Shown: piece after piece, positions 1 to 64,000 of the stretch
Position numbering within the stretch: the first letter of the stretch is position 1
Layout of the letters: every line of letters starts with the position of its first letter
Source of the DNA: a bacterium
GTDB lineage: Bacteria > Hinthialibacterota > Hinthialibacteria > Hinthialibacterales > Hinthialibacteraceae
Reading direction: 5' to 3'
Length of the DNA stretch: 64,000 nt
NCBI GenBank assembly: GCA_963663405.2
Contig: CAXXSM010000092.1
Span: 96,001-160,000, forward strand
The notes under the pieces: model-generated
Database searches by the model: none
Told to the model about the DNA's origin: nothing
Seen by the model: the letters and a program-made list of their open reading frames with translations, nothing else
Program-made: the position numbers and the translations under genes

Positions 1-546
1 GTATTTCATATCCGGCGAAAAGGCCGTACCCGCTATGGTCGCATGTTCATAGTCTCCAAAAGTTTGAATGTAATCTCCCGTCTCCAAATCCCACATATCC
101 ACGAAAAAGCGTGGGCCTTCCGGTTTGTAGGATCCAATCAGAGCGTATTTTCCATCAGGAGAGATGTCTAGCGCATCGGTATAATTCAACAAACTGTCGA
201 AGGACAGAATCTCCCGCCCCGTTTCCACGTCCCAGAGAATACAGTAATTCCCCGCCGCTAACAATTTCGAACCATCTGGCGTAAACGCCAATCCCATAAT
301 CGTATGGCCCTCTTTGTAAAGCCGCTGAATGAATTCCCCAGTATATGTATCCCATAGAAACACGCCCTGATTCCCTCCCACCGCAACAATTTGCTCATCC
401 GGTGAGATGGCCACCGATTCCCTATAGCCATGGGTCAGGATCGTTTCGCCCGAAGGCCCGGTTAACGTTTGGGATTGAACGGATATCAACGAGCAAAGAT
501 AAATGAGTAACGCAATGGTAAGGACATAAGACTTGTGCAAAAACAT
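1..546 (-). CDS. Secreted WD40/beta-propeller protein, N-terminal part; runs off the window edge; paralog of 598..2758
   Basis: Not in the ORF track. Translated by hand from ATG at 546 (RBS AGGGAG): MFLHKSYVLTIALLIYLCSLISVQSQTLTGPSGETILTHG...SVAISPDEQ...GVFLWDTYTGE...GLAFTPDGSKLL...ILWDVETGREILSF. The frame is open to position 1 and aligns closely with the N-terminus of the neighbouring gene. Confidence 0.9.
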   Translation of the reverse strand, partial: MFLHKSYVLTIALLIYLCSLISVQSQTLTGPSGETILTHGYRESVAISPDEQIVAVGGNQGVFLWDTYTGEFIQRLYKEGHTIMGLAFTPDGSKLLAAGNYCILWDVETGREILSFDSLLNYTDALDISPDGKYALIGSYKPEGPRFFVDMWDLETGDYIQTFGDYEHATIAGTAFSPDMKY

Positions 547-597
547 AGCCAATCTCCCTTATTGCAATTGGTGATCATTACTACGCTCGATTCATTT

Positions 598-2758
598 CTA
601 ATACAATTCAAATCCTTCCACTGATGTCGTTTCTAACAAATCGGAAAGGCTCCATATTCGGATCGTGTGATCCTCACCCGCAGTTAGGAATGTTTTTCCG
701 TCTGGCGAGAAATCAATCGCGGTGATGGTCTCTTGATGGTTTCCATCAAAGGCGAACAATTGTTTCCCGCTGAATGTATCCCAGAGAACGATTGGTTTTT
801 TCTCTTCATTTTTATAATCGGAACACGCGGTAAGCAAATACTGACCATCAGGCGAAAATGATACGATATTCACGGAATGCAGAAAACTGTGGTATTGAAC
901 AAGAATCTCTCCCGTTTCCACGTCCCACAACAAAGATTTACTCTCACCGGCGCCTGTCACTAGGTACCGGCCATCCGTTGAAAATTCTGCGCAATAGAGA
1001 ATTCCCCTATGGCCCGTTAAAGTATGCAGCACATCCCCTGTCTCCGCGTCCCATAAGACCGCATCAATTAGCGTATTTTTTTTCGTGAGTACTTTAGATT
1101 CATCAGGAGAGAATCTGGCTACTTGAGGAAGATCGTATGGGAATATAGCAGAATGGCCGCATCTTCGATGAAGACGAATCTGTTGGAGGAACACTCGCAA
1201 GCGTATTCCCTCCGGCGCCCGTGGGTGGATTGATGAAGGAACGGATCTTATCTCCTGTCTCCACGTCCCAGATAGAGCCAAGTTCGTTATCATCCTCCGC
1301 GATTCCTGTAAGGATTTTCGTTCCATCACGGGTTACATCGAAGGAGAGATCGTCTCTTCCCAATACTGTCAGAGATTGGATTAAATCAGCGCTTTTCACA
1401 TCCCAGAGGTAGAATCGATTGGGATACACGCTCGTGATAAAATACCGGCCATTCTCTTCCGGATTGGAAAGATCTCCATCTCCAGAAAATGAGACGAAAT
1501 AGGCGTCGCCTTCTAAAGGAGAGAACGTACGAACGACCGAACCGTCTTCCACATTGATCAAGAAAGCGCATGAAGCGGTTCCCACACCGATTGTTTTTCC
1601 ATCTGGAGAGAATTTCGCGGTGTAAATGGATTGAATCGTATTTCCATAATTACAAATCAGTTTATTCGTTTCCAAATCCCATAGCTGCATCAAACCATAG
1701 TTCGTTCCAATGAAGTGCTGTTCACCAAGCCGGAGAGGGTACTCATCTGAGAGATCCCATATTGATCCGTAATTCGACACGATTACGCGCCGTTTGTCTT
1801 TCAAGAGATAGCCGTATTCGCCCGATCCGGGACACTCAATTCGTTCCATGGCTCTTCCCGTCTCCGGATTAATATATTCAATCGCCACTGAATCATTTCC
1901 AATTATGTTCCCCTTGGAAATCGATATAATTTGATTGCCATCGGGTGCAAATTGAGCGGATCCAGACAGTATTACTCTTCTTACATACTCACCAGTTAAG
2001 GTTTCCCAAAGATACCCGCGAAGAATAGTACCATGACTGCTTTGTTCAGCCGCTAATAGATAATTGCCATCGGGTGAAAAGGAAACGGATTTAAAGACGT
2101 AATAACTCTGAGCGTATGTGACGAGTTTCTCTCCCTCTTCAGCGCTCCATAAATCCAGCGCACTTTCCTGTTTCAACCCTACATTCTTGGTCAACTCGAT
2201 CGTGCCAATCGCGATGTATTTAATGTCGGGCGAAAAGACCGCTTGTGAGATGGCTGTGCGATAGGCGCCATAAGCGCGGACAAACGTTCCTGTTTCCAAG
2301 TTCCACATCTCGACGCGGAACGTTTCACAGTCCTCATCACAGGTACCAATGAGCGCGTATTTCCCATCGGGAGAGATACTGAATCCATCCGTCACATTCA
2401 TCAAGCAATCGAAAGACAAGATCTCTCGCCCCGTCGCAACATCCCAGAGGATGCAATAATTTCCAAGCGCCAACAGTTTCGAACCATCCGGTGTGAACGC
2501 CAATCCCAAAACAAGATGATCCTTTTTATAGAGCCGCTGGATCAGTTCACCGGTATCTGTATCCCATAGAAACACTCCAAACTCACCACCCGTCGCAAAA
2601 AGGCGCTCATCGGGCGAGACCGCCACGGAATACACTGGACCAGCGTTCAAAATCGTTTCACCCGAAGGCCCTATAACCGGTTGTGAATAAACGGGAGTTA
2701 ACAAACAGATGGATACAAGTAGCACAATAATTGAGGAGTAAATATCACGTGGATTCAT
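598..2758 (-). CDS. Secreted WD40-repeat protein, one apparent frameshift near 1140-1200
   Basis: Signal peptide and many FSPDG...LWD repeats. ORF 1103..2758 continues in the frame of ORF 598..1329 (…QVARFSPDESKVL…GHRGILYCAEFSTDG…) and ends TTSVEGFELY. Confidence 0.88.
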
Positions 2759-2999
2759 AATTTATCTCACTTATCAATTGAATAGGGTGGAGGAAATCTA
2801 AACTATAATAACCAATCATTTCCCGGACGAGACTAATCTATCACAAAAAATAATATGGATTGGTATGGGTATGTAAAATGTTGTACAGAGAGGGGTATTA
2901 TGAAGAGATCATGAAAACTTTTTACATATTCAAATTATTAATAAGGAGAGAAACGAGACAGATCAAGGATATCAGCGCTTGAATAATCGGATCAAGGAA

Positions 3000-4523
3000 T
3001 CACACATTCTTCCGGTTGGCTAAACTGAAAAGAGACGCGGCGATCAACAGCGCGATCGTACCCGCCGTACCGACGATAATGCTGTCGAGATTGCATTCCA
3101 GCCATTGCAGCGATGTCGGCGTTATTTTCATATTGAATGTTGTGTTAAGATATTCAATCTTTTCCGGCAGATCGCGGGCGAATGTGCCCCATCCGATCAC
3201 GATAAAACTGATCAAGATGGAGACCAGCCCCTGCCATACTTGCAACCGCGTCCGGAACAGCGCCAGCAAGAACAAACCCAGGATCGCACCGCCGAAGATG
3301 CCCGATACCGCCCACCAGAGATCCAGTGTGCTGCCGCCTCCATAAATACAGAGGATCGCGAATCCGGTTCCTAAAATTCCCCACAACACGGTGATGAAGC
3401 GGAGAATGAATACGCTGTTCGCTTCGTCCACATCCGGATTGATATAGCGCTTATGAAAATCCAACAGGTAGACCGTCGCCGAACAATTCAACGCCGAATC
3501 GACCGTGCTCATCGCCGCCGCGATAATCGCCGCTACAATCAAGCCTTTCAATCCAACAGGCAACTGCGTAGCGATAAAATATGGAAAAACTTGATCGCCC
3601 TTGGTGATCTCTTCGGGCAGACCGGTCTGGGAGTAGAACGCGAAGAGCGCCGTTCCGATATAGAGAAAGACAGCGGTTAATGGAATGTAGATCAACATCG
3701 CGATCCAGATCGAGCGTTTGGCTTCCCGTTCCGTCGCGACAGTCGAGTATTTCTGCACGTAATTCTGATCGGCGATCAGGTTGCGCAGATTATCGAACAC
3801 CCCAAACAGAATCATCACCCAAATCGTCCGGGTGGTCAAATCGAAATCCCAACTGCCCCAGCTGAATTTATTCTCTGCGATCGCCGCTTGAATTAATGGT
3901 TGATCGCCGGAGAAAATCGATATGCTGAGACTAATCGCGCAGAAGGCGATTCCGACGATCATGATTACCGATTGGACTACATCCGTCCAAATGACCGCTT
4001 GCATACCACCCAGCAACGTATAAACAATCGTGACTACGCCGATCAGCACAATCACGGCGCCGATATTGAGTGGCACAAAATTGGTCAGCAACAAGCCGGC
4101 GAGATAGAGAATCACCGCGACGCGCCCAATCATTAATAAGAGAAAACAGAGTCCCGCATAAATCCGCGCCCAGGCGCCCAACCGCTCTTCCAAAAATTTA
4201 TACACGGAAATTAGGTTCAATTTCCGGTAATACGAGACCACGTACCGGCAGGTCAGCCAGGCTACGGGAAAGATGCAGATGGAGAAGATTATCGGATTCC
4301 AGTTGGCGTCAAACGCCTTCCCCGGCGTCGCGATGTACGAGATGCTGCTCGTATAGGTACTCATCACCGCCAATCCCGCCGCCCATGCGGGGATCGTCCG
4401 TCCGGCGACCATAAACTGCTCCGCCGTCTGGCTCTTCCTCACAAAATAAATTCCCATTACAACCAACACAATCGCGTATAGGATCAAAATCCCAGAATCG
4501 ATCGCTCCAAGACTTTCGTTCAC
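3000..4523 (-). CDS. Sodium:solute symporter (SSS/SLC5 family)
   Basis: Polytopic membrane protein with FMVAGRTIP, YTLLGGMQAVIWTDVVQ, DQNYVQKY and AAAMSTVDSALN motifs. Confidence 0.93.
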   Translation of the reverse strand: MNESLGAIDSGILILYAIVLVVMGIYFVRKSQTAEQFMVAGRTIPAWAAGLAVMSTYTSSISYIATPGKAFDANWNPIIFSICIFPVAWLTCRYVVSYYRKLNLISVYKFLEERLGAWARIYAGLCFLLLMIGRVAVILYLAGLLLTNFVPLNIGAVIVLIGVVTIVYTLLGGMQAVIWTDVVQSVIMIVGIAFCAISLSISIFSGDQPLIQAAIAENKFSWGSWDFDLTTRTIWVMILFGVFDNLRNLIADQNYVQKYSTVATEREAKRSIWIAMLIYIPLTAVFLYIGTALFAFYSQTGLPEEITKGDQVFPYFIATQLPVGLKGLIVAAIIAAAMSTVDSALNCSATVYLLDFHKRYINPDVDEANSVFILRFITVLWGILGTGFAILCIYGGGSTLDLWWAVSGIFGGAILGLFLLALFRTRLQVWQGLVSILISFIVIGWGTFARDLPEKIEYLNTTFNMKITPTSLQWLECNLDSIIVGTAGTIALLIAASLFSLANRKNV

Positions 4524-4663
4524 GTTTAACCTCCAATTGAAAATATCGAGTGTTAGAATCGTAGACGAACCAGATCATTTTACCAGGGCAAACGGGGATT
4601 TTTGGGGATTGTTTTAATCCTAAAAAAGAAATTGGGGGAATTATTGTTAAGGTAGTGTCTCAA

Positions 4664-5059
4664 TTACGGACATTGAAAACCAGGACTCTTATGAGCCTTC
4701 TTATCAAAACTGAGGACAGTATCATACCCCTCGTGTAACGCAATCTGTTGAATCAAATAATCAGAAAAATCCGCTTTGCCTATCCGGTAGAGTTGAAGGG
4801 CTTTCCTGCAAACCTCCTGCCTTTCAACATCAAATACAGAAACAGATAATATATCTTGCAATACATTAAGACGATCATGTTTAGATATTCTGTAGGCCGT
4901 TTGTAAAACCCAGTTTACTTCACATAATACAATACAAGAGATGAAAGCGGGTTTTTCCGGCGTCAACTTTTCAATCGCTTTAGTTGCTTTACGCGCCTGC
5001 GCTTGATCGTCTTGCATGATGTAACGCAGAAGTACATTCGTATCCAGCGCGATCATCAC
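4664..5059 (-). CDS. vapC: VapC-like PIN-domain toxin
   Basis: 131 aa with ALDTNVLLRY, EVNWVL, DFSDYLI and SFDKK motifs; overlaps the antitoxin stop codon. Confidence 0.92.
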   Translation of the reverse strand: MMIALDTNVLLRYIMQDDQAQARKATKAIEKLTPEKPAFISCIVLCEVNWVLQTAYRISKHDRLNVLQDILSVSVFDVERQEVCRKALQLYRIGKADFSDYLIQQIALHEGYDTVLSFDKKAHKSPGFQCP

Positions 5060-5298
5060 TCATGAATCCCTGCGTTTTCCGCAATTGCCCGCTCCATATC
5101 ATCGAGTGTTTTCGGCGCCCCCTCATAAGACAAACAGCCTTTCAATACCCGAACATCTAAAGTCTTTGGCCTTACAAGACATGCGCCATCCTTCAACATT
5201 TCAAAGACCAATTTATCACCTGTTTTCAGATGCATTGTATCCCGCAGGTTTTTGGGCAAAGTGATCTGACCTTTACTCGTTACAGTCGCTTCCATCAT
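5056..5298 (-). CDS. AbrB/MazE/SpoVT-family antitoxin
   Basis: ATVTSKGQITLPKNLR...GDKLVF signature. RBS AAGGAG precedes ATG at 5298/5295. Confidence 0.92.
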   Translation of the reverse strand: MMEATVTSKGQITLPKNLRDTMHLKTGDKLVFEMLKDGACLVRPKTLDVRVLKGCLSYEGAPKTLDDMERAIAENAGIHE

Positions 5299-5329
5299 CA
5301 ATTTCTCCTTTCGACTCACCTCTTAAATA

Positions 5330-5354
5330 TAGCATTATTTAGCATTGAATGCTA
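5330..5354. promoter_or_regulatory. Probable toxin-antitoxin autoregulatory operator
   Basis: Perfect palindrome TAGCATT-G-AATGCTA (5340-5354) plus an extra TAGCATT half-site (5330-5336), just upstream of the antitoxin. Function is inferred from typical type II TA autoregulation. Confidence 0.55.
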
Positions 5355-5449
5355 TTTAATACTGCGCTTCTGCTGAATATAGAATTCATGAACAATTCGT
5401 TTCTGGAAGAAAGGACCGAGATACTATTAAAACTTCACTCAAATGAAAA

Positions 5450-5474
5450 GGGGACAGACCCTTCGTCTGCCCCC
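5450..5474 (-). terminator. Rho-independent terminator of 5504..6445
   Basis: Imperfect GC hairpin GGGGACAGAC/GTCTGCCCCC followed by a T-run on the minus strand. Confidence 0.6.
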
Positions 5475-5503
5475 ACTTGTATTCGATTCAATAAAACAAT
5501 GTC

Positions 5504-6445
5504 TTAATGCGACTGCCACATCCCCACGGGTGTTTCACCCATCGTCCAGCGGATAATTCGGGCGGTCAATTCTTCTCCATCAGCCGTGAGATGCTCGATC
5601 ACGTTCAACCAATCCGGAGGCAGTTCGGCGCCGTTCATCGGACGCACTTGACCCGTCCAGAATATTGTCGACATCCGCGCCGTCGCGACGCCATCGGCGA
5701 GAGCTCCACCGGCTTCGACGACCGCAATAGCCGCCTTAGTTGGATTGTCTTTCCAAGTGGCTAGAACAACGGTTCCTTCCGCCGCTAAATCGACGGAATC
5801 ATAAATTCCTGTCCAAGCATCCCCTGGATTTTCGGGTGGCCCTTCGGGGCCATCTCCGAAGACTACGATTTCATCGGGGAAACCAGCGGTTAATTCGTGA
5901 GTTTTTCCCGCTTCGGTGAGTACAAGTGTATCGATACCACTAATATCTCCACTTTCCTCTCCAATAAAGAAACCACATGATCCAAGTTTGGCTCGCGTGC
6001 CAAAACAGGAGTGTTCACCCTGCACCACAGGAATTCCGTAATCCTTCACCGGCGGGGCGATGGATGACCAGCATGTGCCAGTATTGTAAATAAGATCGTA
6101 TTCATTATCCTGGAAGAAGTTCGGCTGCCACATATAGACACCGGGATTGATATACACATCATAGCCACGGCCCTCTTCATCGCCTTCCATCAGCATATAC
6201 TGAACGACGTAATCCGGCATGAGAATCGGCAGGTAGCCCATCCCATCGAGCATGTGTCTCGTTAATTCATCGTCCATCGAAAAGTGAGGCATGACATCAA
6301 AATCAAGGTTCCCGCCTGACGCTGCGCCATCACTTTCAGGACACCAGGAAATCCGGCCGATAAGAGCGATTTTTTTCGGCTGCGCGTCAGCCATCACCAC
6401 ACAAAACGCTAAAAGAATGACACTTAACAACAAAGTTTTTTTCAT
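5504..6445 (-). CDS. Secreted hypothetical protein
   Basis: Signal peptide MKKTLLLSVILLAFCVVMADA and RBS AAGGAG; acidic mature region; ends ETPVGMWQSH. Confidence 0.85.
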   Translation of the reverse strand: MKKTLLLSVILLAFCVVMADAQPKKIALIGRISWCPESDGAASGGNLDFDVMPHFSMDDELTRHMLDGMGYLPILMPDYVVQYMLMEGDEEGRGYDVYINPGVYMWQPNFFQDNEYDLIYNTGTCWSSIAPPVKDYGIPVVQGEHSCFGTRAKLGSCGFFIGEESGDISGIDTLVLTEAGKTHELTAGFPDEIVVFGDGPEGPPENPGDAWTGIYDSVDLAAEGTVVLATWKDNPTKAAIAVVEAGGALADGVATARMSTIFWTGQVRPMNGAELPPDWLNVIEHLTADGEELTARIIRWTMGETPVGMWQSH

Positions 6446-6687
6446 GAAAATTCTCCTTCGATCCTTTTAGGATTCAATAACGAATAATAAGATTTTCCAT
6501 CATTTCCCCCCAAAATAACATTGGGGAAATCATTACGAACAGACTACCACCTCCTTTCCCTATAGGAACTCTCCCCTATCAAAATCAATAGCGGCAATCT
6601 TCTAAATAAGACTACATAACCATAAAACTATACGGCTTTTTAACACAATATAATAGGAAACTCCACCCTTATTCAGAGAAAAAGTTA

Positions 6688-6780
6688 TTAAAATGAGTTT
6701 CCGAGATTTGCTCGTTTCCGATTACTCTCGCAACTCATTTTCATTTGCAGTTGTGATCTCAATCATGCTGGTTTATATGA
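6688..6780 (+). repeat. Dispersed ~95-bp hairpin repeat, family A, copy 1
   Basis: AAAATGAGTTTCCGAGA...TCTCGCAACTCATTTTCATTTGCAGTTGTGATCTCAATCATGCTGGTTTATA; homologous copies at six other intergenic sites. Confidence 0.9.
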
Positions 6781-7121
6781 ATTCACTCTTCTTCCTCTGT
6801 AGGATGCGTGCGGACAGCGGCGGTGTAAGGAAATTCCTGTAAATCGTGAAGACGGAATAATAAGTATTCCGATGGAGGCGCAATTTGGCTGGAATCCGTT
6901 TCATTATAGAGAACAATGTCGCAGGGAATTGACGCAAGAACGATGGAATCACGCGATCCCGCCCGTCCCCAGATATAGAGCCCTGTAACGAGCAACTCGT
7001 GACCGAATATCTCCGGCGTCAACGAAAGATCTTTTTTCAGCCCTAAATGCGTTTTCTTCAGCCAAAGGCTGCGAAGGAATTCGGCTTGTTTTTCTCCGTC
7101 CACGAAAAGCCGCTCCGGACA

Positions 7122-8726
7122 TTATTCGATGGAAGAATCTTTACTGATTGTGATCTCTTTGATCGCGAGAGATCCATTCGATACAGCGAACCGAAAATCG
7201 GACGCGCCATTCTGCCGGTTGACGAAACGGGCGTCCCGCAGATTTACGGTACTATCAATCCATCGTTTTGTATGGCCGCATAAAACTTGCGGCGCGGTTT
7301 TGTAGGCGCCGTTCAACGTGGCGTTCCGGTCGTGTGAATCGTATTGCGGCGCATGCCAATCGAATCCATTGTCCCAATAGGTATACGTCAACGTTAGTGA
7401 TAATTCATCATCGAAATAAAATGGATCTACAACGGAGAAGTACATATAACTATTTGCCGCTTCGACCGTCACAATACAAGGAACACCGTCAAACGAAGCG
7501 GTTTTAACAGGGCCATCGGGCTGACCGCGCGTCAGTTTGATCCCTTCGGACTGGATCGGATCACCCAGCGTGATTCGGACCGACGCGACGTCTTTATATT
7601 CAACTCCTTCATTCGAGGCGGGACGAGGCAGTAGATCGGGATGTTTCAAAACTATTGTTTCATCCGTTTTTTCATTCCGCTTGAAACGGGCTCCATATTC
7701 TTTCGTCAGTTCAATGTAAAGACGCCCATACTCTTTCGATTCACAGATATCCGTTCCCTCGTGCATTTCGTTCCAGGTTTCAATTAGGGCGATCTTTGCG
7801 TCACTGTTCAGCGCGCCGATCCAGTTTAAACGATAAAAATCACCCTGCTCACGGTCACGGATGGGTGTAGATCGGCCGGGAACCGCGCTGTCATTGTACC
7901 CAGCGCCGATCTGTACAACCGAATCAAATACATTTGGGCCTCCGAGCGCCGCCCCCCACTGTGTCACGGCGTCTACGGAGAATGACCAGGAACTATCTTT
8001 GATGATATAGGGCCGCACACCATGGAAATCTTTCTGGAAACGAGCGTAGACATAATCGATTGTGCTTTGATTGTGTTTTTTGGCAAACGCGCTGCTATAA
8101 AACACAACGATTGGACGCCCCTCTATACACGCCCAATGCTTGGGATCGATCTGGTAGAAGAAATCACGGATCGTACGGTAGAAAATATCTTTTCCCTCCG
8201 CAGTGGTTAGATCGTATTTCTCGGAACGGCCCTCAACCCCCCGGATTCCCGGCAACAGTGTGCTCGTATCGTAAAACAGGCCAATCTTAGGCGAAGGTTT
8301 CCCTTCCCGTTCCCGCTGTTCGATCGCCCATTGCAACGGACCGAGTCCCCGAACGCTGAAAAAGATCCCATTCCGGAAATAATTATCCACCACGCCCCAA
8401 TACACGGGCAAAATAAAATCAATTCCGGCTTCCACACAATCCTCGATTTCCTTCGCATGCCAAGTGGCGGAATTATAACTAACTGCTTCGGAGACGGGAA
8501 AATGATCCTGCAGGGCGTCATCAGTTTGCGCGGCGTTGTCAAAAAAATGGGATTGAGGATAGCTGTACCAATAGAAGTAGTGCGTGCCGACCAATTTCCG
8601 CGTACTCTGAAACGATTCAATCCGCGCCAAATCCCCCACGTTCCACACCGGAATAAAATCGTCTCCCATAGCCGTAAAAGAGACCAAACCAAAAATGACG
8701 AATGTCAAAAACGATCGAATAATCAT
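7122..8726 (-). CDS. Secreted DUF5010-like / GH99-like glycoside hydrolase with C-terminal beta-sandwich domain
   Basis: Signal peptide; GTHYFYWY, GIDFILPVYWG, GAGYNDSAVPGR and IETWNEMHEGT motifs. Confidence 0.7.
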   Translation of the reverse strand: MIIRSFLTFVIFGLVSFTAMGDDFIPVWNVGDLARIESFQSTRKLVGTHYFYWYSYPQSHFFDNAAQTDDALQDHFPVSEAVSYNSATWHAKEIEDCVEAGIDFILPVYWGVVDNYFRNGIFFSVRGLGPLQWAIEQREREGKPSPKIGLFYDTSTLLPGIRGVEGRSEKYDLTTAEGKDIFYRTIRDFFYQIDPKHWACIEGRPIVVFYSSAFAKKHNQSTIDYVYARFQKDFHGVRPYIIKDSSWSFSVDAVTQWGAALGGPNVFDSVVQIGAGYNDSAVPGRSTPIRDREQGDFYRLNWIGALNSDAKIALIETWNEMHEGTDICESKEYGRLYIELTKEYGARFKRNEKTDETIVLKHPDLLPRPASNEGVEYKDVASVRITLGDPIQSEGIKLTRGQPDGPVKTASFDGVPCIVTVEAANSYMYFSVVDPFYFDDELSLTLTYTYWDNGFDWHAPQYDSHDRNATLNGAYKTAPQVLCGHTKRWIDSTVNLRDARFVNRQNGASDFRFAVSNGSLAIKEITISKDSSIE

Positions 8727-8890
8727 GCCACGATCCTCCTACTTAAATCCAAGAACGAATAGTCTATTTTCGAACAATCACCATTGTTTGTAAATGTGAA
8801 TCGCAGAATGGGGAGGAAATGAATGAAGAAAAAAGGGGAGGATAATCTTATAAAATTATGAAAAAATATACGGTTAAAAACCAGCCACTC

Positions 8891-9229
8891 TTATTGTTTC
8901 GGTTCCTCCTCCAGCACCGTCGCGATGGCGCCTTGTGAGATTTCGATCTTCACCGGTTCTCCTTTTACCTCTGAAATCCGGATCACGGCTTGCCCTTCTT
9001 TTTCTTTTATGCTGACAATCGTGCCGAATAATCCCCCGGTCGTGACGATTTTATCGCCTTTTTTCAAACGGGCGATTTTTTCTTGATGACGTTGTTTCTC
9101 CTTCTGCTGCGGGCGAATCAGAATAAAGTAAAAGACGAGAAAAATCGCCCCGATCATCATCAGGCTCGATCCCAATGGATTTTGAGGCGCGGCGGATTCC
9201 GCGGCCAGCACGGGTAGCAGAGAAAACAT
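8891..9229 (-). CDS. yajC: Preprotein translocase subunit YajC
   Basis: FYFILIRPQQK...LKKGDKIVTTGGLFGTI signature. Confidence 0.95.
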   Translation of the reverse strand: MFSLLPVLAAESAAPQNPLGSSLMMIGAIFLVFYFILIRPQQKEKQRHQEKIARLKKGDKIVTTGGLFGTIVSIKEKEGQAVIRISEVKGEPVKIEISQGAIATVLEEEPKQ

Positions 9230-9247
9230 GGAAGAACTCCTTTTGAT

Positions 9248-9306
9248 TTAAACCATCATGATTGAGATCACAAACGAGTAAATCTCGGAAACTCATTTTC
9301 ATATAG
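9248..9306 (-). repeat. Family A repeat, copy 2 (internally deleted)
   Basis: Reverse strand reads TATATGAAAATGAGTTTCCGAGATTTACTCGTTTGTGATCTCAATCATGATGGTTTA; the second hairpin arm is missing. Confidence 0.85.
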
Positions 9307-9395
9307 ACTAACGAGATTAGTATACGATCCACGATTCGAAGAACAAGGTTTGACGCGAATCCAAATCCACTCCGCCTATCAATTCATCAGGCCAA

Positions 9396-10499
9396 TCACG
9401 AAAGTTTTTTATAGATTTTAAGAACGTCTCGCGCCATAGTCTCTTGGCAAAACAACTGCGCCGCTCGCGTTCGCGCCGCGTTTCCATATTGAATTCGCAG
9501 TGTTTTATCCGCGAGCAGTTGATTCAGCGCATCCGCCAGCTGTTTCTGATTGTTTGGGGGAACAACCAAACCCGTCTCTTTATGTAGATTTACATACGAT
9601 GTGCCCGTTCCCAGTTCCGTCGAGACAAGAGGCCGCCCGCAGGAAGCCGCTTCCGCCAATACTAATCCAAACGCTTCTGAACGGTAGATCGAGGGAAGAC
9701 AAAACACATCCGACGCAAAATAGTAAGGCCGTACTGATTCGACCTGTCCGAGAAAGATCACCCGGTCCGTCAGGCGCAGACGATTTGCAAATTCCATCAG
9801 ATTTGCTAATAATGGCCCATCCCCGACGATTAACAATTTTCCTTCCACCTGTTTCATTGCTTCGATTAATACATGCAATCCCTTGTAATAGCGCAGGATT
9901 CCGACGAATAGCACTAACCGGTCTCCATACCTTCGCCGGATCACCTGCGCTTGTTCGCCGATTTCAGGATTAAAAGTATACCGGTTTAAGGGGATACCTA
10001 GCGGGACCACATCACATTTATTTTGATACGGCCGTAAAACATCGGATGTTTGGAGATAGTTGGGTGAGGTGACGATAATCCGGTCCGCTTGGTTCAAAAA
10101 CGCTTTCCGGAACGGATCGTAGAAAGCGAGCCATCTCTTTTGCCGGATGATGTCGCTGTGATAATGAACGACGATCTTTCCGCGAGGCCGAACCAATAGA
10201 TGGGACAGCACCGCTGTTGGATTGGGCAGGTGATAGTGAAGAATATCCGCCTTTAATTTTTTGAGCCAATAGGGAAAATAGGGAGACATCGGCGCGGATA
10301 AAAACCGCCCCCACTCTCCCGCCTTGTACACGGTGGTTCCTTCCACCTCGGCGATTTCTGATTTCCGCTTGCGGCTGCAAATTAAAACTGAAACGTCCTC
10401 GCATTCATCGCGGATTCCTTCAATAATCCGATTGATCGCGATTTCGATCCCCCCGCAGATGGGTGGATAATAATCTTTATAAACATGTAAAATCCGCAC
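9396..10499 (-). CDS. Glycosyltransferase family 4 (GT-B)
   Basis: Probable GTG start at VRILHVYKDYYPPICGGIE; EAFGLVLAEA motif. The longer N-terminus in the ORF track reads through a repeat. Confidence 0.9.
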   Translation of the reverse strand: MRILHVYKDYYPPICGGIEIAINRIIEGIRDECEDVSVLICSRKRKSEIAEVEGTTVYKAGEWGRFLSAPMSPYFPYWLKKLKADILHYHLPNPTAVLSHLLVRPRGKIVVHYHSDIIRQKRWLAFYDPFRKAFLNQADRIIVTSPNYLQTSDVLRPYQNKCDVVPLGIPLNRYTFNPEIGEQAQVIRRRYGDRLVLFVGILRYYKGLHVLIEAMKQVEGKLLIVGDGPLLANLMEFANRLRLTDRVIFLGQVESVRPYYFASDVFCLPSIYRSEAFGLVLAEAASCGRPLVSTELGTGTSYVNLHKETGLVVPPNNQKQLADALNQLLADKTLRIQYGNAARTRAAQLFCQETMARDVLKIYKKLS

Positions 10500-10588
10500 T
10501 ATAACAGGCCTTGAAAAGCATTCAGTGTGGGTTGGAATAAAAGATTGTCTGAACCATGATTTAAAATCAGGAAAATCAAGAGAATCAT

Positions 10589-10683
10589 GTAAACCATCAT
10601 GATCGAGATCACAACTGCAAATGAAAATGAATTGCGATAGAAATCGCGAACGAGCTAGTCTCGGAAATTCATTTTCATATAAA
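10589..10683 (-). repeat. Family A repeat, copy 3
   Basis: Full-length reverse copy: TAAACCATCATGATCGAGATCACAACTGCAAATGAAAATGAATTGCGA...TCTCGGAAATTCATTTTCATATA. Confidence 0.9.
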
Positions 10684-10799
10684 TCAAGGTTCGGACAATC
10701 ACATTCCGGCAATCACCCAAGAGTAGATAAAAAAACCGGAACCACTTCTACAAAATACTAGCCAAATATATTCGCAATTAAAGTTGCTGTAAATTCTTT

Positions 10800-10896
10800 T
10801 TATATGAAAATGAGTTCCTAAAGCAGTCTCGTTCGAATTCGCTCCCACAACTCATTTTCATTTGCAGTTGTAATCTTAAATCATGCTGGTCTATAT
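10800..10896 (+). repeat. Family A repeat, copy 4
   Basis: TTATATGAAAATGAGTTCC...CAACTCATTTTCATTTGCAGTTGTAATCTTAAATCATGCTGGTCTATA; inverted relative to copy 3. Confidence 0.9.
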
Positions 10897-11068
10897 GTGA
10901 GCAGCCCTTACAATGTCCCGGCTTTCCATGATAAGTCCACATAGGTAAATCTACCCCGATTCACTTGACAATCGCAACGCCCCATCAATACTTTCAAAAC
11001 AGATGAATAGTGGGACATACAGTGAATCCAGTAGTATATAAATCTGTTCCCCATAAGGATAGTAACTC

Positions 11069-13432
11069 ATGAAGGAAGCGATCCCTCTCGATACGTATTC
11101 CAACCCAGACACGTTATTAAAGACGCTTCGGAAGAATGGCCTTTCGCTGACGCCGGACGAAGCGAGAAAAATCTGCGAACGCATCGGACGCGCGCCGACC
11201 TGGGCGGAACTTTTCGTCTTCGATATTGAATGGAGCGAACATTGCTCCTACAAAAGCAGCAAAGCCCTGTTGAAAACCTACCTTCCCACATCGGGAAGCG
11301 CCGTCATCCAAGGGCCGGAGGAAGACGCGGGGATCGTGTTCTTTACAGAACATGAAGGGCGCCGTTATGGGATCGTGATCGCGCACGAAAGCCACAACCA
11401 CCCTTCACAAGTCCTTCCATTTGAAGGCGCCGCCACGGGTATTGGGGGCATTGTCCGCGATGTGGATTGCATGGGCGCGTCTGTGATCGCTGTCGCTGAT
11501 CCACTGCGCTTTGGTAATCCAAATGGACAATACGCGGATCGGACGAAATCCATCGTAAGCGGTGTCATCGAGGGAATCTGGAGTTACGGCAACGCGCTTG
11601 GAGTGCCGAACCTGGGCGGCGATGTGGTGTATCATGAAGGATACGACGACAACTGTCTGGTGAACGTTGTCGCGATGGGAATTCTTCCCGAAGAGGACAT
11701 CATCCACAGCCGTATCCCCGAAGACGGCGTTGGTTACGATCTAATTTTAACCGGCAAACCGACGGATCGATCCGGATTCGGGGGCGCGTCGTTCGCTTCC
11801 GGCACATTGGACCAGGAAGACGAAGAAGAGAACAAAGGCGCCGTCCAAATTCCCGATCCCTTCTTGAAGAATATTTTACTTCACTATAAAGCCACCCACG
11901 CGGTCCGCCGTCTCGCCAAAGAACGGGGAATCACGATTGGGATGAAAGACCTGGGAGCGGGAGGGATCGCATGCGTCTCTTCGGAAATGGGAGCCAGCGC
12001 CGGTTTGGGTGTCGAACTCAATCTCGATAAAGTTCATATCGCTGAAAAAGATCTGCCTCCGGAAATTATTCTCTGCGCCGAAACGCAGGAACGCTATCTC
12101 CTGGCGGTTCCCCCCGAATTCACACCAGACGTTCTCCGGATCTACAATGAAGATTGGGAACTCCCAGCGATCTGTTCAGGAGCGGGAGCGTTTGTCGTTG
12201 GTAAAGCGATTGATGAACCCGCCATGCGCGCCAGTTACCGTGGAGAAACCGTCGTCGATCTTCCCATTGATTTTGTTGTTGAAGGCATTCGATACGACCG
12301 CGAATCCGCTGCCCCGCAAGTTAAATTCACCGAACCGAAATTCCCAGTTCCCTCCGATTTGCAAGAAGTGTTTCTCGATCTTCTCGCTCATCCGAATATC
12401 GCGTCGAAAGAGGATATCTATCGCCATTACGATACCGAAGTGCAAGGCAGGGCGGTTATTCGTTCAGGTGAAGCCGACGCTGGATTGATGCTGCCTCTGC
12501 CCGATTGTCCGGCGGGAGTCACGCTTTCAGTGGATGGCAATCCATTCTATGGAGAGATTTCCCCCTTCTGGGGAGGCGCCGCCGCCGTCGCGGAAGCGAT
12601 GCGAAACACAGCCGCTACGGGAGCCACCCCGAAAGCGCTCACGGATTGTCTCAATTACGGCAATCCCGAAGTGCCCGAAGATTTCTGGGCGCTGGAAGAG
12701 GGGATCAAAGGCATTTCCGAAGCGGCCAAGAATCTATACGATCCCCGGCGCGAAGCCGAACCGGTTCCCTTTGTTTCCGGCAACGTGTCTCTCTACAATC
12801 AATCCACCAGCGGACGGTCGGTTCCTCCATCCACCATTATCGCCTGTATCGGCGTGATCGATGACGCATCAAAAGCGGTGACGCAGGAGATCAAAGAACC
12901 GGGCAATCATCTCGTCCTGATCGGCTCCCGCTATAATGAACTTGGCGGCTCTCAATATTACCAGACGCTTGGAAAAGGAAAGAGCGCGAATGTCCCCATT
13001 GTGCGCTATGAAAACGAGCGTGGAATCATCTATGGCACAATCGAAGCGATTGACCAAGGCCTTGTCCGGTCCGCCCACGATATCTCCAATGGTGGATTGC
13101 TGACATCGGCGGCGGAAATGCTTCTCACGAATCACCCCCGCCATCGCGCCGGTTTGGAATTGCGTCTGAATACGCTCGAATCCGATTTACGAATCGACAC
13201 GCTGCTCTTTTCCGAATCAAGCGGGATGCTTCTTGAAGTGGCGCCAGACAACCTAGAATCGCTGCGGACGGTCTATCAACAATTCTCTATGGATATTTAT
13301 ATAATCGGCAAGACAACAGACAACAATCAACTGCGTGTGTATAATCAAGAAGACGCGCTTCTCTTCGAACTGCCCATAGACACAATGCGGAAACGATGGA
13401 GAGGCGATTTCGGCTTAACCCTGGCCTCGTAA
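11069..13432 (+). CDS. purL: Phosphoribosylformylglycinamidine synthase subunit PurL
   Basis: WSEHCSYKSS, ESHNHPS, GAATGIGGIVRD, DLGAGG, ETQER, GNVSLYN and HDISNGGL motifs. Confidence 0.97.
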   Translation: MKEAIPLDTYSNPDTLLKTLRKNGLSLTPDEARKICERIGRAPTWAELFVFDIEWSEHCSYKSSKALLKTYLPTSGSAVIQGPEEDAGIVFFTEHEGRRYGIVIAHESHNHPSQVLPFEGAATGIGGIVRDVDCMGASVIAVADPLRFGNPNGQYADRTKSIVSGVIEGIWSYGNALGVPNLGGDVVYHEGYDDNCLVNVVAMGILPEEDIIHSRIPEDGVGYDLILTGKPTDRSGFGGASFASGTLDQEDEEENKGAVQIPDPFLKNILLHYKATHAVRRLAKERGITIGMKDLGAGGIACVSSEMGASAGLGVELNLDKVHIAEKDLPPEIILCAETQERYLLAVPPEFTPDVLRIYNEDWELPAICSGAGAFVVGKAIDEPAMRASYRGETVVDLPIDFVVEGIRYDRESAAPQVKFTEPKFPVPSDLQEVFLDLLAHPNIASKEDIYRHYDTEVQGRAVIRSGEADAGLMLPLPDCPAGVTLSVDGNPFYGEISPFWGGAAAVAEAMRNTAATGATPKALTDCLNYGNPEVPEDFWALEEGIKGISEAAKNLYDPRREAEPVPFVSGNVSLYNQSTSGRSVPPSTIIACIGVIDDASKAVTQEIKEPGNHLVLIGSRYNELGGSQYYQTLGKGKSANVPIVRYENERGIIYGTIEAIDQGLVRSAHDISNGGLLTSAAEMLLTNHPRHRAGLELRLNTLESDLRIDTLLFSESSGMLLEVAPDNLESLRTVYQQFSMDIYIIGKTTDNNQLRVYNQEDALLFELPIDTMRKRWRGDFGLTLAS

Positions 13433-13477
13433 TCGATAGTAACAACTCAGCAAATATAGCGATTAGATATTGAATTA

Positions 13478-13703
13478 CTGATGTTACGCAACTTCATTGA
13501 TTGAGATTTTTTTGTCTGAATCAGGATGGCCAGGACAACCAGGATATTCAGGATAGGTATTATCAGAGTGATATTGATCATCGAATAGTAAAATTCATAC
13601 TCAAAGTTTTTTATCCTGGTTATCCTTTTCATCTTGGGTATCCAGATTCAGACAAAAGCGGATTCAGAGAAGAACTTCAATCTATTGGTTTGCGTAACAT
13701 CAG
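13478..13703. mobile_element. MITE-like element, family B, copy 1
   Basis: Terminal inverted repeats CTGATGTTACGCAA / TTGCGTAACATCAG flanked by a TGAATTA direct repeat on both sides. Internal long hairpin TGTCTGAATCAGGAT...ATCCAGATTCAGACA. No transposase. Confidence 0.85.
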
Positions 13704-13760
13704 TGAATTAGTATAAACAAAACATTCAGAGGGCTGTACAATTATTAAAGAGGAACGGTC

Positions 13761-14795
13761 ATGACTGAACCCATTCGAATAGGAATCGTCGGAGCCGGAG
13801 CCATCGTGCGCGACCGGCATGTTCCCAACCTGCGCAAAATCGATGGCGTCGAACTTGTTTCCGTCTGCAACCAAAGCCGCGAATCATCCGAACGCGCCGC
13901 CAAGGAATTCGGAATCCCGAAAGTCTACGATTCATGGTGGGAACTCGTTCACGCGGATGATATCGATGTGGTCTGGATCGGAACATGGCCATACATGCAC
14001 AAACCGGTCACGCTCGAAGCGTTCAACACGGGCAAACACGTCTTCTGCCAAGCCCGCATGACGATGAACCTCAGCGACGCGAAAGAAATGCTGGACGCTT
14101 CAAAAAAGACAGACCGCGTATCCATGCTCTGCCCCCCACCGATGGGTATGAAGGGTGACCGGTTGATGAAGAAATTGATTCATGAAGACGGCGTTCTGGG
14201 CGTACTCTACACAATCCACTTCCAAGCGTTATCCGCCGGACTCATCGATCCCGAAACGCCCCTCCATTGGCGGCAAAGAGAAGAACTATCCGGCGTGAAT
14301 GCGCTCACAGTCGGCATATACGCCGAGATCATCCACCGCTGGTTCGGCTACACTAAATCCATCACCGCCGAAGCGAAAACCTTCATCCCCGAACGCCCCA
14401 CGCAGGAAGGCCCGCGAAAACCAGTCATCCGCCCCGATGTGGTATTCTGCCTCTGCGAAATGGAAAACGGAGCCCTAATGCGCTGCGAATGGAGCGGCCT
14501 CGCCCGCCCCACTTCAGGAGACCAGATCGAAGCCTACGGAAGCAAAGCCGCCCTCCGCTATAATTTCACAACCGATGAAATCCACCTCTCTAAAGAAGGC
14601 GCCCCCTGGCAAAAACAAGAAATCCCCACCGACCTCGCTAAAGAATGGACCGTTGAACAAGACTTCATCGATTCCATCCGGACAGGGAAAGAAATCCATC
14701 CGGATTTCTATGATGGGGTGAAGTATATGGAATTTACGGAGGGGGTATTTAGGGCTGTTGAGGGGGGGAGGCGGGTGGAATTGCCTTTGGATTGA
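13761..14795 (+). CDS. Gfo/Idh/MocA-family oxidoreductase
   Basis: IRIGIVGAGAI Rossmann motif; GKHVFCQARM variant of the usual EKP motif. Confidence 0.92.
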   Translation: MTEPIRIGIVGAGAIVRDRHVPNLRKIDGVELVSVCNQSRESSERAAKEFGIPKVYDSWWELVHADDIDVVWIGTWPYMHKPVTLEAFNTGKHVFCQARMTMNLSDAKEMLDASKKTDRVSMLCPPPMGMKGDRLMKKLIHEDGVLGVLYTIHFQALSAGLIDPETPLHWRQREELSGVNALTVGIYAEIIHRWFGYTKSITAEAKTFIPERPTQEGPRKPVIRPDVVFCLCEMENGALMRCEWSGLARPTSGDQIEAYGSKAALRYNFTTDEIHLSKEGAPWQKQEIPTDLAKEWTVEQDFIDSIRTGKEIHPDFYDGVKYMEFTEGVFRAVEGGRRVELPLD

Positions 14796-14956
14796 TTGTC
14801 TATGGACTACGCCAGGAAACACAAGAGTCGTAAATCTTCAATTCCAATTCGTATTGCTTAAGTACTTAATTTGTCTTTCAGCTTTTGTCAGGCGTCAAGC
14901 GCGACTGGATGCTGTTGTTTGCATGACCTAGTTAAATGCGGCGTTGGCTTAGTCAA

Positions 14957-15637
14957 TCACTTTTCATCTTCATTGGTGCGTAAACCTTCAGTCCACTCAC
15001 AGAATGCTCTTACACCTAACGTGTATAGAATCACAACGACCGCTGCAATGACTGGCGCGCCTACTATACCGAGTATGGGAATGGTTTGAACTAGATAGGC
15101 GCCTAGCGCCAGTCCCCCACTTCCGACAACCATTTCCGGTGTAATAGTTGGAATAGTTTTATCCCCTTTCGCTTGCTCAATCGCGCTTTCGACCTTCTTT
15201 CGGATCTCAGGATTACCGCAGATATATTTTCGTAGGATGCGCGCGAAGTATCCAAAGAATCCCGTTTCACATTGGGCGTTTTCAGCCAATTCATAAACGG
15301 AAAAGCTATTGAAATAATTTGAATCAACAGTTAGTTCTTGCCGTATCTGCGCCAGTGTTTGATATTGCCAAGTCTCTTTCTTTTCAGGGATCTCGAACTG
15401 CTCACGAGATTCAAGATTCCATCCACGATATGCGCCAGTGTGTTCCGAGGGTGTAGAGAATGATTCCAGTGTGGCAAAAGGTTGCTTCATCATTACCCCT
15501 ACTAGCCGACCAAGACGCTCAGCGCATCGCTGTGGATTACTGTCACTCGCGATATCCTGTAATGATTCACGGTACTCATCCTGAGCTAACGAGCTAAGCT
15601 CGGAAAAACCCTTCAGAAGTGTTTGATCATCCATCAT
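14957..15637 (-). CDS. Hypothetical protein with C-terminal hydrophobic hairpin
   Basis: 226-aa ORF with RBS AAGGAG; C-terminal hydrophobic segment GLALGAYLVQTIPILGIVGAPVIAAVVVILYTLG. Confidence 0.75.
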   Translation of the reverse strand: MMDDQTLLKGFSELSSLAQDEYRESLQDIASDSNPQRCAERLGRLVGVMMKQPFATLESFSTPSEHTGAYRGWNLESREQFEIPEKKETWQYQTLAQIRQELTVDSNYFNSFSVYELAENAQCETGFFGYFARILRKYICGNPEIRKKVESAIEQAKGDKTIPTITPEMVVGSGGLALGAYLVQTIPILGIVGAPVIAAVVVILYTLGVRAFCEWTEGLRTNEDEK

Positions 15638-16035
15638 TTAAACTCCTTTTTAAGCGCCTGGCATTCATAAAAAACTTTCAAGGCCAATCGGCGAATTAAT
15701 CTCTCAACTTACTTTCATGTAGAACCGATCAACGACGAGGATTGCTTAACTTGAAAGATTTTGTAGTAACTTTAGTTTCAAATATTTTGTGTTAGGATTG
15801 ATCCACCAAGCATGTGGCATTTTAATGTAAATAACCACTGTGTCAAGAACATTTTTTTGGATTATTCGAATTTATTATTTATTAATTTTAAGGAATGTTT
15901 TGATATACAATAAATGAAGCATCACACCTTGAACCATATAAAGCGAATCCTTCCTCTGTAAAACCGGTGACATTGGACGCATATCCAGTTGCCTTCGCCT
16001 ATCAGCTGGCTTTCCCAACGATCTCTTCAAGTCGC

Positions 16036-16887
16036 CTATTCTTCGGTTCGAAGAATTCTATACTTATCGGCTAGTTTCTGGGCGCGTGTTTTATTGTAAT
16101 CGTAATGATACAGCGCCTTTTCAAAGTTTCCGTAGAGAGGATTTGGGATGAGAATCCACTTCGAACCCCAGCGCGATTGATGCGCGAGCGTTTTTTTAAT
16201 TCGTTCCGCTGGAGATACTTTGCCTAGATAAGCGAAGTCATTGTAATCATCGCCCACGAGTAATAGGATTCTATGCGTTTTGGCGATCTCCATTCTGCGG
16301 GACGTCTTGTCTGATCCCCAATCATCTTGCTCATTCTTACACAGTACATCCCCGGCGGTTATTTTCCGATCAATCACCATTTGAAGATTCTTTACAGTAG
16401 GCGCTTCCAGTTCCCGGTTGGTGACATAGAACACCCGAACGCCAAGATCCCGAATCTTGGTGATAAATTCCTTTGCGCCGGGCACTGGCATGGCCTTCTT
16501 TTTATTTACCCATACTTTCCACTCTTCGGGTTTGAATTCAATATTCTTTTTTACGAGACCAGCCTGGAAAGGAGAGTTGTCAAGAATCGTCTCGTCAACA
16601 TCAACGATGATTGCGGTTGGAAGGTTCTCATATCCCGCCGTCTGCTCAATCGCCGCCGTCCAATTGGGATCCTTCAATCCTTGCTCCACACAAGCGAGCG
16701 CATTGGAAAAGGCCTGATGGCAGGCAAACCGGTACTCGGCTGATGTCTGTACCCAGTTGACTCCATTGAGCAGTTCATGGGTTTTCTCGCAATCACGTAC
16801 CTGAGCGGTTCCTTGCGTGTTATTATGTATTGACACGCATCCCCCAAGAAAGATAAACAGTATGAAAATACTTGCTCGCACCTTCAT
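16036..16887 (-). CDS. Lipoprotein e(P4)-family acid phosphatase / 5'-nucleotidase (HAD class C)
   Basis: Lipobox LGGC; WVQTSAEY, VDVDETILDNS, YVTNR, GDDYNDF and IPNPLYG motifs. Confidence 0.93.
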   Translation of the reverse strand: MKVRASIFILFIFLGGCVSIHNNTQGTAQVRDCEKTHELLNGVNWVQTSAEYRFACHQAFSNALACVEQGLKDPNWTAAIEQTAGYENLPTAIIVDVDETILDNSPFQAGLVKKNIEFKPEEWKVWVNKKKAMPVPGAKEFITKIRDLGVRVFYVTNRELEAPTVKNLQMVIDRKITAGDVLCKNEQDDWGSDKTSRRMEIAKTHRILLLVGDDYNDFAYLGKVSPAERIKKTLAHQSRWGSKWILIPNPLYGNFEKALYHYDYNKTRAQKLADKYRILRTEE

Positions 16888-16952
16888 TTGAACGTTCTCC
16901 TTTCAATCTTCCGCGATGATTACAACACTTATTCAATCAAAACATTTATTTT

Positions 16953-17315
16953 TTATTCTTGATCCCGGTGAACGGTTTCCAGCGAAAAGGCGGGGAGACA
17001 GACGGCGATGTATTCGGTGTCAACGTCAGGTGTGCTGTATTGAATCCATTCATCCGCCTTGGCGATCACGGCTTCTCCCGCATGTATATTTACGATCTCA
17101 GTTTTTGTCTTGACGCGCAAGGTTCCCTGCAGGACAACCGTGTATTCATCGAATTCCGGTTTTTGTCCGGGCTCTTCCCAGCCTTTTGGACTCTTCATGC
17201 GGGCGATACTTAAATCCTGCGTTTTTGAATTCACGCGGCCGATATATTCTTCGATTGTTTTTGGCTTATTGCCCGCGGCTGTGATGATAGTGGGCTTCTC
17301 GATTTTTACAGCCAT
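16953..17315 (-). CDS. Cupin-domain protein (EutQ-like)
   Basis: AAGNKPKTIEEYIGRVNS...GWEEPGQKPEFDEYTVVL...YIAVCLPAF. Confidence 0.85.
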   Translation of the reverse strand: MAVKIEKPTIITAAGNKPKTIEEYIGRVNSKTQDLSIARMKSPKGWEEPGQKPEFDEYTVVLQGTLRVKTKTEIVNIHAGEAVIAKADEWIQYSTPDVDTEYIAVCLPAFSLETVHRDQE

Positions 17316-17359
17316 AATCAATTTGATCCTTTTTTTTAATTGTGTAGTCAGTTTAATAA

Positions 17360-17618
17360 CTGATGTTACGCAAATCTACCAATAGAGATTGATTTAAGGA
17401 TTGTTTTTGTCTGAATCAAGATGGCCAAGATTAAAGGATGTTCAGGATTTTTTTCACTTGATTAATGGATTTTGCCATCCGCTGATGGATTCCACTCTGA
17501 TGATTCGTATCCTGAAAATCCTAATCATCCTGGACATCCTGATTCAGACAACGAAAGGTGAATCAATCTATTTTCTCTGTAAATTAGTGGATTATTTGTC
17601 GAATCTGCGCAACATCAG
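17360..17618. mobile_element. MITE-like element, family B, copy 2 (opposite orientation to copy 1)
   Basis: CTGATGTTACGCAA ... CTGCGCAACATCAG termini; flanks TTAATAA / TTAAATAA (imperfect duplication); same internal hairpin. The central spacer matches the reverse complement of copy 1. Confidence 0.8.
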
Positions 17619-17740
17619 TTAAATAATGTTGTTCCAGGACATCGTCAAAGTAAAGTGAAACCGCTTCTCTTTTCCCACTCAAAGTATATAATTTCTTATT
17701 TATCCAAAAATCACCTTATCGGAAGCGAGATTGTTGGTTT

Positions 17741-19156
17741 ATGAATGAATCTATGCGCGCCATTCATTTTTTGAATACGGAATCGAAGCGGAAAGAGGCG
17801 TTTGAGAGTCTTGAACCGGGGCATGTCCGGATTTATACCTGCGGGCCAACGGTGTATGACAACGCGCATATCGGAAATTTCCGGGCGTATGTCTTTGAAG
17901 ACGTGATGCGGCGGTATTTACAATACCGGGGCTACCGGGTTACACAGGTCATGAATCTGACCGATGTGGAAGACAAGATCATCCGCAATGCGCGGGAACA
18001 AGGCGTCTCCATCTCCGAATATACCGCGCCCTATGTGACAGCGTTCTTTGAAGATCTCGATACGCTCAACATCGAACGCGCCGAACTCTACCCCCGCGCC
18101 ACCGAACATATCGGCGAGATGATCGAATTGATCCGCACTCTGAAAGACAAGGGATACACCTACGAGAAAGACGGATCGGTCTATTACAAGATCGCGCAGT
18201 TCCAATCCTACGGACGCCTATCCGGAATCAAAGTAAACGAGGTCCAATCCGGCGCCCGCATCGATGTGGATGAGTATGAAAAAGACGACGCCCGCGATTT
18301 CGTCCTTTGGAAAGCCCGGAAAGAAGGCGAACACTTTTGGGAGACGGAATTCGGCGAAGGGCGCCCGGGCTGGCATATTGAATGCTCCGCAATGGCGATG
18401 AAATACCTCGGCCCGCATTTCGATATCCACTGCGGCGGTGAGGACAATATCTTCCCCCATCACGAAAACGAGATCGCGCAGAGCGAAGCCTGCAGCGGAG
18501 AAACCTACGTCAACTATTGGCTGCATTGCCGCCATCTGCTGGTGGAAGGTGAAAAAATGTCGAAGTCCAAAGGCAATTTCTTCACCCTGCGGGACCTGAT
18601 CGAGAAAGGCCATCACCCGATGGCGATCCGCTATCTCCTCGTCTCGAACCATTACCGCACGCCGCTGAACCTAACGGAAGAAGCGCTCCACGCCGCGCAC
18701 GCCGCCTGGACGCGCATCATGGATTTCCGCCGCCGCATCCAAGAGACGATCGAAGCGGACGCGGGCGCGGAACGTGTGGAACAACTCGATCGAACGCTCC
18801 CCGCTTTCATCGATCTGTTCAATCAGCGCATGGATGACGATCTCGACACCCCCGGCGCGCTGGCCACTCTTTTCGATTTTATCCGGGAAACAAACAAACT
18901 GTTGGATGAATCAAGCCTGCCCGCCGCGCAAGCGAACAAACTGCTCGAAACGATCGAACGGATCGACACGGTCCTAGGAGTGTTAAAAGAAGAAGAAACT
19001 CTCCTCGACGAAGAGATCGACGCCCTCATCCAAGAACGCCAGCAAGCCCGAAAGAACAAAGACTTCGCCAAGGCCGACGCGATTCGCGACCGCCTCGCGG
19101 AGGAAGGGATCATCCTCGAAGACACCCGCGATGGCGTCCGCTGGAAACGGCGCTGA
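17741..19156 (+). CDS. cysS: Cysteine--tRNA ligase
   Basis: YTCGPTVYDNAHIGN, GRPGWHIECSAM, FPHHENE and KMSKS motifs. Confidence 0.98.
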   Translation: MNESMRAIHFLNTESKRKEAFESLEPGHVRIYTCGPTVYDNAHIGNFRAYVFEDVMRRYLQYRGYRVTQVMNLTDVEDKIIRNAREQGVSISEYTAPYVTAFFEDLDTLNIERAELYPRATEHIGEMIELIRTLKDKGYTYEKDGSVYYKIAQFQSYGRLSGIKVNEVQSGARIDVDEYEKDDARDFVLWKARKEGEHFWETEFGEGRPGWHIECSAMAMKYLGPHFDIHCGGEDNIFPHHENEIAQSEACSGETYVNYWLHCRHLLVEGEKMSKSKGNFFTLRDLIEKGHHPMAIRYLLVSNHYRTPLNLTEEALHAAHAAWTRIMDFRRRIQETIEADAGAERVEQLDRTLPAFIDLFNQRMDDDLDTPGALATLFDFIRETNKLLDESSLPAAQANKLLETIERIDTVLGVLKEEETLLDEEIDALIQERQQARKNKDFAKADAIRDRLAEEGIILEDTRDGVRWKRR

Positions 19157-19257
19157 ATCGACATCCCTCCAAAAATAATGTTGAAATCCGGCATTTTTTG
19201 TTCTTTAATGACGAAATAATGTACTATTATATTTTGTCATTAGCCGGGTGATGAACA

Positions 19258-20130
19258 ATGGAATTACTAAATTATGTCCATCTCGAACTATTAGAGAAAC
19301 TAGATGAGGGTGTTTATTTTGTAGATAATAAACGCACGATACAGTACTGGAATCAGGGTTCGGAACGAATTACAGGATATACTAAAGAAGAAGTGATCGG
19401 TAAACACTGCATTGACAACATTCAAAATCACGTCGATGAAAATGGAAATAATTACTGCCAAACAGAATGTCCACTTCTCAAAACAATCAACACCGGTAAA
19501 TCCTGCACAATGAATCTATTCCTCCATCACAAAGATGGACACCGTGTGCCGATCTCCATGCGCTCCTTTCCAATCAAAGACTCGAATGGAAACATTCTCG
19601 GCGCGGTCGAAATCTTTAAAGGGACCAGCGAGAAGATGTTCGATGAGTCTAAGATGAAGGAATTAGCGCGGATGGCGTATATCGATCCACTGACGGGTCT
19701 ACCGAACCGTAATTTCTTATCTATGAAAATGGAAACATTCCACAAAGAAGCGGAGATCATGAATTCTTCGACCGGTTCGATCTTGTTACGAGTAAAAAAC
19801 CATGGTCAGATTGTCGATGAATATGGAGAAAAAATCGCCGGGCAAGCCCTGAAAATCACGGCCAAAACGTTGCTCCACAATTCCAAACAAAATCATCTAT
19901 TAGGGCGGTGGGATGATACTGCGTTTCTATCCTTAATCCCAGGCGCGGGTGAAGGTCTGCTCCAAACGTTGGCAAAAAAATATCTACGATTACTTGAACA
20001 TACCACCCTTTCCATCGGCCGAACCACCATTCCCATACATCCCCGCGTGAAATACAATCTCACCTCCGCGAAAATGAGCATACTCGAAAGCGTCAAACAA
20101 ATTGAAGAGATACCATATTCAGATTTGTAA
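19258..20130 (+). CDS. PAS domain + degenerate GGDEF domain protein
   Basis: PAS domain (YWNQGSERITGY...HKDGHRVP) followed by DPLTGLPNR. The active-site loop reads GRWDDTAF. Confidence 0.85.
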   Translation: MELLNYVHLELLEKLDEGVYFVDNKRTIQYWNQGSERITGYTKEEVIGKHCIDNIQNHVDENGNNYCQTECPLLKTINTGKSCTMNLFLHHKDGHRVPISMRSFPIKDSNGNILGAVEIFKGTSEKMFDESKMKELARMAYIDPLTGLPNRNFLSMKMETFHKEAEIMNSSTGSILLRVKNHGQIVDEYGEKIAGQALKITAKTLLHNSKQNHLLGRWDDTAFLSLIPGAGEGLLQTLAKKYLRLLEHTTLSIGRTTIPIHPRVKYNLTSAKMSILESVKQIEEIPYSDL

Positions 20131-20145
20131 ACGCAAATCAAATCC

Positions 20146-20826
20146 TCAAAGAATAAACTTATATCCCATCCGGTGAACCGTGATAACATGACAGGGGTTT
20201 TCGGGGTCGTCTTCGATTTTTTGGCGGAGTTTGGCGATGTGGTTGTCGACGGTACGGGTGGTGGGGAAGTTGGTGTAGCCCCAGACTTGTTCTAGAAATT
20301 GCTCGCGGGTGACGATTTCGCCTTGGTTCTCGACAAACAGGCGCATCATCTCAAATTCACGAGGGGACATCTCGATGGGTTTCCCATCCTTGCTCGCTTG
20401 ATACCGGTCGAAATTCAGGGTGATATCGCCGAAAGAAAATTCATGGACGCTGGGGGGATCTGTCTTCACGCGGCGCAGAATCGCTTTTACCCGCGCCAGC
20501 ATCTCCCGCAGACTGAACGGTTTGGTAATGTAATCGTCCGCGCCCGCTTCAAGGCCGGCGATTTTATCCTCCTCCGCCCCGCGTGCGGTGAGCATAACGA
20601 TCGGCGTCGTCGAACCGGATTCCTTTAGATGCTTGCAGACCTCCATCCCATCCATGCCGGGCAGCATGAGATCGAGGAGGATAAGATCGAACGGCTCTTT
20701 CTGCGCCAGCCGCAATCCCTCCGTCCCATTCGCGGTCGTGACCGTTTCGTAATTTTCAAATTCGAGATTGTCCTGCAATCCCCGCCGCATATCCGGTTCG
20801 TCTTCAATGATGAGTATGCGCGTCAT
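20146..20826 (-). CDS. OmpR/PhoB-family response regulator; no adjacent kinase
   Basis: ILIIEDE, LLDLMLP, GADDYITKPF and winged-helix RTVDNHIAKLRQK motifs. Confidence 0.95.
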   Translation of the reverse strand: MTRILIIEDEPDMRRGLQDNLEFENYETVTTANGTEGLRLAQKEPFDLILLDLMLPGMDGMEVCKHLKESGSTTPIVMLTARGAEEDKIAGLEAGADDYITKPFSLREMLARVKAILRRVKTDPPSVHEFSFGDITLNFDRYQASKDGKPIEMSPREFEMMRLFVENQGEIVTREQFLEQVWGYTNFPTTRTVDNHIAKLRQKIEDDPENPCHVITVHRMGYKFIL

Positions 20827-21119
20827 TCTTACTTCTCTCTTCACTCAATTGATAATTGTTTTATCTTAGCGTTTTTTTCAATCGGCGTTTCTATATTCTA
20901 CTCCCGGATTGTAAAAAGATGTACGGACTCGATCTACCAACCAAATGACCATTTTCCTTTCTGCATAGTTTTTTTTTGCATTGACCATCATGATTCATGA
21001 TTATTGTATGCAATAAAATGGCTGTTTTTCAATGGTTTTTTTGCATAAAAGGGTTTTCCAGATTATGGAAAAAAGGTATAACATGCTAAGAACCATTAAT
21101 GATACAAGGGGAGAAAAAC

Positions 21120-22979
21120 ATGCTTAAACTCAGTGGATTTGGTGATGAGATCGTTGAAGATTTTGAAGGCCAGCTGCGTGAAATGCGCAAGATGAATCTC
21201 AATCACATCGCCCTGCGCAATTTATGGGGCGTCAACATTCTCGATTTGAACGCCAACCAGAAAACCAAAGCGCGAAATCTTCTCCGGAAATACGGCATGG
21301 GCGTATCCGAAATCGGCACGCCGTTAGGCAAAGTCATGATCACCAGCTCGTGGAAGAAAGAATGGACGCGGTACGAAAAAGCGATTGAGATGGCGCACTT
21401 CTTTAATTGCCCCCGTATCCGCATGTTCTCATTCTATTTCCCAAAAGGCGATCCGCCCGAAAAACACCGCGCGACCGTGATGAAACGCTTGAAAGAAATG
21501 GCGGATCGGGCGGAGAAAGAGAATATCCTCCTGCTGCATGAGAACGAAGCCAACATCTATGGCGACACCGGCATCCGCTGTAAAGACCTGGTCGAAACGA
21601 TCGATTCCCCTAATTTCAAACTCATTTTCGATCCCGCCAATTATGTTTTCATTGGAACCGAAGCGTTTACGCAGTGGTATGAAATGCAGGCTGAACACAT
21701 CGCCCATTTGCACATCAAAGATGTCACCTTCGATATCGAATTCACTCCCCCCGGCAAGGGAGATAGTGAGATTCCCGAGCTGATCGAAGCGCTCGCGAAA
21801 AAGGGATTTGACGGCTACGCCACAATGGAACCGCACCTTGCCCGCGGCGGCCAGTTTGGCGGTTTCTCCGGGTCGGAGCCGTTCGCCGAAGCGACGGAAG
21901 CGTTCCGAAAAATCTGTGACAATGCGGGGATGGAACACCGCGAAGTCCGCACGAGCGTCATCGGCATGGGCTTCATCGGCATGTTCCACTGCGACAGCAT
22001 GCTGGAAGTCCCCCAAGCGCATCTCGTAGCGGTGGCGGACATTCAAAAAGTTCCAAATCTGAAAAAAGCTCAGACGAAATTCAACGTCATGGCATACGAC
22101 AATCCCACCGAGATGATGAAACGGGATGATATCGATATGGTCACCCTCGGCACGCCCAGCGGACTGCACTGTGAATGGACCGTCAAAGCGGCGAACCAGA
22201 AAAAACATGTCCTGACCGAGAAACCGATCGAGGTCTCTTTAGAGAAAGCGGACAAAATGATCAAAGCCTGCCGCGACAACAGCGTCAAACTGGGCGTCAT
22301 CTCCCAACGCCGCTGGGATCCTGGCGTGCGGGAACTGAAGGAAGCGATCGAGCAGGGGAAATTGGGGAAACTCATCTTGGGTGACGCCTATATTAAATGG
22401 TACCGCACGCAGGAATACTACGACAGCGGTGGATGGCGCGGCACGTGGAAACTCGATGGCGGCGGCTGTTTAATGAACCAGAGTGTCCACACGGTCGATT
22501 GCCTCCAATGGGTTATGGACGATGATGTTGTCAGCGTCACCGCGCAGACCGTCCTGGCCGCGCATAAAAAGATCGAAGTCGAGGATATCGCCCACGCGCT
22601 GCTGAAATTCAAAAATGGAGCTCTCGGAACCATTGTCTCCTCCACCGCCGTCTATCCGGGTATGGAAGAGCGGATCGAAGTTTCCGGAACCAAGGGCACG
22701 ATCATGATCGAGAAGAACCAGATTGTCGTGCGGGAGATCATGGGTGAGAAGAAAGCCGAAAAAGAAGAAACCACCGAACGGGGCAGCGGCGCCGCCGACG
22801 CCCAAGCCATCACCAACGAAGGCCACGTCGCCCAAATCACAGACTTCTGCCAAGCCATCCTCGAAGACCGCGATCCCCTCATCACCGGCGAAGCCGGCCG
22901 CAAACCTTTGGAGATCATCCTCGCGGTCTATAAATCAGCCAAAACGGGGAAGACGGTGACGCTGCCTTTGAAAAAGTAA
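21120..22979 (+). CDS. Fusion of sugar-phosphate isomerase/epimerase TIM barrel and Gfo/Idh/MocA oxidoreductase
   Basis: N-terminal half has LSGFGDEI, LLHENE, FDPANY, HIKD and MEPHL. C-terminal half has VIGMGFIG, HVLTEKP and GGGCLMNQSVH. Single uninterrupted ORF. Confidence 0.9.
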   Translation: MLKLSGFGDEIVEDFEGQLREMRKMNLNHIALRNLWGVNILDLNANQKTKARNLLRKYGMGVSEIGTPLGKVMITSSWKKEWTRYEKAIEMAHFFNCPRIRMFSFYFPKGDPPEKHRATVMKRLKEMADRAEKENILLLHENEANIYGDTGIRCKDLVETIDSPNFKLIFDPANYVFIGTEAFTQWYEMQAEHIAHLHIKDVTFDIEFTPPGKGDSEIPELIEALAKKGFDGYATMEPHLARGGQFGGFSGSEPFAEATEAFRKICDNAGMEHREVRTSVIGMGFIGMFHCDSMLEVPQAHLVAVADIQKVPNLKKAQTKFNVMAYDNPTEMMKRDDIDMVTLGTPSGLHCEWTVKAANQKKHVLTEKPIEVSLEKADKMIKACRDNSVKLGVISQRRWDPGVRELKEAIEQGKLGKLILGDAYIKWYRTQEYYDSGGWRGTWKLDGGGCLMNQSVHTVDCLQWVMDDDVVSVTAQTVLAAHKKIEVEDIAHALLKFKNGALGTIVSSTAVYPGMEERIEVSGTKGTIMIEKNQIVVREIMGEKKAEKEETTERGSGAADAQAITNEGHVAQITDFCQAILEDRDPLITGEAGRKPLEIILAVYKSAKTGKTVTLPLKK

Positions 22980-23101
22980 GTTTTCGAAAGCGATTCTGAT
23001 TTTTTTTTCAGGGATGGTTATTTGATGTGAATAGAGATTCACGCTAAATAGGGATCGTTGTATGATACCTAAATCATTAATCGATTGATCGGAGGAAAAC
23101 C

Positions 23102-24247
23102 ATGAAATCCTTCATCTTTACAATATTTCTCATTTTTATTTCCACAAACGCATTTCCCCAGAACATTAACACACCAGAGAACTTCCCCGATCCGAACTTT
23201 CGGGCGGCGGTTGAGAAATTTATGGGGGTGGCGCCGGGCGGCGAATTCACGGCGGCGAAAGCCTCTATAAAAGATGGGACATTGGATTGTTCCTGCTATT
23301 ACCTTGAGCAAAAAATTGAAGATATGACTGGGATAGAACATTTTCCCGCGTTAACTGGACTCTACTGCTGGAACAATCAATTAACCAGCCTGGATGTCTC
23401 CCACAACACCGCTTTGGAATTGCTCTACTGCGCGGAGAATCAATTAAGCAGCCTAGATGTCTCCAACAATCTCGCTTTAACTCAATTCTGGTGCGGTGGT
23501 AATCAATTAACCAGCCTGGATGTCTCCCACAACACCGCTTTGAAAAACCTCAATTGCGGGTACAATCAACTAACCAGCCTGGATGTCTCTAACAACCCCG
23601 CTTTGACTAACCTCTACTGCTATGAAAATCAATTAACCAGCCTGGATGTCTCCAACAACATTGCTTTGACTTATCTCAGCTGTGGTTTTAATCAATTAAC
23701 CAGCCTGGATGTCTCCAACAACATTGCTTTGACTTATCTCAGCTGTGGTTGGAATAAATCAACCAGCCTGGATGTCTCCGGAACCACTACTTTGGAACAG
23801 CTCTATTGCGACTGCAATCAATTAACTAGTCTGGACGTCTCCCACAACACCGCTTTGATAGACCTTAATTGCGGGTACAATCAACTAACCAACCTGGACG
23901 TCTCCCACAACACCGCTTTGAAAAACCTCAATTGCGGTGGAAATCAATTAACCAACCTGGACGTCTCCCACAACACCGCTTTGACTATACTCGACTGCTA
24001 TGAAAATCAATTAACCAGCCTTTCAAGTCTTGTAACCAACGAAGGTCTTGGGCCAGGAGACGAAGTGGATATTCGAAACAATTACATTGGTTGTGTTGAT
24101 CCTGACGCCTCTATGAGTGATATCCAAATTCTTGTAGAGCGATTTGGTGAGGCCGTCTTCGACACCTGGGGAAATCTTGAATCCGGTTTCGCCTTCTCAC
24201 CCCAGAAAAGATGTGAAACGGCGGTATTGGCTTGGTCCTTGCATTGA
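23102..24247 (+). CDS. Secreted leucine-rich-repeat protein
   Basis: Signal peptide, FPDPNFR cap, 11 x 21-aa repeats LxxLxCxxNQLTSLDVSxNxA; ends ETAVLAWSLH. Confidence 0.92.
   Translation: MKSFIFTIFLIFISTNAFPQNINTPENFPDPNFRAAVEKFMGVAPGGEFTAAKASIKDGTLDCSCYYLEQKIEDMTGIEHFPALTGLYCWNNQLTSLDVSHNTALELLYCAENQLSSLDVSNNLALTQFWCGGNQLTSLDVSHNTALKNLNCGYNQLTSLDVSNNPALTNLYCYENQLTSLDVSNNIALTYLSCGFNQLTSLDVSNNIALTYLSCGWNKSTSLDVSGTTTLEQLYCDCNQLTSLDVSHNTALIDLNCGYNQLTNLDVSHNTALKNLNCGGNQLTNLDVSHNTALTILDCYENQLTSLSSLVTNEGLGPGDEVDIRNNYIGCVDPDASMSDIQILVERFGEAVFDTWGNLESGFAFSPQKRCETAVLAWSLH
23351..24022 (+). repeat. 63-bp coding tandem repeat, about 11 units
   Basis: Recurrent AATCAATTAACCAGCCTGGATGTCTCC(C/A)ACAAC with 63-bp period. 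Confidence 0.92.
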
Positions 24248-24410
24248 GAAAAAAATGAGGGGTTAATTGACGAGAACAGCGTTTCACGCTAACTAGTGAA
24301 TTTTCTGCTTATGAAAATGGCCGGAATCAATAAGATTCCATTTCCATATTTTTCAATCTGCGCGAATTATCAAGTCTCAGTAATTCCACTCGCAAGAAGA
24401 GGAACACGTT

Positions 24411-24953
24411 GTGTGTCGAGAAGCATTTCTCTCCAGCCTTCAATCCTACACACCTTCCAATGAAAAAGAGATACAGTTTAAAGATTCAATCATAGAGTTT
24501 GTAAGAATAAATCCTTCCTGCTTCGAGAGATCGTCTGAAGATGGACATATCACAGGCTCCGCGTTTATTCTTGATTCCAATAGACATTTTGTATTGTTAA
24601 CTCATCATCGTAAATTGAACAAATGGCTGCAGCCTGGTGGACATGCGGATGGGGAATGCGACATTTATCAGGCAGCGCTGCGGGAAGCGAGGGAAGAATC
24701 AGGACTGAAAAGCATCAAGCCCATTTCGAAACAGATTTTTGACATCGATATCCATCCAATTCCGGCGCACGGGAATGAACGCGAACATCTTCATTACGAT
24801 ATTCGATATCTATTTGAAGCGGACCGCGAAGAGGAAATCATTGTTAGCGATGAATCCAACACCGTTGAGTGGAAGCCCATTTGTGATATCGATACGTTGT
24901 CATTCAATGAATCGATCATTAGAATGGTTCAAAAAATCATTGGGATGAAATGA
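24411..24953 (+). CDS. NUDIX hydrolase
   Basis: GHITGSA and WLQPGGHADG...AALREAREESG Nudix box. Confidence 0.92.
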   Translation: MCREAFLSSLQSYTPSNEKEIQFKDSIIEFVRINPSCFERSSEDGHITGSAFILDSNRHFVLLTHHRKLNKWLQPGGHADGECDIYQAALREAREESGLKSIKPISKQIFDIDIHPIPAHGNEREHLHYDIRYLFEADREEEIIVSDESNTVEWKPICDIDTLSFNESIIRMVQKIIGMK

Positions 24954-25065
24954 TTTTTCATGATATTGTTGCTTAAAAGCGCCAAGTTGTCGGCATCGAA
25001 AAATCCTTGCACTCGCTTAAACGCGCATGAAAATCAAGCGACCCTAATGTTCTTCCCATGAGTTC

Positions 25066-26088
25066 ATGATGGCTATTCAAAATCGTTTAATCCTTTCCGT
25101 TTTGATTCTAGGTCTATTCGTAGAATTTTCTCGAGCTCAAATCTATCCAGAAAAAGAGTATTTTAATTCCGAAGACCAATCGATTGATACCTATTTCATC
25201 TCAGACGATCATTCACTCATCGTTTTAGGATCCGAGATGGTTCGAATTCTCGACGCAGCCACCAGCGATACGATTCAGACAATTGATCTGAAAGGAAAAC
25301 GCGCAAGGAGTCTGTCTCTATCACCGGACAATCAAAAATTACTGATAGGTCTCGATCGAGCGAAAGTCAAATTATGGGATGTCAATAACAATGTAGAAGA
25401 ATACACATTTGAAACATCAACTAAAAACGCTATTTATTTAGGTGGCCCAGCGCCTGTAGTTGCAACGGCCTTCCATCCAGACAATAATATATTTGCAACT
25501 GAAGAGAATTATCCTGCAGAATCATATTTGCAAATTTGGGATATGGTGAACCGAGTAGAATTATTAAGAGTAATGAAACATACCCCTGTGGAGAGATTAA
25601 TTTTTTCAAAAGATGGTAGGTACCTGTTAGAACGCTCTCTCCAAGATTCACGCGTCATATCTACTGAAACAGGAGAAATTCTACTTGATGTGAGTGGCGC
25701 AGGAGGAGTACTGTCAGATGATGGTAATAGTTTGTATATTGTTAATACTGGAAGCAAACCTGGTGAAACAGCCATTTTACGAAAATATGAAATAAGTAGT
25801 GATAAGATAACTTATACATCCGATGAATTTATGTCACTTGGTCCATATATTGAAGTTCTTCCAAATGGAAAATACCTATTAGCGCTGGATGAATCATAGA
25901 CCTCATTAGTAATACTCGATATAGAAAACAACGATATTACGCATACACTTGAAAACAAGAATAATGACGAGATTAAATACCACTCCTTTTGGAACAGCGC
26001 AAATCTGGTTTATGCTTTAAGTGGAAACAAAGTCTATAAATGGAAAATTCCCGGCTTAGATTCAGCTGTAGATTATCCTTTTTTCTAG
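25066..26088 (+). CDS. Secreted WD40-like beta-propeller protein interrupted by an in-frame TAG at 25897-25899 (possible pseudogene)
   Basis: Signal peptide; SLSPDNQKLL...VKLWD and AFHPDN repeats. The same frame continues 62 codons past the TAG (TSLVILDIENN...KVYKWKIPGLDSAVDYPFF*). Confidence 0.75.
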
Positions 26089-26285
26089 ATATCGAGGCTG
26101 ATAGCGTTCAAGAATGGGGAAAAAACACTTTCCTATTGTTTCCCGGCGATTCCTCCCAAACCATAAAAATCCTACATCCCCAATTTTTTGCGAAACTATT
26201 TCCAGGCGCCTTCGTTTTTATGAGGGGGATCGATATTCTATTTTGGGATCGGTTGGATCGATTCCATTGAAACAAAGAGATTGAC

Positions 26286-27059
26286 GTGGGAGTGGTTATG
26301 AGCGCGCAAACGGCGGATACGCTGTCCAATACACAGGTTTCGAATGAGAGCCATGTGGATTTCCGCAGGTTCTTTTTAATTGTTTTTAGTGTTGTGGCGG
26401 GGGTAATCCTCGTTGAAATGACGCTGACGATACTTATTGTCAATGTCATAGGCTATCAAGATCTTCCTATCCGGGGCGAGATGATACGGGACGACAAAGG
26501 AGAACCCTATTTCGAACCGTACTACTCCAATCTCTATTTCCGTTTCCGGGTAGATGAGAACCGCAGAGAACAGCCCACCGAGACGAAACTCACGCGCGCC
26601 GGCGGATTGGCGACGGGGATCTTCTTCTACACCGTTCTGAACGCGCCCCATTGGATCTGGGAGATGAAATTCCGCAACATCGGCGCCATGGCCGCGATCC
26701 CCTTTATTGGAATCGTCTTTGCCTGTTTTTTCTTATACGCGAATTATCTACCCAACCGGCTGAAACCATGTGACAAAGCGGTGGCGTTTTGTACGACGGT
26801 GGGGATTCTGCATAGCTTAATTGTAGGCGCTCTGCTTTTTCTCATCCAATTGTTAGGTCTGATCTGGCCGGATGCGGCGAGCCTTTACGAGTATCCCACA
26901 GTTTATTATGGGCAATTCACCGGCGCCCTTTTGCCCGCCGCTGTCATCATGTTTCTCACTGGCATTGTTTATGGAACCATCACCGGCGTTCTCCTATACC
27001 CGTTCGCGGGCTATGTCACAGCGTTCAACCAGGAATTGGAAAAAGCCAGGAAGGAATAA
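26286..27059 (+). CDS. Hypothetical integral membrane protein
   Basis: 257-aa ORF with about 5 hydrophobic segments; stop lies 3 bp before the next gene. Confidence 0.75.
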   Translation: MGVVMSAQTADTLSNTQVSNESHVDFRRFFLIVFSVVAGVILVEMTLTILIVNVIGYQDLPIRGEMIRDDKGEPYFEPYYSNLYFRFRVDENRREQPTETKLTRAGGLATGIFFYTVLNAPHWIWEMKFRNIGAMAAIPFIGIVFACFFLYANYLPNRLKPCDKAVAFCTTVGILHSLIVGALLFLIQLLGLIWPDAASLYEYPTVYYGQFTGALLPAAVIMFLTGIVYGTITGVLLYPFAGYVTAFNQELEKARKE

Positions 27060-27062
27060 TCG

Positions 27063-28685
27063 ATGTGGCGCCGATGGCTTCCACTGCGTTCCGTCCAATG
27101 GAGCCTCGCCGCATTCCTCATTACGCTCCACTTCACACTCGGTATAACCAGCGCTTTGAAAAAAGCGCCCACTGCGGATGAATACTCCTACATCGCCACT
27201 GCCTACATTTATGTAAAAACCGGCGATTTCCGTCTCGACCGCACCCACCCGCCTCTCATTCGTCTTCTAATTGGCTTGCCGCTTCAATTGACTAAACCTT
27301 GGCTGCCCCCCCTCCAGCGGAACCAGTGGGATTCTCCCATGAGTTACACGTACGGTTACCGCCTTGGGTGGGAGATGCTGCTCGCTGGACGCAACGCCTG
27401 GGAGCCAATTCTGCTGCTTGCGCGAATCCCCATCCTTCTGCTTTCGTGCGGTCTCGCATTGCTGCTCTATCTTTGGGCGCGGGATTTGTATGGAGACGCG
27501 GGCGGGTTGCTCTCGCTCTTCTTGTATTGTGTCTCTCCCAATATGCTGGCGCACGCCCGGCTTGCGACGATGGACGTAGGACTCTGTTTTTTCTTCTTCG
27601 CCGCACTCTTCGCATTCTATCACTATTGGAAAACACGCCGCGTGCGTGATCTTGTCCTAGCGGGCGCGATAACAGGATGCGCGCTCGCGGCGAAAGTAAC
27701 CGCCGTTCTGCTGCTTCCCCTGCTCGCGGCCGGATTGTTATGGACCTTCGCGCAAAAAGGTGTTTCGCTGAAAACAATCCCTCCCGCGCAATACATTAGC
27801 CGTCTCTCCATCCTGCTGGTCAGCGCTTTGGCCGCGTTGCTGCTCATTTATGGTTTCCCATTCAAGCCTTGTTATTATCTTGATACGGTCTCCAACGTCT
27901 TTTTTAAAGCCACGCATTCCGGCGCGGGAGGAAATGAGATCGCAGGGATGCCTCACCTGAATTACGCGTACTACCTCTTGGGGAATTATTCATCCAAGGG
28001 ATGGCCATATTATTTCCTGATCGCCGCGTTGGTGAAAACGCCATTACCAGTTCTTCTTGCGCCGCTTGGTTTATTTCTAGTGAAGCGTAAAAAATGGATG
28101 GGGGCGCCGGATGTGTTGATTCTCGGCGCGATCGGGATTTTGCATGTGGCGGCGATGTTCAACCGCATGAATATCGGTCTTCGGCACGTGCTTCCCTTTT
28201 ATCCGTTTCTATTCCTTTATCTAGGCCGGTTAGTCTTCATCGAAAAACGATGGATCAAACAGAGCGTTCTCATCCCTCTCACCATTTGGGCGTTGGTGGA
28301 TTGTCTCTGGATCTATCCTGATTACCTCGCCTATTTCAATCCACTCGCAGGTGGACCGGCGAATGGGCAGGCGATTCTCGACGATTCAAATATCGATTGG
28401 GGACAGGATTTAGCCCGGTTGGGGCCGGTACGAAACCAATATCCAAACGAACCATTTTACGTCGCGACAAATTGGATGTTCGAACCAAAAGCGTTCCACA
28501 TCGACGCCCAACGTCTGCAAGAAGACCAGATCGCCTCTCCCCCAAAAGGCGTTGTAGCGGTGGGAAAACATTGGGCCATCCGGCGCCGGATCTTTAAAGG
28601 CTCTTCAACCTATTTCGACTGGTTTGAAAAATATGAGCCGATCGGTCACGTAGGCCATTCGATTTTGCTGTACCGGTTTGAGTGA
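27063..28685 (+). CDS. ArnT/PMT-like (GT-C) membrane glycosyltransferase
   Basis: PTADEYSY, HPPL, SPNMLAHARLATMD, ALAAKVTA and DSNIDWGQD motifs; multiple TM segments. Confidence 0.88.
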   Translation: MWRRWLPLRSVQWSLAAFLITLHFTLGITSALKKAPTADEYSYIATAYIYVKTGDFRLDRTHPPLIRLLIGLPLQLTKPWLPPLQRNQWDSPMSYTYGYRLGWEMLLAGRNAWEPILLLARIPILLLSCGLALLLYLWARDLYGDAGGLLSLFLYCVSPNMLAHARLATMDVGLCFFFFAALFAFYHYWKTRRVRDLVLAGAITGCALAAKVTAVLLLPLLAAGLLWTFAQKGVSLKTIPPAQYISRLSILLVSALAALLLIYGFPFKPCYYLDTVSNVFFKATHSGAGGNEIAGMPHLNYAYYLLGNYSSKGWPYYFLIAALVKTPLPVLLAPLGLFLVKRKKWMGAPDVLILGAIGILHVAAMFNRMNIGLRHVLPFYPFLFLYLGRLVFIEKRWIKQSVLIPLTIWALVDCLWIYPDYLAYFNPLAGGPANGQAILDDSNIDWGQDLARLGPVRNQYPNEPFYVATNWMFEPKAFHIDAQRLQEDQIASPPKGVVAVGKHWAIRRRIFKGSSTYFDWFEKYEPIGHVGHSILLYRFE

Positions 28686-28750
28686 AACAATGGGGGAAAA
28701 GAGAAAAAGATCGACTCAATTCAACCTTGATCGGAATTATACACATTGCT

Positions 28751-28796
28751 CCCAGGATTAAAATCCTGGGCTATTATCTTTTGTCCCAAAGGGACT
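28751..28796. repeat. REP-like double hairpin between convergent genes
   Basis: CCCAGGATT-AA-AATCCTGGG followed by GTCCC-AAA-GGGAC. Only one copy in this window. Confidence 0.55.
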
Positions 28797-28886
28797 TTAG
28801 CTACTCGCTTTTCATAGCTTTGTAATCTAGCAATATATGATTAAGAAGGCTTATTATTACGTATTCACAGATCAGATAATCCACAA

Positions 28887-29903
28887 TTACTTGATTAAAA
28901 CAGTTTTTCCTTTTTTCGCGGACTCATAGGCGCCCAAGACAACTTTCATGGAAGCGATGCCCGCGTCGAGTCCCATTGCAGGTTGTTCGCCCTTGCGAAC
29001 AGCTTTCACAAATTCATCGATCTCAATTGTCCAGCCGCCCTCCGTCGGTTTATTCTCTAGAATTTTGGTCCGGCTGATTCGCTTACCGGAAGGCGTTGTT
29101 GTCCCTTTGATCGTATAGGCGGTCGTGTTGTAATCGACGACTAACGCGCCTTCACTTCCATAAATCTCCACACCAGAGAATCCCTGCTTGGTCGTCCATC
29201 CCACTTCGGCGTATCCTAACCGCTTCTCATTAAACGCGAATTGCAGGATCGCATTATCTTCCAAAGGGATATCTTTGGCGAGAGTGCCGGTCATTGCATT
29301 GACCTTCGTGATCGCGCCAAAGAAAAACGCGGCGAGATCGATAGCGTGAATGCCCATATCGAACATAGCCCCACCGAAAGCCGTATCCGGTTTATAAAAC
29401 CAATCGCTCATCGCCCAGCCGGGAATCGGACCTTGATGCGCAAATCGGACGCGAATCATGAACGGCTCTCCAATGATTCCTTTATCCAATTCCCGCTTGG
29501 CTTTCATATTGCCTTTCAGCAGCCGGTTGCTGAACGCCACCATAAAGATCGTCCCCGCTTTATCCGCCGCCTTTTTAATCGCGGTCACTTCTTTCATACT
29601 CACGCAAATCGGTTTTTCACAAAGCACATGACAGCCCAGTTTCAAAGCCGCAATGGCCTGTTCAGCATGAAAACGATTGGGCGAACAGACGGTGACAAGA
29701 TCAGGCTTTTCTTTGTCCAGCATCTCCATCGGATCCTGATATCCTTTGTCGATACCGAATTTCTCACAAGCGGATTTTAAGTTCTCTGGAGAAGGATCGG
29801 CGATGGCGGAAAGCTCACACCATCTATTTTTCTGATAACCAGGAATATGACAATGATGGGCGATCGCCCCGCATCCAATCACAACAGCTCGCATTTTTTT
29901 CAT
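28887..29903 (-). CDS. Gfo/Idh/MocA-family oxidoreductase
   Basis: VIGCGAIA, HVLCEKP and GGAMFDMGIHAID motifs. Confidence 0.93.
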   Translation of the reverse strand: MKKMRAVVIGCGAIAHHCHIPGYQKNRWCELSAIADPSPENLKSACEKFGIDKGYQDPMEMLDKEKPDLVTVCSPNRFHAEQAIAALKLGCHVLCEKPICVSMKEVTAIKKAADKAGTIFMVAFSNRLLKGNMKAKRELDKGIIGEPFMIRVRFAHQGPIPGWAMSDWFYKPDTAFGGAMFDMGIHAIDLAAFFFGAITKVNAMTGTLAKDIPLEDNAILQFAFNEKRLGYAEVGWTTKQGFSGVEIYGSEGALVVDYNTTAYTIKGTTTPSGKRISRTKILENKPTEGGWTIEIDEFVKAVRKGEQPAMGLDAGIASMKVVLGAYESAKKGKTVLIK

Positions 29904-30082
29904 GACCAGTCTCCTCTAATGAATGTCTCTTGATTTAGGTTTCCTTAACTGTGCCAGAGGAGAAACACGCTTGTCAAGTAAAAAAACAATTTTCTATGAA
30001 ATATCTATTGTTTTTTTTTGAGAAATCGATTGCATTGCCGAGGAAGACACATGTTTGCGTAGGATGGTGAGGATTGAATAAT

Positions 30083-31375
30083 TTAGGATTTCGTTTGATT
30101 TTTTTGCGCTTGTTTCCGGCGTTTGCGGGTGGCGAATTCGGGCGCTTCTTTGATACATTGGCCAAGAATTTTAATTCCCTTCCAAAGCAGTTTTCCCGTG
30201 GCGCGGATAAATTTCGCCGGTCCTTCACCGACATCGGCCCAGCCTTTTTCATCCGGCTGTACCTTCTCCCAATTATGAAACAAGCGTCCCCATTCGCTGC
30301 GCAACGCCTCATGCACACGTTTGCTTCCATTTTTTGGATACCAGTACATATCGTGATAAAGAACGCTGGCGATATAGGCCCACGGCGCCATCCATGTCTT
30401 TAACGACCATTCAATCCACGTTTTCAATTTTCCCCAATAAATCTGATGCTGCATCCGGGATGCGAACGTCATTTCCTTAAACGGCCCTTGGAACGCCCAA
30501 TTCTCCGCCGCGGCGTCTTCATCGCCAACGATTTCGATCTCTTTTAGATCGCCGCAGCCGAGTCCTTTTTCATGCGCGATCCGCACAAATTTTAGATCGC
30601 TTAGTGGATCGAAGCCCATCAATTTCGCGGCCACCGCGTCGATCGCGACCTGATCCTCTGAAGCCAGCAATACATTTTTTACATGGGGGATCATACACCG
30701 GGGCCCCGGCCCGTCTCCAGCGAATGTCCCATCCATCACGGCGAAAACGCTTCGGTGAATCTTCTTTTGAATCATTAATAAATCCACTAACGTCTCATGA
30801 ATGACGGGATGCGTCCAATGCCGGTGCTCGTTCAGCAACCCTCCAAACGCGTTTTTCATCGCGCCGGTCGTAGTGGTGAACACATGCGTTTTCACTGTCG
30901 GCAGATGAATGATATTCTCTCCAATAAAACGCTTTGGGATCGAGAATCCTTTTGGATAGACTTCGTTCAGGCAGATAAACTCATCGGCCAGATCGCCCAC
31001 CGCGTCCCGTACATTGATCCACTCTTCTCCTTCGTACAGATGCACGTTTCGAAGCCCATGCGCTTCGACCACGTTGATCTGTTTGTTCTCCCGCTCACCG
31101 AGATGCGAATCGATGACCACCGTCCGGTTATGGCAGCCATGAATCAAATTCGGATCGTATCCATCCTTCTTCATCGTCCGGATCACACCCTCCAACTGCC
31201 AGGGTGTAGTCGAGCAGGCGGGGAAAAAGAAATGCCAGCTGATATTGATCTTCAACGCCGTATCGGCGTCCTTCGCAACCACGTTCTGATATCCGGCTAA
31301 GTTCATCAACCGGTGATAATCTTCTAATACTGTTCGAGGAGTTGTCCGAACCACGGCAACTTTTGATTGAGACAC
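30083..31375 (-). CDS. DUF362-domain protein (putative Fe-S protein)
   Basis: LKINISWH, LPTVKTH, TGAMKNAFG, MDGTFAGDGPGP and DQVAIDAVAAKLMGF motifs. Confidence 0.82.
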   Translation of the reverse strand: MSQSKVAVVRTTPRTVLEDYHRLMNLAGYQNVVAKDADTALKINISWHFFFPACSTTPWQLEGVIRTMKKDGYDPNLIHGCHNRTVVIDSHLGERENKQINVVEAHGLRNVHLYEGEEWINVRDAVGDLADEFICLNEVYPKGFSIPKRFIGENIIHLPTVKTHVFTTTTGAMKNAFGGLLNEHRHWTHPVIHETLVDLLMIQKKIHRSVFAVMDGTFAGDGPGPRCMIPHVKNVLLASEDQVAIDAVAAKLMGFDPLSDLKFVRIAHEKGLGCGDLKEIEIVGDEDAAAENWAFQGPFKEMTFASRMQHQIYWGKLKTWIEWSLKTWMAPWAYIASVLYHDMYWYPKNGSKRVHEALRSEWGRLFHNWEKVQPDEKGWADVGEGPAKFIRATGKLLWKGIKILGQCIKEAPEFATRKRRKQAQKNQTKS

Positions 31376-31559
31376 GATAAAACTCCTTTTCTATAATTCG
31401 TTCCAACTAAAAAGGTAAGCCAAGAGAGTCACGCCGAAACCATTCTTATTATAATTATTGTACATAGACGGTGTTTTCCATCAACTTTTCCACACCAACA
31501 TCGTTTTCTTAGTTACGACAACGATCTCCGAGATTAGTGAGTAACCGCTCATGGAATAT

Positions 31560-31656
31560 TTATATGAAAAAGAGTTTCTAAGGCTTACTCGTTCGAGATT
31601 TCTATCGCAACTCATTTTCATTTGTTCGTTGTGTTCTCAAATCATGATAGTTTATA
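31560..31656 (+). repeat. Family A repeat, copy 5
   Basis: TTATATGAAAAAGAGTTTC...TCGCAACTCATTTTCATTTG...GTTGTGTTCTCAAATCATGATAGTTTATA. Confidence 0.88.
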
Positions 31657-31662
31657 CACCGA

Positions 31663-31696
31663 AAAAAAGTCCCAGCAAAAACTGCCGGGACTTTTT
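31663..31696 (-). terminator. Rho-independent terminator (possibly bidirectional)
   Basis: AAAAAGTCCC...GGGACTTTTT hairpin 24 bp downstream of the stop at 31720. Confidence 0.65.
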
Positions 31697-31719
31697 CGAT
31701 TGTTCTAAATCACTAATGA

Positions 31720-34512
31720 TCAGTAGTTTTCCCACAGAGACGCTTTCGAATCAGTAAGAGTATTCGCATCGGTGACAACGTGCAGGAAGAAATCCTGTTC
31801 GACCGTGTATTCTTCATTAATAATGGCGAGCAGGCGGACAAAGGCGCCGGCCGCGTTGTCAGGAACTTCCCAGTATAAAGTACCATCTTCCAGAATCGTC
31901 ATTCCCTCCGGACCGTCGAGTAATTCGAAGGTCACGGTTTCTGGATCCGCCAACACGCTGGGTTGATAGGAGAACAACGAATTTTCATGAACCGTCGAAG
32001 CGGGATACGTAATGAAAACGTGCGGATGCTCGTCAAGCCCCGATACAACATGGGGACTTGCGACGTTAACGGTAAATTCCTGAACGGCCTCTTCGATCCC
32101 CAGTCCGTTATCCTGCGCGTAATGATCGACCAGTTTGATCGTAACGGCATGGTTTCCTATCTGCGCCTCGGTTGGTGTCCAAAGAAGGGTTCCCGATTCG
32201 TGAATCGTCATCCCTTCCGGCCCTTGGACAATTTGCCATTCATACGATACATCGGTTAAACTGTCCTGAACCAGATGATGGAAATCGGCGTCGAAAAAGA
32301 CAGGATGATAGAAATAGGGTTGGTTGGCGACCGCGTTTGTTTGGGGTTTGGATACGATGTACGGATGGTTGTTCCCCTGCGCGTTATGGGGTACGGCGCG
32401 CACAATCGTAACCGGTTCCGAAGAATAATTGTCTTGATTCACAGCGATTACCGAGAACAAGAAAGGCAATCCGTTCGGCAGCGAGGGAATCGTTACACTG
32501 TTCATTTCCGGTGGAAGCGCGATCAGATGCGTCAACTCCCAATGATCGCCTTCCAAACCATATAGAATATTGTACTGAACCACGGTGGGATCATCGAGTG
32601 TTTTCCATGACAATTTGACGCTTTGATCCCCTTCGTACACGGCAATATCCGTTATATTTTCGGGGGAATTCGGATTTGAGATATGGACAGGAATAGGGGA
32701 ATACGCGTACTGAGGAGCGTTGACGCCATCGTCGATTCTCGCGTATACGAAATAATAGCCCGGCGCGAGATCCCGCTCATTCGCATCCAGAAAAATGGTA
32801 TTTTCCTCACCATCTTCTTCTGCGCTGGTGATGAAAAATCCGTCTTCCCCTTCCTGATCGGTATCGAGATAGAAACGAATTTCCGCATTATTATCGGAAT
32901 CTTCATCAAACCAGGTCACTTCGAACACATTCGAAGTCTTGGTTTCGGTTATCGTTTGAATCTCCACATACGGCATATCATTTTGGATCAGGGTTTCCAC
33001 ACTGTATTCCCCTAGTTGATCCGCATTCGAAATGGTGACAGTATACGAACCGGGATCCGGCTGATGAAGGAAGAAACTGGCGTCGTTTCCTTCCAGATTC
33101 ATAATGCTGAAACCGGCAATATTCTCATAACCAACGGGCAGCAAACCATCGGCGATATCCAAAATCGTTCCGTCCGGCAGAGTCAGAGTGGCGTCGACAT
33201 TCGTCACATCGTCATTGGCGTATCCAATACGGAAGATGACGGCGGGGACGCCTTCATCGAGCGTAAATGATGTAACCGGCTCCCCAGTGGGACGAATTTG
33301 GAATGTCCGCATCGAGTTTTTCGTCAAGGTTCGATTCAACACAGACCAGTTCGTCATAAACCGGAACGCCTGACCGCTTTTAGGATCTACATAAACTTTA
33401 TTGTTGTTAAATTCCCAAGGATTCTCCGGTTGATTTTCGCTCAACGAGAATGAAATATCTCCATCCATAAACGAGAATCCAACATTGATGCTGAAATACG
33501 CGGGATTCGGCACACACACATCCGGAAGACAAACTTCCGGCCCACAGCCGACAATCGGCAGGCAGGGGGGAACGTGGGAACAACCACCCGGCGTACATAA
33601 TTTTTTGGGAAGTGGAGCCACTGAAACGCTGCCGGAAAAACCATGCGTGTTAATAGTCGCTTTCACTTCACCGACGGATATGCTGCCCACGACGGGCAAT
33701 GAGGGAGTCTGCAAATCACCCGTTAACGTACCTTCGAAAGTATTACGATCGATCACGAAATGGATATCCGCTGAATAGATAGAGACGAATTCAGCATGGG
33801 CGTCAACCGTAAGCCGCTTTTGGGAAGGCAGAAAAACCGCATTTAGCGTGTCCCCTGTATCCACGCCAAAGACCTTCGCCGATCCGTTTATATCAAATTG
33901 CCCGGCTTCAGCAGCGATCGATGATTTTAGATGAATGACAAATTCAGCGTCGATTTCAAGCGGACTCACTAACAATCCGGCGTCTCCAATGTCCGGGCCG
34001 GCTGTGATACCGACTCGCCCGGAAAACGTCTCATCGGAACTGAAGCCTACTAATCCAAGAATTTGATTTTTTAATTTATTCGCGGCGTTCAACATCATAC
34101 ACACGATATCAATAGAATTTTTGGGCACGCAAACGTCCGTGATTAAAGCGTTCGAATACCCGATTCCAATAGAATCAAGAAACGCCCCGGTATCGGCGAT
34201 CGGGATATTCAATCCGCTGACCTCCGCATCAAGTTTTAACAATTGTTCATTGCCCGCGTCATATTCGATATCCGCGTCGAAGCCGTATAGGCTATTCTCC
34301 CCTTCTTCTGGGAAATAGGGAATTTTTAGCACCGCGTGGCCCTTATAGATATCATCCGCCGCATCGTACTCGAGACTGACTCCCGATAACGCGCCGACAT
34401 AGGGAAGAGAAATATCCGGTGTAATCACAATTTCTTGGGCGGGAACAGTAGATGGCAATACCAAAACACTAACCAATACAACGAAACGGATCGAAAAAAA
34501 CTTCTTCATCAT
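31720..34512 (-). CDS. Large secreted protein with FN3 and Ig/cadherin-like (He_PIG-type) domains
   Basis: Signal peptide MMKKFFSIRFVVLVSVLVLPSTVPA (RBS GGAG); FN3-like SVKLSW...YNILYG; two GPEGMTI...G.L.W repeats; ends DSKASLWENY. Confidence 0.85.
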   Translation of the reverse strand: MMKKFFSIRFVVLVSVLVLPSTVPAQEIVITPDISLPYVGALSGVSLEYDAADDIYKGHAVLKIPYFPEEGENSLYGFDADIEYDAGNEQLLKLDAEVSGLNIPIADTGAFLDSIGIGYSNALITDVCVPKNSIDIVCMMLNAANKLKNQILGLVGFSSDETFSGRVGITAGPDIGDAGLLVSPLEIDAEFVIHLKSSIAAEAGQFDINGSAKVFGVDTGDTLNAVFLPSQKRLTVDAHAEFVSIYSADIHFVIDRNTFEGTLTGDLQTPSLPVVGSISVGEVKATINTHGFSGSVSVAPLPKKLCTPGGCSHVPPCLPIVGCGPEVCLPDVCVPNPAYFSINVGFSFMDGDISFSLSENQPENPWEFNNNKVYVDPKSGQAFRFMTNWSVLNRTLTKNSMRTFQIRPTGEPVTSFTLDEGVPAVIFRIGYANDDVTNVDATLTLPDGTILDIADGLLPVGYENIAGFSIMNLEGNDASFFLHQPDPGSYTVTISNADQLGEYSVETLIQNDMPYVEIQTITETKTSNVFEVTWFDEDSDNNAEIRFYLDTDQEGEDGFFITSAEEDGEENTIFLDANERDLAPGYYFVYARIDDGVNAPQYAYSPIPVHISNPNSPENITDIAVYEGDQSVKLSWKTLDDPTVVQYNILYGLEGDHWELTHLIALPPEMNSVTIPSLPNGLPFLFSVIAVNQDNYSSEPVTIVRAVPHNAQGNNHPYIVSKPQTNAVANQPYFYHPVFFDADFHHLVQDSLTDVSYEWQIVQGPEGMTIHESGTLLWTPTEAQIGNHAVTIKLVDHYAQDNGLGIEEAVQEFTVNVASPHVVSGLDEHPHVFITYPASTVHENSLFSYQPSVLADPETVTFELLDGPEGMTILEDGTLYWEVPDNAAGAFVRLLAIINEEYTVEQDFFLHVVTDANTLTDSKASLWENY

Positions 34513-34799
34513 ATACCAATCTCCAATCATAGATCGAATAAATTTCATGTAATTTAACATTATAGCGATCTTTTTCAAATATATTCAAATATAGTTATTG
34601 AAAAAGAGAAAAAAATAGGTAGAAATGTGGAGGATTATCCTCAAATTATACGAGAACATGCTACAAATCAGCGTTCCGTATATATATAAACGATATGATT
34701 TACTACTTGTCTACAACCAATTCTTCTCTAACATTTTTTTATAATATTTTTTATACATAATAAAACTGAAATAAAACAAAATGGAGCCACTAAAACAAT

Positions 34800-35426
34800 A
34801 TGAAAATCCGTAAGATGACATTCGCCTTCACGCTAATCGAATTGTTAATTGTCGTCGCCATCATTGGTATTCTAGCGGCGATCGCGGTCCCCAATTTCCT
34901 CAATGCGCAGATTCGGGCCAAAATCGCGCGATGTAAAGCGGATATGCGTTCGTTCGCCACGGCGTTTGAATCGTATTATGTGGATTGGAACACATTCCCC
35001 GATCCCGCGTGGGATTATGATATCATGGCCTTCCGTGGATTTCACAAATTAACGACACCGGTGGCGTATATGAGCAGCATCCCCGACAATCCGTTCGGGG
35101 AATCGATGGAAAATTCAGGGGAAATGATGAAAGGATACGAATACGGCGCGGGCAAAGCGGGCGTTGGAGCCCGGATTCATCCGATGAACACTTACATTTT
35201 TGAATCACATGGCCCCGGGAAAGTCGAACTCACCCACGGCTCAATCGCGACAATGTCCTATCCCGGCGGCGGTTGGCAAACCTATGACGCGGCGCGTTTA
35301 CTCGGTCTCATCTATCATCCTTCTAATGGCGTGAACAGCCGGGGTGAGATCATTTCCGTTGGTGGTATAGCCCCTCCCGAACCAGGCGTGAACCGGTTCT
35401 TCCAAGTTGTAAAGGGTGGATTGTAA
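34800..35426 (+). CDS. Prepilin-type N-terminal cleavage/methylation protein (GspG/pilin-like)
   Basis: FAFTLIELLIVVAIIGILAAIAVPNFLNAQIRAK; LTTPVAY; YHPSNG. Confidence 0.92.
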   Translation: MKIRKMTFAFTLIELLIVVAIIGILAAIAVPNFLNAQIRAKIARCKADMRSFATAFESYYVDWNTFPDPAWDYDIMAFRGFHKLTTPVAYMSSIPDNPFGESMENSGEMMKGYEYGAGKAGVGARIHPMNTYIFESHGPGKVELTHGSIATMSYPGGGWQTYDAARLLGLIYHPSNGVNSRGEIISVGGIAPPEPGVNRFFQVVKGGL

Positions 35427-35465
35427 AAGAATTTTTAAAATGCTATTCCCTTGAAATAAAGTCCA

Positions 35466-37275
35466 TCATTCGATACGAAAGATATCTCCCCTCGGCGTGA
35501 ACGGTAACCGGCTGTAGGAAGGGATCAAAAAAGCATGTTCGCGCCGAATACTCAATCGGTCGCACCAACCATCAGTTATAATCAGCAGGGGGGCGTCTTT
35601 TGGAAAATCTTCCGCTTGTTGAAGTAGATTAATTCCCGGTTGAAGGATGGTCCCACCTCGCCCTTTGATTTTTACATGTTCACATAATTCTTCGGGCGCT
35701 ATATATCCTTGATCGTAAGTCGCAGCGTCACAAAATACCAATCGAATACGATTCACATCGCGGGAAAGACTATAACTGGCGATCGCTCCCAACGCCCGGG
35801 CAAGCAGGTTTCGATCCATGGAGCCGGATGTATCCAGTACTACGCCAAAGGTCCGGTTTTCCTCAGCGCCCCATCGCGGCACATAATGAGGCCGTGGAAT
35901 ATCCGGACTGCCAGACTGCCGGCGGCTTGGTTTCGCATAGGACCGGATCTTTTCCAGCGGCGTAAAATGCCCATCAAACCACTTCGCCAGTTCCACATCC
36001 CAAGGAATCGGTGGGTGCGCTAACGCGTTGATTTCCTCAATCAGCCCAGCCGGTAAGAAGCCTCTTTCTTGCTCGGAATGATACTCCAATCCCTGTATCA
36101 AACAGCGCCGGTAAAAATATCCAGATCGCTTCCGGCGCCATGCGCCCACCAATCCGGCACTTGTGGATCTAACATATCCCCCTTGCCAATCCCCCGTAAT
36201 GTAGCGAGTTTACGAATCCGCCGCAGATCGGCGGCAATGATATCATAGACCGATTCCGCGGATTCACCCTTTAATTTCGGATCATAGAGAGCGCCGAAAG
36301 CGGGCATGTCGCCACACTGCATTTCCATCAGCCAACCATTGATGACATAATCACAAGCGGCGTTCCAAAGAAAGGGATCCCGTCCCTGCCGCCTGGAATC
36401 ATGGCGCAAACCCACGTGAAGCAATTCATGAGCGATTACAAATTTACTTTCTTCTTCGGTTAAGCTCATCGCGGGATTCAGATAAATCTCCTGCAGTTCC
36501 GCGTGAACGGCCGCCACCGAAATATCCATCCGGTGACATATGGATTGATCCTCAATGATTTTAAAACGGATGGCTAACGAACCCAGCAAAGGATACGAAT
36601 TGATGAACCAGCTTCGCGCCCGTTGCGCGCTAGTATTTTCATACTGTTCCGAATCGATCGTTTTCTGTTTCCCCGCCGCCACATTAACCGCGCTGGTTAC
36701 AGCGTTGCGCAAGCCGATTCCCAACAGTTTTTTCCAATCGGGCTCATTGCCAAAGAAATAATATCGCCTCCTCTCAAATATCATATCCGATTGACCTGGA
36801 TTCCCCGTCCCAAAACTCATGAATCGTTTGGGCAAACCATTCGCTAGAAATTCTTCATAGAGTTGCTGTTCCGAATTGATAGGCAGGTCCATTAAAATAT
36901 AGGTTTCGCCAGCCGATTTTGTCCGAGTTTGAAATCATCTAGAAACTTCGCTATGGTTAAATCACAAGCGGTATTCCACAGATCCGGCCGAGGTTTCTGC
37001 TTAAAATGCTCGAATCCTAAATGCAGCAAACAATGCGCAAACACATAAACCCACACATCTACTTCTTCATGCCGTTTCGGATGAGCGCAGATCATGCCAT
37101 CTATTGTAACAATCGCATATCCTTGGTCTGGATACAACACATCCTTAGTACGATAAATATCAACCGAATCCATAAGTGGGGCAAACATCGGATGCTTACT
37201 GATAATCCTCTCCGCATCCAAAAATTTTTGAGCGGCTGGATCGATTTTGTTTTTCGGCTTGTTTTTCCGCGCCAC
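35466..37275 (-). CDS. DUF2201-type metallopeptidase + vWA domain protein, apparent frameshifts near 36892 and 36110
   Basis: Three abutting ORFs: AHCLLH...WNTACD; AHELLH...WNAACDYVIN; and a vWA domain with VVLDTSGSM, GRGGT and IITDG. Confidence 0.82.
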
Positions 37276-38335
37276 CTATTTCCTCTCCTTCGCCAATCGG
37301 GGCAAGTCACGGATGATCCGGACTAAAAACCAATCCGGCAATACGCGCCCATCGTCACTTTGAGTGACGACCATCTGCGCGATCTCCAAGCTGATCGTGG
37401 ATAACTCTTTCAATAGATTTTTGGCTTGATGGGCAAGCCGCTTTTGATTGTCAGAGAGTTTGGTATCGTCATCAGGTAACTCTTTGATCAGATGCGCGCG
37501 AAAACTTTGCGCTAAAAAATATAACACATCCCGATCTCCCACTCCGTCTGGCCACCGGTCTTCACCTTTTAGAATTTTGGCCAAACCGAATTTGTTCCGA
37601 ATTTGTTTCACAAACGCTTTGAATTGCCCCGCATGTGTAGGCGATACACAGCCATGCGCCAACGTGTCTATCGTTTCGTCCGAAATATCTTCTCCATGCG
37701 CTTTGAGCGTATCACTCAAGATATGCCACGAACGGGGGGAGGAAAACGGCTCTTCGTGTTTCGGTGGTTTTTGGTGCAAGTGATCCGGACGATTTTGTAT
37801 ATATTCAATGATCCAGTGATGGATTTCCGCCTTCATCGCCCATTCCAGCCAGTCACGATGGGAAGCGCGAAGTTCAATGTGGAACATACGATTAATCAAG
37901 GCGGAGGACATTGGCTTTACAATCGCGCTGTCTTCCGCGCGGTTGCCCGCTCCAATGACAATAGAGCCTGATGGCATTGTGTATTCTCCAACACGCTTAT
38001 CGAGAATCAAACTATAGAACGCTTTTTGCACTTCATACGAGCAAGCGTTAAGTTCATCGAGAAAAAGGCAGTAGGGTTCGTCACGCGCAATCATGCTCGG
38101 AGGGCAGAACCGGCTTTTTCCATCGACAATCTGCGGCACTCCGATCAAGTCTTCGGGCGCCAATTGACTGCCTAGCAGAGACACACACGGCAATCCCACT
38201 TCATTCGCAAATTGAACAACCAGGGATGATTTTCCAATGCCCGGCGGTCCCCCAAATAAAAACAGGTCTTACCAAACCAATATTTAGTAATAATTCGCTT
38301 AATTCCTTCGGAGTAATTGACGTCGAAAGTTTCAT
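37276..38335 (-). CDS. MoxR-like AAA+ ATPase, frameshift at a G-run near 38250
   Basis: Removing one G from the run at 38249-38253 restores Walker A WGPPGIGKSS. Walker B LFLDELN; GAGNR, ALINR and SPRSW motifs. Confidence 0.88.
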
Positions 38336-38618
38336 ACAACCTCCATATGACACCATTTTAGCATCCCCCCTTCTCGCTAACATCCCTAAAATCGCCAATT
38401 CTCTTAGAACCTAAAAGTCGAGAAGGAAAAGAGATCATTGATTGGGCGATGGATAATGAGAGAAAAGAGATTCTCTTGCAGGAGAAAAATTAGAAATCAG
38501 GAAAGGATTAATGATAGTAACGATGGATATTGATTAAATTATTCAAACACCATTCAGCGCGGATTCTACGGCCCCCCGCTTTCCTGACTGGCGCGCTGGC
38601 GGTGGAATGAAGTGCGCA

Positions 38619-39812
38619 TTACAACTCGTTCCTCAACACCATATCACAGATGGGGCCGCGGCTGCGATCGCCTTTCAAAACGATATGCCCATAATGAGGT
38701 TCACCCAAGCAGGTTTTAACGATCCAGTTCAAGCCGTTGTTGAACTTGTTGAGATACCGGTTATCAATCTGCTCCACATCCCCCAGGCATACGCATTTTG
38801 TCCCATGACCCATCCGAGTTAAGAGACTTCGGACTTCTACGCGGGATAAATTCTGTGTCTCGTCTACAATCACAAACGCTCTTTCGATATTCATCCCGCG
38901 AATGTAAGCGATAGGAAGAATTTCGAAAAACTCTGGATTGAGTTTCAACTTGGCTGGTGTGGAGTCCTCCGTGAAAATCCGGCTGCACTTGCTGTCACGG
39001 TGCTGGTGCAGTTTATAGATTAGACTCCGCATGTATCGTACGTACGGGTCGACTTTATCCTCAATATCACCGGGCAGAAAACCAAGGCTTTCCCCGATTT
39101 CGATCGTCGGTTTGACCAGATAGATTTTGCTGTATCTTTTCTCCTGGATGACTTTCTGCATCCCCGCCGCCAGGGTGATGTAGGACTTCCCATATCCTGC
39201 TTTTGATTGAATACTCACCAAATGGATTTCGTCATTGAGCAGCAGTTCAAAGGCTAAATTCTGATACACATTCAGCGGTTTCACGTTCCAGACGGAATGT
39301 TCGTAATCGACTGGGTAGCGTTCCGCCGGCGATACATGCATAAACGGTTTGCCGTTCTCCCACGAAAACGAATTGGGGATAAACTGTTTCTGGTCCTCTT
39401 GTTGAAATCCTGTATACAGCTGCGATTCGGATTGATAGGGAATAGAATGTTCGAACGGTTCACTGCGAACGTTATGATACTTGCAGATCACCCGGAAAAG
39501 TTTATCGTTTGTGACCAGGATCGGTTCTTCGATGTTGGATTGTTTGATATCGTTTAATATCTGCAAATCGCCGGTGACTTTGCCGTTACTGCCTTTCTCT
39601 GCCCTTAATAACGTAACGTAGTCCTTCTCCTCGATCTCATCCACGACCCGCGCGACGAGTGGAGCCAACCGCTTATCATTTTTCAATCCTTCCAATTCGA
39701 GAATCACGGTATAGGGAAGATAGACCGCGTTTTCACTTCCATTATGCAGGATCTCAATGCAGTTTGGATTGTCCAGAAGAACATTCGTGTCAATTACATA
39801 ATTTTTTCGCAT
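38619..39812 (-). CDS. PhoH2-type protein (PIN domain + PhoH ATPase)
   Basis: YVIDTNVLL PIN domain; AGYGKS Walker A; LGFLPG, YIRG, IVDETQN and GDVEQID motifs. RBS GGAGG. Confidence 0.92.
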   Translation of the reverse strand: MRKNYVIDTNVLLDNPNCIEILHNGSENAVYLPYTVILELEGLKNDKRLAPLVARVVDEIEEKDYVTLLRAEKGSNGKVTGDLQILNDIKQSNIEEPILVTNDKLFRVICKYHNVRSEPFEHSIPYQSESQLYTGFQQEDQKQFIPNSFSWENGKPFMHVSPAERYPVDYEHSVWNVKPLNVYQNLAFELLLNDEIHLVSIQSKAGYGKSYITLAAGMQKVIQEKRYSKIYLVKPTIEIGESLGFLPGDIEDKVDPYVRYMRSLIYKLHQHRDSKCSRIFTEDSTPAKLKLNPEFFEILPIAYIRGMNIERAFVIVDETQNLSRVEVRSLLTRMGHGTKCVCLGDVEQIDNRYLNKFNNGLNWIVKTCLGEPHYGHIVLKGDRSRGPICDMVLRNEL

Positions 39813-40224
39813 GAACGCCTCCAACAAATTGGCATAAGGGATAAGCAACCGCAGGCTGGCCGGTGTTACGTGTCAAATAGAAGCAGGAAAAGAAAGGCGC
39901 CTTCAATTGATTTCTCAATCGGTGCTTAGGGGTTATGAGAATGGAACGATTCGTGTTTTGTCTCATTGATTTTAGAACGTGATTCCTTTTTGTTGATCGA
40001 TAGGTTCCTCCTTTCCAATCGTATCAAGTGATTGATTGACTCGTTCCTTGGATGCCTTTGTTGCAGCGTTCGATTGGTAACAGCTGTTTCATTCGAATCC
40101 CTCATCCCTTATTAATAGTCATTAACTAGGTTAGTGTATATCGTTTTTTTGGATTTATGTATCGATCCATGTTGGATTAATAATAATTTAACACAATTTG
40201 ATGAGATATTCAAAAAATTTTTTT

Positions 40225-40346
40225 TAACCACCATGATCGAAATTACAACCAGCAAATGAAAATGAGTTGCGGGAGAAATCCTGAACGAGAAAGTCTCGGA
40301 AACTCATTTTCATATAAAACCATCATGATTGAGATCACCACAAAAA
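40225..40346 (-). repeat. Family A repeat, copy 6, plus an abutting partial tandem copy
   Basis: Full reverse copy at 40225-40316, followed directly by AAACCATCATGATTGAGATCAC (3' portion of a second unit). Confidence 0.88.
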
Positions 40347-40378
40347 TGAAACGCCGCCGTAATACCGGCGGCGTTTCA
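40347..40378 (-). terminator. Rho-independent terminator of 40402..41367
   Basis: Perfect 13-bp stem TGAAACGCCGCCG / CGGCGGCGTTTCA followed by a T-run on the minus strand. Confidence 0.8.
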
Positions 40379-40401
40379 ATTGGACTCATTTCTAGGCTGG
40401 A

Positions 40402-41367
40402 TTAATAAAGTGACCAAGTATTCACTTCTGAGGTTTCCAGTTGTTCAACGACAAAATTATCCCACAACGCCCAGGCTCGATCTTCCCCATTCGAACCAAA
40501 TGGATCTTCGTGAGCGATTAAAACGCGTCCAGACGTATAGGTCATATCGGGATCTGTATACGTATGAACCTGAACGCCATTCAGAAAAACAGTGACGGTT
40601 CCATCGACGTATTCCATCGAGACGGTCACCCAACGGTTTCCTGGTGAACCGATAAAATGATCCGCTGCATCCCCAGGGAATAATTCCGCAAATAACGCGT
40701 CGTTGTTTTCTCCATTGGACTCCAGAAGCACACGGCAATCACTAATCGCCGCTGGATCGGCGACTGCCCATTCCCCACAGGAGAAATTGGCGCCGGCGGA
40801 ACCCTCTGGGAATCCTTCCGTAAATAAATAATCACCACGGGATCCAGAATCCCCATCCGAATTCATCGAAAAGAAATACCCATCCGATTGGCTGGGTAAA
40901 TCATTGCTGTCGGGCGCATAGACAAAACCTTCCCAACTCACGACAAGATCGCCGCTCTGATAGATTCCGAAATTGAAATTCTCCGTCGTGCCGGAGGTTT
41001 CAGGAATGAAATTCATATACACGTCAACACTCGCTCGAATGTTCCCTGAAAACTCTTCACTGGTATAAAAATTGATCACATCAGCCGTATTATATCCACC
41101 GACATTGGCATATACCTGCACGCCTGTGGTCGAGCCATCCGTGGAATTCGGAGCGGGAGAGATTCCCATATCCGAATAATCAACAAATTCCCAAAAATGC
41201 TGGAATCCATCTGGATCTTCTGGATTCTCATAAACTAGAATATCAAAGTTATTTTCAGAATCAGCGCTGTCAAATCCATCGGTGAATAAAACGGTCTGTG
41301 AAAAACAGAGGGGAGAAGCAAAAAGAACTGCCATTGCAAACAGCCAAAAAGTAGTTTGTTTCAGCAT
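40402..41367 (-). CDS. Secreted acidic beta-sandwich (ConA/LamG-like) hypothetical protein
   Basis: Signal peptide and RBS AGGAGG; WVTVSMEY...VTVFLNG...WDNFVV; ends TSEVNTWSLY. The fold is inferred. Confidence 0.82.
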   Translation of the reverse strand: MLKQTTFWLFAMAVLFASPLCFSQTVLFTDGFDSADSENNFDILVYENPEDPDGFQHFWEFVDYSDMGISPAPNSTDGSTTGVQVYANVGGYNTADVINFYTSEEFSGNIRASVDVYMNFIPETSGTTENFNFGIYQSGDLVVSWEGFVYAPDSNDLPSQSDGYFFSMNSDGDSGSRGDYLFTEGFPEGSAGANFSCGEWAVADPAAISDCRVLLESNGENNDALFAELFPGDAADHFIGSPGNRWVTVSMEYVDGTVTVFLNGVQVHTYTDPDMTYTSGRVLIAHEDPFGSNGEDRAWALWDNFVVEQLETSEVNTWSLY

Positions 41368-41468
41368 TGTATCCTCCTAAAATGTTATCATTATAAAACC
41401 ATTTCAAAAATAGAACTCGTTGTTACAAAAAACCTCCTTTCCAGGCCCGCGTTCCCATCGTTTTCTAA

Positions 41469-42023
41469 TTATATGCCTTCCGGCATAGAATGAATAAATC
41501 CTTTTTGAGAAATCCATATATTGCCATTGCTGATCAATCCATTTGAAGGATCGTAGCAACGCGCTCCATAGGCCCCATTAAAATACGTTTGGTCTGGGCC
41601 ATAAGAGCAGGCGCGCCACATCCCATAATGCTTCAGAATGTTTTCCGGCCATCCATATTGTATTATATTATGGTATGTATAATACAATTCATCCTGCGCC
41701 GCTTGATCCGGATCATTGGCGCGCACAAAAGGATCAACTAAAAGCCCCGATGAGAGATAGGCGACCGGTGTCGTTAAGTTATATCGTATATACCCATTCG
41801 TGGGATCGCCGATGGATACATTGGTATTGGGCGGGGGAGAGTTGTGATCCAGTGTATACATTTCAACCGCGGTCGAGACAGCTTTTAAATCCGATTCCGC
41901 GCGGGCTACTTTAGCGCGCATTTGTGCATTTAAAAAATTAGGAACAGCAATCGCCGCGAGAATTCCAATGATGGCGACAACGATAAGTAATTCAATCAAT
42001 GTGAAACCCGTTTTCAACTTCAA
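41469..42023 (-). CDS. Prepilin-type N-terminal cleavage/methylation protein (GspG/pilin-like)
   Basis: GFTLIELLIVVAIIGILAAIAVPNFLNAQMRAK; LTTPVAY; SYGPD; YDPSNG. Confidence 0.92.
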   Translation of the reverse strand: MKLKTGFTLIELLIVVAIIGILAAIAVPNFLNAQMRAKVARAESDLKAVSTAVEMYTLDHNSPPPNTNVSIGDPTNGYIRYNLTTPVAYLSSGLLVDPFVRANDPDQAAQDELYYTYHNIIQYGWPENILKHYGMWRACSYGPDQTYFNGAYGARCYDPSNGLISNGNIWISQKGFIHSMPEGI

Positions 42024-42261
42024 TCTTATCTCCTAGCCACTTTATCGAATACAAACGATGAGCAGAAATTACAATCCAGGCGCCTCGTTTTTGATAGCCT
42101 TATTACTACTCATATAGTATCAATAACATTTTAACGAAACTTTAATTTATAATTTATAGCCGATTTACTAAAAAATTGAAGCCCACAAAAACCAACACTT
42201 TTAACATTGGTAAATGCATATCACAAATCACTTAGATATAATTTTACAACTTGTCCAATTC

Positions 42262-42292
42262 TGACAATTTTGTCATATTGACAATTTTGTAA
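42262..42292. promoter_or_regulatory. Tandem palindromic operator-like sites upstream of the pilin-like gene
   Basis: TGACAATTTTGTCA (42262-42275) and TGACAATTTTGTAA (42279-42292), 17-bp period. Confidence 0.45.
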
Positions 42293-42471
42293 AAAGAAAT
42301 GAGTAAAAGTGAGAATTGATATACAATGAAAAAACGGTGATATAAACGATGGGTAGAAAACCTGTTAATTTTAATTACGGAAGTTATTAGGACGGGATAT
42401 GAGATATTGAGTCGCTTCACTACGCTCTAATTGAATGAAAACTAAGAATTACATTTCTCGAGCAACTTATT

Positions 42472-44331
42472 TTAAAACAATCGGTTTAACACTCCCACTT
42501 CGATATTGCTTGGATACGCTTCCGATCGATATACGCTGTTCGTCACGGGGATAAAATCATCTTCATCCGCTTCAAAAATATTTGGAACGAACTTCTGTGG
42601 ATTGCGATCGAAGAAGGGGAAATAAGTGCTTTGCACATGAACCATGATCCGGTGACCGCGCTTGAAGGTATGCAGCACATCCCATAACTCAAAAGAAACT
42701 TCGGTGATCTCGCCCGGTTGGAACGGTTTGGGATGCTCGTAACTCTCCCGGTACCGTCCCCGGAAACCTTCGAACCGCACGAGCGTATGCTGCGCCCCTT
42801 TTGAACCGAGATCATCCGGATACACATCGATTAGTTTCACAATCCAATCCGAATCGGTTCCGGTCGTTGAAACAAAAAGATTGGCTTTGATCGTTCCCGC
42901 CAGCGTGACGTCTTCTTCCAGAATTTCCGTCTGATACACCAACACATCCGGTCTCCGTGAGGCGAATCGCTGATCCTCCGCATAAAAAGTATTGTGGAGA
43001 AAACTCGAATTATCCCGCGTATGGGGCACCGGTTTTTCCGGATCGCTGACATACGAATCGCACGCGTCTTCCGTTTCTTCAGGCGGTTCGTAAGATAATC
43101 CGCTTTCTTTCTGGAAATAGAGTTTTGTCCGCTCTGCCGCCGCTGGGGGCCATTGATCAAATCGCCGCCACCGGTTGGCGCCGGTCTCGAACATAAACGC
43201 TTCGGGAAGGTTCAAATCACTTTCTTCTTCTTTCAGAAAATGTTTGAAGAACTGGAGATCGACATGATCTTGAAAATATTTCACCGTCGGGAATCCAAAA
43301 TTCGAGTCTCCTAACTCTTCTCCCGAATCCCGCACCCATCCGCCATGCCGCCAAGGCCCCATGACCAGGATGTTGAAAGTATCCGGATTCTGTTCCTCGA
43401 TGCATTGATAGGTCTTCAACGGACCATACAGGTCTTCCCTATCGTACCATCCCCCCACGACCATCACCGCCGCTTTGATATTTTTAAGATGAGGTAGGAT
43501 ATTGCGTTTTTGCCAGAATTCATCGTAATTGGGATGTTGGGTGACATTCGTCCATAATTTGGATTTCTTCTCAAAATACGATTTGTCCACATTCTTTAAC
43601 GGTCCGACATCCATGAAAAACTTATACGAATCCTGTGTTTCAATTTCGTAATACGGTTCCGGCCGTTCATCGATCAATCCATCACGGGTTTGATGCATCC
43701 AATTCAAAAAACTGAACCAGTGATTCAACATAAAAGCGCCATGATGGAACACATCATCCCAATAGAAATCAGAGACCGGCGCCTGGGGCGAAACTGCTTT
43801 CAACGCGGGGTGTGAATCAATCGCGCCGGAGGATGTATAAAAGCCTGGATACGAGATCCCCCACTGCCCTACCCTTCCGTTATGATTGGGCACATTCTCT
43901 AATAACCATTCTATCGTATCGTACGCGTCGGTGCTTTCATCGACATCCGTTTTACTTTTCTTATTCGCGACGTGAGGAGTCATGTGAACGAAGTCCCCTT
44001 CGGACATATACCGCCCCCGCACATCCTGATAGACAAAAATGAAGCCTTCTTTTTCAAACTCCTCATGCGGGCTGATTTCCCACCGGTATTGATCCACCCC
44101 ATAGGGACTCAGGCTGTAGGGTGTACGCAATATCAAGATCGGATATTTCTTCGAAACATCATTCGGCGTATAGATCGCCGTAAACAACTTCACCCCATCC
44201 CGCATTGGAATCCGGTGTTCGAATTTCGTATAATTCTCCCGGACATAATCTTGCCGCTCGCCAGCCGAAGCAAAACCAACCAACACCAGAAAGACTACAA
44301 AAACGCTTATGCAAATCGTACGATTCAACAT
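42472..44331 (-). CDS. CocE/NonD-family serine hydrolase (alpha-amino acid ester hydrolase-like), secreted
   Basis: IPMRDGVKL, RTPY, QDVRGRYMSEG, GISYPG nucleophile elbow and MGPWRHG motifs. Confidence 0.93.
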   Translation of the reverse strand: MLNRTICISVFVVFLVLVGFASAGERQDYVRENYTKFEHRIPMRDGVKLFTAIYTPNDVSKKYPILILRTPYSLSPYGVDQYRWEISPHEEFEKEGFIFVYQDVRGRYMSEGDFVHMTPHVANKKSKTDVDESTDAYDTIEWLLENVPNHNGRVGQWGISYPGFYTSSGAIDSHPALKAVSPQAPVSDFYWDDVFHHGAFMLNHWFSFLNWMHQTRDGLIDERPEPYYEIETQDSYKFFMDVGPLKNVDKSYFEKKSKLWTNVTQHPNYDEFWQKRNILPHLKNIKAAVMVVGGWYDREDLYGPLKTYQCIEEQNPDTFNILVMGPWRHGGWVRDSGEELGDSNFGFPTVKYFQDHVDLQFFKHFLKEEESDLNLPEAFMFETGANRWRRFDQWPPAAAERTKLYFQKESGLSYEPPEETEDACDSYVSDPEKPVPHTRDNSSFLHNTFYAEDQRFASRRPDVLVYQTEILEEDVTLAGTIKANLFVSTTGTDSDWIVKLIDVYPDDLGSKGAQHTLVRFEGFRGRYRESYEHPKPFQPGEITEVSFELWDVLHTFKRGHRIMVHVQSTYFPFFDRNPQKFVPNIFEADEDDFIPVTNSVYRSEAYPSNIEVGVLNRLF

Positions 44332-44383
44332 GTCTTCCTCCTCATTGATTTTATTATGAAATAAAACAATTCACTTCCTAATA

Positions 44384-45541
44384 TCACCAACCTTCGAAAT
44401 ATCGCCCGAAATAACTGAGTATTGTCATAGCTAATAGAAACACGCCAATAAGAGAATGAAATCCAGAAACAGTACGAGTCCATCCATAAGCTTCGAAATC
44501 AATTTTCCATGGCAAAAGTAACCGGAACCAACGGCCAAAATCAAGATCTTTAAAACTTATATTGAATGTACAAAGAAGACTAAAGAAAAGAGATTGAAAA
44601 AATAAAATCTTAAGATTACTACTTAAGGGTAATTTAGAGCGAATTGGTACCTCTTTATCATTTTTATATTCAATAATGATTCCACTTTTAAAAGGGAGAA
44701 GTATCATTATCCAATATATTATACTAAATATAACCATGTTCACGCATAACAATATTAACGGCCACCAATAATTAGAGCCGTATTCACAGGTTGCATCAAA
44801 TAACAAATATTCCACACAACCCATAAACCATCCACTATTATATTTTCGATAACATCGCTTAAATGCAGTATTAACAAGTTTGGATTGCTGATAGAAACCA
44901 CTATCATAAAGTTCTTTGCTTAAACGAATCAATCCAGAGGGATCATTCTTATAAATCATCCCTCCAAGACCATAAGAATATGCAATATTCGCTGGTTCGG
45001 GATTAGTAAGGGGTTCAAAGAGGACAGCATTAAGATTTGTATTTTTGAATTCTGCCCTATTAAGTATTGTTCCATCAAAAGTACTGCCACATAAGTTTGT
45101 ATTTACAAATAACAATACAATTTTTTCTTCTACTATACTATTTCCAAAATCCGAATTATCAAACGCGCAACCACGAAGGTCTTTATCACTAATGATAATA
45201 GGATGCATAGCACCCTTATTTCGAAAATCAGCTCTGTCCGGATCGATTTTTAGTTCATCTGGTATGTTATTATTAACAAAATAGAAATTGATATCTTCAA
45301 CACCATTTTTCTCGGCATAATCTGAAAGTTTTTTTAACCAGTTCTGATGTTTATTAATTATATTTTCTACTTCATTATTAGATATAGAGAAGTAGGCAAA
45401 GGAGCAAGGAATGAAAAATGTGAAAGAGAATTGTAAAAAACAAATATATAAAATCACAAATTTTATTTGTACAATGTTACATATTAAAAAACACATTCTA
45501 TTAACAATTCCGTTATTTTTCTCCATGATCTCTTGCTCCAA
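44384..45541 (-). CDS. AT-rich membrane protein with pentapeptide-like repeats and a C-terminal ion-channel-like segment; start uncertain
   Basis: DLRGCAFDNSDF...TNLCGSTFDGTILNRAEFKNTNL repeats; CEYGSNYW...TM; FFSLLCTF...; visibly lower GC than its neighbours. Confidence 0.65.
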   Translation of the reverse strand: MEQEIMEKNNGIVNRMCFLICNIVQIKFVILYICFLQFSFTFFIPCSFAYFSISNNEVENIINKHQNWLKKLSDYAEKNGVEDINFYFVNNNIPDELKIDPDRADFRNKGAMHPIIISDKDLRGCAFDNSDFGNSIVEEKIVLLFVNTNLCGSTFDGTILNRAEFKNTNLNAVLFEPLTNPEPANIAYSYGLGGMIYKNDPSGLIRLSKELYDSGFYQQSKLVNTAFKRCYRKYNSGWFMGCVEYLLFDATCEYGSNYWWPLILLCVNMVIFSIIYWIMILLPFKSGIIIEYKNDKEVPIRSKLPLSSNLKILFFQSLFFSLLCTFNISFKDLDFGRWFRLLLPWKIDFEAYGWTRTVSGFHSLIGVFLLAMTILSYFGRYFEGW

Positions 45542-45559
45542 ATTACATAATGTAATCCC

Positions 45560-46672
45560 TTACGCCAATCCCCGCTTCGCAAGTTCCTTCGCGGCCTCAT
45601 CGAATTTGTCTTCAGCGGTAGTCGTGTGAGACCACTCTACTAAATCTTTCATGCCATCCAAAAGCGATACTGATGGCTCGTATCCAAGAGCGGCTTTGAT
45701 TTTCGTGAGATCCGCGTAGCAATGGCGGGTGTCGCCTTTGCGATACTTAAGGGTAATTTCCGGCTCCAGCGGGGAGTCATACACTTTGGCGAGGGCTCGC
45801 GCCACTTCATCGATTGATGTCGCCAACCCCGTTCCCACATTGAACACCTTGTAATTTGCTTCATCCTTCTCCATCGTGAGGATATTCGCCTGTACAATAT
45901 CTTTCACGGAAATGAAATCGCGCGTCTGCAATCCATCTTCATACACGACGGGCGGATTCCCATTCGCCACGCGGCTCATGAAGATCGCAAGCACGCCCGT
46001 GTAAGGATTGGACAGCGATTGGCGCGGACCATAGACGTTGAAATACCGCAGCGCCACGGAAGGGATGTCATACGTCTGTCCGATACTTAGAACCATATCC
46101 TCCTGATCCCGCTTCCCGATCGCGTAAATCGCCCGGCAGTCCATCGGCGTGGTTTCCGGGGTTGGAACCGGTTTCATCACGGCGCCGCATTGGGGGCACT
46201 CGTGCTCCCAGCGATGATCCGCCAACTGCTCTTCCCCACGGAAATCCGGTTTGACGGCGCCATGCTCTGGACACGCGCAGCAGCCCTCGCCGTAGCTGGA
46301 CTGCGACGCGGCGACAACGACCTTCTGGACGGAATGTTTCGTATTGACCAGCAGATCCAACAGATTCGCCGTGCCGCCGGTATTGACGTCCACATAATGT
46401 TTGATCATATATTGTGACTGCCCCATCCCCACAGCGGCGGCTTCATGAAAGACAACTTCCTGGCCGTTCAACGCTTTCCCCAGCGCGTCGATATCCCGCA
46501 CGTCGCCTTGGATGAATTCCGCTTCTGGATTCAGGTATTCCGGTTTTTCCCCATTCGGATGAACCTGCGGATCAAGGCTGTCAAAAATACGAACCGAATG
46601 CCCGCGCTGAATCAATTCATCGACAAGATGCGAACCAATAAATCCCGCGCCGCCTGTGACTAGAATCTTCAT
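45560..46672 (-). CDS. NAD-dependent epimerase/dehydratase (extended SDR)
   Basis: MKILVTGGAGFIGSHL, YAIGK (YxxxK) and RYFNVYGPRQ motifs; CPEH/CPQC insert. Confidence 0.93.
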   Translation of the reverse strand: MKILVTGGAGFIGSHLVDELIQRGHSVRIFDSLDPQVHPNGEKPEYLNPEAEFIQGDVRDIDALGKALNGQEVVFHEAAAVGMGQSQYMIKHYVDVNTGGTANLLDLLVNTKHSVQKVVVAASQSSYGEGCCACPEHGAVKPDFRGEEQLADHRWEHECPQCGAVMKPVPTPETTPMDCRAIYAIGKRDQEDMVLSIGQTYDIPSVALRYFNVYGPRQSLSNPYTGVLAIFMSRVANGNPPVVYEDGLQTRDFISVKDIVQANILTMEKDEANYKVFNVGTGLATSIDEVARALAKVYDSPLEPEITLKYRKGDTRHCYADLTKIKAALGYEPSVSLLDGMKDLVEWSHTTTAEDKFDEAAKELAKRGLA

Positions 46673-46864
46673 GGTATTTCCTTTTCTTTTCCTGTTTTCC
46701 TCTTGCCTGGATAGATATAATGTTACAGATTTATAAAGTAGGATGGGCTGAAAATTAATCACGCCCAGTATTCCTTCTTTAGAATGTACAACGTTTGGAT
46801 ACGCGCGCAAAGTAGAATAAACTGGGAATCCGTTGCGTATTCGATCCGATGTAAGGACAAAACG

Positions 46865-49015
46865 ATGAAAGTGGCCATTGTCTACAACCGGGATAGCAAC
46901 CGGGTCATCAACCTCTTTGGGATTCCAAACCGGGAAAAATATGGAATGAAATCGATCCGGCGAATCACGGATGCGCTTAGAAAAGGTGGACATCAGGTTA
47001 AATCGTTTGAAGGGGATAAAGACCTGGTCGATAATCTGGAGCATTTTATGCCGCGTGTGATGAAAGGGGAATTACCCGGCATGGTGTTCAATATATCATA
47101 CGGCATTCAAGGACAGGCCCGGTATACACACGTCCCATCGATCCTGGAGATGGTCGGGATTCCCTACGTTGGTTCCGGACCGCTCGCGCATTCTCTCGCG
47201 TTGGATAAAGTCGTAGCGAAAATGCTATTTCAACAGCACGGCTTGCCCACTCCTGAATACACGGTGTTGGATTCCCCAGACTTCTCGATTCCAGATCTTC
47301 AATATCCACTGATTGTAAAACCGAAAAATGAGGCTGTCTCGTTCGGCATTCAAATCGTCAATTCAGACGATGAACTGCACGACGCCGCGTTGATTATCTT
47401 TGATAAATTTCAACAACCGGTGTTAGTGGAACGATACATTGAAGGACGCGAAATCAACGTCGGAATCCTCGGCAACGGGAATCCAGAAATCTTCGCGCCG
47501 GTCGAACTGATCTTTGGTGAAGGCGGTCCGAATATCTATACAATGGAAGATAAAAAACGGATTTCTGGCCGGGAGGTCGGTTATCAATGTCCCGCGCCAA
47601 TTAGCCAAGATATCGCTGCGAAAGCGCAAGAGATCTCGCTGCAAGCCTTTAAAGCCCTGGGCTGTTATGACTGCGCCCGGATTGACATGCGTTTGGATGC
47701 GGAGGGTAATTTATACATCCTTGAAATCAACAGTCTGCCCAGCCTGGGCGAACACGGCTCTTACCTGGTTGGCGCGGAACAGGCGGGCTTGAATTTCAAA
47801 GCTGTGGTGAACCGGTTGGTCGAAGTCGCCAACGCGCGATATTTCGGCTCTCCCGAACCGCCTCCCTTAACCCGGCGGAAAGAAAAATTAGATTCCGCTA
47901 TTTTCTCGTTTATCACACAGCGGCGAGACCGGATTGAAGACCGCCTGGCCCGCTGGATTCGGTTCAACAGCCGGACGGAAAATCTCGTAGGTATCCGAAA
48001 CGCTCAACGTGAAATGAACTCGGTTTTTATCGATGTAAAAATGAAACTGGTTGAGGATCTCTCTGATGATCCCATCGTATGGACATGGGAAACCAACGCG
48101 GGATTGAATGGAGGAACACTCATCATCGCCCATCTGGACGTTCCATTAAAAGCGATTGAACCGATTCAACCCTTCCGGCGCGATCCCGAATTACTCTTCG
48201 GAGAAGGGATTGGCTCCTCACGAGGCCCGTTGGTTGAAATTGAATTCGCTCTCCGGGCGCTGCAGTTTGCCCGGTCCTTGACCAAGCGGCGTTTAGGCGT
48301 TCTGTTATACAGTGACGAAGGGTTGGAATGCCGCTATAGTTCCGATCTGATTGACAACGCGATCCGGCGCGCTACGCGGGTGATTGTGATTCGCCCAATC
48401 ATCCAAGAGGATTCGATCATCGTCGAACGCCGGGGACAGCGGCTCTATCATTTCGTCGTCGAGGGCAAAGGACGACGGATCGATAAAAATGTTAAAAAGG
48501 ATGACGCGTTCCGTTGGGGAAGCGCGAAACTGGCGGCGTTTTCCAATTTGAGTCTCAGCGAAAAACGATTATCCATCGCCGCCGTGGACGTTCATACGCA
48601 ATCGTTCCCCATGCAATTGCCCCACCGCTTGGAGGCGTCCGTCATCATGAATTATATCCGGCGTCAAAACGCGGATGACGCCGAAAAAAAGATGCGGGCG
48701 ATTCTCCAGCAAAGAGAATTCAACGCCGAACTTGAACTTGTGTCAGACCGGCCACCGATGATTAATACCCGCTTGGTTTCAAAAATGGCCAAAGATATCC
48801 TCCAATTGGCGGAATCGTGGGATATCCCCCTAACGGAGCAATCATCGGCTGTTCCCTCCGTCGCTGGAATGGCGCCCTCATCTATACCTGTCATGTGTGG
48901 TATGGGGCCGATTTGTAACAACCTGTATACTCCCAATGAATCCATAAGCCGGATCAGCCTGTTGCAGCGCACGTTGCTATTAGCGCAGTATCTGGCGGTA
49001 AAAAGAGTAAAATAT
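46865..49015 (+). CDS. D-Ala-D-Ala-ligase-like ATP-grasp domain fused to an M20-family peptidase-like domain; 3' end uncertain
   Basis: ATP-grasp motifs PYVGSG...LDKVVAK, IVKP, VERYIEGRE, ARIDMR and LEINSLP, then M20-like IAHLDV, GEGIG, SDEG and GMGP. As written, the ORF reads into the GGT start. Confidence 0.85.
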
Positions 49016-50627
49016 ATGACAGATAACGGCTTTTTACAGACAGCGGAATACCTCGATACACCTCACGAAGAAATGTATCCACAAAAAATCGCTGTTTCTT
49101 ACCCGCGGGATGGTTACGACGGCGCACCCTTGCGCGACGGAAATCGGCTGCGCTGTTCTTGAAGAAGGGGGGAACGCGATCGACGCCGCGGTCGCAGCCG
49201 CGTTCGCCTTAGGAGTATGCGAACCGCAAGCGTCCGGTCTGGGTGGCCAGACCATGATGCTGATCCACACAAAAGATCCCAAACGAACATTCGCCTTGGA
49301 TGGCTCATCAAGAGCGCCGAACCGGGCGGCCCCTGGCATGATCCCCCAAAAAGAACGCAACCGCGGCCATCGCGCGACCACCGTGCCAAGCACACCCGCC
49401 GTCCTAGAATACGCGCGAAAAACCTACGGAATCCTTCCTTTGGAGAAGATCCTCGAACCGGTCATTGAGTTAGCGCAAAAAGGATATCCTATTACTGACT
49501 TGCAAAACCGGTTGTTACAACGAGAATTGAAATATATGGCGGCCCGTTCCGCCGGATCTTTTTTTCTTACCGATTCTCAAGCGGCCTACCAACCAGGAGA
49601 CATATTTCAACAACCTGTCCTCGCCGAGACATATACACAGTTAAAGAAAAAAGGGATTGAAGATTTCTACATGGGTGAAATCGCCCAGATCATTCATAAT
49701 GATATGGAAAAAAATGGAGGTTTAATCCACCTGGACGATCTCGCCCAAATCCCCTGGCCCATTGAAAGACGCCCAGTTAGTGTCCGCTATGAAGGAAAGC
49801 GTTTTAATCACATTCCCTCCCCCTGGCTCAGGCCGGACATTGATCGAAATGATCAATCTTTTCATGTCCATTCCTGAAAAGGAACGCAATTTTGACACGC
49901 CCAGAGGGGCGTTCTTCTTAGCGGAAGTCATCCGCCGCGCCTTCCTTGACCGCCGGGACCGCCCCTTTGATCCCAGTTTCTATCCCCAAGTCGACGATCG
50001 AAAAATGCTAAGCGAAGAATATACACGGCTCGTCGCAAAACAGATTCGAAGACGAATCCGGACACATGGCGATACAACGCATCTCTCTGTCATGGACAAA
50101 GCGGGTAATGTTGTGGCGCTGACGCAATCCATTGAAAAAGTGTATGGCTCATTCGAAGTGGCGCCGGAACTGGGCTTTTTATATAATAACTACATGAGCG
50201 CGTTCGAATATACGGATATCTCGCATCCCTATTACCTCCGTCCCAACGCGGTTCCCTGGGCCAGTGTCGCGCCGACGATTATATTTCAGGGAAGACGGCC
50301 TTGGCTGGCGATCGGCTCACCTGGCAGCGATCGAATCACCTCTTCCATCCTGCAAGTATTAATGCGCCTGGATAAGCAATACCCCCACTTGACGCCGTGA
50401 CCGCGCCCCGGCTGCATTGTTCCCTGCAAGGAACCGTCCATCTGGAAGCCTCCCGGATGCGAGATGATATCCCACGTTTTTTAAGCCGGCATGGATTTGA
50501 TATTAAAATACGAGAACCGTTTTCCTTCTATTTAGGCTGTATTCAACTGGTGATGCAGGATCGGAGAGAATTCATCGGCGTAGCGGATCAACGCCGGGAT
50601 GGATCGGCCAAGGGGCCGCAAAAATGA
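49016..50627 (+). CDS. ggt: Gamma-glutamyltransferase (Ntn-hydrolase), apparent frameshifts near 49100, 49800 and 50380
   Basis: GGNAIDAAVAAAFALGVCEP...SGLGG, PPPGSG, catalytic DTTHLSV, GFLYNN, GSPGS, APRLH and ADQRRDG motifs across abutting frames. Confidence 0.88.
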
Positions 50628-51340
50628 AACTTCCCTTCCTAATCTCCGTCCCTCACGCCGGTTTGGAGATTCCTCCAGAGGCGCAATCCTATTGTACACT
50701 GACCCATGAAGACATCATCAAAGACGGAGACGAACACGCCGCGGATATTTATTCCATCCAAGAAGAAGTTGATCATTATGTCACTACGCATATTGCGCGG
50801 GCCATTGTCGATCTGAACCGGCGCACTGATGACCGGCGTCCCGATGGAGTCATCAAAACACATACATGCTGGAATGTGCCCGTTTACCATCCACCACTGC
50901 CAGATCCCATCGCCGATCAATTGTTAGAAAACTACTACCATCCCTACCATCAGAAACTAACAAAGAAAAGTAAGGATGCAATACTAGGAATTGACTGTCA
51001 CACGATGGCGGCGTATGGGCCACCAATAGGCCCCGGTGAAAATCTAAAACGCCCAGCAATCTGTTTAAGCGATGGGAATGGTTTAACCCTTCCCAAAGGC
51101 TGGATCAAACATTTCGCAACGTTTTTTGAAGAAACGTTTGGTTTTAAAACCGCTGTCAACGATCCATTCAAGGGTGGGTATATTATACAAAGTCATTACC
51201 AAGAGATTCCCTGGCTTCAATTAGAAATCCGCCGCGATTTCTTCCTATCAAATGCAATAAAAAAAGAAAAAATCATCCAAGCGTTCAGAAAAATATTTAC
51301 ATTCATCCAAGAAACATCAACATCAAGTCGGGAGGATTAA
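50624..51340 (+). CDS. N-formylglutamate amidohydrolase family protein
   Basis: ISVPHAG, RAIVDLNR, YYHPYH, IDCHTM, NDPFKGGYI and QLEI motifs; ATGA overlap with ggt. Confidence 0.9.
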   Translation: MKLPFLISVPHAGLEIPPEAQSYCTLTHEDIIKDGDEHAADIYSIQEEVDHYVTTHIARAIVDLNRRTDDRRPDGVIKTHTCWNVPVYHPPLPDPIADQLLENYYHPYHQKLTKKSKDAILGIDCHTMAAYGPPIGPGENLKRPAICLSDGNGLTLPKGWIKHFATFFEETFGFKTAVNDPFKGGYIIQSHYQEIPWLQLEIRRDFFLSNAIKKEKIIQAFRKIFTFIQETSTSSRED

Positions 51341-51430
51341 AACTACCAGATGGGCGCCCAGGGGAAGGCTTTATCCTCCCCTGGCATACTTCCAACATAC
51401 CATCACGTTCATTCAATTTCCTCTAATACC

Positions 51431-53615
51431 CTACCCACGCTTCCTACCGAGAAATTTACATTTCTTCCCCCCGCCTATTCCTTTCAAATTCACTGTACAT
51501 TTGGTTTTAAGAAATCTTTTCCCCCGCGCTGTTTTCAATCGAGGAACTCGTTTGCATGAAAGAAATGCCCTTGATTTCGCGCGCAGCCTCTTTTTAGCCT
51601 TCGGGCGAGTTACGTACGCCGCTAAGGATTCAGATTCGATATCCGTATCATCCTCTTCAGCGCCTTCAAATTCCACAAATCCATGTTTCTCTAAAAATGT
51701 AAACCACGCGGGGATACATTCGCGGTAACGTTCGATATCCAGCCGCGTTAACTGTTCAATCTCACCCACTGTGCGCTGACCATCCACCAGCCACCAAGAA
51801 AGAATAAACGGCAGGTTGCTATACGGAGCCGTTTTCACAGGCGACCCCCAATTCTCATACGGGATCGAATCAAGCGTAATCGTGCAGAGCGATGTCCCAT
51901 CCGGCAGGGGCACTCTCTCGTCAGCGGGCGCAGGCCGTTCCAACTCATCCCACTCCGGCGATGCCCCCAACTGTTCCGCGCGCGCGTCCAGGTGAGACCG
52001 GATCAAATTCAACGCTGACTCAACCGCATCTTCGAGCGCGCCATACAGTTCATGGACGCAGTCCCATTCCGGTTTCACGGCGATATTCTCTTCCAGCGTC
52101 TCCAGCGTCCGCAGCGTTTGACCTTCCGCCTGCATACGCAGTGAAAGCCGCTGCGCCGCGTCCTGTTTGATCTCCTTTAATTCTGTCGTGGATTGCGTCG
52201 AATCGATCCGTTCCATATATTGCGCAATCTCAGACTGGATCGATTCTTGCGCAAGTTGGTAGTTCCATAAGGCGGTTTGCGGCAGGCTTTGCGTGTCCAG
52301 CGAAGCGATTGTGTAAAGTGTCGAAGCGGCCGCCACCGTCAGATCAATCAGGGAACGGCGGTCCACAATTTCCGGCGTATCAAGGCTTGTGTAACGTACC
52401 TCATCGGGTGTGCCGCCGGTCAGCCACTGTGTAGGAATACCGATCGCGGGATCGTTGAAGAAGAGATCCGCCGCGAGCGAGAACGGCCGTCTTTCAAGAT
52501 GCCGCTGAGGACGAAATCGGGCGAGCAACCGTTGGCAAATATGCCAGCCGACTCCATCTGAGAAATGGCGCGCGCACACGGGCGCGGTCCGGTAACTCCA
52601 TCGCGACCAAGAATAATCGGGATTCCCTGCGCCGGTTTCAACACAGAGGAGCGAACAGGTTCCGATCCAGAATCGATTTCCGTTCGTGCGCGAAGCCGAT
52701 GGAGCCATACGTTTTCGGAGCCAATAGAAATCGGATTCCAAAACGAGGACGCGGCAGCCGTCCACTATCAAACAGATCCTTCAAAACACGAGCGGTTTCC
52801 AACGCCACTGCGGCGGCGGCGGCGTTGTAGTTCGCGCCAGGGCCATACAACGGCGCGATCAACATCACCTCGCGTTCGGGTATCTGTCCGGGGATTACAC
52901 TATGAATAAGCGGCAGCGTGCCCGGTTTCAACTCCGCTTTGATCTTTACGCGAATCCGGACATTCTGTTCCGCCGCCATTTGTATGAGTTCATTCCCAAT
53001 CTCAGGAGAAACCGCCAGAGCGATTAAGGGCTTTTCATCCTTCTTCGTTCCCCAACCGCCGGGATTATTTGAATTGTTGTGAATCCATTTGCGTTGCGGA
53101 TGCGTTGGAAGGATTGGGGAGCCAACCACTAAGCACGCCCAGCGCGCCCCGGTTAGACGCCACCCGCCGGATCGCCGGAAAGCGTTCCGGGCGTGTAGAC
53201 GAATTTTCCTTCTACGTCCATCCGCTCCAGATCGCCCGTTCCCAAGATAACCAGATCACCTTCCAATCCTTCCGGCGGTGTGCCTGGAGACCACATTCCC
53301 ACAAGATTCGGCGTATCGCTCCACTGACTGAGGACTTTCGATTCCGGTTCGATTAATTCAAGCGACCCGTCTTCACAATCCCAGGCAAGCGGCATTACCA
53401 TGTCACCGTAAGTAGTCTCTCCATCCGCCTTGAAATCTAGCCGCTCCACCTCCAATCCATAATCCCGCAACTGCTCGAAGACGTAATCCGCATTCAATCC
53501 ATACTGATGAAAACTCGAAAGCCGGTTATTCTCCCAAATACGATTGAGATGTTCCTGAATCCGGACGGCGTCAATCGGTTCTACAACCGTTGAAAGAAGG
53601 GTGTCCTATATTCAC
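51431..53615 (-). CDS. DUF4910/M28-like aminopeptidase-fold protein with PA-like insert; several apparent frameshifts
   Basis: Abutting ORFs 53153..53497, 52638..53129 and 51431..52771. Motifs PLAWD, PGANYNAAA (degenerate), RFGIRFL, FNDPAIGIP and YTSLDT. Probable GTG start overlapping the dnaG stop. Confidence 0.65.
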
Positions 53616-55469
53616 AATTCGTTTCGCTTTCTATCGCCATATAATATTTTATCAAATGCTTTCGTCATTTCTGTCCAGTCATCTTTTCCTTTTTCTTTGA
53701 CATTATCTAATATTCTCTTTTCCGCTTCCTGTTGGAGCAATTCCAATACCTCATCATGAGATTTTTTTATATCTTTCTCATCGATTGGCAGTGGATCAAC
53801 CAGGATATCATTGGTTATCGGCAACCGTTCGGATATCGGCGATCCTCTTAAACGCGATTTCATCTTCTTGGTCGGGGAACAAATTCATTATTTTTGCATT
53901 AATATCTTCCTTGGTGGAGAAGTTAGCATTAAGGATCGTCCGTATGAGTCTGTCCAATTCAGTTTTCTCATCGATCAATTCAAACCAATTCGATATCTTT
54001 GTTAGTTCCTCTTCCGAAAATACTTTTAAACTGCTTTTCCCTTCAATATTCTCCACAGTAACTAAGCCATAGTGAAACGATAACAATCGAAGCAGCATCT
54101 CTTTTGTGATATCGGAATGGCGTTTTACTTGTTTTATAGGTACCGATTCCACATCATTCGTTTCACGCATGCGGCGATAGACGCTTTTCTCCAAGGCTTT
54201 CGCAACGGATTGCTGCAAAACAGCGGCTTCACTGCCAATGCGATCCGCTAAGATCCGGATATAATCCTGGCGGATATACGCTTCTGAAATCCGCGCCAGC
54301 AGAGGCAGCATACCGTTCACGATTTCAGATTTCCCCGCTGGGGTGGAAGTATTACGCCCGATCAGCATCTGCGAAAGATAGAACTCAAATCCATCCGGCG
54401 CCGTTTCAAGCAACTGTTGAAGTTCTTCTCTTCCCCGGCTTTTTAGAAAATCATCCGGATCGAGCCCTTCCGGCATCAAGACCACTCGAACCGCCTGCCC
54501 CGCTTCGAAAAATAATTCCACACCCCGTTTGGCGGCGTTGATCCCGGCGGTATCCCCATCGTAGAGCAGCGTGCAATCTTTCGTGTAGCGTTTTAGAATG
54601 GCAAGGTGCTCTTTCGTCAGCGCCGTGCCAAGTGTAGCGACGGTCTGTTCGAAACCGTGTACATGCAAGGCGATAGCGTCCATGTATCCTTCCACAATCA
54701 CAACGCCATTGTCTTTGATGACTTTCTTCGCCCGGTCCAAGAGATACAGCACACGCGATTTGTTGAAGAGAGACGTATCGTTGCTGTTCAGATATTTCGC
54801 CTGTTCGTCAGAACGCAGCGCCCGTCCACCAAACGCGATCACACGCCCCAGCGTATTCCGGATCGGAAACATGATCCGATGCCGGAACCGGTCATAAAAA
54901 CCGTTCCCCTCTTTGCGGGGGATAATCAATCCCAATTCACTTTGGACCGCTTCGGGAAAACCCCGCTGCTTCAGCGCGTGCAAAAGACTGTCCCACCGGT
55001 CCGGCGCATAGCCCATGCCAAACGTCCGCGCGTGTTCTCCCGTCAACTGCCTTGATTTGATGTAGTCAATGGCGGTCTGGTTTTCACTCAGCCATTTCAC
55101 ATACAGCTGCGCCGCGATGTCCATCACCTGATAGCGGTCGATCTCCCCATGCGGCCGGTCCCGCCCGCGTTGCTCTTCGATACGGATCCCCAGTTTCCCC
55201 GCCAGAAACCGCTTCGCTTCCGGAAATGTCAGGTTTTCCACCTCCATGACAAAATCAATGGCGTTTCCACTTTTGCCACAGCCGAAACAATGAAAAAATT
55301 GGCGATCGGGATGAACGCTGAACGAAGGAGTTTTTTCTTTATGGAATGGACATAGGCCGAACAGCCGCCCCCCAGCTTGTTTCAACCGCACATAGCTGGA
55401 GACGATATCCGCCAGATCGGCTTTATTCAGGATTTGTTCTTTAACGGTGTCGGTTTGGCCATCCCTCAA
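53612..55469 (-). CDS. dnaG: DNA primase, apparent frameshift near 53810-53860
   Basis: CPFHKEKTPSF...CFGC zinc finger, DRFRHRIMFPI, FGGR, KYLNS, VEGYMD and YDGD Toprim motifs. The C-terminus continues in ORF 53612..53863. Confidence 0.95.
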
Positions 55470-55560
55470 TCTTCAAGACAATAAATGAATTATGATCATA
55501 TCTCTAACTACAGTGTATACGGAATTTCAACCACGTCAAAACCTAAAAGAGGGCCGAATT

Positions 55561-56430
55561 TCAAAAGAGACATTCCCAACACGACGCATCAAACCCACTT
55601 TTCTTTAATTCTTGAACCACCCGCTTCGCTTCTTTTAAATCAGTAGTCAAGCTGAATAGATTGGAGCCGGAGCCGGAAAGGAGAGGTTTCGTCGGGCTGA
55701 TTTCGCAGAAAATATTATAGACGTTTTGAATCGATGGATACGCCTCGTAAATCACCGGTTCAAAGGAATTGAATAAATACTCAGGCAGGCGGTCAAACCG
55801 CTTCTCTTGAAGCGCAGCAATCAACTCTTGAGGCGATCGATGGATCTTAGACGCGCTTTCATCCCAGAGCTGATAGGCCTTTTTTGTTGATACACTCTCT
55901 TGGGGCGAACAAAGAACAGCATAACAAGGGATAGTCTCCTCATCCCAAAAGTATGACTCCAAAACCTGTTCCCCCACCCCACCGAGCAGGCAACAGCCCT
56001 TCGCTAAAAAGAAAGGCACATCCGCTCCAATACCCTCTCCGATATGCCGCAGTTCCTCATCAGATAAAGGATAATCAAAGAGCTGATTCAATGCTTGCAG
56101 GACGGTGGCGGCGTTGGCGCTGCCCCCGCCCAATCCTCCTTCCACGGGGATCTGTTTCTCAATCACAATACGAACGCCGGTATCTTGGCGCGACTGTTCT
56201 AAAAAACAGACCGCCGCTTTGTGCGCCGTATTGCGTTCATCCGAGGGAACGCTAGGATGATCCACCATAATCAGAACGTCGTTTGATGAGATGAATTGGA
56301 TCGTAATACGATCGTGCAGTGAGATTCTTGTATTCACCATACAGAGCGTATGATATCCATCAGCGCGCTGCCCAAGGATATCCAGAAAGAGGTTCAGTTT
56401 GGCGTAGGAATTGAATTGAAACTGTTTCAT
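55561..56430 (-). CDS. ispE: 4-diphosphocytidyl-2C-methyl-D-erythritol kinase
   Basis: AKLNLFL, GYH, KQIPVEGGLGGGSANAA, GADVPFF and LSGSGS motifs. Confidence 0.95.
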   Translation of the reverse strand: MKQFQFNSYAKLNLFLDILGQRADGYHTLCMVNTRISLHDRITIQFISSNDVLIMVDHPSVPSDERNTAHKAAVCFLEQSRQDTGVRIVIEKQIPVEGGLGGGSANAATVLQALNQLFDYPLSDEELRHIGEGIGADVPFFLAKGCCLLGGVGEQVLESYFWDEETIPCYAVLCSPQESVSTKKAYQLWDESASKIHRSPQELIAALQEKRFDRLPEYLFNSFEPVIYEAYPSIQNVYNIFCEISPTKPLLSGSGSNLFSLTTDLKEAKRVVQELKKSGFDASCWECLF

Positions 56431-57149
56431 AATGACTGCCGTTGCTTTACTTCATGACGGATCATTTGAAGAACCGCTTCGGCCAAGGGGATATCCTCCG
56501 GCGTCGTGATCTTCATATTTTGATACGAACCGGGAATCATGAGAACCTCCTGACCGGCGAATTCCAATACCTCCCCATCATCCGTGGGGTAGGGGGGAGG
56601 GGTGAGAGATCGGTACGCTTCGAGGATCACGGAATACTGGAATGTTTGAGGCGTTTGCGCAAGCCAAAATTGACTGCGGTCACGGGTGGCCGTGACACGC
56701 GCTGAGGCGTTTGTCTCTTTCAGCGTATCTTTCAAAGGAACGCCGACGACACAGCCAGAAACCTCTCGCAGCGCCTGTAAAGAATCCTGTATGTAATTCT
56801 CACGAAGAAATGGCCGCGCCGCATCCTGAATTAAAACCGCGTCCGGTATATGGGAGGAGAGATAGGCAAGACCATTTTTCACGGATTCAAACCGCTCACA
56901 ACCACCGGGAACAAAATGCCCACTGGCTTTGGGACAATAGCGTTCCATAATCCGTTCGACCTCTTCCCGGTCTTCTTCCCGGCCAACAACGGTTACAATA
57001 GATACGCCGTCACAACATTGAAAGACTTCCAGGCTATACGAAAGGATGGGCCTTCCCCCCAGACTTTGGAGCGCTTTATTCCGCCCGCCCCCCATACGGC
57101 GGCTTTTCCCCGCTGCGACGATCACAGCTGCTGCGCGAAGATCCGGCAT
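56427..57149 (-). CDS. ispD: 2-C-methyl-D-erythritol 4-phosphate cytidylyltransferase
   Basis: AAGKSRRMG, GGCERFESV, DAARP, AQTPQ, TDD and NMKITTPED motifs. Confidence 0.95.
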   Translation of the reverse strand: MPDLRAAAVIVAAGKSRRMGGGRNKALQSLGGRPILSYSLEVFQCCDGVSIVTVVGREEDREEVERIMERYCPKASGHFVPGGCERFESVKNGLAYLSSHIPDAVLIQDAARPFLRENYIQDSLQALREVSGCVVGVPLKDTLKETNASARVTATRDRSQFWLAQTPQTFQYSVILEAYRSLTPPPYPTDDGEVLEFAGQEVLMIPGSYQNMKITTPEDIPLAEAVLQMIRHEVKQRQSL

Positions 57150-57303
57150 GATTTCTCCAACTCAAGTCCATCGATTTAAGAGATAGGACGAAACGGGATG
57201 AAATTTAATGAAAAATCGAGAGTTTGGGACCAAAGAATGACACCAGACAAACTATAACATAGATTCGTGATAACGGAACCGTTTCGTTTTTCCAAACAAC
57301 GAA

Positions 57304-57331
57304 AACGGCCCCCTCGAATGAAGAGGCCGTT
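57304..57331 (-). terminator. Probable terminator downstream of rpsT
   Basis: AACGGCCCCC...GAGGCCGTT hairpin with a T-rich tail on the minus strand. Confidence 0.55.
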
Positions 57332-57452
57332 GGTAATTGATCGTATGCAACAAGTAGGTTGGATCGCGATTAACCGATCCACCAGTTACTATTATATGAT
57401 TTGGCGCCTCATAAAGACGCGGCCTACCCTACGCGGCTATACGCGGATTCAG

Positions 57453-57722
57453 TCAATTCTTTTCAATACTATTCACTAGCCGCATCAAGCGGGATTTCCG
57501 CCGGGCGGCGTTGCGTGGATGAATGATGTGTCGTTTCGCGGCGGTATCCAAAGCCGAGACAGCGGTTTGCAACCGGTTCTTGACATCCTCCACACGTTTC
57601 TCACTTACAGCCGTTCTAACTTTTTTGACTAATGTGCGGATTTTGGATTTTACCGAGACGTTGCTTTTCTGCCGCCTGACGTTTTGCCGTAGACTTTTCT
57701 CTGTCGCTTTATGGTTGGGCAT
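57453..57722 (-). CDS. rpsT: 30S ribosomal protein S20
   Basis: MPNHKATEKSLRQ...IIHPRNAARRKSRL. Confidence 0.95.
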   Translation of the reverse strand: MPNHKATEKSLRQNVRRQKSNVSVKSKIRTLVKKVRTAVSEKRVEDVKNRLQTAVSALDTAAKRHIIHPRNAARRKSRLMRLVNSIEKN

Positions 57723-57765
57723 GGTTCCTATACCTCGCATCAGGAAATCCCTGAATGAATCTCGT

Positions 57766-57858
57766 TATATAAAAATGAGTTTTGCGCATTCATCGTTTGC
57801 AATACTATACGCGGCTCATTTCATTTGCGCATTGCGATCTTAAATCACAATGGTTTTC
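57766..57858 (+). repeat. Family A repeat, copy 7 (degenerate), between rpsR and rpsT
   Basis: TATATAAAAATGAGTTTT...CTCATTTCATTTGCGCATTGCGATCTTAAATCACAATGGTTTT. Confidence 0.75.
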
Positions 57859-57872
57859 TACGTTTCCGTATT

Positions 57873-58286
57873 CTATCTTCGTGTAAAGGATAGAAGGGCG
57901 ATGTTGCGCGATTGCTTGATTGCGCGAGTCAGCATCCGTTGATGACCTGCGCAGTTCCCTGTGATGCGCCGGGGCATGATTTTCCCCCGCTCCGTCAGAA
58001 AATCACGCAGCAGACGGTAGTTCTTATAATCGATATAAACCACTTTGTCTACACAGAACCGGCATACTTTCCGCCGCCGGAATCCCCGGCGCATGGGACG
58101 TCTTTTCTGCATACCGCCTGGACCACCGCTATTGCTACCTCCACCACGAGGGCCGCCTCGACCCTGTCCGCCTCCACCGTGTCCGCCTCCACCGTAAGTC
58201 CGGGGCCCGCTTCTATGCATGGATGGCCGGCTCGGCGCCGCGCTCGTTTCTGGTCTCTTTCCTGTTGATTCGTTTATATCAGACAT
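57873..58286 (-). CDS. rpsR: 30S ribosomal protein S18 with a long Gly/Arg-rich N-terminal extension
   Basis: RRKVCRFC...IDYKN...[20 protein letters not shown]. Confidence 0.96.
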
Positions 58287-58316
58287 GAGATTGACTCACT
58301 CCTTTGTATTCAATGT

Positions 58317-58757
58317 TCAGAATGGCAAATCACTGTTATCATCATCCATCGCAGGTCCCATGGATGAGGGTTCGGGTGGCGGGGGAGCGTCCGCATCGGA
58401 ATGCGAAGGCGCGGGGCCATCCATACCCTTGCCCGATCCACCTCGATCGAGAAACTGAACGTTTTCCGCCTGCACTTCATAAGCCGTACGATTCTCGCCT
58501 TCACGAGTCTGGTATTTTCTCATCTGAAGCGATCCCTCGACCGCGATGAGCCGGCCCTTTTTCATATATTCGCAGATTAATTCCGCCAATTTGCGCCACG
58601 CGGATATATTGATGAAATCGGTCTCCCGTTCCCCCGCCGCATTTTTATAATTCCGGTCCACGGCGATACAGAAACTGGAGACGGGAATACCGCTTTGCGT
58701 ATAGCGCAGTTCGGGATCCGCCACGAGACGTCCAATCAATACGATCCGGTTTAACAT
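58317..58757 (-). CDS. ssb: Single-stranded DNA-binding protein
   Basis: MLNRIVLIGRLVADPELRYT...DDNSDLPF acidic tail. Confidence 0.96.
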   Translation of the reverse strand: MLNRIVLIGRLVADPELRYTQSGIPVSSFCIAVDRNYKNAAGERETDFINISAWRKLAELICEYMKKGRLIAVEGSLQMRKYQTREGENRTAYEVQAENVQFLDRGGSGKGMDGPAPSHSDADAPPPPEPSSMGPAMDDDNSDLPF

Positions 58758-58759
58758 AA

Positions 58760-59400
58760 TTATTTTTCCGGTTCGGGAGCGGGCCTTCTCCGGCTCAGGT
58801 GGAGAAGCGGTTTCCTCGGTTTCCACGGCGGGTTCCGCCGCTGGTTTGGGTTCAGTGCTTTCTTCCGGCGCGGCTGGAGCGGATTCTTCCGTGGCAGGCG
58901 CCTCAGCGGGTGTCTCCTCATTGGAAGCGCTTTCTTTTGCTTCTTCCGCGGCTTTTTCAGCGGCGGCTTTTTCAGCGGCGGCTTTTTCAGCGGCGGCTTC
59001 TTCAGCCGCTTTCGCTTCAGCGGCCAGCGCCGCTTCCCGTTCTTTCTCCGCTGCCTCTTTCTTCGCTTGCAACGCTTTTGCGTCGCGTTCTTCCTGGATC
59101 AATTTCGCTTTGGGGACTTTGAGGATTAAATACCGAAGCAAACCGCTGTGTGTCCGCTCGTACTCCCGCAGTTCTTCCGGCAGTTCGGGAGACGCTTTGC
59201 ACTCGATGTTAATATACGTCCCGTCGTTCTTTTTTCTTGATTTCGTACGAAAGTTTCCGGGTTCCCCAGTTCACTTCTTTGTCGATCACCCCATCAGAAT
59301 CCTTGATTAAAGTACGGATATCCTCCAGGATCTGTTGGGAAGCGTCTTCTTCCAAGGTGGGATCAATGATGAGCATGGCTTCATACAATACTTGAGCCAT
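58760..59400 (-). CDS. rpsF: 30S ribosomal protein S6 with a long Ala/Glu/Pro-rich C-terminal tail; apparent frameshifts near 59230 and 58780
   Basis: YEAMLIIDP...WGTRKLSYEIKK. Deleting one A continues as KNDGTYINI...LLRYLILK and then AAAEK repeats. Canonical rpsF-ssb-rpsR order. Confidence 0.92.
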
Positions 59401-59406
59401 AGACTG

Positions 59407-59450
59407 CCTCCTTCGGTCTGTTGGCCCGTATCATTCAATACGGGCAGGAT
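59407..59450 (-). promoter_or_regulatory. S6:S18-responsive rpsF leader RNA
   Basis: Minus strand reads UCCU-GCCCGUAU-UGAAUG-AUACGGGC-CAACAGA-CCG-AAGGAGG: a hairpin, the conserved CCG, and an SD able to pair with upstream UCCU. This matches the known rpsF leader architecture. Confidence 0.75.
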
Positions 59451-59698
59451 TCGCAATTCGGAATAGAGACCCAAAACGGTCTTCAATTATGATTGGTATA
59501 TAAGCAAACCAATATTAAACTCGCAAAGACTCATTCGATCAAGGGGGATGAGAGCGAATGGATCAAAAAGATTGTGAAGAGCGGCTCATTTAACAAATCT
59601 TAAAAATATCCTAATATTGAATGGGATTACAACGATGAATCCCTTCGCTAAGGTCCAGAGAATTGAAACACAGTCCCAAAAAACATAGGAGATAAAAC

Positions 59699-60634
59699 AT
59701 GACGATAAATCGAGCGCAAGGCTGTCTATTAGGACAACTCGCCGGTGACGCTCTGGGCAGCTTAGTTGAGTTTATGCCTCCAGAAGAGATTCAAAATAAA
59801 TATCCTGAAGGGATTAGGAGGATGGCCGATGGAGGTACTTGGAATACGATAGCTGGTCAACCCACAGACGATTCAGAGATGGCGCTATTGCTTGCACGAA
59901 TGCTTATTGAAAACGGAACCTACGATCCTGACTCCGCCCGGAAAACATATATTTTCTGGCTGAACTCAAATCCTTTCGACTGTGGAATGACAATAGCCGC
60001 AGGCCTTCGAGGACACCCAAACCATGACAGCCAAGCCAATGGAGCCATGATGCGGGTAAGTCCATTAGGGATTTTTGGATCGAACTATGAGTTACATCAA
60101 GTAGCTCACTGGGCAAAGCTTGACGCTTCAATAACTCACCCTCACATAGTTTGCCTGCAAGCCAATGCGCTATATACCATGGCGATTTCTCATGCCATCA
60201 ACACTGGGATTAATCCCCAATTGCTGTACCAAACAATTTTGACATGGGCTAATGAGATAAAGGTCGAACCAGAACTAATGGCGTCAATCCATTACGCCGC
60301 CGATACCCCTCCAACAGATTATGTTCATCAACAAGGCTGGGTTTTAATCGCATTCCAGAATGCGCTCTGGCAATTAATTCATGCTCCAAACTTCGAAGCA
60401 GGTATAATTGACACTGTGATGCGCGGTGGGGACACCGATACCAACGCCGCCATTTGTGGAGCGCTTCTAGGCGCTGTGTACGGTTCGGAATTCATTCCAG
60501 TTCAATGGACTGATTGTGTTCTAAATTGCCGGCCCGAAGCTGAAAATCCCGTTGTTTACCGCCCACGTCCCCAATGCTTTTGGCCAGTAGACGCTATTGA
60601 TTTAGCAAGCCGGTTAATCAATCAAAATCAATAG
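59699..60634 (+). CDS. ADP-ribosylglycohydrolase (DraG/ARH family)
   Basis: GCLLGQLAGDALG, PTDDSEMAL, ANGAMMRVSP and GGDTDTNAAICGALLGA motifs. Confidence 0.93.
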   Translation: MTINRAQGCLLGQLAGDALGSLVEFMPPEEIQNKYPEGIRRMADGGTWNTIAGQPTDDSEMALLLARMLIENGTYDPDSARKTYIFWLNSNPFDCGMTIAAGLRGHPNHDSQANGAMMRVSPLGIFGSNYELHQVAHWAKLDASITHPHIVCLQANALYTMAISHAINTGINPQLLYQTILTWANEIKVEPELMASIHYAADTPPTDYVHQQGWVLIAFQNALWQLIHAPNFEAGIIDTVMRGGDTDTNAAICGALLGAVYGSEFIPVQWTDCVLNCRPEAENPVVYRPRPQCFWPVDAIDLASRLINQNQ

Positions 60635-60873
60635 TACTAATGCGAAGTTAGAAAAGAATCATCTCTTTGACAAAAGAAAAAAATGCAAGAGTAATAATAG
60701 TAGATCCCGCAAATAATCGTATTTCGCGTCTATTCAATCAAAAAAACAGCCTGCTTCTAGCAATCCCCAAATCACCTCCGATAGAAAACAATAGAACATT
60801 ACAATCGATTGTCTAAATGTTTCGCCAATGAATTCCGTATGAATTATTATAAGCTGAGAGCAAGGGGGAAATC

Positions 60874-61815
60874 ATGAAACGAATGGGAAAACTCTGGTTT
60901 GGATTTGTACTCTGCATTCTCATCATCACGGGCTTCCAGGGGTGTTTCATCGCGGAAATCGTCGAAACGGTTGTCGAAGTCCCGATCACCGTGGTCGAAA
61001 CCGCCGTCGATATACCCGTTTCCATTGTGGAAGCCGCTGTGGATATCCCGCCCGATTTACGATGCAAACATACCAAGCAACAAGAATGGGTATTGGATAG
61101 CGAAGAGATTACCCAAATCGACGCGGAAACAGTCAATGGCTCGATTGAAGTCATTGGAACGGATTCCAATCAAATCCTCGTTCGATCATGGATTGATATT
61201 CATGGCCGAAGTGAAGCCGAGGCGGAACGGTTCGCGGACCAAGTCTACATCAATGTAGTCCGGCAGGGAAATACGATGCGGATTTATAAATCCCACCCCA
61301 GCCGCCGCAAGCATATTCATATCTCCGTCCGGTACGTTATCGAAACACCTCACAACATAGACCTGGATCTCAAAACCACAAATGGCCGAATACGCGTCTG
61401 CGACACGCATGGAAACGTTAATATCAAAACAACAAATGGAAGAATTGATATCGATCGAGTCCAAGGCGCCGTTTACGCCAACACATCCAATGGTCCCATC
61501 CATCTCGACTCGAACCGACTTGATAGTGGATTCACACTCTCCACAACAAATGGCTCAGTCGATGCGATTGTCCGGGAAGGGATCGCCCCAATTGAAATCA
61601 CAACAACAAACGGCTCCATCAACCTGAGTCTGCCCGATTATTTCAATGGATATTTAAATGCGCGAACCTCAAATGGAAACATCCGTTCTGAAGCGCCGGT
61701 TTCCGTTTATGAGATAAAAAAGAACCGGCTGAACGGTCACATTAACGGCGGGGGAAACACGAATGTCATCTTAAAAAGCACGAACGGTAATATCCGGATC
61801 CATAAAACGCTGTAA
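60874..61815 (+). CDS. DUF4097-like beta-strand-repeat lipoprotein
   Basis: Lipobox-like FQGC; repeated TTNGRI/TSNGPI/TTNGSI units. Confidence 0.85.
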   Translation: MKRMGKLWFGFVLCILIITGFQGCFIAEIVETVVEVPITVVETAVDIPVSIVEAAVDIPPDLRCKHTKQQEWVLDSEEITQIDAETVNGSIEVIGTDSNQILVRSWIDIHGRSEAEAERFADQVYINVVRQGNTMRIYKSHPSRRKHIHISVRYVIETPHNIDLDLKTTNGRIRVCDTHGNVNIKTTNGRIDIDRVQGAVYANTSNGPIHLDSNRLDSGFTLSTTNGSVDAIVREGIAPIEITTTNGSINLSLPDYFNGYLNARTSNGNIRSEAPVSVYEIKKNRLNGHINGGGNTNVILKSTNGNIRIHKTL

Positions 61816-61821
61816 CTATTC

Positions 61822-64000
61822 TCAACGCGGCGTTGTTTGCCACAATCGCAGGTTATCCACCTTAATCGAAGAAAAGATCCCCGGCCCGGCGTTTTGGAAA
61901 ACAAGAATTGGATTCATCGCTGGATTGGGGACAAACATCCGGCCACCAAGCCATATCGTTTTCGACGGTGTCTCCTCATTCAGATTGTATCCATCTTCAA
62001 ACACGGCGAGTGTCTCCTGCCCGTTTGTCATCACAAACGCCAAAGTTCCTCCAGCGCCCAACGAACGGCGCGCGCCGATTTCCGCGGTAAAATAGCCTGG
62101 CATCCATGTATTCGCCGTTTCCGCCCAGACCCCGATATTGGCGGCCAATTGGCTTTCATGAACGGACAACGCCAATTCCCAGTTATTCCTCGATTTCATG
62201 AGAGATCTGCACGCTTCCATCCACAGCATTGATATTCCGCACGAGAGCCGAGAGACTCTCATCAAAAGATCCATCCGGATTTAAAGGCAGTTCTGACTGT
62301 TCGTATTCGAAACATGTATCCTCGATCCGCAGCCGGTCAAGCAGCGCATTTACGGTTTCAGTTGAATAACTGGGATTCGCCACTTGAATCCCCAGCCGGA
62401 CCGCCCCACTGGGCGGCTGGTAAAATAATTCCATTTCATGTTCTGTAACCGCTGGCAGACCATCCCGTTCCGCCATGTAATACCCGAACTGACCGTCCAT
62501 CGGATCGTTAAATCCAATCAACGCCACCGAAGCGATATTGGAACTGACAAACACAGAAGTCTTGATCCACGCGGTGTCACAGGTTAGTTCAGTGCTCAAC
62601 TTTGAAATCAAAAGAACCGCCTCACCCGGTTCAACCTGGACGAACAGAGCATTCCCCTTGAACAAATCTGATTCCCCCGCGTCCGCCGTCTGGACCAAAG
62701 CGTCCAGAAAACCATTCGGCGTCAAAATGTCAAACTGCTCATTTAAATAATCGAAATCTTCAAACTCGAATCCCAACGGCGTGGGGGTGGGGGTGGGGGT
62801 CGGCGTATTCGTCACAGTCGGCGTTGACGTGATCGTGGGTGTTTCCGTTATCGTCGGCGTCTGAGTAACGGTAGGAGGGCGCGTGCTTGTTGGAATCGGC
62901 GTAGGCGCTGGAGTTACGTACACGGTCGGCGTGGGCGAATGTGAAGGATTGGGCGTGGGCGTAACCGTCGGAAAATCGGATTGTAGAAATCCAATGTAAT
63001 CGATGGAAAAATAATTTAACGGTTCCCCCATATCGATCCGCACACTCTCGGCAATCCCGAAAAAGGGAAACAACGGCTGGAAATTGACATGCAGCGTTTT
63101 ATACTCAAATGGCGTGTCGTAGTCCAATTCAATGGGCCCGACCACTTCCCCACCACTCTTTACAAAAGAAACTGTAAGCGTCGAAGCGTTCGTCATGAAG
63201 ATACGCATTACAAATTCTTGCTGTGTGAAACTATCAATATGTAAATTCGAACGAAAGATGGTCGGTCCACGATCCGCCGTCGCCGCGCTGTAGGTTCCAT
63301 TCTCCACCAACACCGCCTGCACTTCCGAATTATTCTGCCAGCCTTCCGCATCCCCATTCGTGTTGAATTCAAATAGCGGAGACAGCGGCGCGGTCACATT
63401 AAACGTAAATGTTCGATCCACATGGTCTTTACCATCCGAAACAGTAAACTTCACATCATACTGATCCCGGTACTGATCGATTCCAGGCGTAAACACAAAC
63501 CGTCCCGTTTCAGGATTAAATTCACTATTCGGAGGCAATGCGTCCACTTCATACGTCAACGTATCGTTATCCAGATCCGAAGCGAACACCAGGAGATAAA
63601 ACGTATCCCCCGCCTCCACAGCGCCTCCCATTTCTGGATTGAAGTAAACTTCCGGCAGGCGATTTTGATCGATCACATGGATTTCCCGGTGAGCCGCAAC
63701 GGTGTCGTGTCCATCTGAAACGAGAAAATCGATGGGATATTCACCAGATTGGAAATAGTCCGGCGTGAACACAATCTGCCCCGTCTCTGAATCGATGGTC
63801 AGATTCCGTAATTGGGGCTCCACATCAAACCGCAATATATTATCTGTATCGAAATCGAACGCAGTCACTTGTATCGCAGCGCGGTCGCCTTCCCGCACTT
63901 CCAGCACATCACGGAAACTCACTTGGACGATGGGAAGACGGTTGTTATCCAGCACATCAACTTCCGCCTTGGTTCCGAATTCAAAAAACCCATCACTGGC
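61822..64000 (-). CDS. Large extracellular protein with cadherin/Ig-like repeats and a Pro/Thr linker; 5' end outside the window, frameshift near 62200
   Basis: NRLP...D.D.D.L...TG...FTP repeats; TPTPTPT linker at about 62775-62970; the C-terminus continues in ORF 61822..62274. Confidence 0.8.

Follow-up and report, generated by a model that had tools for sequence, protein, structure and literature searches.

Exported proteins with a common tail in the window

The window, a 64,000-nucleotide stretch of a bacterial genome of the Hinthialibacterota/OLB16-type lineage, encodes several exported proteins that end in a similar short peptide, referred to here as the tail or tag (Table 1). A sequence-only reading had reported it on five proteins with signal peptides and unrelated bodies. 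On translation, all five tails are present at the protein ends in the same register, and a signal-peptide-like N-terminus is found in each protein. The WD40 gene is split by a frameshift into two ORFs (598..1329 and 1103..2758) and does not form one open frame. The leucine-rich-repeat (LRR) protein belongs to a cluster of tagged paralogues (n = 16), and homologues of the beta-sandwich protein in three genomes (G002, G018 and G021) retain the tag.

Table 1. Genes and C-terminal tails in the window, with scores from the genome-wide tail profile
Feature	Position	Strand	C-terminal tail (coding position)	Evidence or remark
WD40 beta-propeller gene, signal peptide	598..2758	-	TSVEGFELY (601..627, stop codon 598..600)	WD40 Pfam matches; tail 17.9 bits
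Exported protein	5504..6445	-	TPVGMWQSH, divergent	tail 2.5 bits
LRR protein, signal peptide	23102..24247	+	ETAVLAWSLH, canonical (24215..24244)	tail 23.8 bits
Beta-propeller gene	25066..26088	+	SAVDYPFF	tail -7.8 bits, non-member
Large exported FN3/He_PIG Ig-domain protein	31720..34512	-	SKASLWENY, divergent	Pfam; tail 2.3 bits
Pseudopilin-like gene	34800..35426	+		prepilin N-terminal methylation motif (PF07963)
Concanavalin/3-keto-disaccharide-hydrolase-like beta-sandwich, signal peptide	40402..41367	-	TSEVNTWSLY, canonical (40405..40434)	tail 20.0 bits
Pseudopilin-like gene	41469..42023	-		same strand as the tagged beta-sandwich gene, 101 nt upstream of it

A profile derived from all tails of the genome was used to score those of the window, and it marks the LRR, beta-sandwich and WD40 tails as strong members. 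Two further tails, on the FN3/Ig protein and on an exported protein without a Pfam or NCBIfam family, are divergent, yet fit the four anchors of the pattern first proposed. In the latter, TPVGMWQSH, the anchors Thr, Val, Trp and His are retained, with atypical residues at -2 and -3; a search of a genome-contig collection found no relatives of this protein. A sixth tail, SAVDYPFF, had been taken for a degenerate version; its profile score places it outside the family, and its gene is interrupted by an in-frame TAG (25897..25899). Among the 53 ORFs of the genome-wide set that lie in the window no further one scores above -5 bits, so the reported absence of the tail from the window's cytoplasmic proteins and lipoproteins holds. 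Two pseudopilin-like genes lie beside tail-bearing genes: one, in which GspG/PilA models cover the N-terminal helix only, forms a divergent pair with the FN3 gene, and the other precedes the beta-sandwich gene. In an AlphaFold2 model of the beta-sandwich protein the last strand spans residues 299-309 and the tail (residues 313-321) has pLDDT below 50; in this one model the tail is thus predicted to be unstructured and free of the fold.

Frequency, carriers and distribution of the tail

The genome (8.44 Mb in 170 contigs) was represented by a crude set of 7138 ORFs from a frameshift-rich, 82% complete assembly. At the C-terminus the pattern first proposed matches 67 of these ORFs against 0.4 expected, far beyond chance. 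When the last 14 residues are profiled, 155 ORFs and none of 21414 internal control positions score above 10 bits. The motif is followed by 0, 1, 2, 3 or 4 residues in 155, 29, 3, 2 and 2 ORFs, respectively, the 29 carrying one extra polar residue (the +1 form). No ORF has it 5-15 residues from the C-terminus, and 2.23 million deeper positions yield 21 matches. Carriers number about 190, or 2.6% of ORFs. The consensus is [TVS]-[PSA]-[VI]-x-[DN]-W-x-[LIV]-[YFH]-(0-1 residue)-COOH, preceded by a short acidic/Pro linker; the conserved core is longer and sharper than first described. The initial pattern detects a real signal; its strictly terminal register does not stand, given the 29 ORFs and the whole Sumerlaeota clades that have the additional residue.

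Information in the tail sits at codon positions 1 and 2: at Val -7, for instance, the three codon positions hold 1.27, 1.56 and 0.02 bits. Across 40 nt downstream no position exceeds 0.14 bit, and tagged genes use all three stop codons. Selection on the tail therefore acts at the protein level.

The carriers are predominantly exported. By a crude signal-peptide rule, which scores 30% of all other ORFs as positive (2061/6983), 125 of the 155 carriers (81%) have a signal peptide (Fisher p 1e-38), in line with the association first proposed. Only one of the 155 has a lipobox-like motif, and five have a transmembrane-like segment beyond residue 50, consistent with a short tag that lacks a membrane helix. 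Gln is predicted to begin the mature protein in 50 of 118 carriers, compared with 157 of 946 other signal-peptide proteins. With tails masked, the carriers fall into 65 BLAST clusters, 42 of them singletons and the largest with 29, 16, 12 and 9 members, which agrees with the view that their bodies are unrelated. Pfam matches in 60 tagged representatives include LRR, WD40, CotH, LamG, CBM9, FG-GAP, beta-helix and GH5 domains, as well as sulfatase, esterase, C1 peptidase and cohesin/dockerin. The soluble lectin, repeat and enzyme folds seen in Pfam and in the AlphaFold model accord with the earlier judgement that the carriers are not barrels. Tagging is selective inside enzyme families, as only two of 35 sulfatase-family ORFs have the tag.

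Tail matches occur in 19/19 genomes of the same family, 5/6 of the same order and 7/9 of the same class, and in none of six outgroup genomes; the reversed-pattern control gave one match in this entire survey. The tail is therefore found throughout the Hinthialibacterota/OLB16-type lineage, and homologues in other genera keep it. We also report it here for the first time in Sumerlaeota, where the canonical form is present in 33 of 61 genomes (98 matches versus 4 in the control), the +1 form in 31 of 61 (76 versus 4), and either form in at least 44 of the 61 sampled. With two candidate phyla carrying the tail, its description as specific to one lineage needs correction.

These data bear directly on whether the tail has any function. 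It could be a relic of paralogue ancestry, a gene-calling artefact, or the product of a terminator or mobile DNA element located where genes end; some carriers are indeed paralogous, and the assembly has many frame breaks. Such a reading is already contradicted by the diversity of the tail-masked clusters, by third codon positions and downstream DNA devoid of information, by the fixation of the motif to the last 0-1 residues, and by its maintenance across two phyla with reversed-pattern controls near zero. We consider it extremely unlikely.

Comparison with known anchors and sorting signals

The tail fits no described sorting signal. We found no Pfam or NCBIfam model that matches it and no paper describing it. 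The proteins that carry it have relatives with familiar anchors: among 120 LRR homologues, 31 have the type IX secretion system (T9SS) C-terminal domain PF18962, six have SLH domains, two have dockerins and five have the tag, and several terminate in a hydrophobic segment with basic residues. The tag thus occupies the place of known anchors in relatives. Three carriers include choice-of-anchor domains, among them Choice_anch_Q in L122 (31.4 bits, cut-off 25), which finishes 14 residues before the C-terminus, and Choice_anch_X in L125. These domains are defined by their pairing with C-terminal anchors (bioRxiv 10.1101/2023.03.06.531300).

A close parallel is the type A T9SS C-terminal domain (TIGR04183/PF18962) of Bacteroidota and allies, which likewise lies at the extreme C-terminus of unrelated soluble Sec-exported proteins, has many substrates per genome and takes the tag's position in LRR homologues. 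Whereas that domain has an Ig-like fold and about 70-100 residues, the tag is 9-12 residues long and lacks structure in the model. Neither PF18962 nor TIGR04183 matches the 60 tagged representatives; a search of the genome for both was also negative, with controls equally silent. The tripartite signals LPXTG/sortase, PEP-CTERM/exosortase, GlyGly-CTERM/rhombosortase and PGF-CTERM/archaeosortase resemble the tag in being short C-terminal signatures on many unrelated signal-peptide proteins, in their specificity to a lineage, and in the presence of choice-of-anchor domains among carriers. Unlike them, the tag has no transmembrane helix or basic cluster after the motif, and the protein ends 0-1 residues on. 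A PEP-CTERM search gave no match, its controls being silent too, and no sortase-like partner was identified. The WxL cell-wall-binding domain of Firmicutes, a surface-retention device, resembles the tag in having W-x-L near the C-terminus of secreted proteins. It differs in that it folds, is much longer than 100 residues, contains two WxL motifs and occurs in monoderms, and no such Pfam match was found in the 60 tagged representatives.

The beta-signal of outer-membrane proteins, read by BAM, shares with the tag a C-terminal aromatic motif on Sec-exported proteins of a diderm. The tag differs in that its carriers are not barrels, that it has Trp at -4 as its invariant residue and that it ends in Tyr, His or Phe. 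The genome's own barrel-like proteins have ends of alternating hydrophobics and Phe (...x-F type), which upholds the earlier distinction between tag and beta-signal. A beta-signal mimic is one variant of a further explanation, which would give the tail a part in periplasmic quality control or processing; the other variant is a C-terminal degron or activator for a PDZ protease (HtrA/DegS type or S41 C-terminal processing peptidase). The hydrophobic/aromatic motif at or beside the C-terminus would suit such a role, about ten PDZ proteins are encoded (including four HtrA-like and three S41-type), and one HtrA-like gene (C132:172283) adjoins a tagged gene (174047). Against this stand the classical endings of the barrel-type proteins, and it is hard to rationalise why about 190 lectins and enzymes that look stable would carry a degron, conserved in two phyla, where relatives have an anchor. 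Moreover, given the +1 forms, the aromatic residue need not bear the alpha-carboxylate, which weakens PDZ-type reading of a fixed last residue. We regard a quality-control role as very unlikely.

Candidate readers and proposed role of the tail

We favour, with some reservation, the explanation that the tail is a short linear peptide tag that, once Sec export is complete, serves a subset of soluble proteins as an address or docking label. Appended to this chosen subset, the tail would be left free by the folded protein after export. A receptor protein in the cell envelope would then bind it, probably in extended-strand form and through the side chains of Val, Trp, Leu and the terminal aromatic residue. 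Binding would select the protein for passage across the outer membrane or for retention on it. That a machine reads the tail, and what this machine does, we infer from context.

The analysis identified no reader, protease or transporter for the tag, and the neighbours of tagged genes include no recurrent candidate family beyond pilins and the sigma/anti-sigma pairs of a triplicated island. The only lead, a weak one, is the pseudopilin-like family of a type II secretion/type IV pilus-like apparatus, and it is doubtful that this family reads the tail. The genome has 113 pseudopilin-like ORFs (a family of about 100), and secretin (PF00263) is matched at eight sites, spread over eight contigs. A pseudopilin-like gene adjoins 13/155 tagged versus 56/1253 untagged signal-peptide genes (OR 2.0, p 0.046) and lies within two genes of 22/155 versus 89/1253 (OR 2.2, p 0.004), an approximately two-fold enrichment. 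The window pair of pilin gene followed by tagged beta-sandwich gene is kept in four Hinthialibacterota-type genomes (G000, G002, G018 and G021). In Sumerlaeota, a tagged gene followed by a pilin gene is found in G080 and its homologue in G093, and a pilin/tagged gene pair was seen in G071. The pilin family is common to both tag-bearing phyla (45-58% identity over full length).

These observations would suit a sharper version of our explanation, in which the tail is an export signal of the type II secretion/type IV pilus type, bound by a pseudopilin-like protein and carried through the secretin. A precedent is TcpF, with a disordered terminal export signal that relies on an aromatic residue and is recognised by the minor pilin TcpB (PMC10120004). 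The tag is similarly a short disordered terminal peptide on Sec-exported folded proteins, whose genes are modestly enriched beside pilin-like genes. However, the TcpF signal is N-terminal and involves one substrate and one pilin, whereas the tag is C-terminal, with about 190 putative substrates and about 100 pilin-like paralogues. Moreover, in about 85% of cases in this genome no pilin gene lies within two genes of the tagged gene. The family is present in 61/61 Sumerlaeota genomes at 20-61 copies, including 17 without a tag match, so the phylogenetic profiling proposed to reveal a partner shows no co-variation with the tag in this phylum. An unbiased sample of 30 tag sites from Sumerlaeota, each with 1.5 kb on either side and together covering 89 kb, contained one pilin gene start against about 0.5-1 expected from density alone, a chance-level result of low power. 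We consider export of this specific kind unlikely.

Alternatively, the tail may be a non-covalent surface-retention peptide, a minimal equivalent of a dockerin or SLH domain that keeps proteins, once secreted, on a scaffold or glycan of the cell surface and is not involved in crossing the outer membrane. SLH, dockerin and membrane anchors at the same place in homologues argue for this, as do the choice-of-anchor domains, the many carriers that are binding modules (LamG, CBM9, LRR, WD40 and FG-GAP) and one carrier with both cohesin and dockerin; Trp, Leu and aromatic side chains would also suit peptide-in-groove binding. However, the analysis revealed no scaffold in which receptor modules are repeated, and the commonest module at this place, the T9SS C-terminal domain (31/120), serves export as well as attachment. 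The present data do not separate retention from export; we regard retention alone as rather unlikely. Under the broader explanation that we prefer, a post-Sec address or docking label, the tail would do in these bacteria the job done elsewhere by T9SS C-terminal domains, SLH domains, dockerins and sortase-type anchors.

A nine-residue C-terminal tag and its register

From the Hinthialibacterota genome that contains the window (8.44 Mb in 170 contigs, 46.9% G+C, rated 82% complete), a crude gene set was drawn by taking the longest ORFs first, without overlap and down to a length of 80 aa, which gave 7138 ORFs. The pattern [TS]-x-[VA]-x-x-[WF]-x-x-[YH], proposed in the sequence-only reading as a shared protein ending, closes 67 of these 7138 ORFs against 0.4 predicted from composition. 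When a position matrix was iterated over the last 14 residues with a cut-off of 10 bits, it converged on 155 ORFs, 150 of them above 15 bits; as an internal control, none of 21414 random positions exceeded 10 bits and the highest reached 9.2. The resulting tag is a Trp-containing tail with the consensus [TVS]-[PSA]-[VI]-x-[DN]-W-x-[LIV]-[YFH]. Among the 155 ORFs, W occupies position -4 in 148, V position -7 in 118 (I in 24), L position -2 in 97 (V 25, I 19) and Y position -1 in 91 (H 30, F 30), with T most frequent at -9 (79; V 42, S 25), D at -5 (48; N 36) and P at -8 (35; S 33, A 31). E, P and G are enriched at -12 to -10, and conservation fades about 12 residues from the C-terminus. The tag marks about 2.6% of the ORFs in this large genome of polysaccharide-degrader type.

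Its register is sharp yet not absolute. The motif is strictly terminal in the 155 ORFs, is followed by one residue in 29 (the +1 form) and by two, three or four residues in 3, 2 and 2, respectively. No ORF carries it with 5–15 residues following, and deeper positions yield 21 matches in 2.23 million. The extra residue of the +1 form is E in nine cases, K in six, D in five, Q in three, R and Y in two each, and N and H in one each.

Such a pattern could in principle be a DNA element at gene ends or the legacy of a few duplicated genes, and it is neither; selection acts on the protein. Information in the tail-coding DNA lies in codon positions 1 and 2 (1.27, 1.56 and 0.02 bits over the three positions for Val -7; 0.49, 0.90 and 0.05 bits for Thr -9), synonymous codons are used freely, the stop codons of the carriers are mixed (99 TAA, 43 TGA and 13 TAG), and no position among the 40 nt downstream holds more than 0.14 bit. 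When the last 12 residues are masked, single-linkage BLAST clustering (E <1e-5) places the 155 carriers in 65 clusters, 42 of which are singletons and the largest of which have 29, 16, 12 and 9 members.

All five tails quoted from the window were found at the ends of their genes in one common register, and each of these proteins begins with a signal-peptide-like segment. Scores separate three strong members from two divergent tails that keep the four anchor residues (see the table). The propeller, which had been taken as a degenerate sixth example on account of its end SAVDYPFF, falls far below the cut-off and is not a member. The sequence-only reading saw the motif on no cytoplasmic protein or lipoprotein of the window, and none of the window's remaining ORFs (53 in all) scores above -5 bits. 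Frame breaks in the assembly affect the WD40, propeller and gamma-glutamyltranspeptidase genes (see the table). A search of a genome-contig collection found no relatives of the hypothetical protein.

Features in the window (nucleotide positions) and on other contigs of the same genome (contig:positions)
Feature	Location	Strand	Profile score (bits)	Remark
WD40 protein	598..2758		17.9	frameshift leaves two ORFs, 598..1329 and 1103..2758
Hypothetical protein	5504..6445		2.5	divergent tail
LRR protein	23102..24247		23.8	
Propeller	25066..26088		-7.8	in-frame TAG at 25897-25899
FN3/Ig protein	31720..34512		2.3	divergent tail
Pseudopilin-like gene	34800..35426	+		
Beta-sandwich protein	40402..41367		20.0	
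Pseudopilin-like gene	41469..42023	-		
Gamma-glutamyltranspeptidase	49110..49877 / 49762..50400			split into overlapping ORFs by an assembly frame break
Triplicated island	C4:77587-82835; C86:21812-26722; C110:25112-30607			three nearly identical copies
Dockerin and cohesin protein (L150)	C130:124423-127044			tagged, 873 aa
Sensor, PDZ and S41 membrane protein	C132:84155-87481			1108 aa
Stand-alone S41 protein	C79:7624-9315			
Cluster representative left out of the Pfam run	C140:37882-39063			393 aa

Carriers and comparison with known C-terminal signals

The proposed enrichment of the tag among exported proteins is borne out. By a crude rule, signal peptides are present in 125 of the 155 carriers against 2061 of the 6983 other ORFs (odds ratio 10, p 1e-38). 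A good part of the 30 signal-negative carriers start at non-ATG codons and lack the N-terminal region, and these would seem to be truncated ORFs. A TM-like segment past residue 50 is seen in only five of the 155 carriers and a lipobox-like motif in one. Glutamine is the predicted first mature residue in 50 of 118 tagged against 157 of 946 untagged signal-peptide proteins (odds ratio 3.7, p 9e-10, with a crude cleavage rule). This resembles the ‘Q-rule’ of Bacteroidetes, which its authors describe as Bacteroidetes-specific (PMC5837995). The PF05096 glutaminyl cyclase was not found in the 82%-complete genome. In the window, [ASP]-Q stands at the likely cleavage site of all six proteins, the propeller included.

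Of the 65 cluster representatives, 60 were run against Pfam (omitted were the three of greatest length, a 198-aa fragment and a 393-aa protein); 24 of the 60 have a match at E ≤1e-4, leaving 36 without. The repeat and binding modules comprise LRR, WD40, CotH with lamin-tail, LamG-type, FG-GAP, NHL/SGL propellers and beta-helix, along with CBM9 (three), FlgD-Ig, cohesin with dockerin, and DNRLRE/CBM96; the enzymes are a C1 peptidase, GH5, an esterase, an FGE-type protein and a sulfatase. The tag is selective within a protein family: among 35 ORFs of the sulfatase family with a length of 350 aa or more, a single one bears the canonical form and another the +1 form. Dockerin and cohesin occur together in one tagged protein (L150), which has a pseudopilin-like gene 114 nt downstream on the same strand. 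Each copy of the triplicated island combines an ECF-sigma-like gene with genes for three proteins: one tagged and FG-GAP-like (477 aa), one small and membrane-bound, and one exported (519 aa).

The tag was compared with known C-terminal signals of exported proteins. Tripartite signals (LPXTG, PEP-CTERM and GlyGly-CTERM) consist of a motif, a hydrophobic transmembrane helix and a basic cluster, whereas tagged proteins stop at the motif (155 ORFs) or one residue past it (29 ORFs) and their tails have no hydrophobic stretch. No NCBIfam sorting-signal model matches the 60 tagged representatives; TIGR02595 and TIGR04183 are without a match on the genome, with control genomes equally silent. The CTD of the type IX secretion system (T9SS) is a folded C-terminal domain of about 70–100 residues that matches TIGR04183/PF18962. 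In contrast, both models are absent from the 60 tagged representatives, and the tag is conserved over about 12 residues and predicted to be unstructured in the one model built. In this AlphaFold2 model of the beta-sandwich protein (6-row alignment, mean pLDDT 68.7, pTM 0.76), the final strand spans residues 299–309 and tag residues 313–321 have pLDDT <50.

The outer-membrane-protein beta-signal sits on a transmembrane beta-barrel and shows alternating hydrophobics that close with Phe or Trp. The tag is found on soluble folds, and its conserved positions -9, -7, -5, -4, -2 and -1 do not alternate. Barrel-type proteins encoded in this genome close with the classical alternating ...x-F pattern; the tag is therefore not the BAM beta-signal. 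In a PDZ-ligand or tail-specific-protease motif, a fixed last residue and its free carboxylate are recognised; the tag is terminal in 155 ORFs, and 29 ORFs and many Sumerlaeota genomes have a variable polar +1 residue. The roughly ten PDZ proteins in the genome are of ordinary HtrA, S41, RseP and M61 types. By eye and by a PDZ match, one long membrane protein combines an N-terminal BlaR1/M56-like sensor region with a C-terminal PDZ and S41 peptidase module, the latter similar to a stand-alone S41 protein.

In homologues, other C-terminal modules stand at the place of the tag. Among the best 120 LRR homologues, 31 have PF18962 (the T9SS C-terminal domain), six SLH and two dockerin, several end in a hydrophobic stretch with a basic end, and five bear the tag, some of these from the window's genome. 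Three tagged loci contain a choice-of-anchor domain: type Q at residues 480–522 of 536 in L122 (31.4 bits against a cut-off of 25), type X in L125 (51.6 bits against 25) and type J at residues 373–473 of 487 in L151 (26 bits, under the cut-off of 30). In L122 and L151, just 14 residues, tag included, follow this domain. A preprint (bioRxiv 10.1101/2023.03.06.531300) describes ‘choice-of-anchor’ as a surface-protein domain paired with LPXTG, PEP-CTERM or T9SS anchors.

Occurrence in two candidate phyla

We searched relatives with the degenerate DNA pattern T-x-V-x-x-W-x-L-Y-stop, using the same pattern read backwards as a control. In the window's genome the pattern matches 21 times and its control never. 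Among 40 relatives, matches were found in all 19 genomes of the same family (6–25 each), in five of six of the same order and in seven of nine of the same class; none of the six ‘same domain’ outgroups matches, and all 40 together yield one control match. Over GTDB, with one genome per species, a stricter pattern gave 71 loci, and in 56 of them the frame stays open upstream over 44 codons or more. All but one of these 56 belong to MAGs whose label reads Candidatus Omnitrophota, Sumerlaeota, Hinthialibacteria OLB16 or ‘bacterium’; the exception, in Gemmatimonadaceae, was set aside as chance (one match against one control match). The other 15 loci are short frames, mostly in scattered named taxa.

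The cysteinyl-tRNA synthetase (CysS) of the window's genome shares 73% (SURF_12-type), 69% and 67% identity with its counterparts in three such MAGs, 54% with that of OLB16 and 40% with that of a Sumerlaeales MAG. These identities place the genome in the Hinthialibacterota/OLB16-type group and make Sumerlaeota a second tagged phylum. The sequence-only reading's suggestion of a lineage-specific tag thus has to give way to one carried by two candidate phyla. A lead from a protein atlas to Candidatus Poribacteria, for which Kamke 2014 treats TIGR04183-like tails, was dropped in view of the CysS placement and of the labels of the tag-bearing records (Omnitrophota, Hinthialibacteria or Sumerlaeota).

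In Sumerlaeota, the canonical tag is found in 33 of 61 genomes (98 matches, 4 control) and the +1 form in 31 of 61 (76 matches, 4 of them ending in TGG and not in a stop; 4 control), with one or the other in 44 of 61. Homologues in two genomes ‘negative’ for the canonical form end in ...RWTLYR and ...NWAFYK. A search for orthologues of one tagged Sumerlaeota protein matched only five of 61 genomes; tagged proteins evolve too fast for orthologue tracing. Near relatives of the tagged GH5 end in ...FMLYD, ...YYLYE and ...WHIYE. Homologues of the beta-sandwich protein retain the tag in three related genomes (G002, G018 and G021), and the closest homologue (L002 on G013:C47, 46% identity) ends in SAITDWSVLK, which is not canonical. 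The 1.5 kb upstream of L002 contain no pseudopilin gene, and the three homologues with a pilin neighbour have the canonical tail, an anecdotal observation.

Search for a recogniser and meaning of the tag

Nothing sortase-like is among the families enriched near tagged genes, up to three genes away. PF00263 secretin matches occur at eight places on eight contigs, and a prepilin N-terminal motif is present in 113 ORFs genome-wide, mostly of 185–230 aa. These include an expanded pseudopilin-like family whose GspG-like helix at the N-terminus hardly varies and whose globular part, also conserved (with motifs such as LTTPVAY, DPF and YDPTNGT-S-GNIW), matches no family. A member adjoins 13 of 155 tagged against 56 of 1253 untagged signal-peptide genes (odds ratio 2.0, p 0.046) and lies within two genes of 22 tagged against 89 untagged genes of the same sets (odds ratio 2.2, p 0.004). 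The order of a pseudopilin-like gene and then the beta-sandwich gene is kept in the window's genome and in G002, G018 and G021, and in Sumerlaeota a pilin gene follows a tagged gene in G080, its homologue in G093, and G071.

The same family (45–58% identity over the full length) has 20–61 copies in each of the 61 Sumerlaeota genomes, whether or not the tag is matched there, which makes its co-occurrence with the tag uninformative. At unbiased Sumerlaeota tag sites, a pilin start lies within 1.5 kb in one of 30, about the expectation from gene density; the power of this check is low because only 1.5 kb downstream was visible. Since the family is present regardless of the tag and adjacency at the 30 sites is near chance, the pilin link is a lead only. 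A predicted complex of pseudopilin-like residues 33–184 with beta-sandwich residues 24–321 gave an ipSAE of 0.00 in two runs without controls, which speaks neither for nor against. Vibrio cholerae TcpF, described in PMC10120004 as having a disordered terminal export signal read by the minor pilin TcpB, offers a precedent for such a mechanism; the same paper calls type II secretion substrate recognition not well defined. The beta-sandwich protein, which is folded and Sec-exported, is likewise predicted to end in a disordered segment, in one model.

The tag is a real, strongly selected short C-terminal element that two candidate phyla place on some, and not all, of their exported proteins. It is apparently undescribed so far: the check for an existing family, called for when the motif was proposed, shows no Pfam or NCBIfam (release 20) model touching the tail, and full-text searches (supplements aside) on sorting signals, Poribacteria, Sumerlaeota, Hinthialibacterota, OLB16, BRC1 and type II secretion signals turned up no description of it. 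‘C-terminal’ never occurs in the searchable portions of the Hinthialibacter paper (Williams 2022, PMC9324843) and of a Sumerlaeota paper (PMC8092238). New here are the count and the profile over the whole genome, the discovery of the +1 register, the protein-level selection, the second phylum, the choice-of-anchor link and the quantified weak pilin association.

On balance we lean towards reading the tag as a label, for address or docking, that directs proteins to the outer membrane, the surface or the exterior and is read by a putative recogniser. A more specific and rather improbable proposal is that the tail would be the substrate half of a linear, transplantable secretion and display code of a type II secretion or type IV pilus-like machine, with the C-terminal handle of ~190 cargoes grasped by the ~100-strong pseudopilin-like family common to Hinthialibacterota and Sumerlaeota. 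If true, secretin-pseudopilus export would have its first simple sequence signal, with a direct route to the study of substrate recognition in these phyla, and type II-like recognition would become directly testable if the pseudopilus apparatus reads the tag.

C-terminal sorting signals show which proteins a bacterium places on or beyond its surface, and each newly recognised one (LPXTG, PEP-CTERM, T9SS CTD) has exposed a dedicated machine. Two candidate phyla about which little is known share the tag, and the annotation models now in use do not see it. A profile of the tag would split the exported proteins of both phyla into two classes, and its nine residues would offer a peptide bait for finding the putative recogniser.
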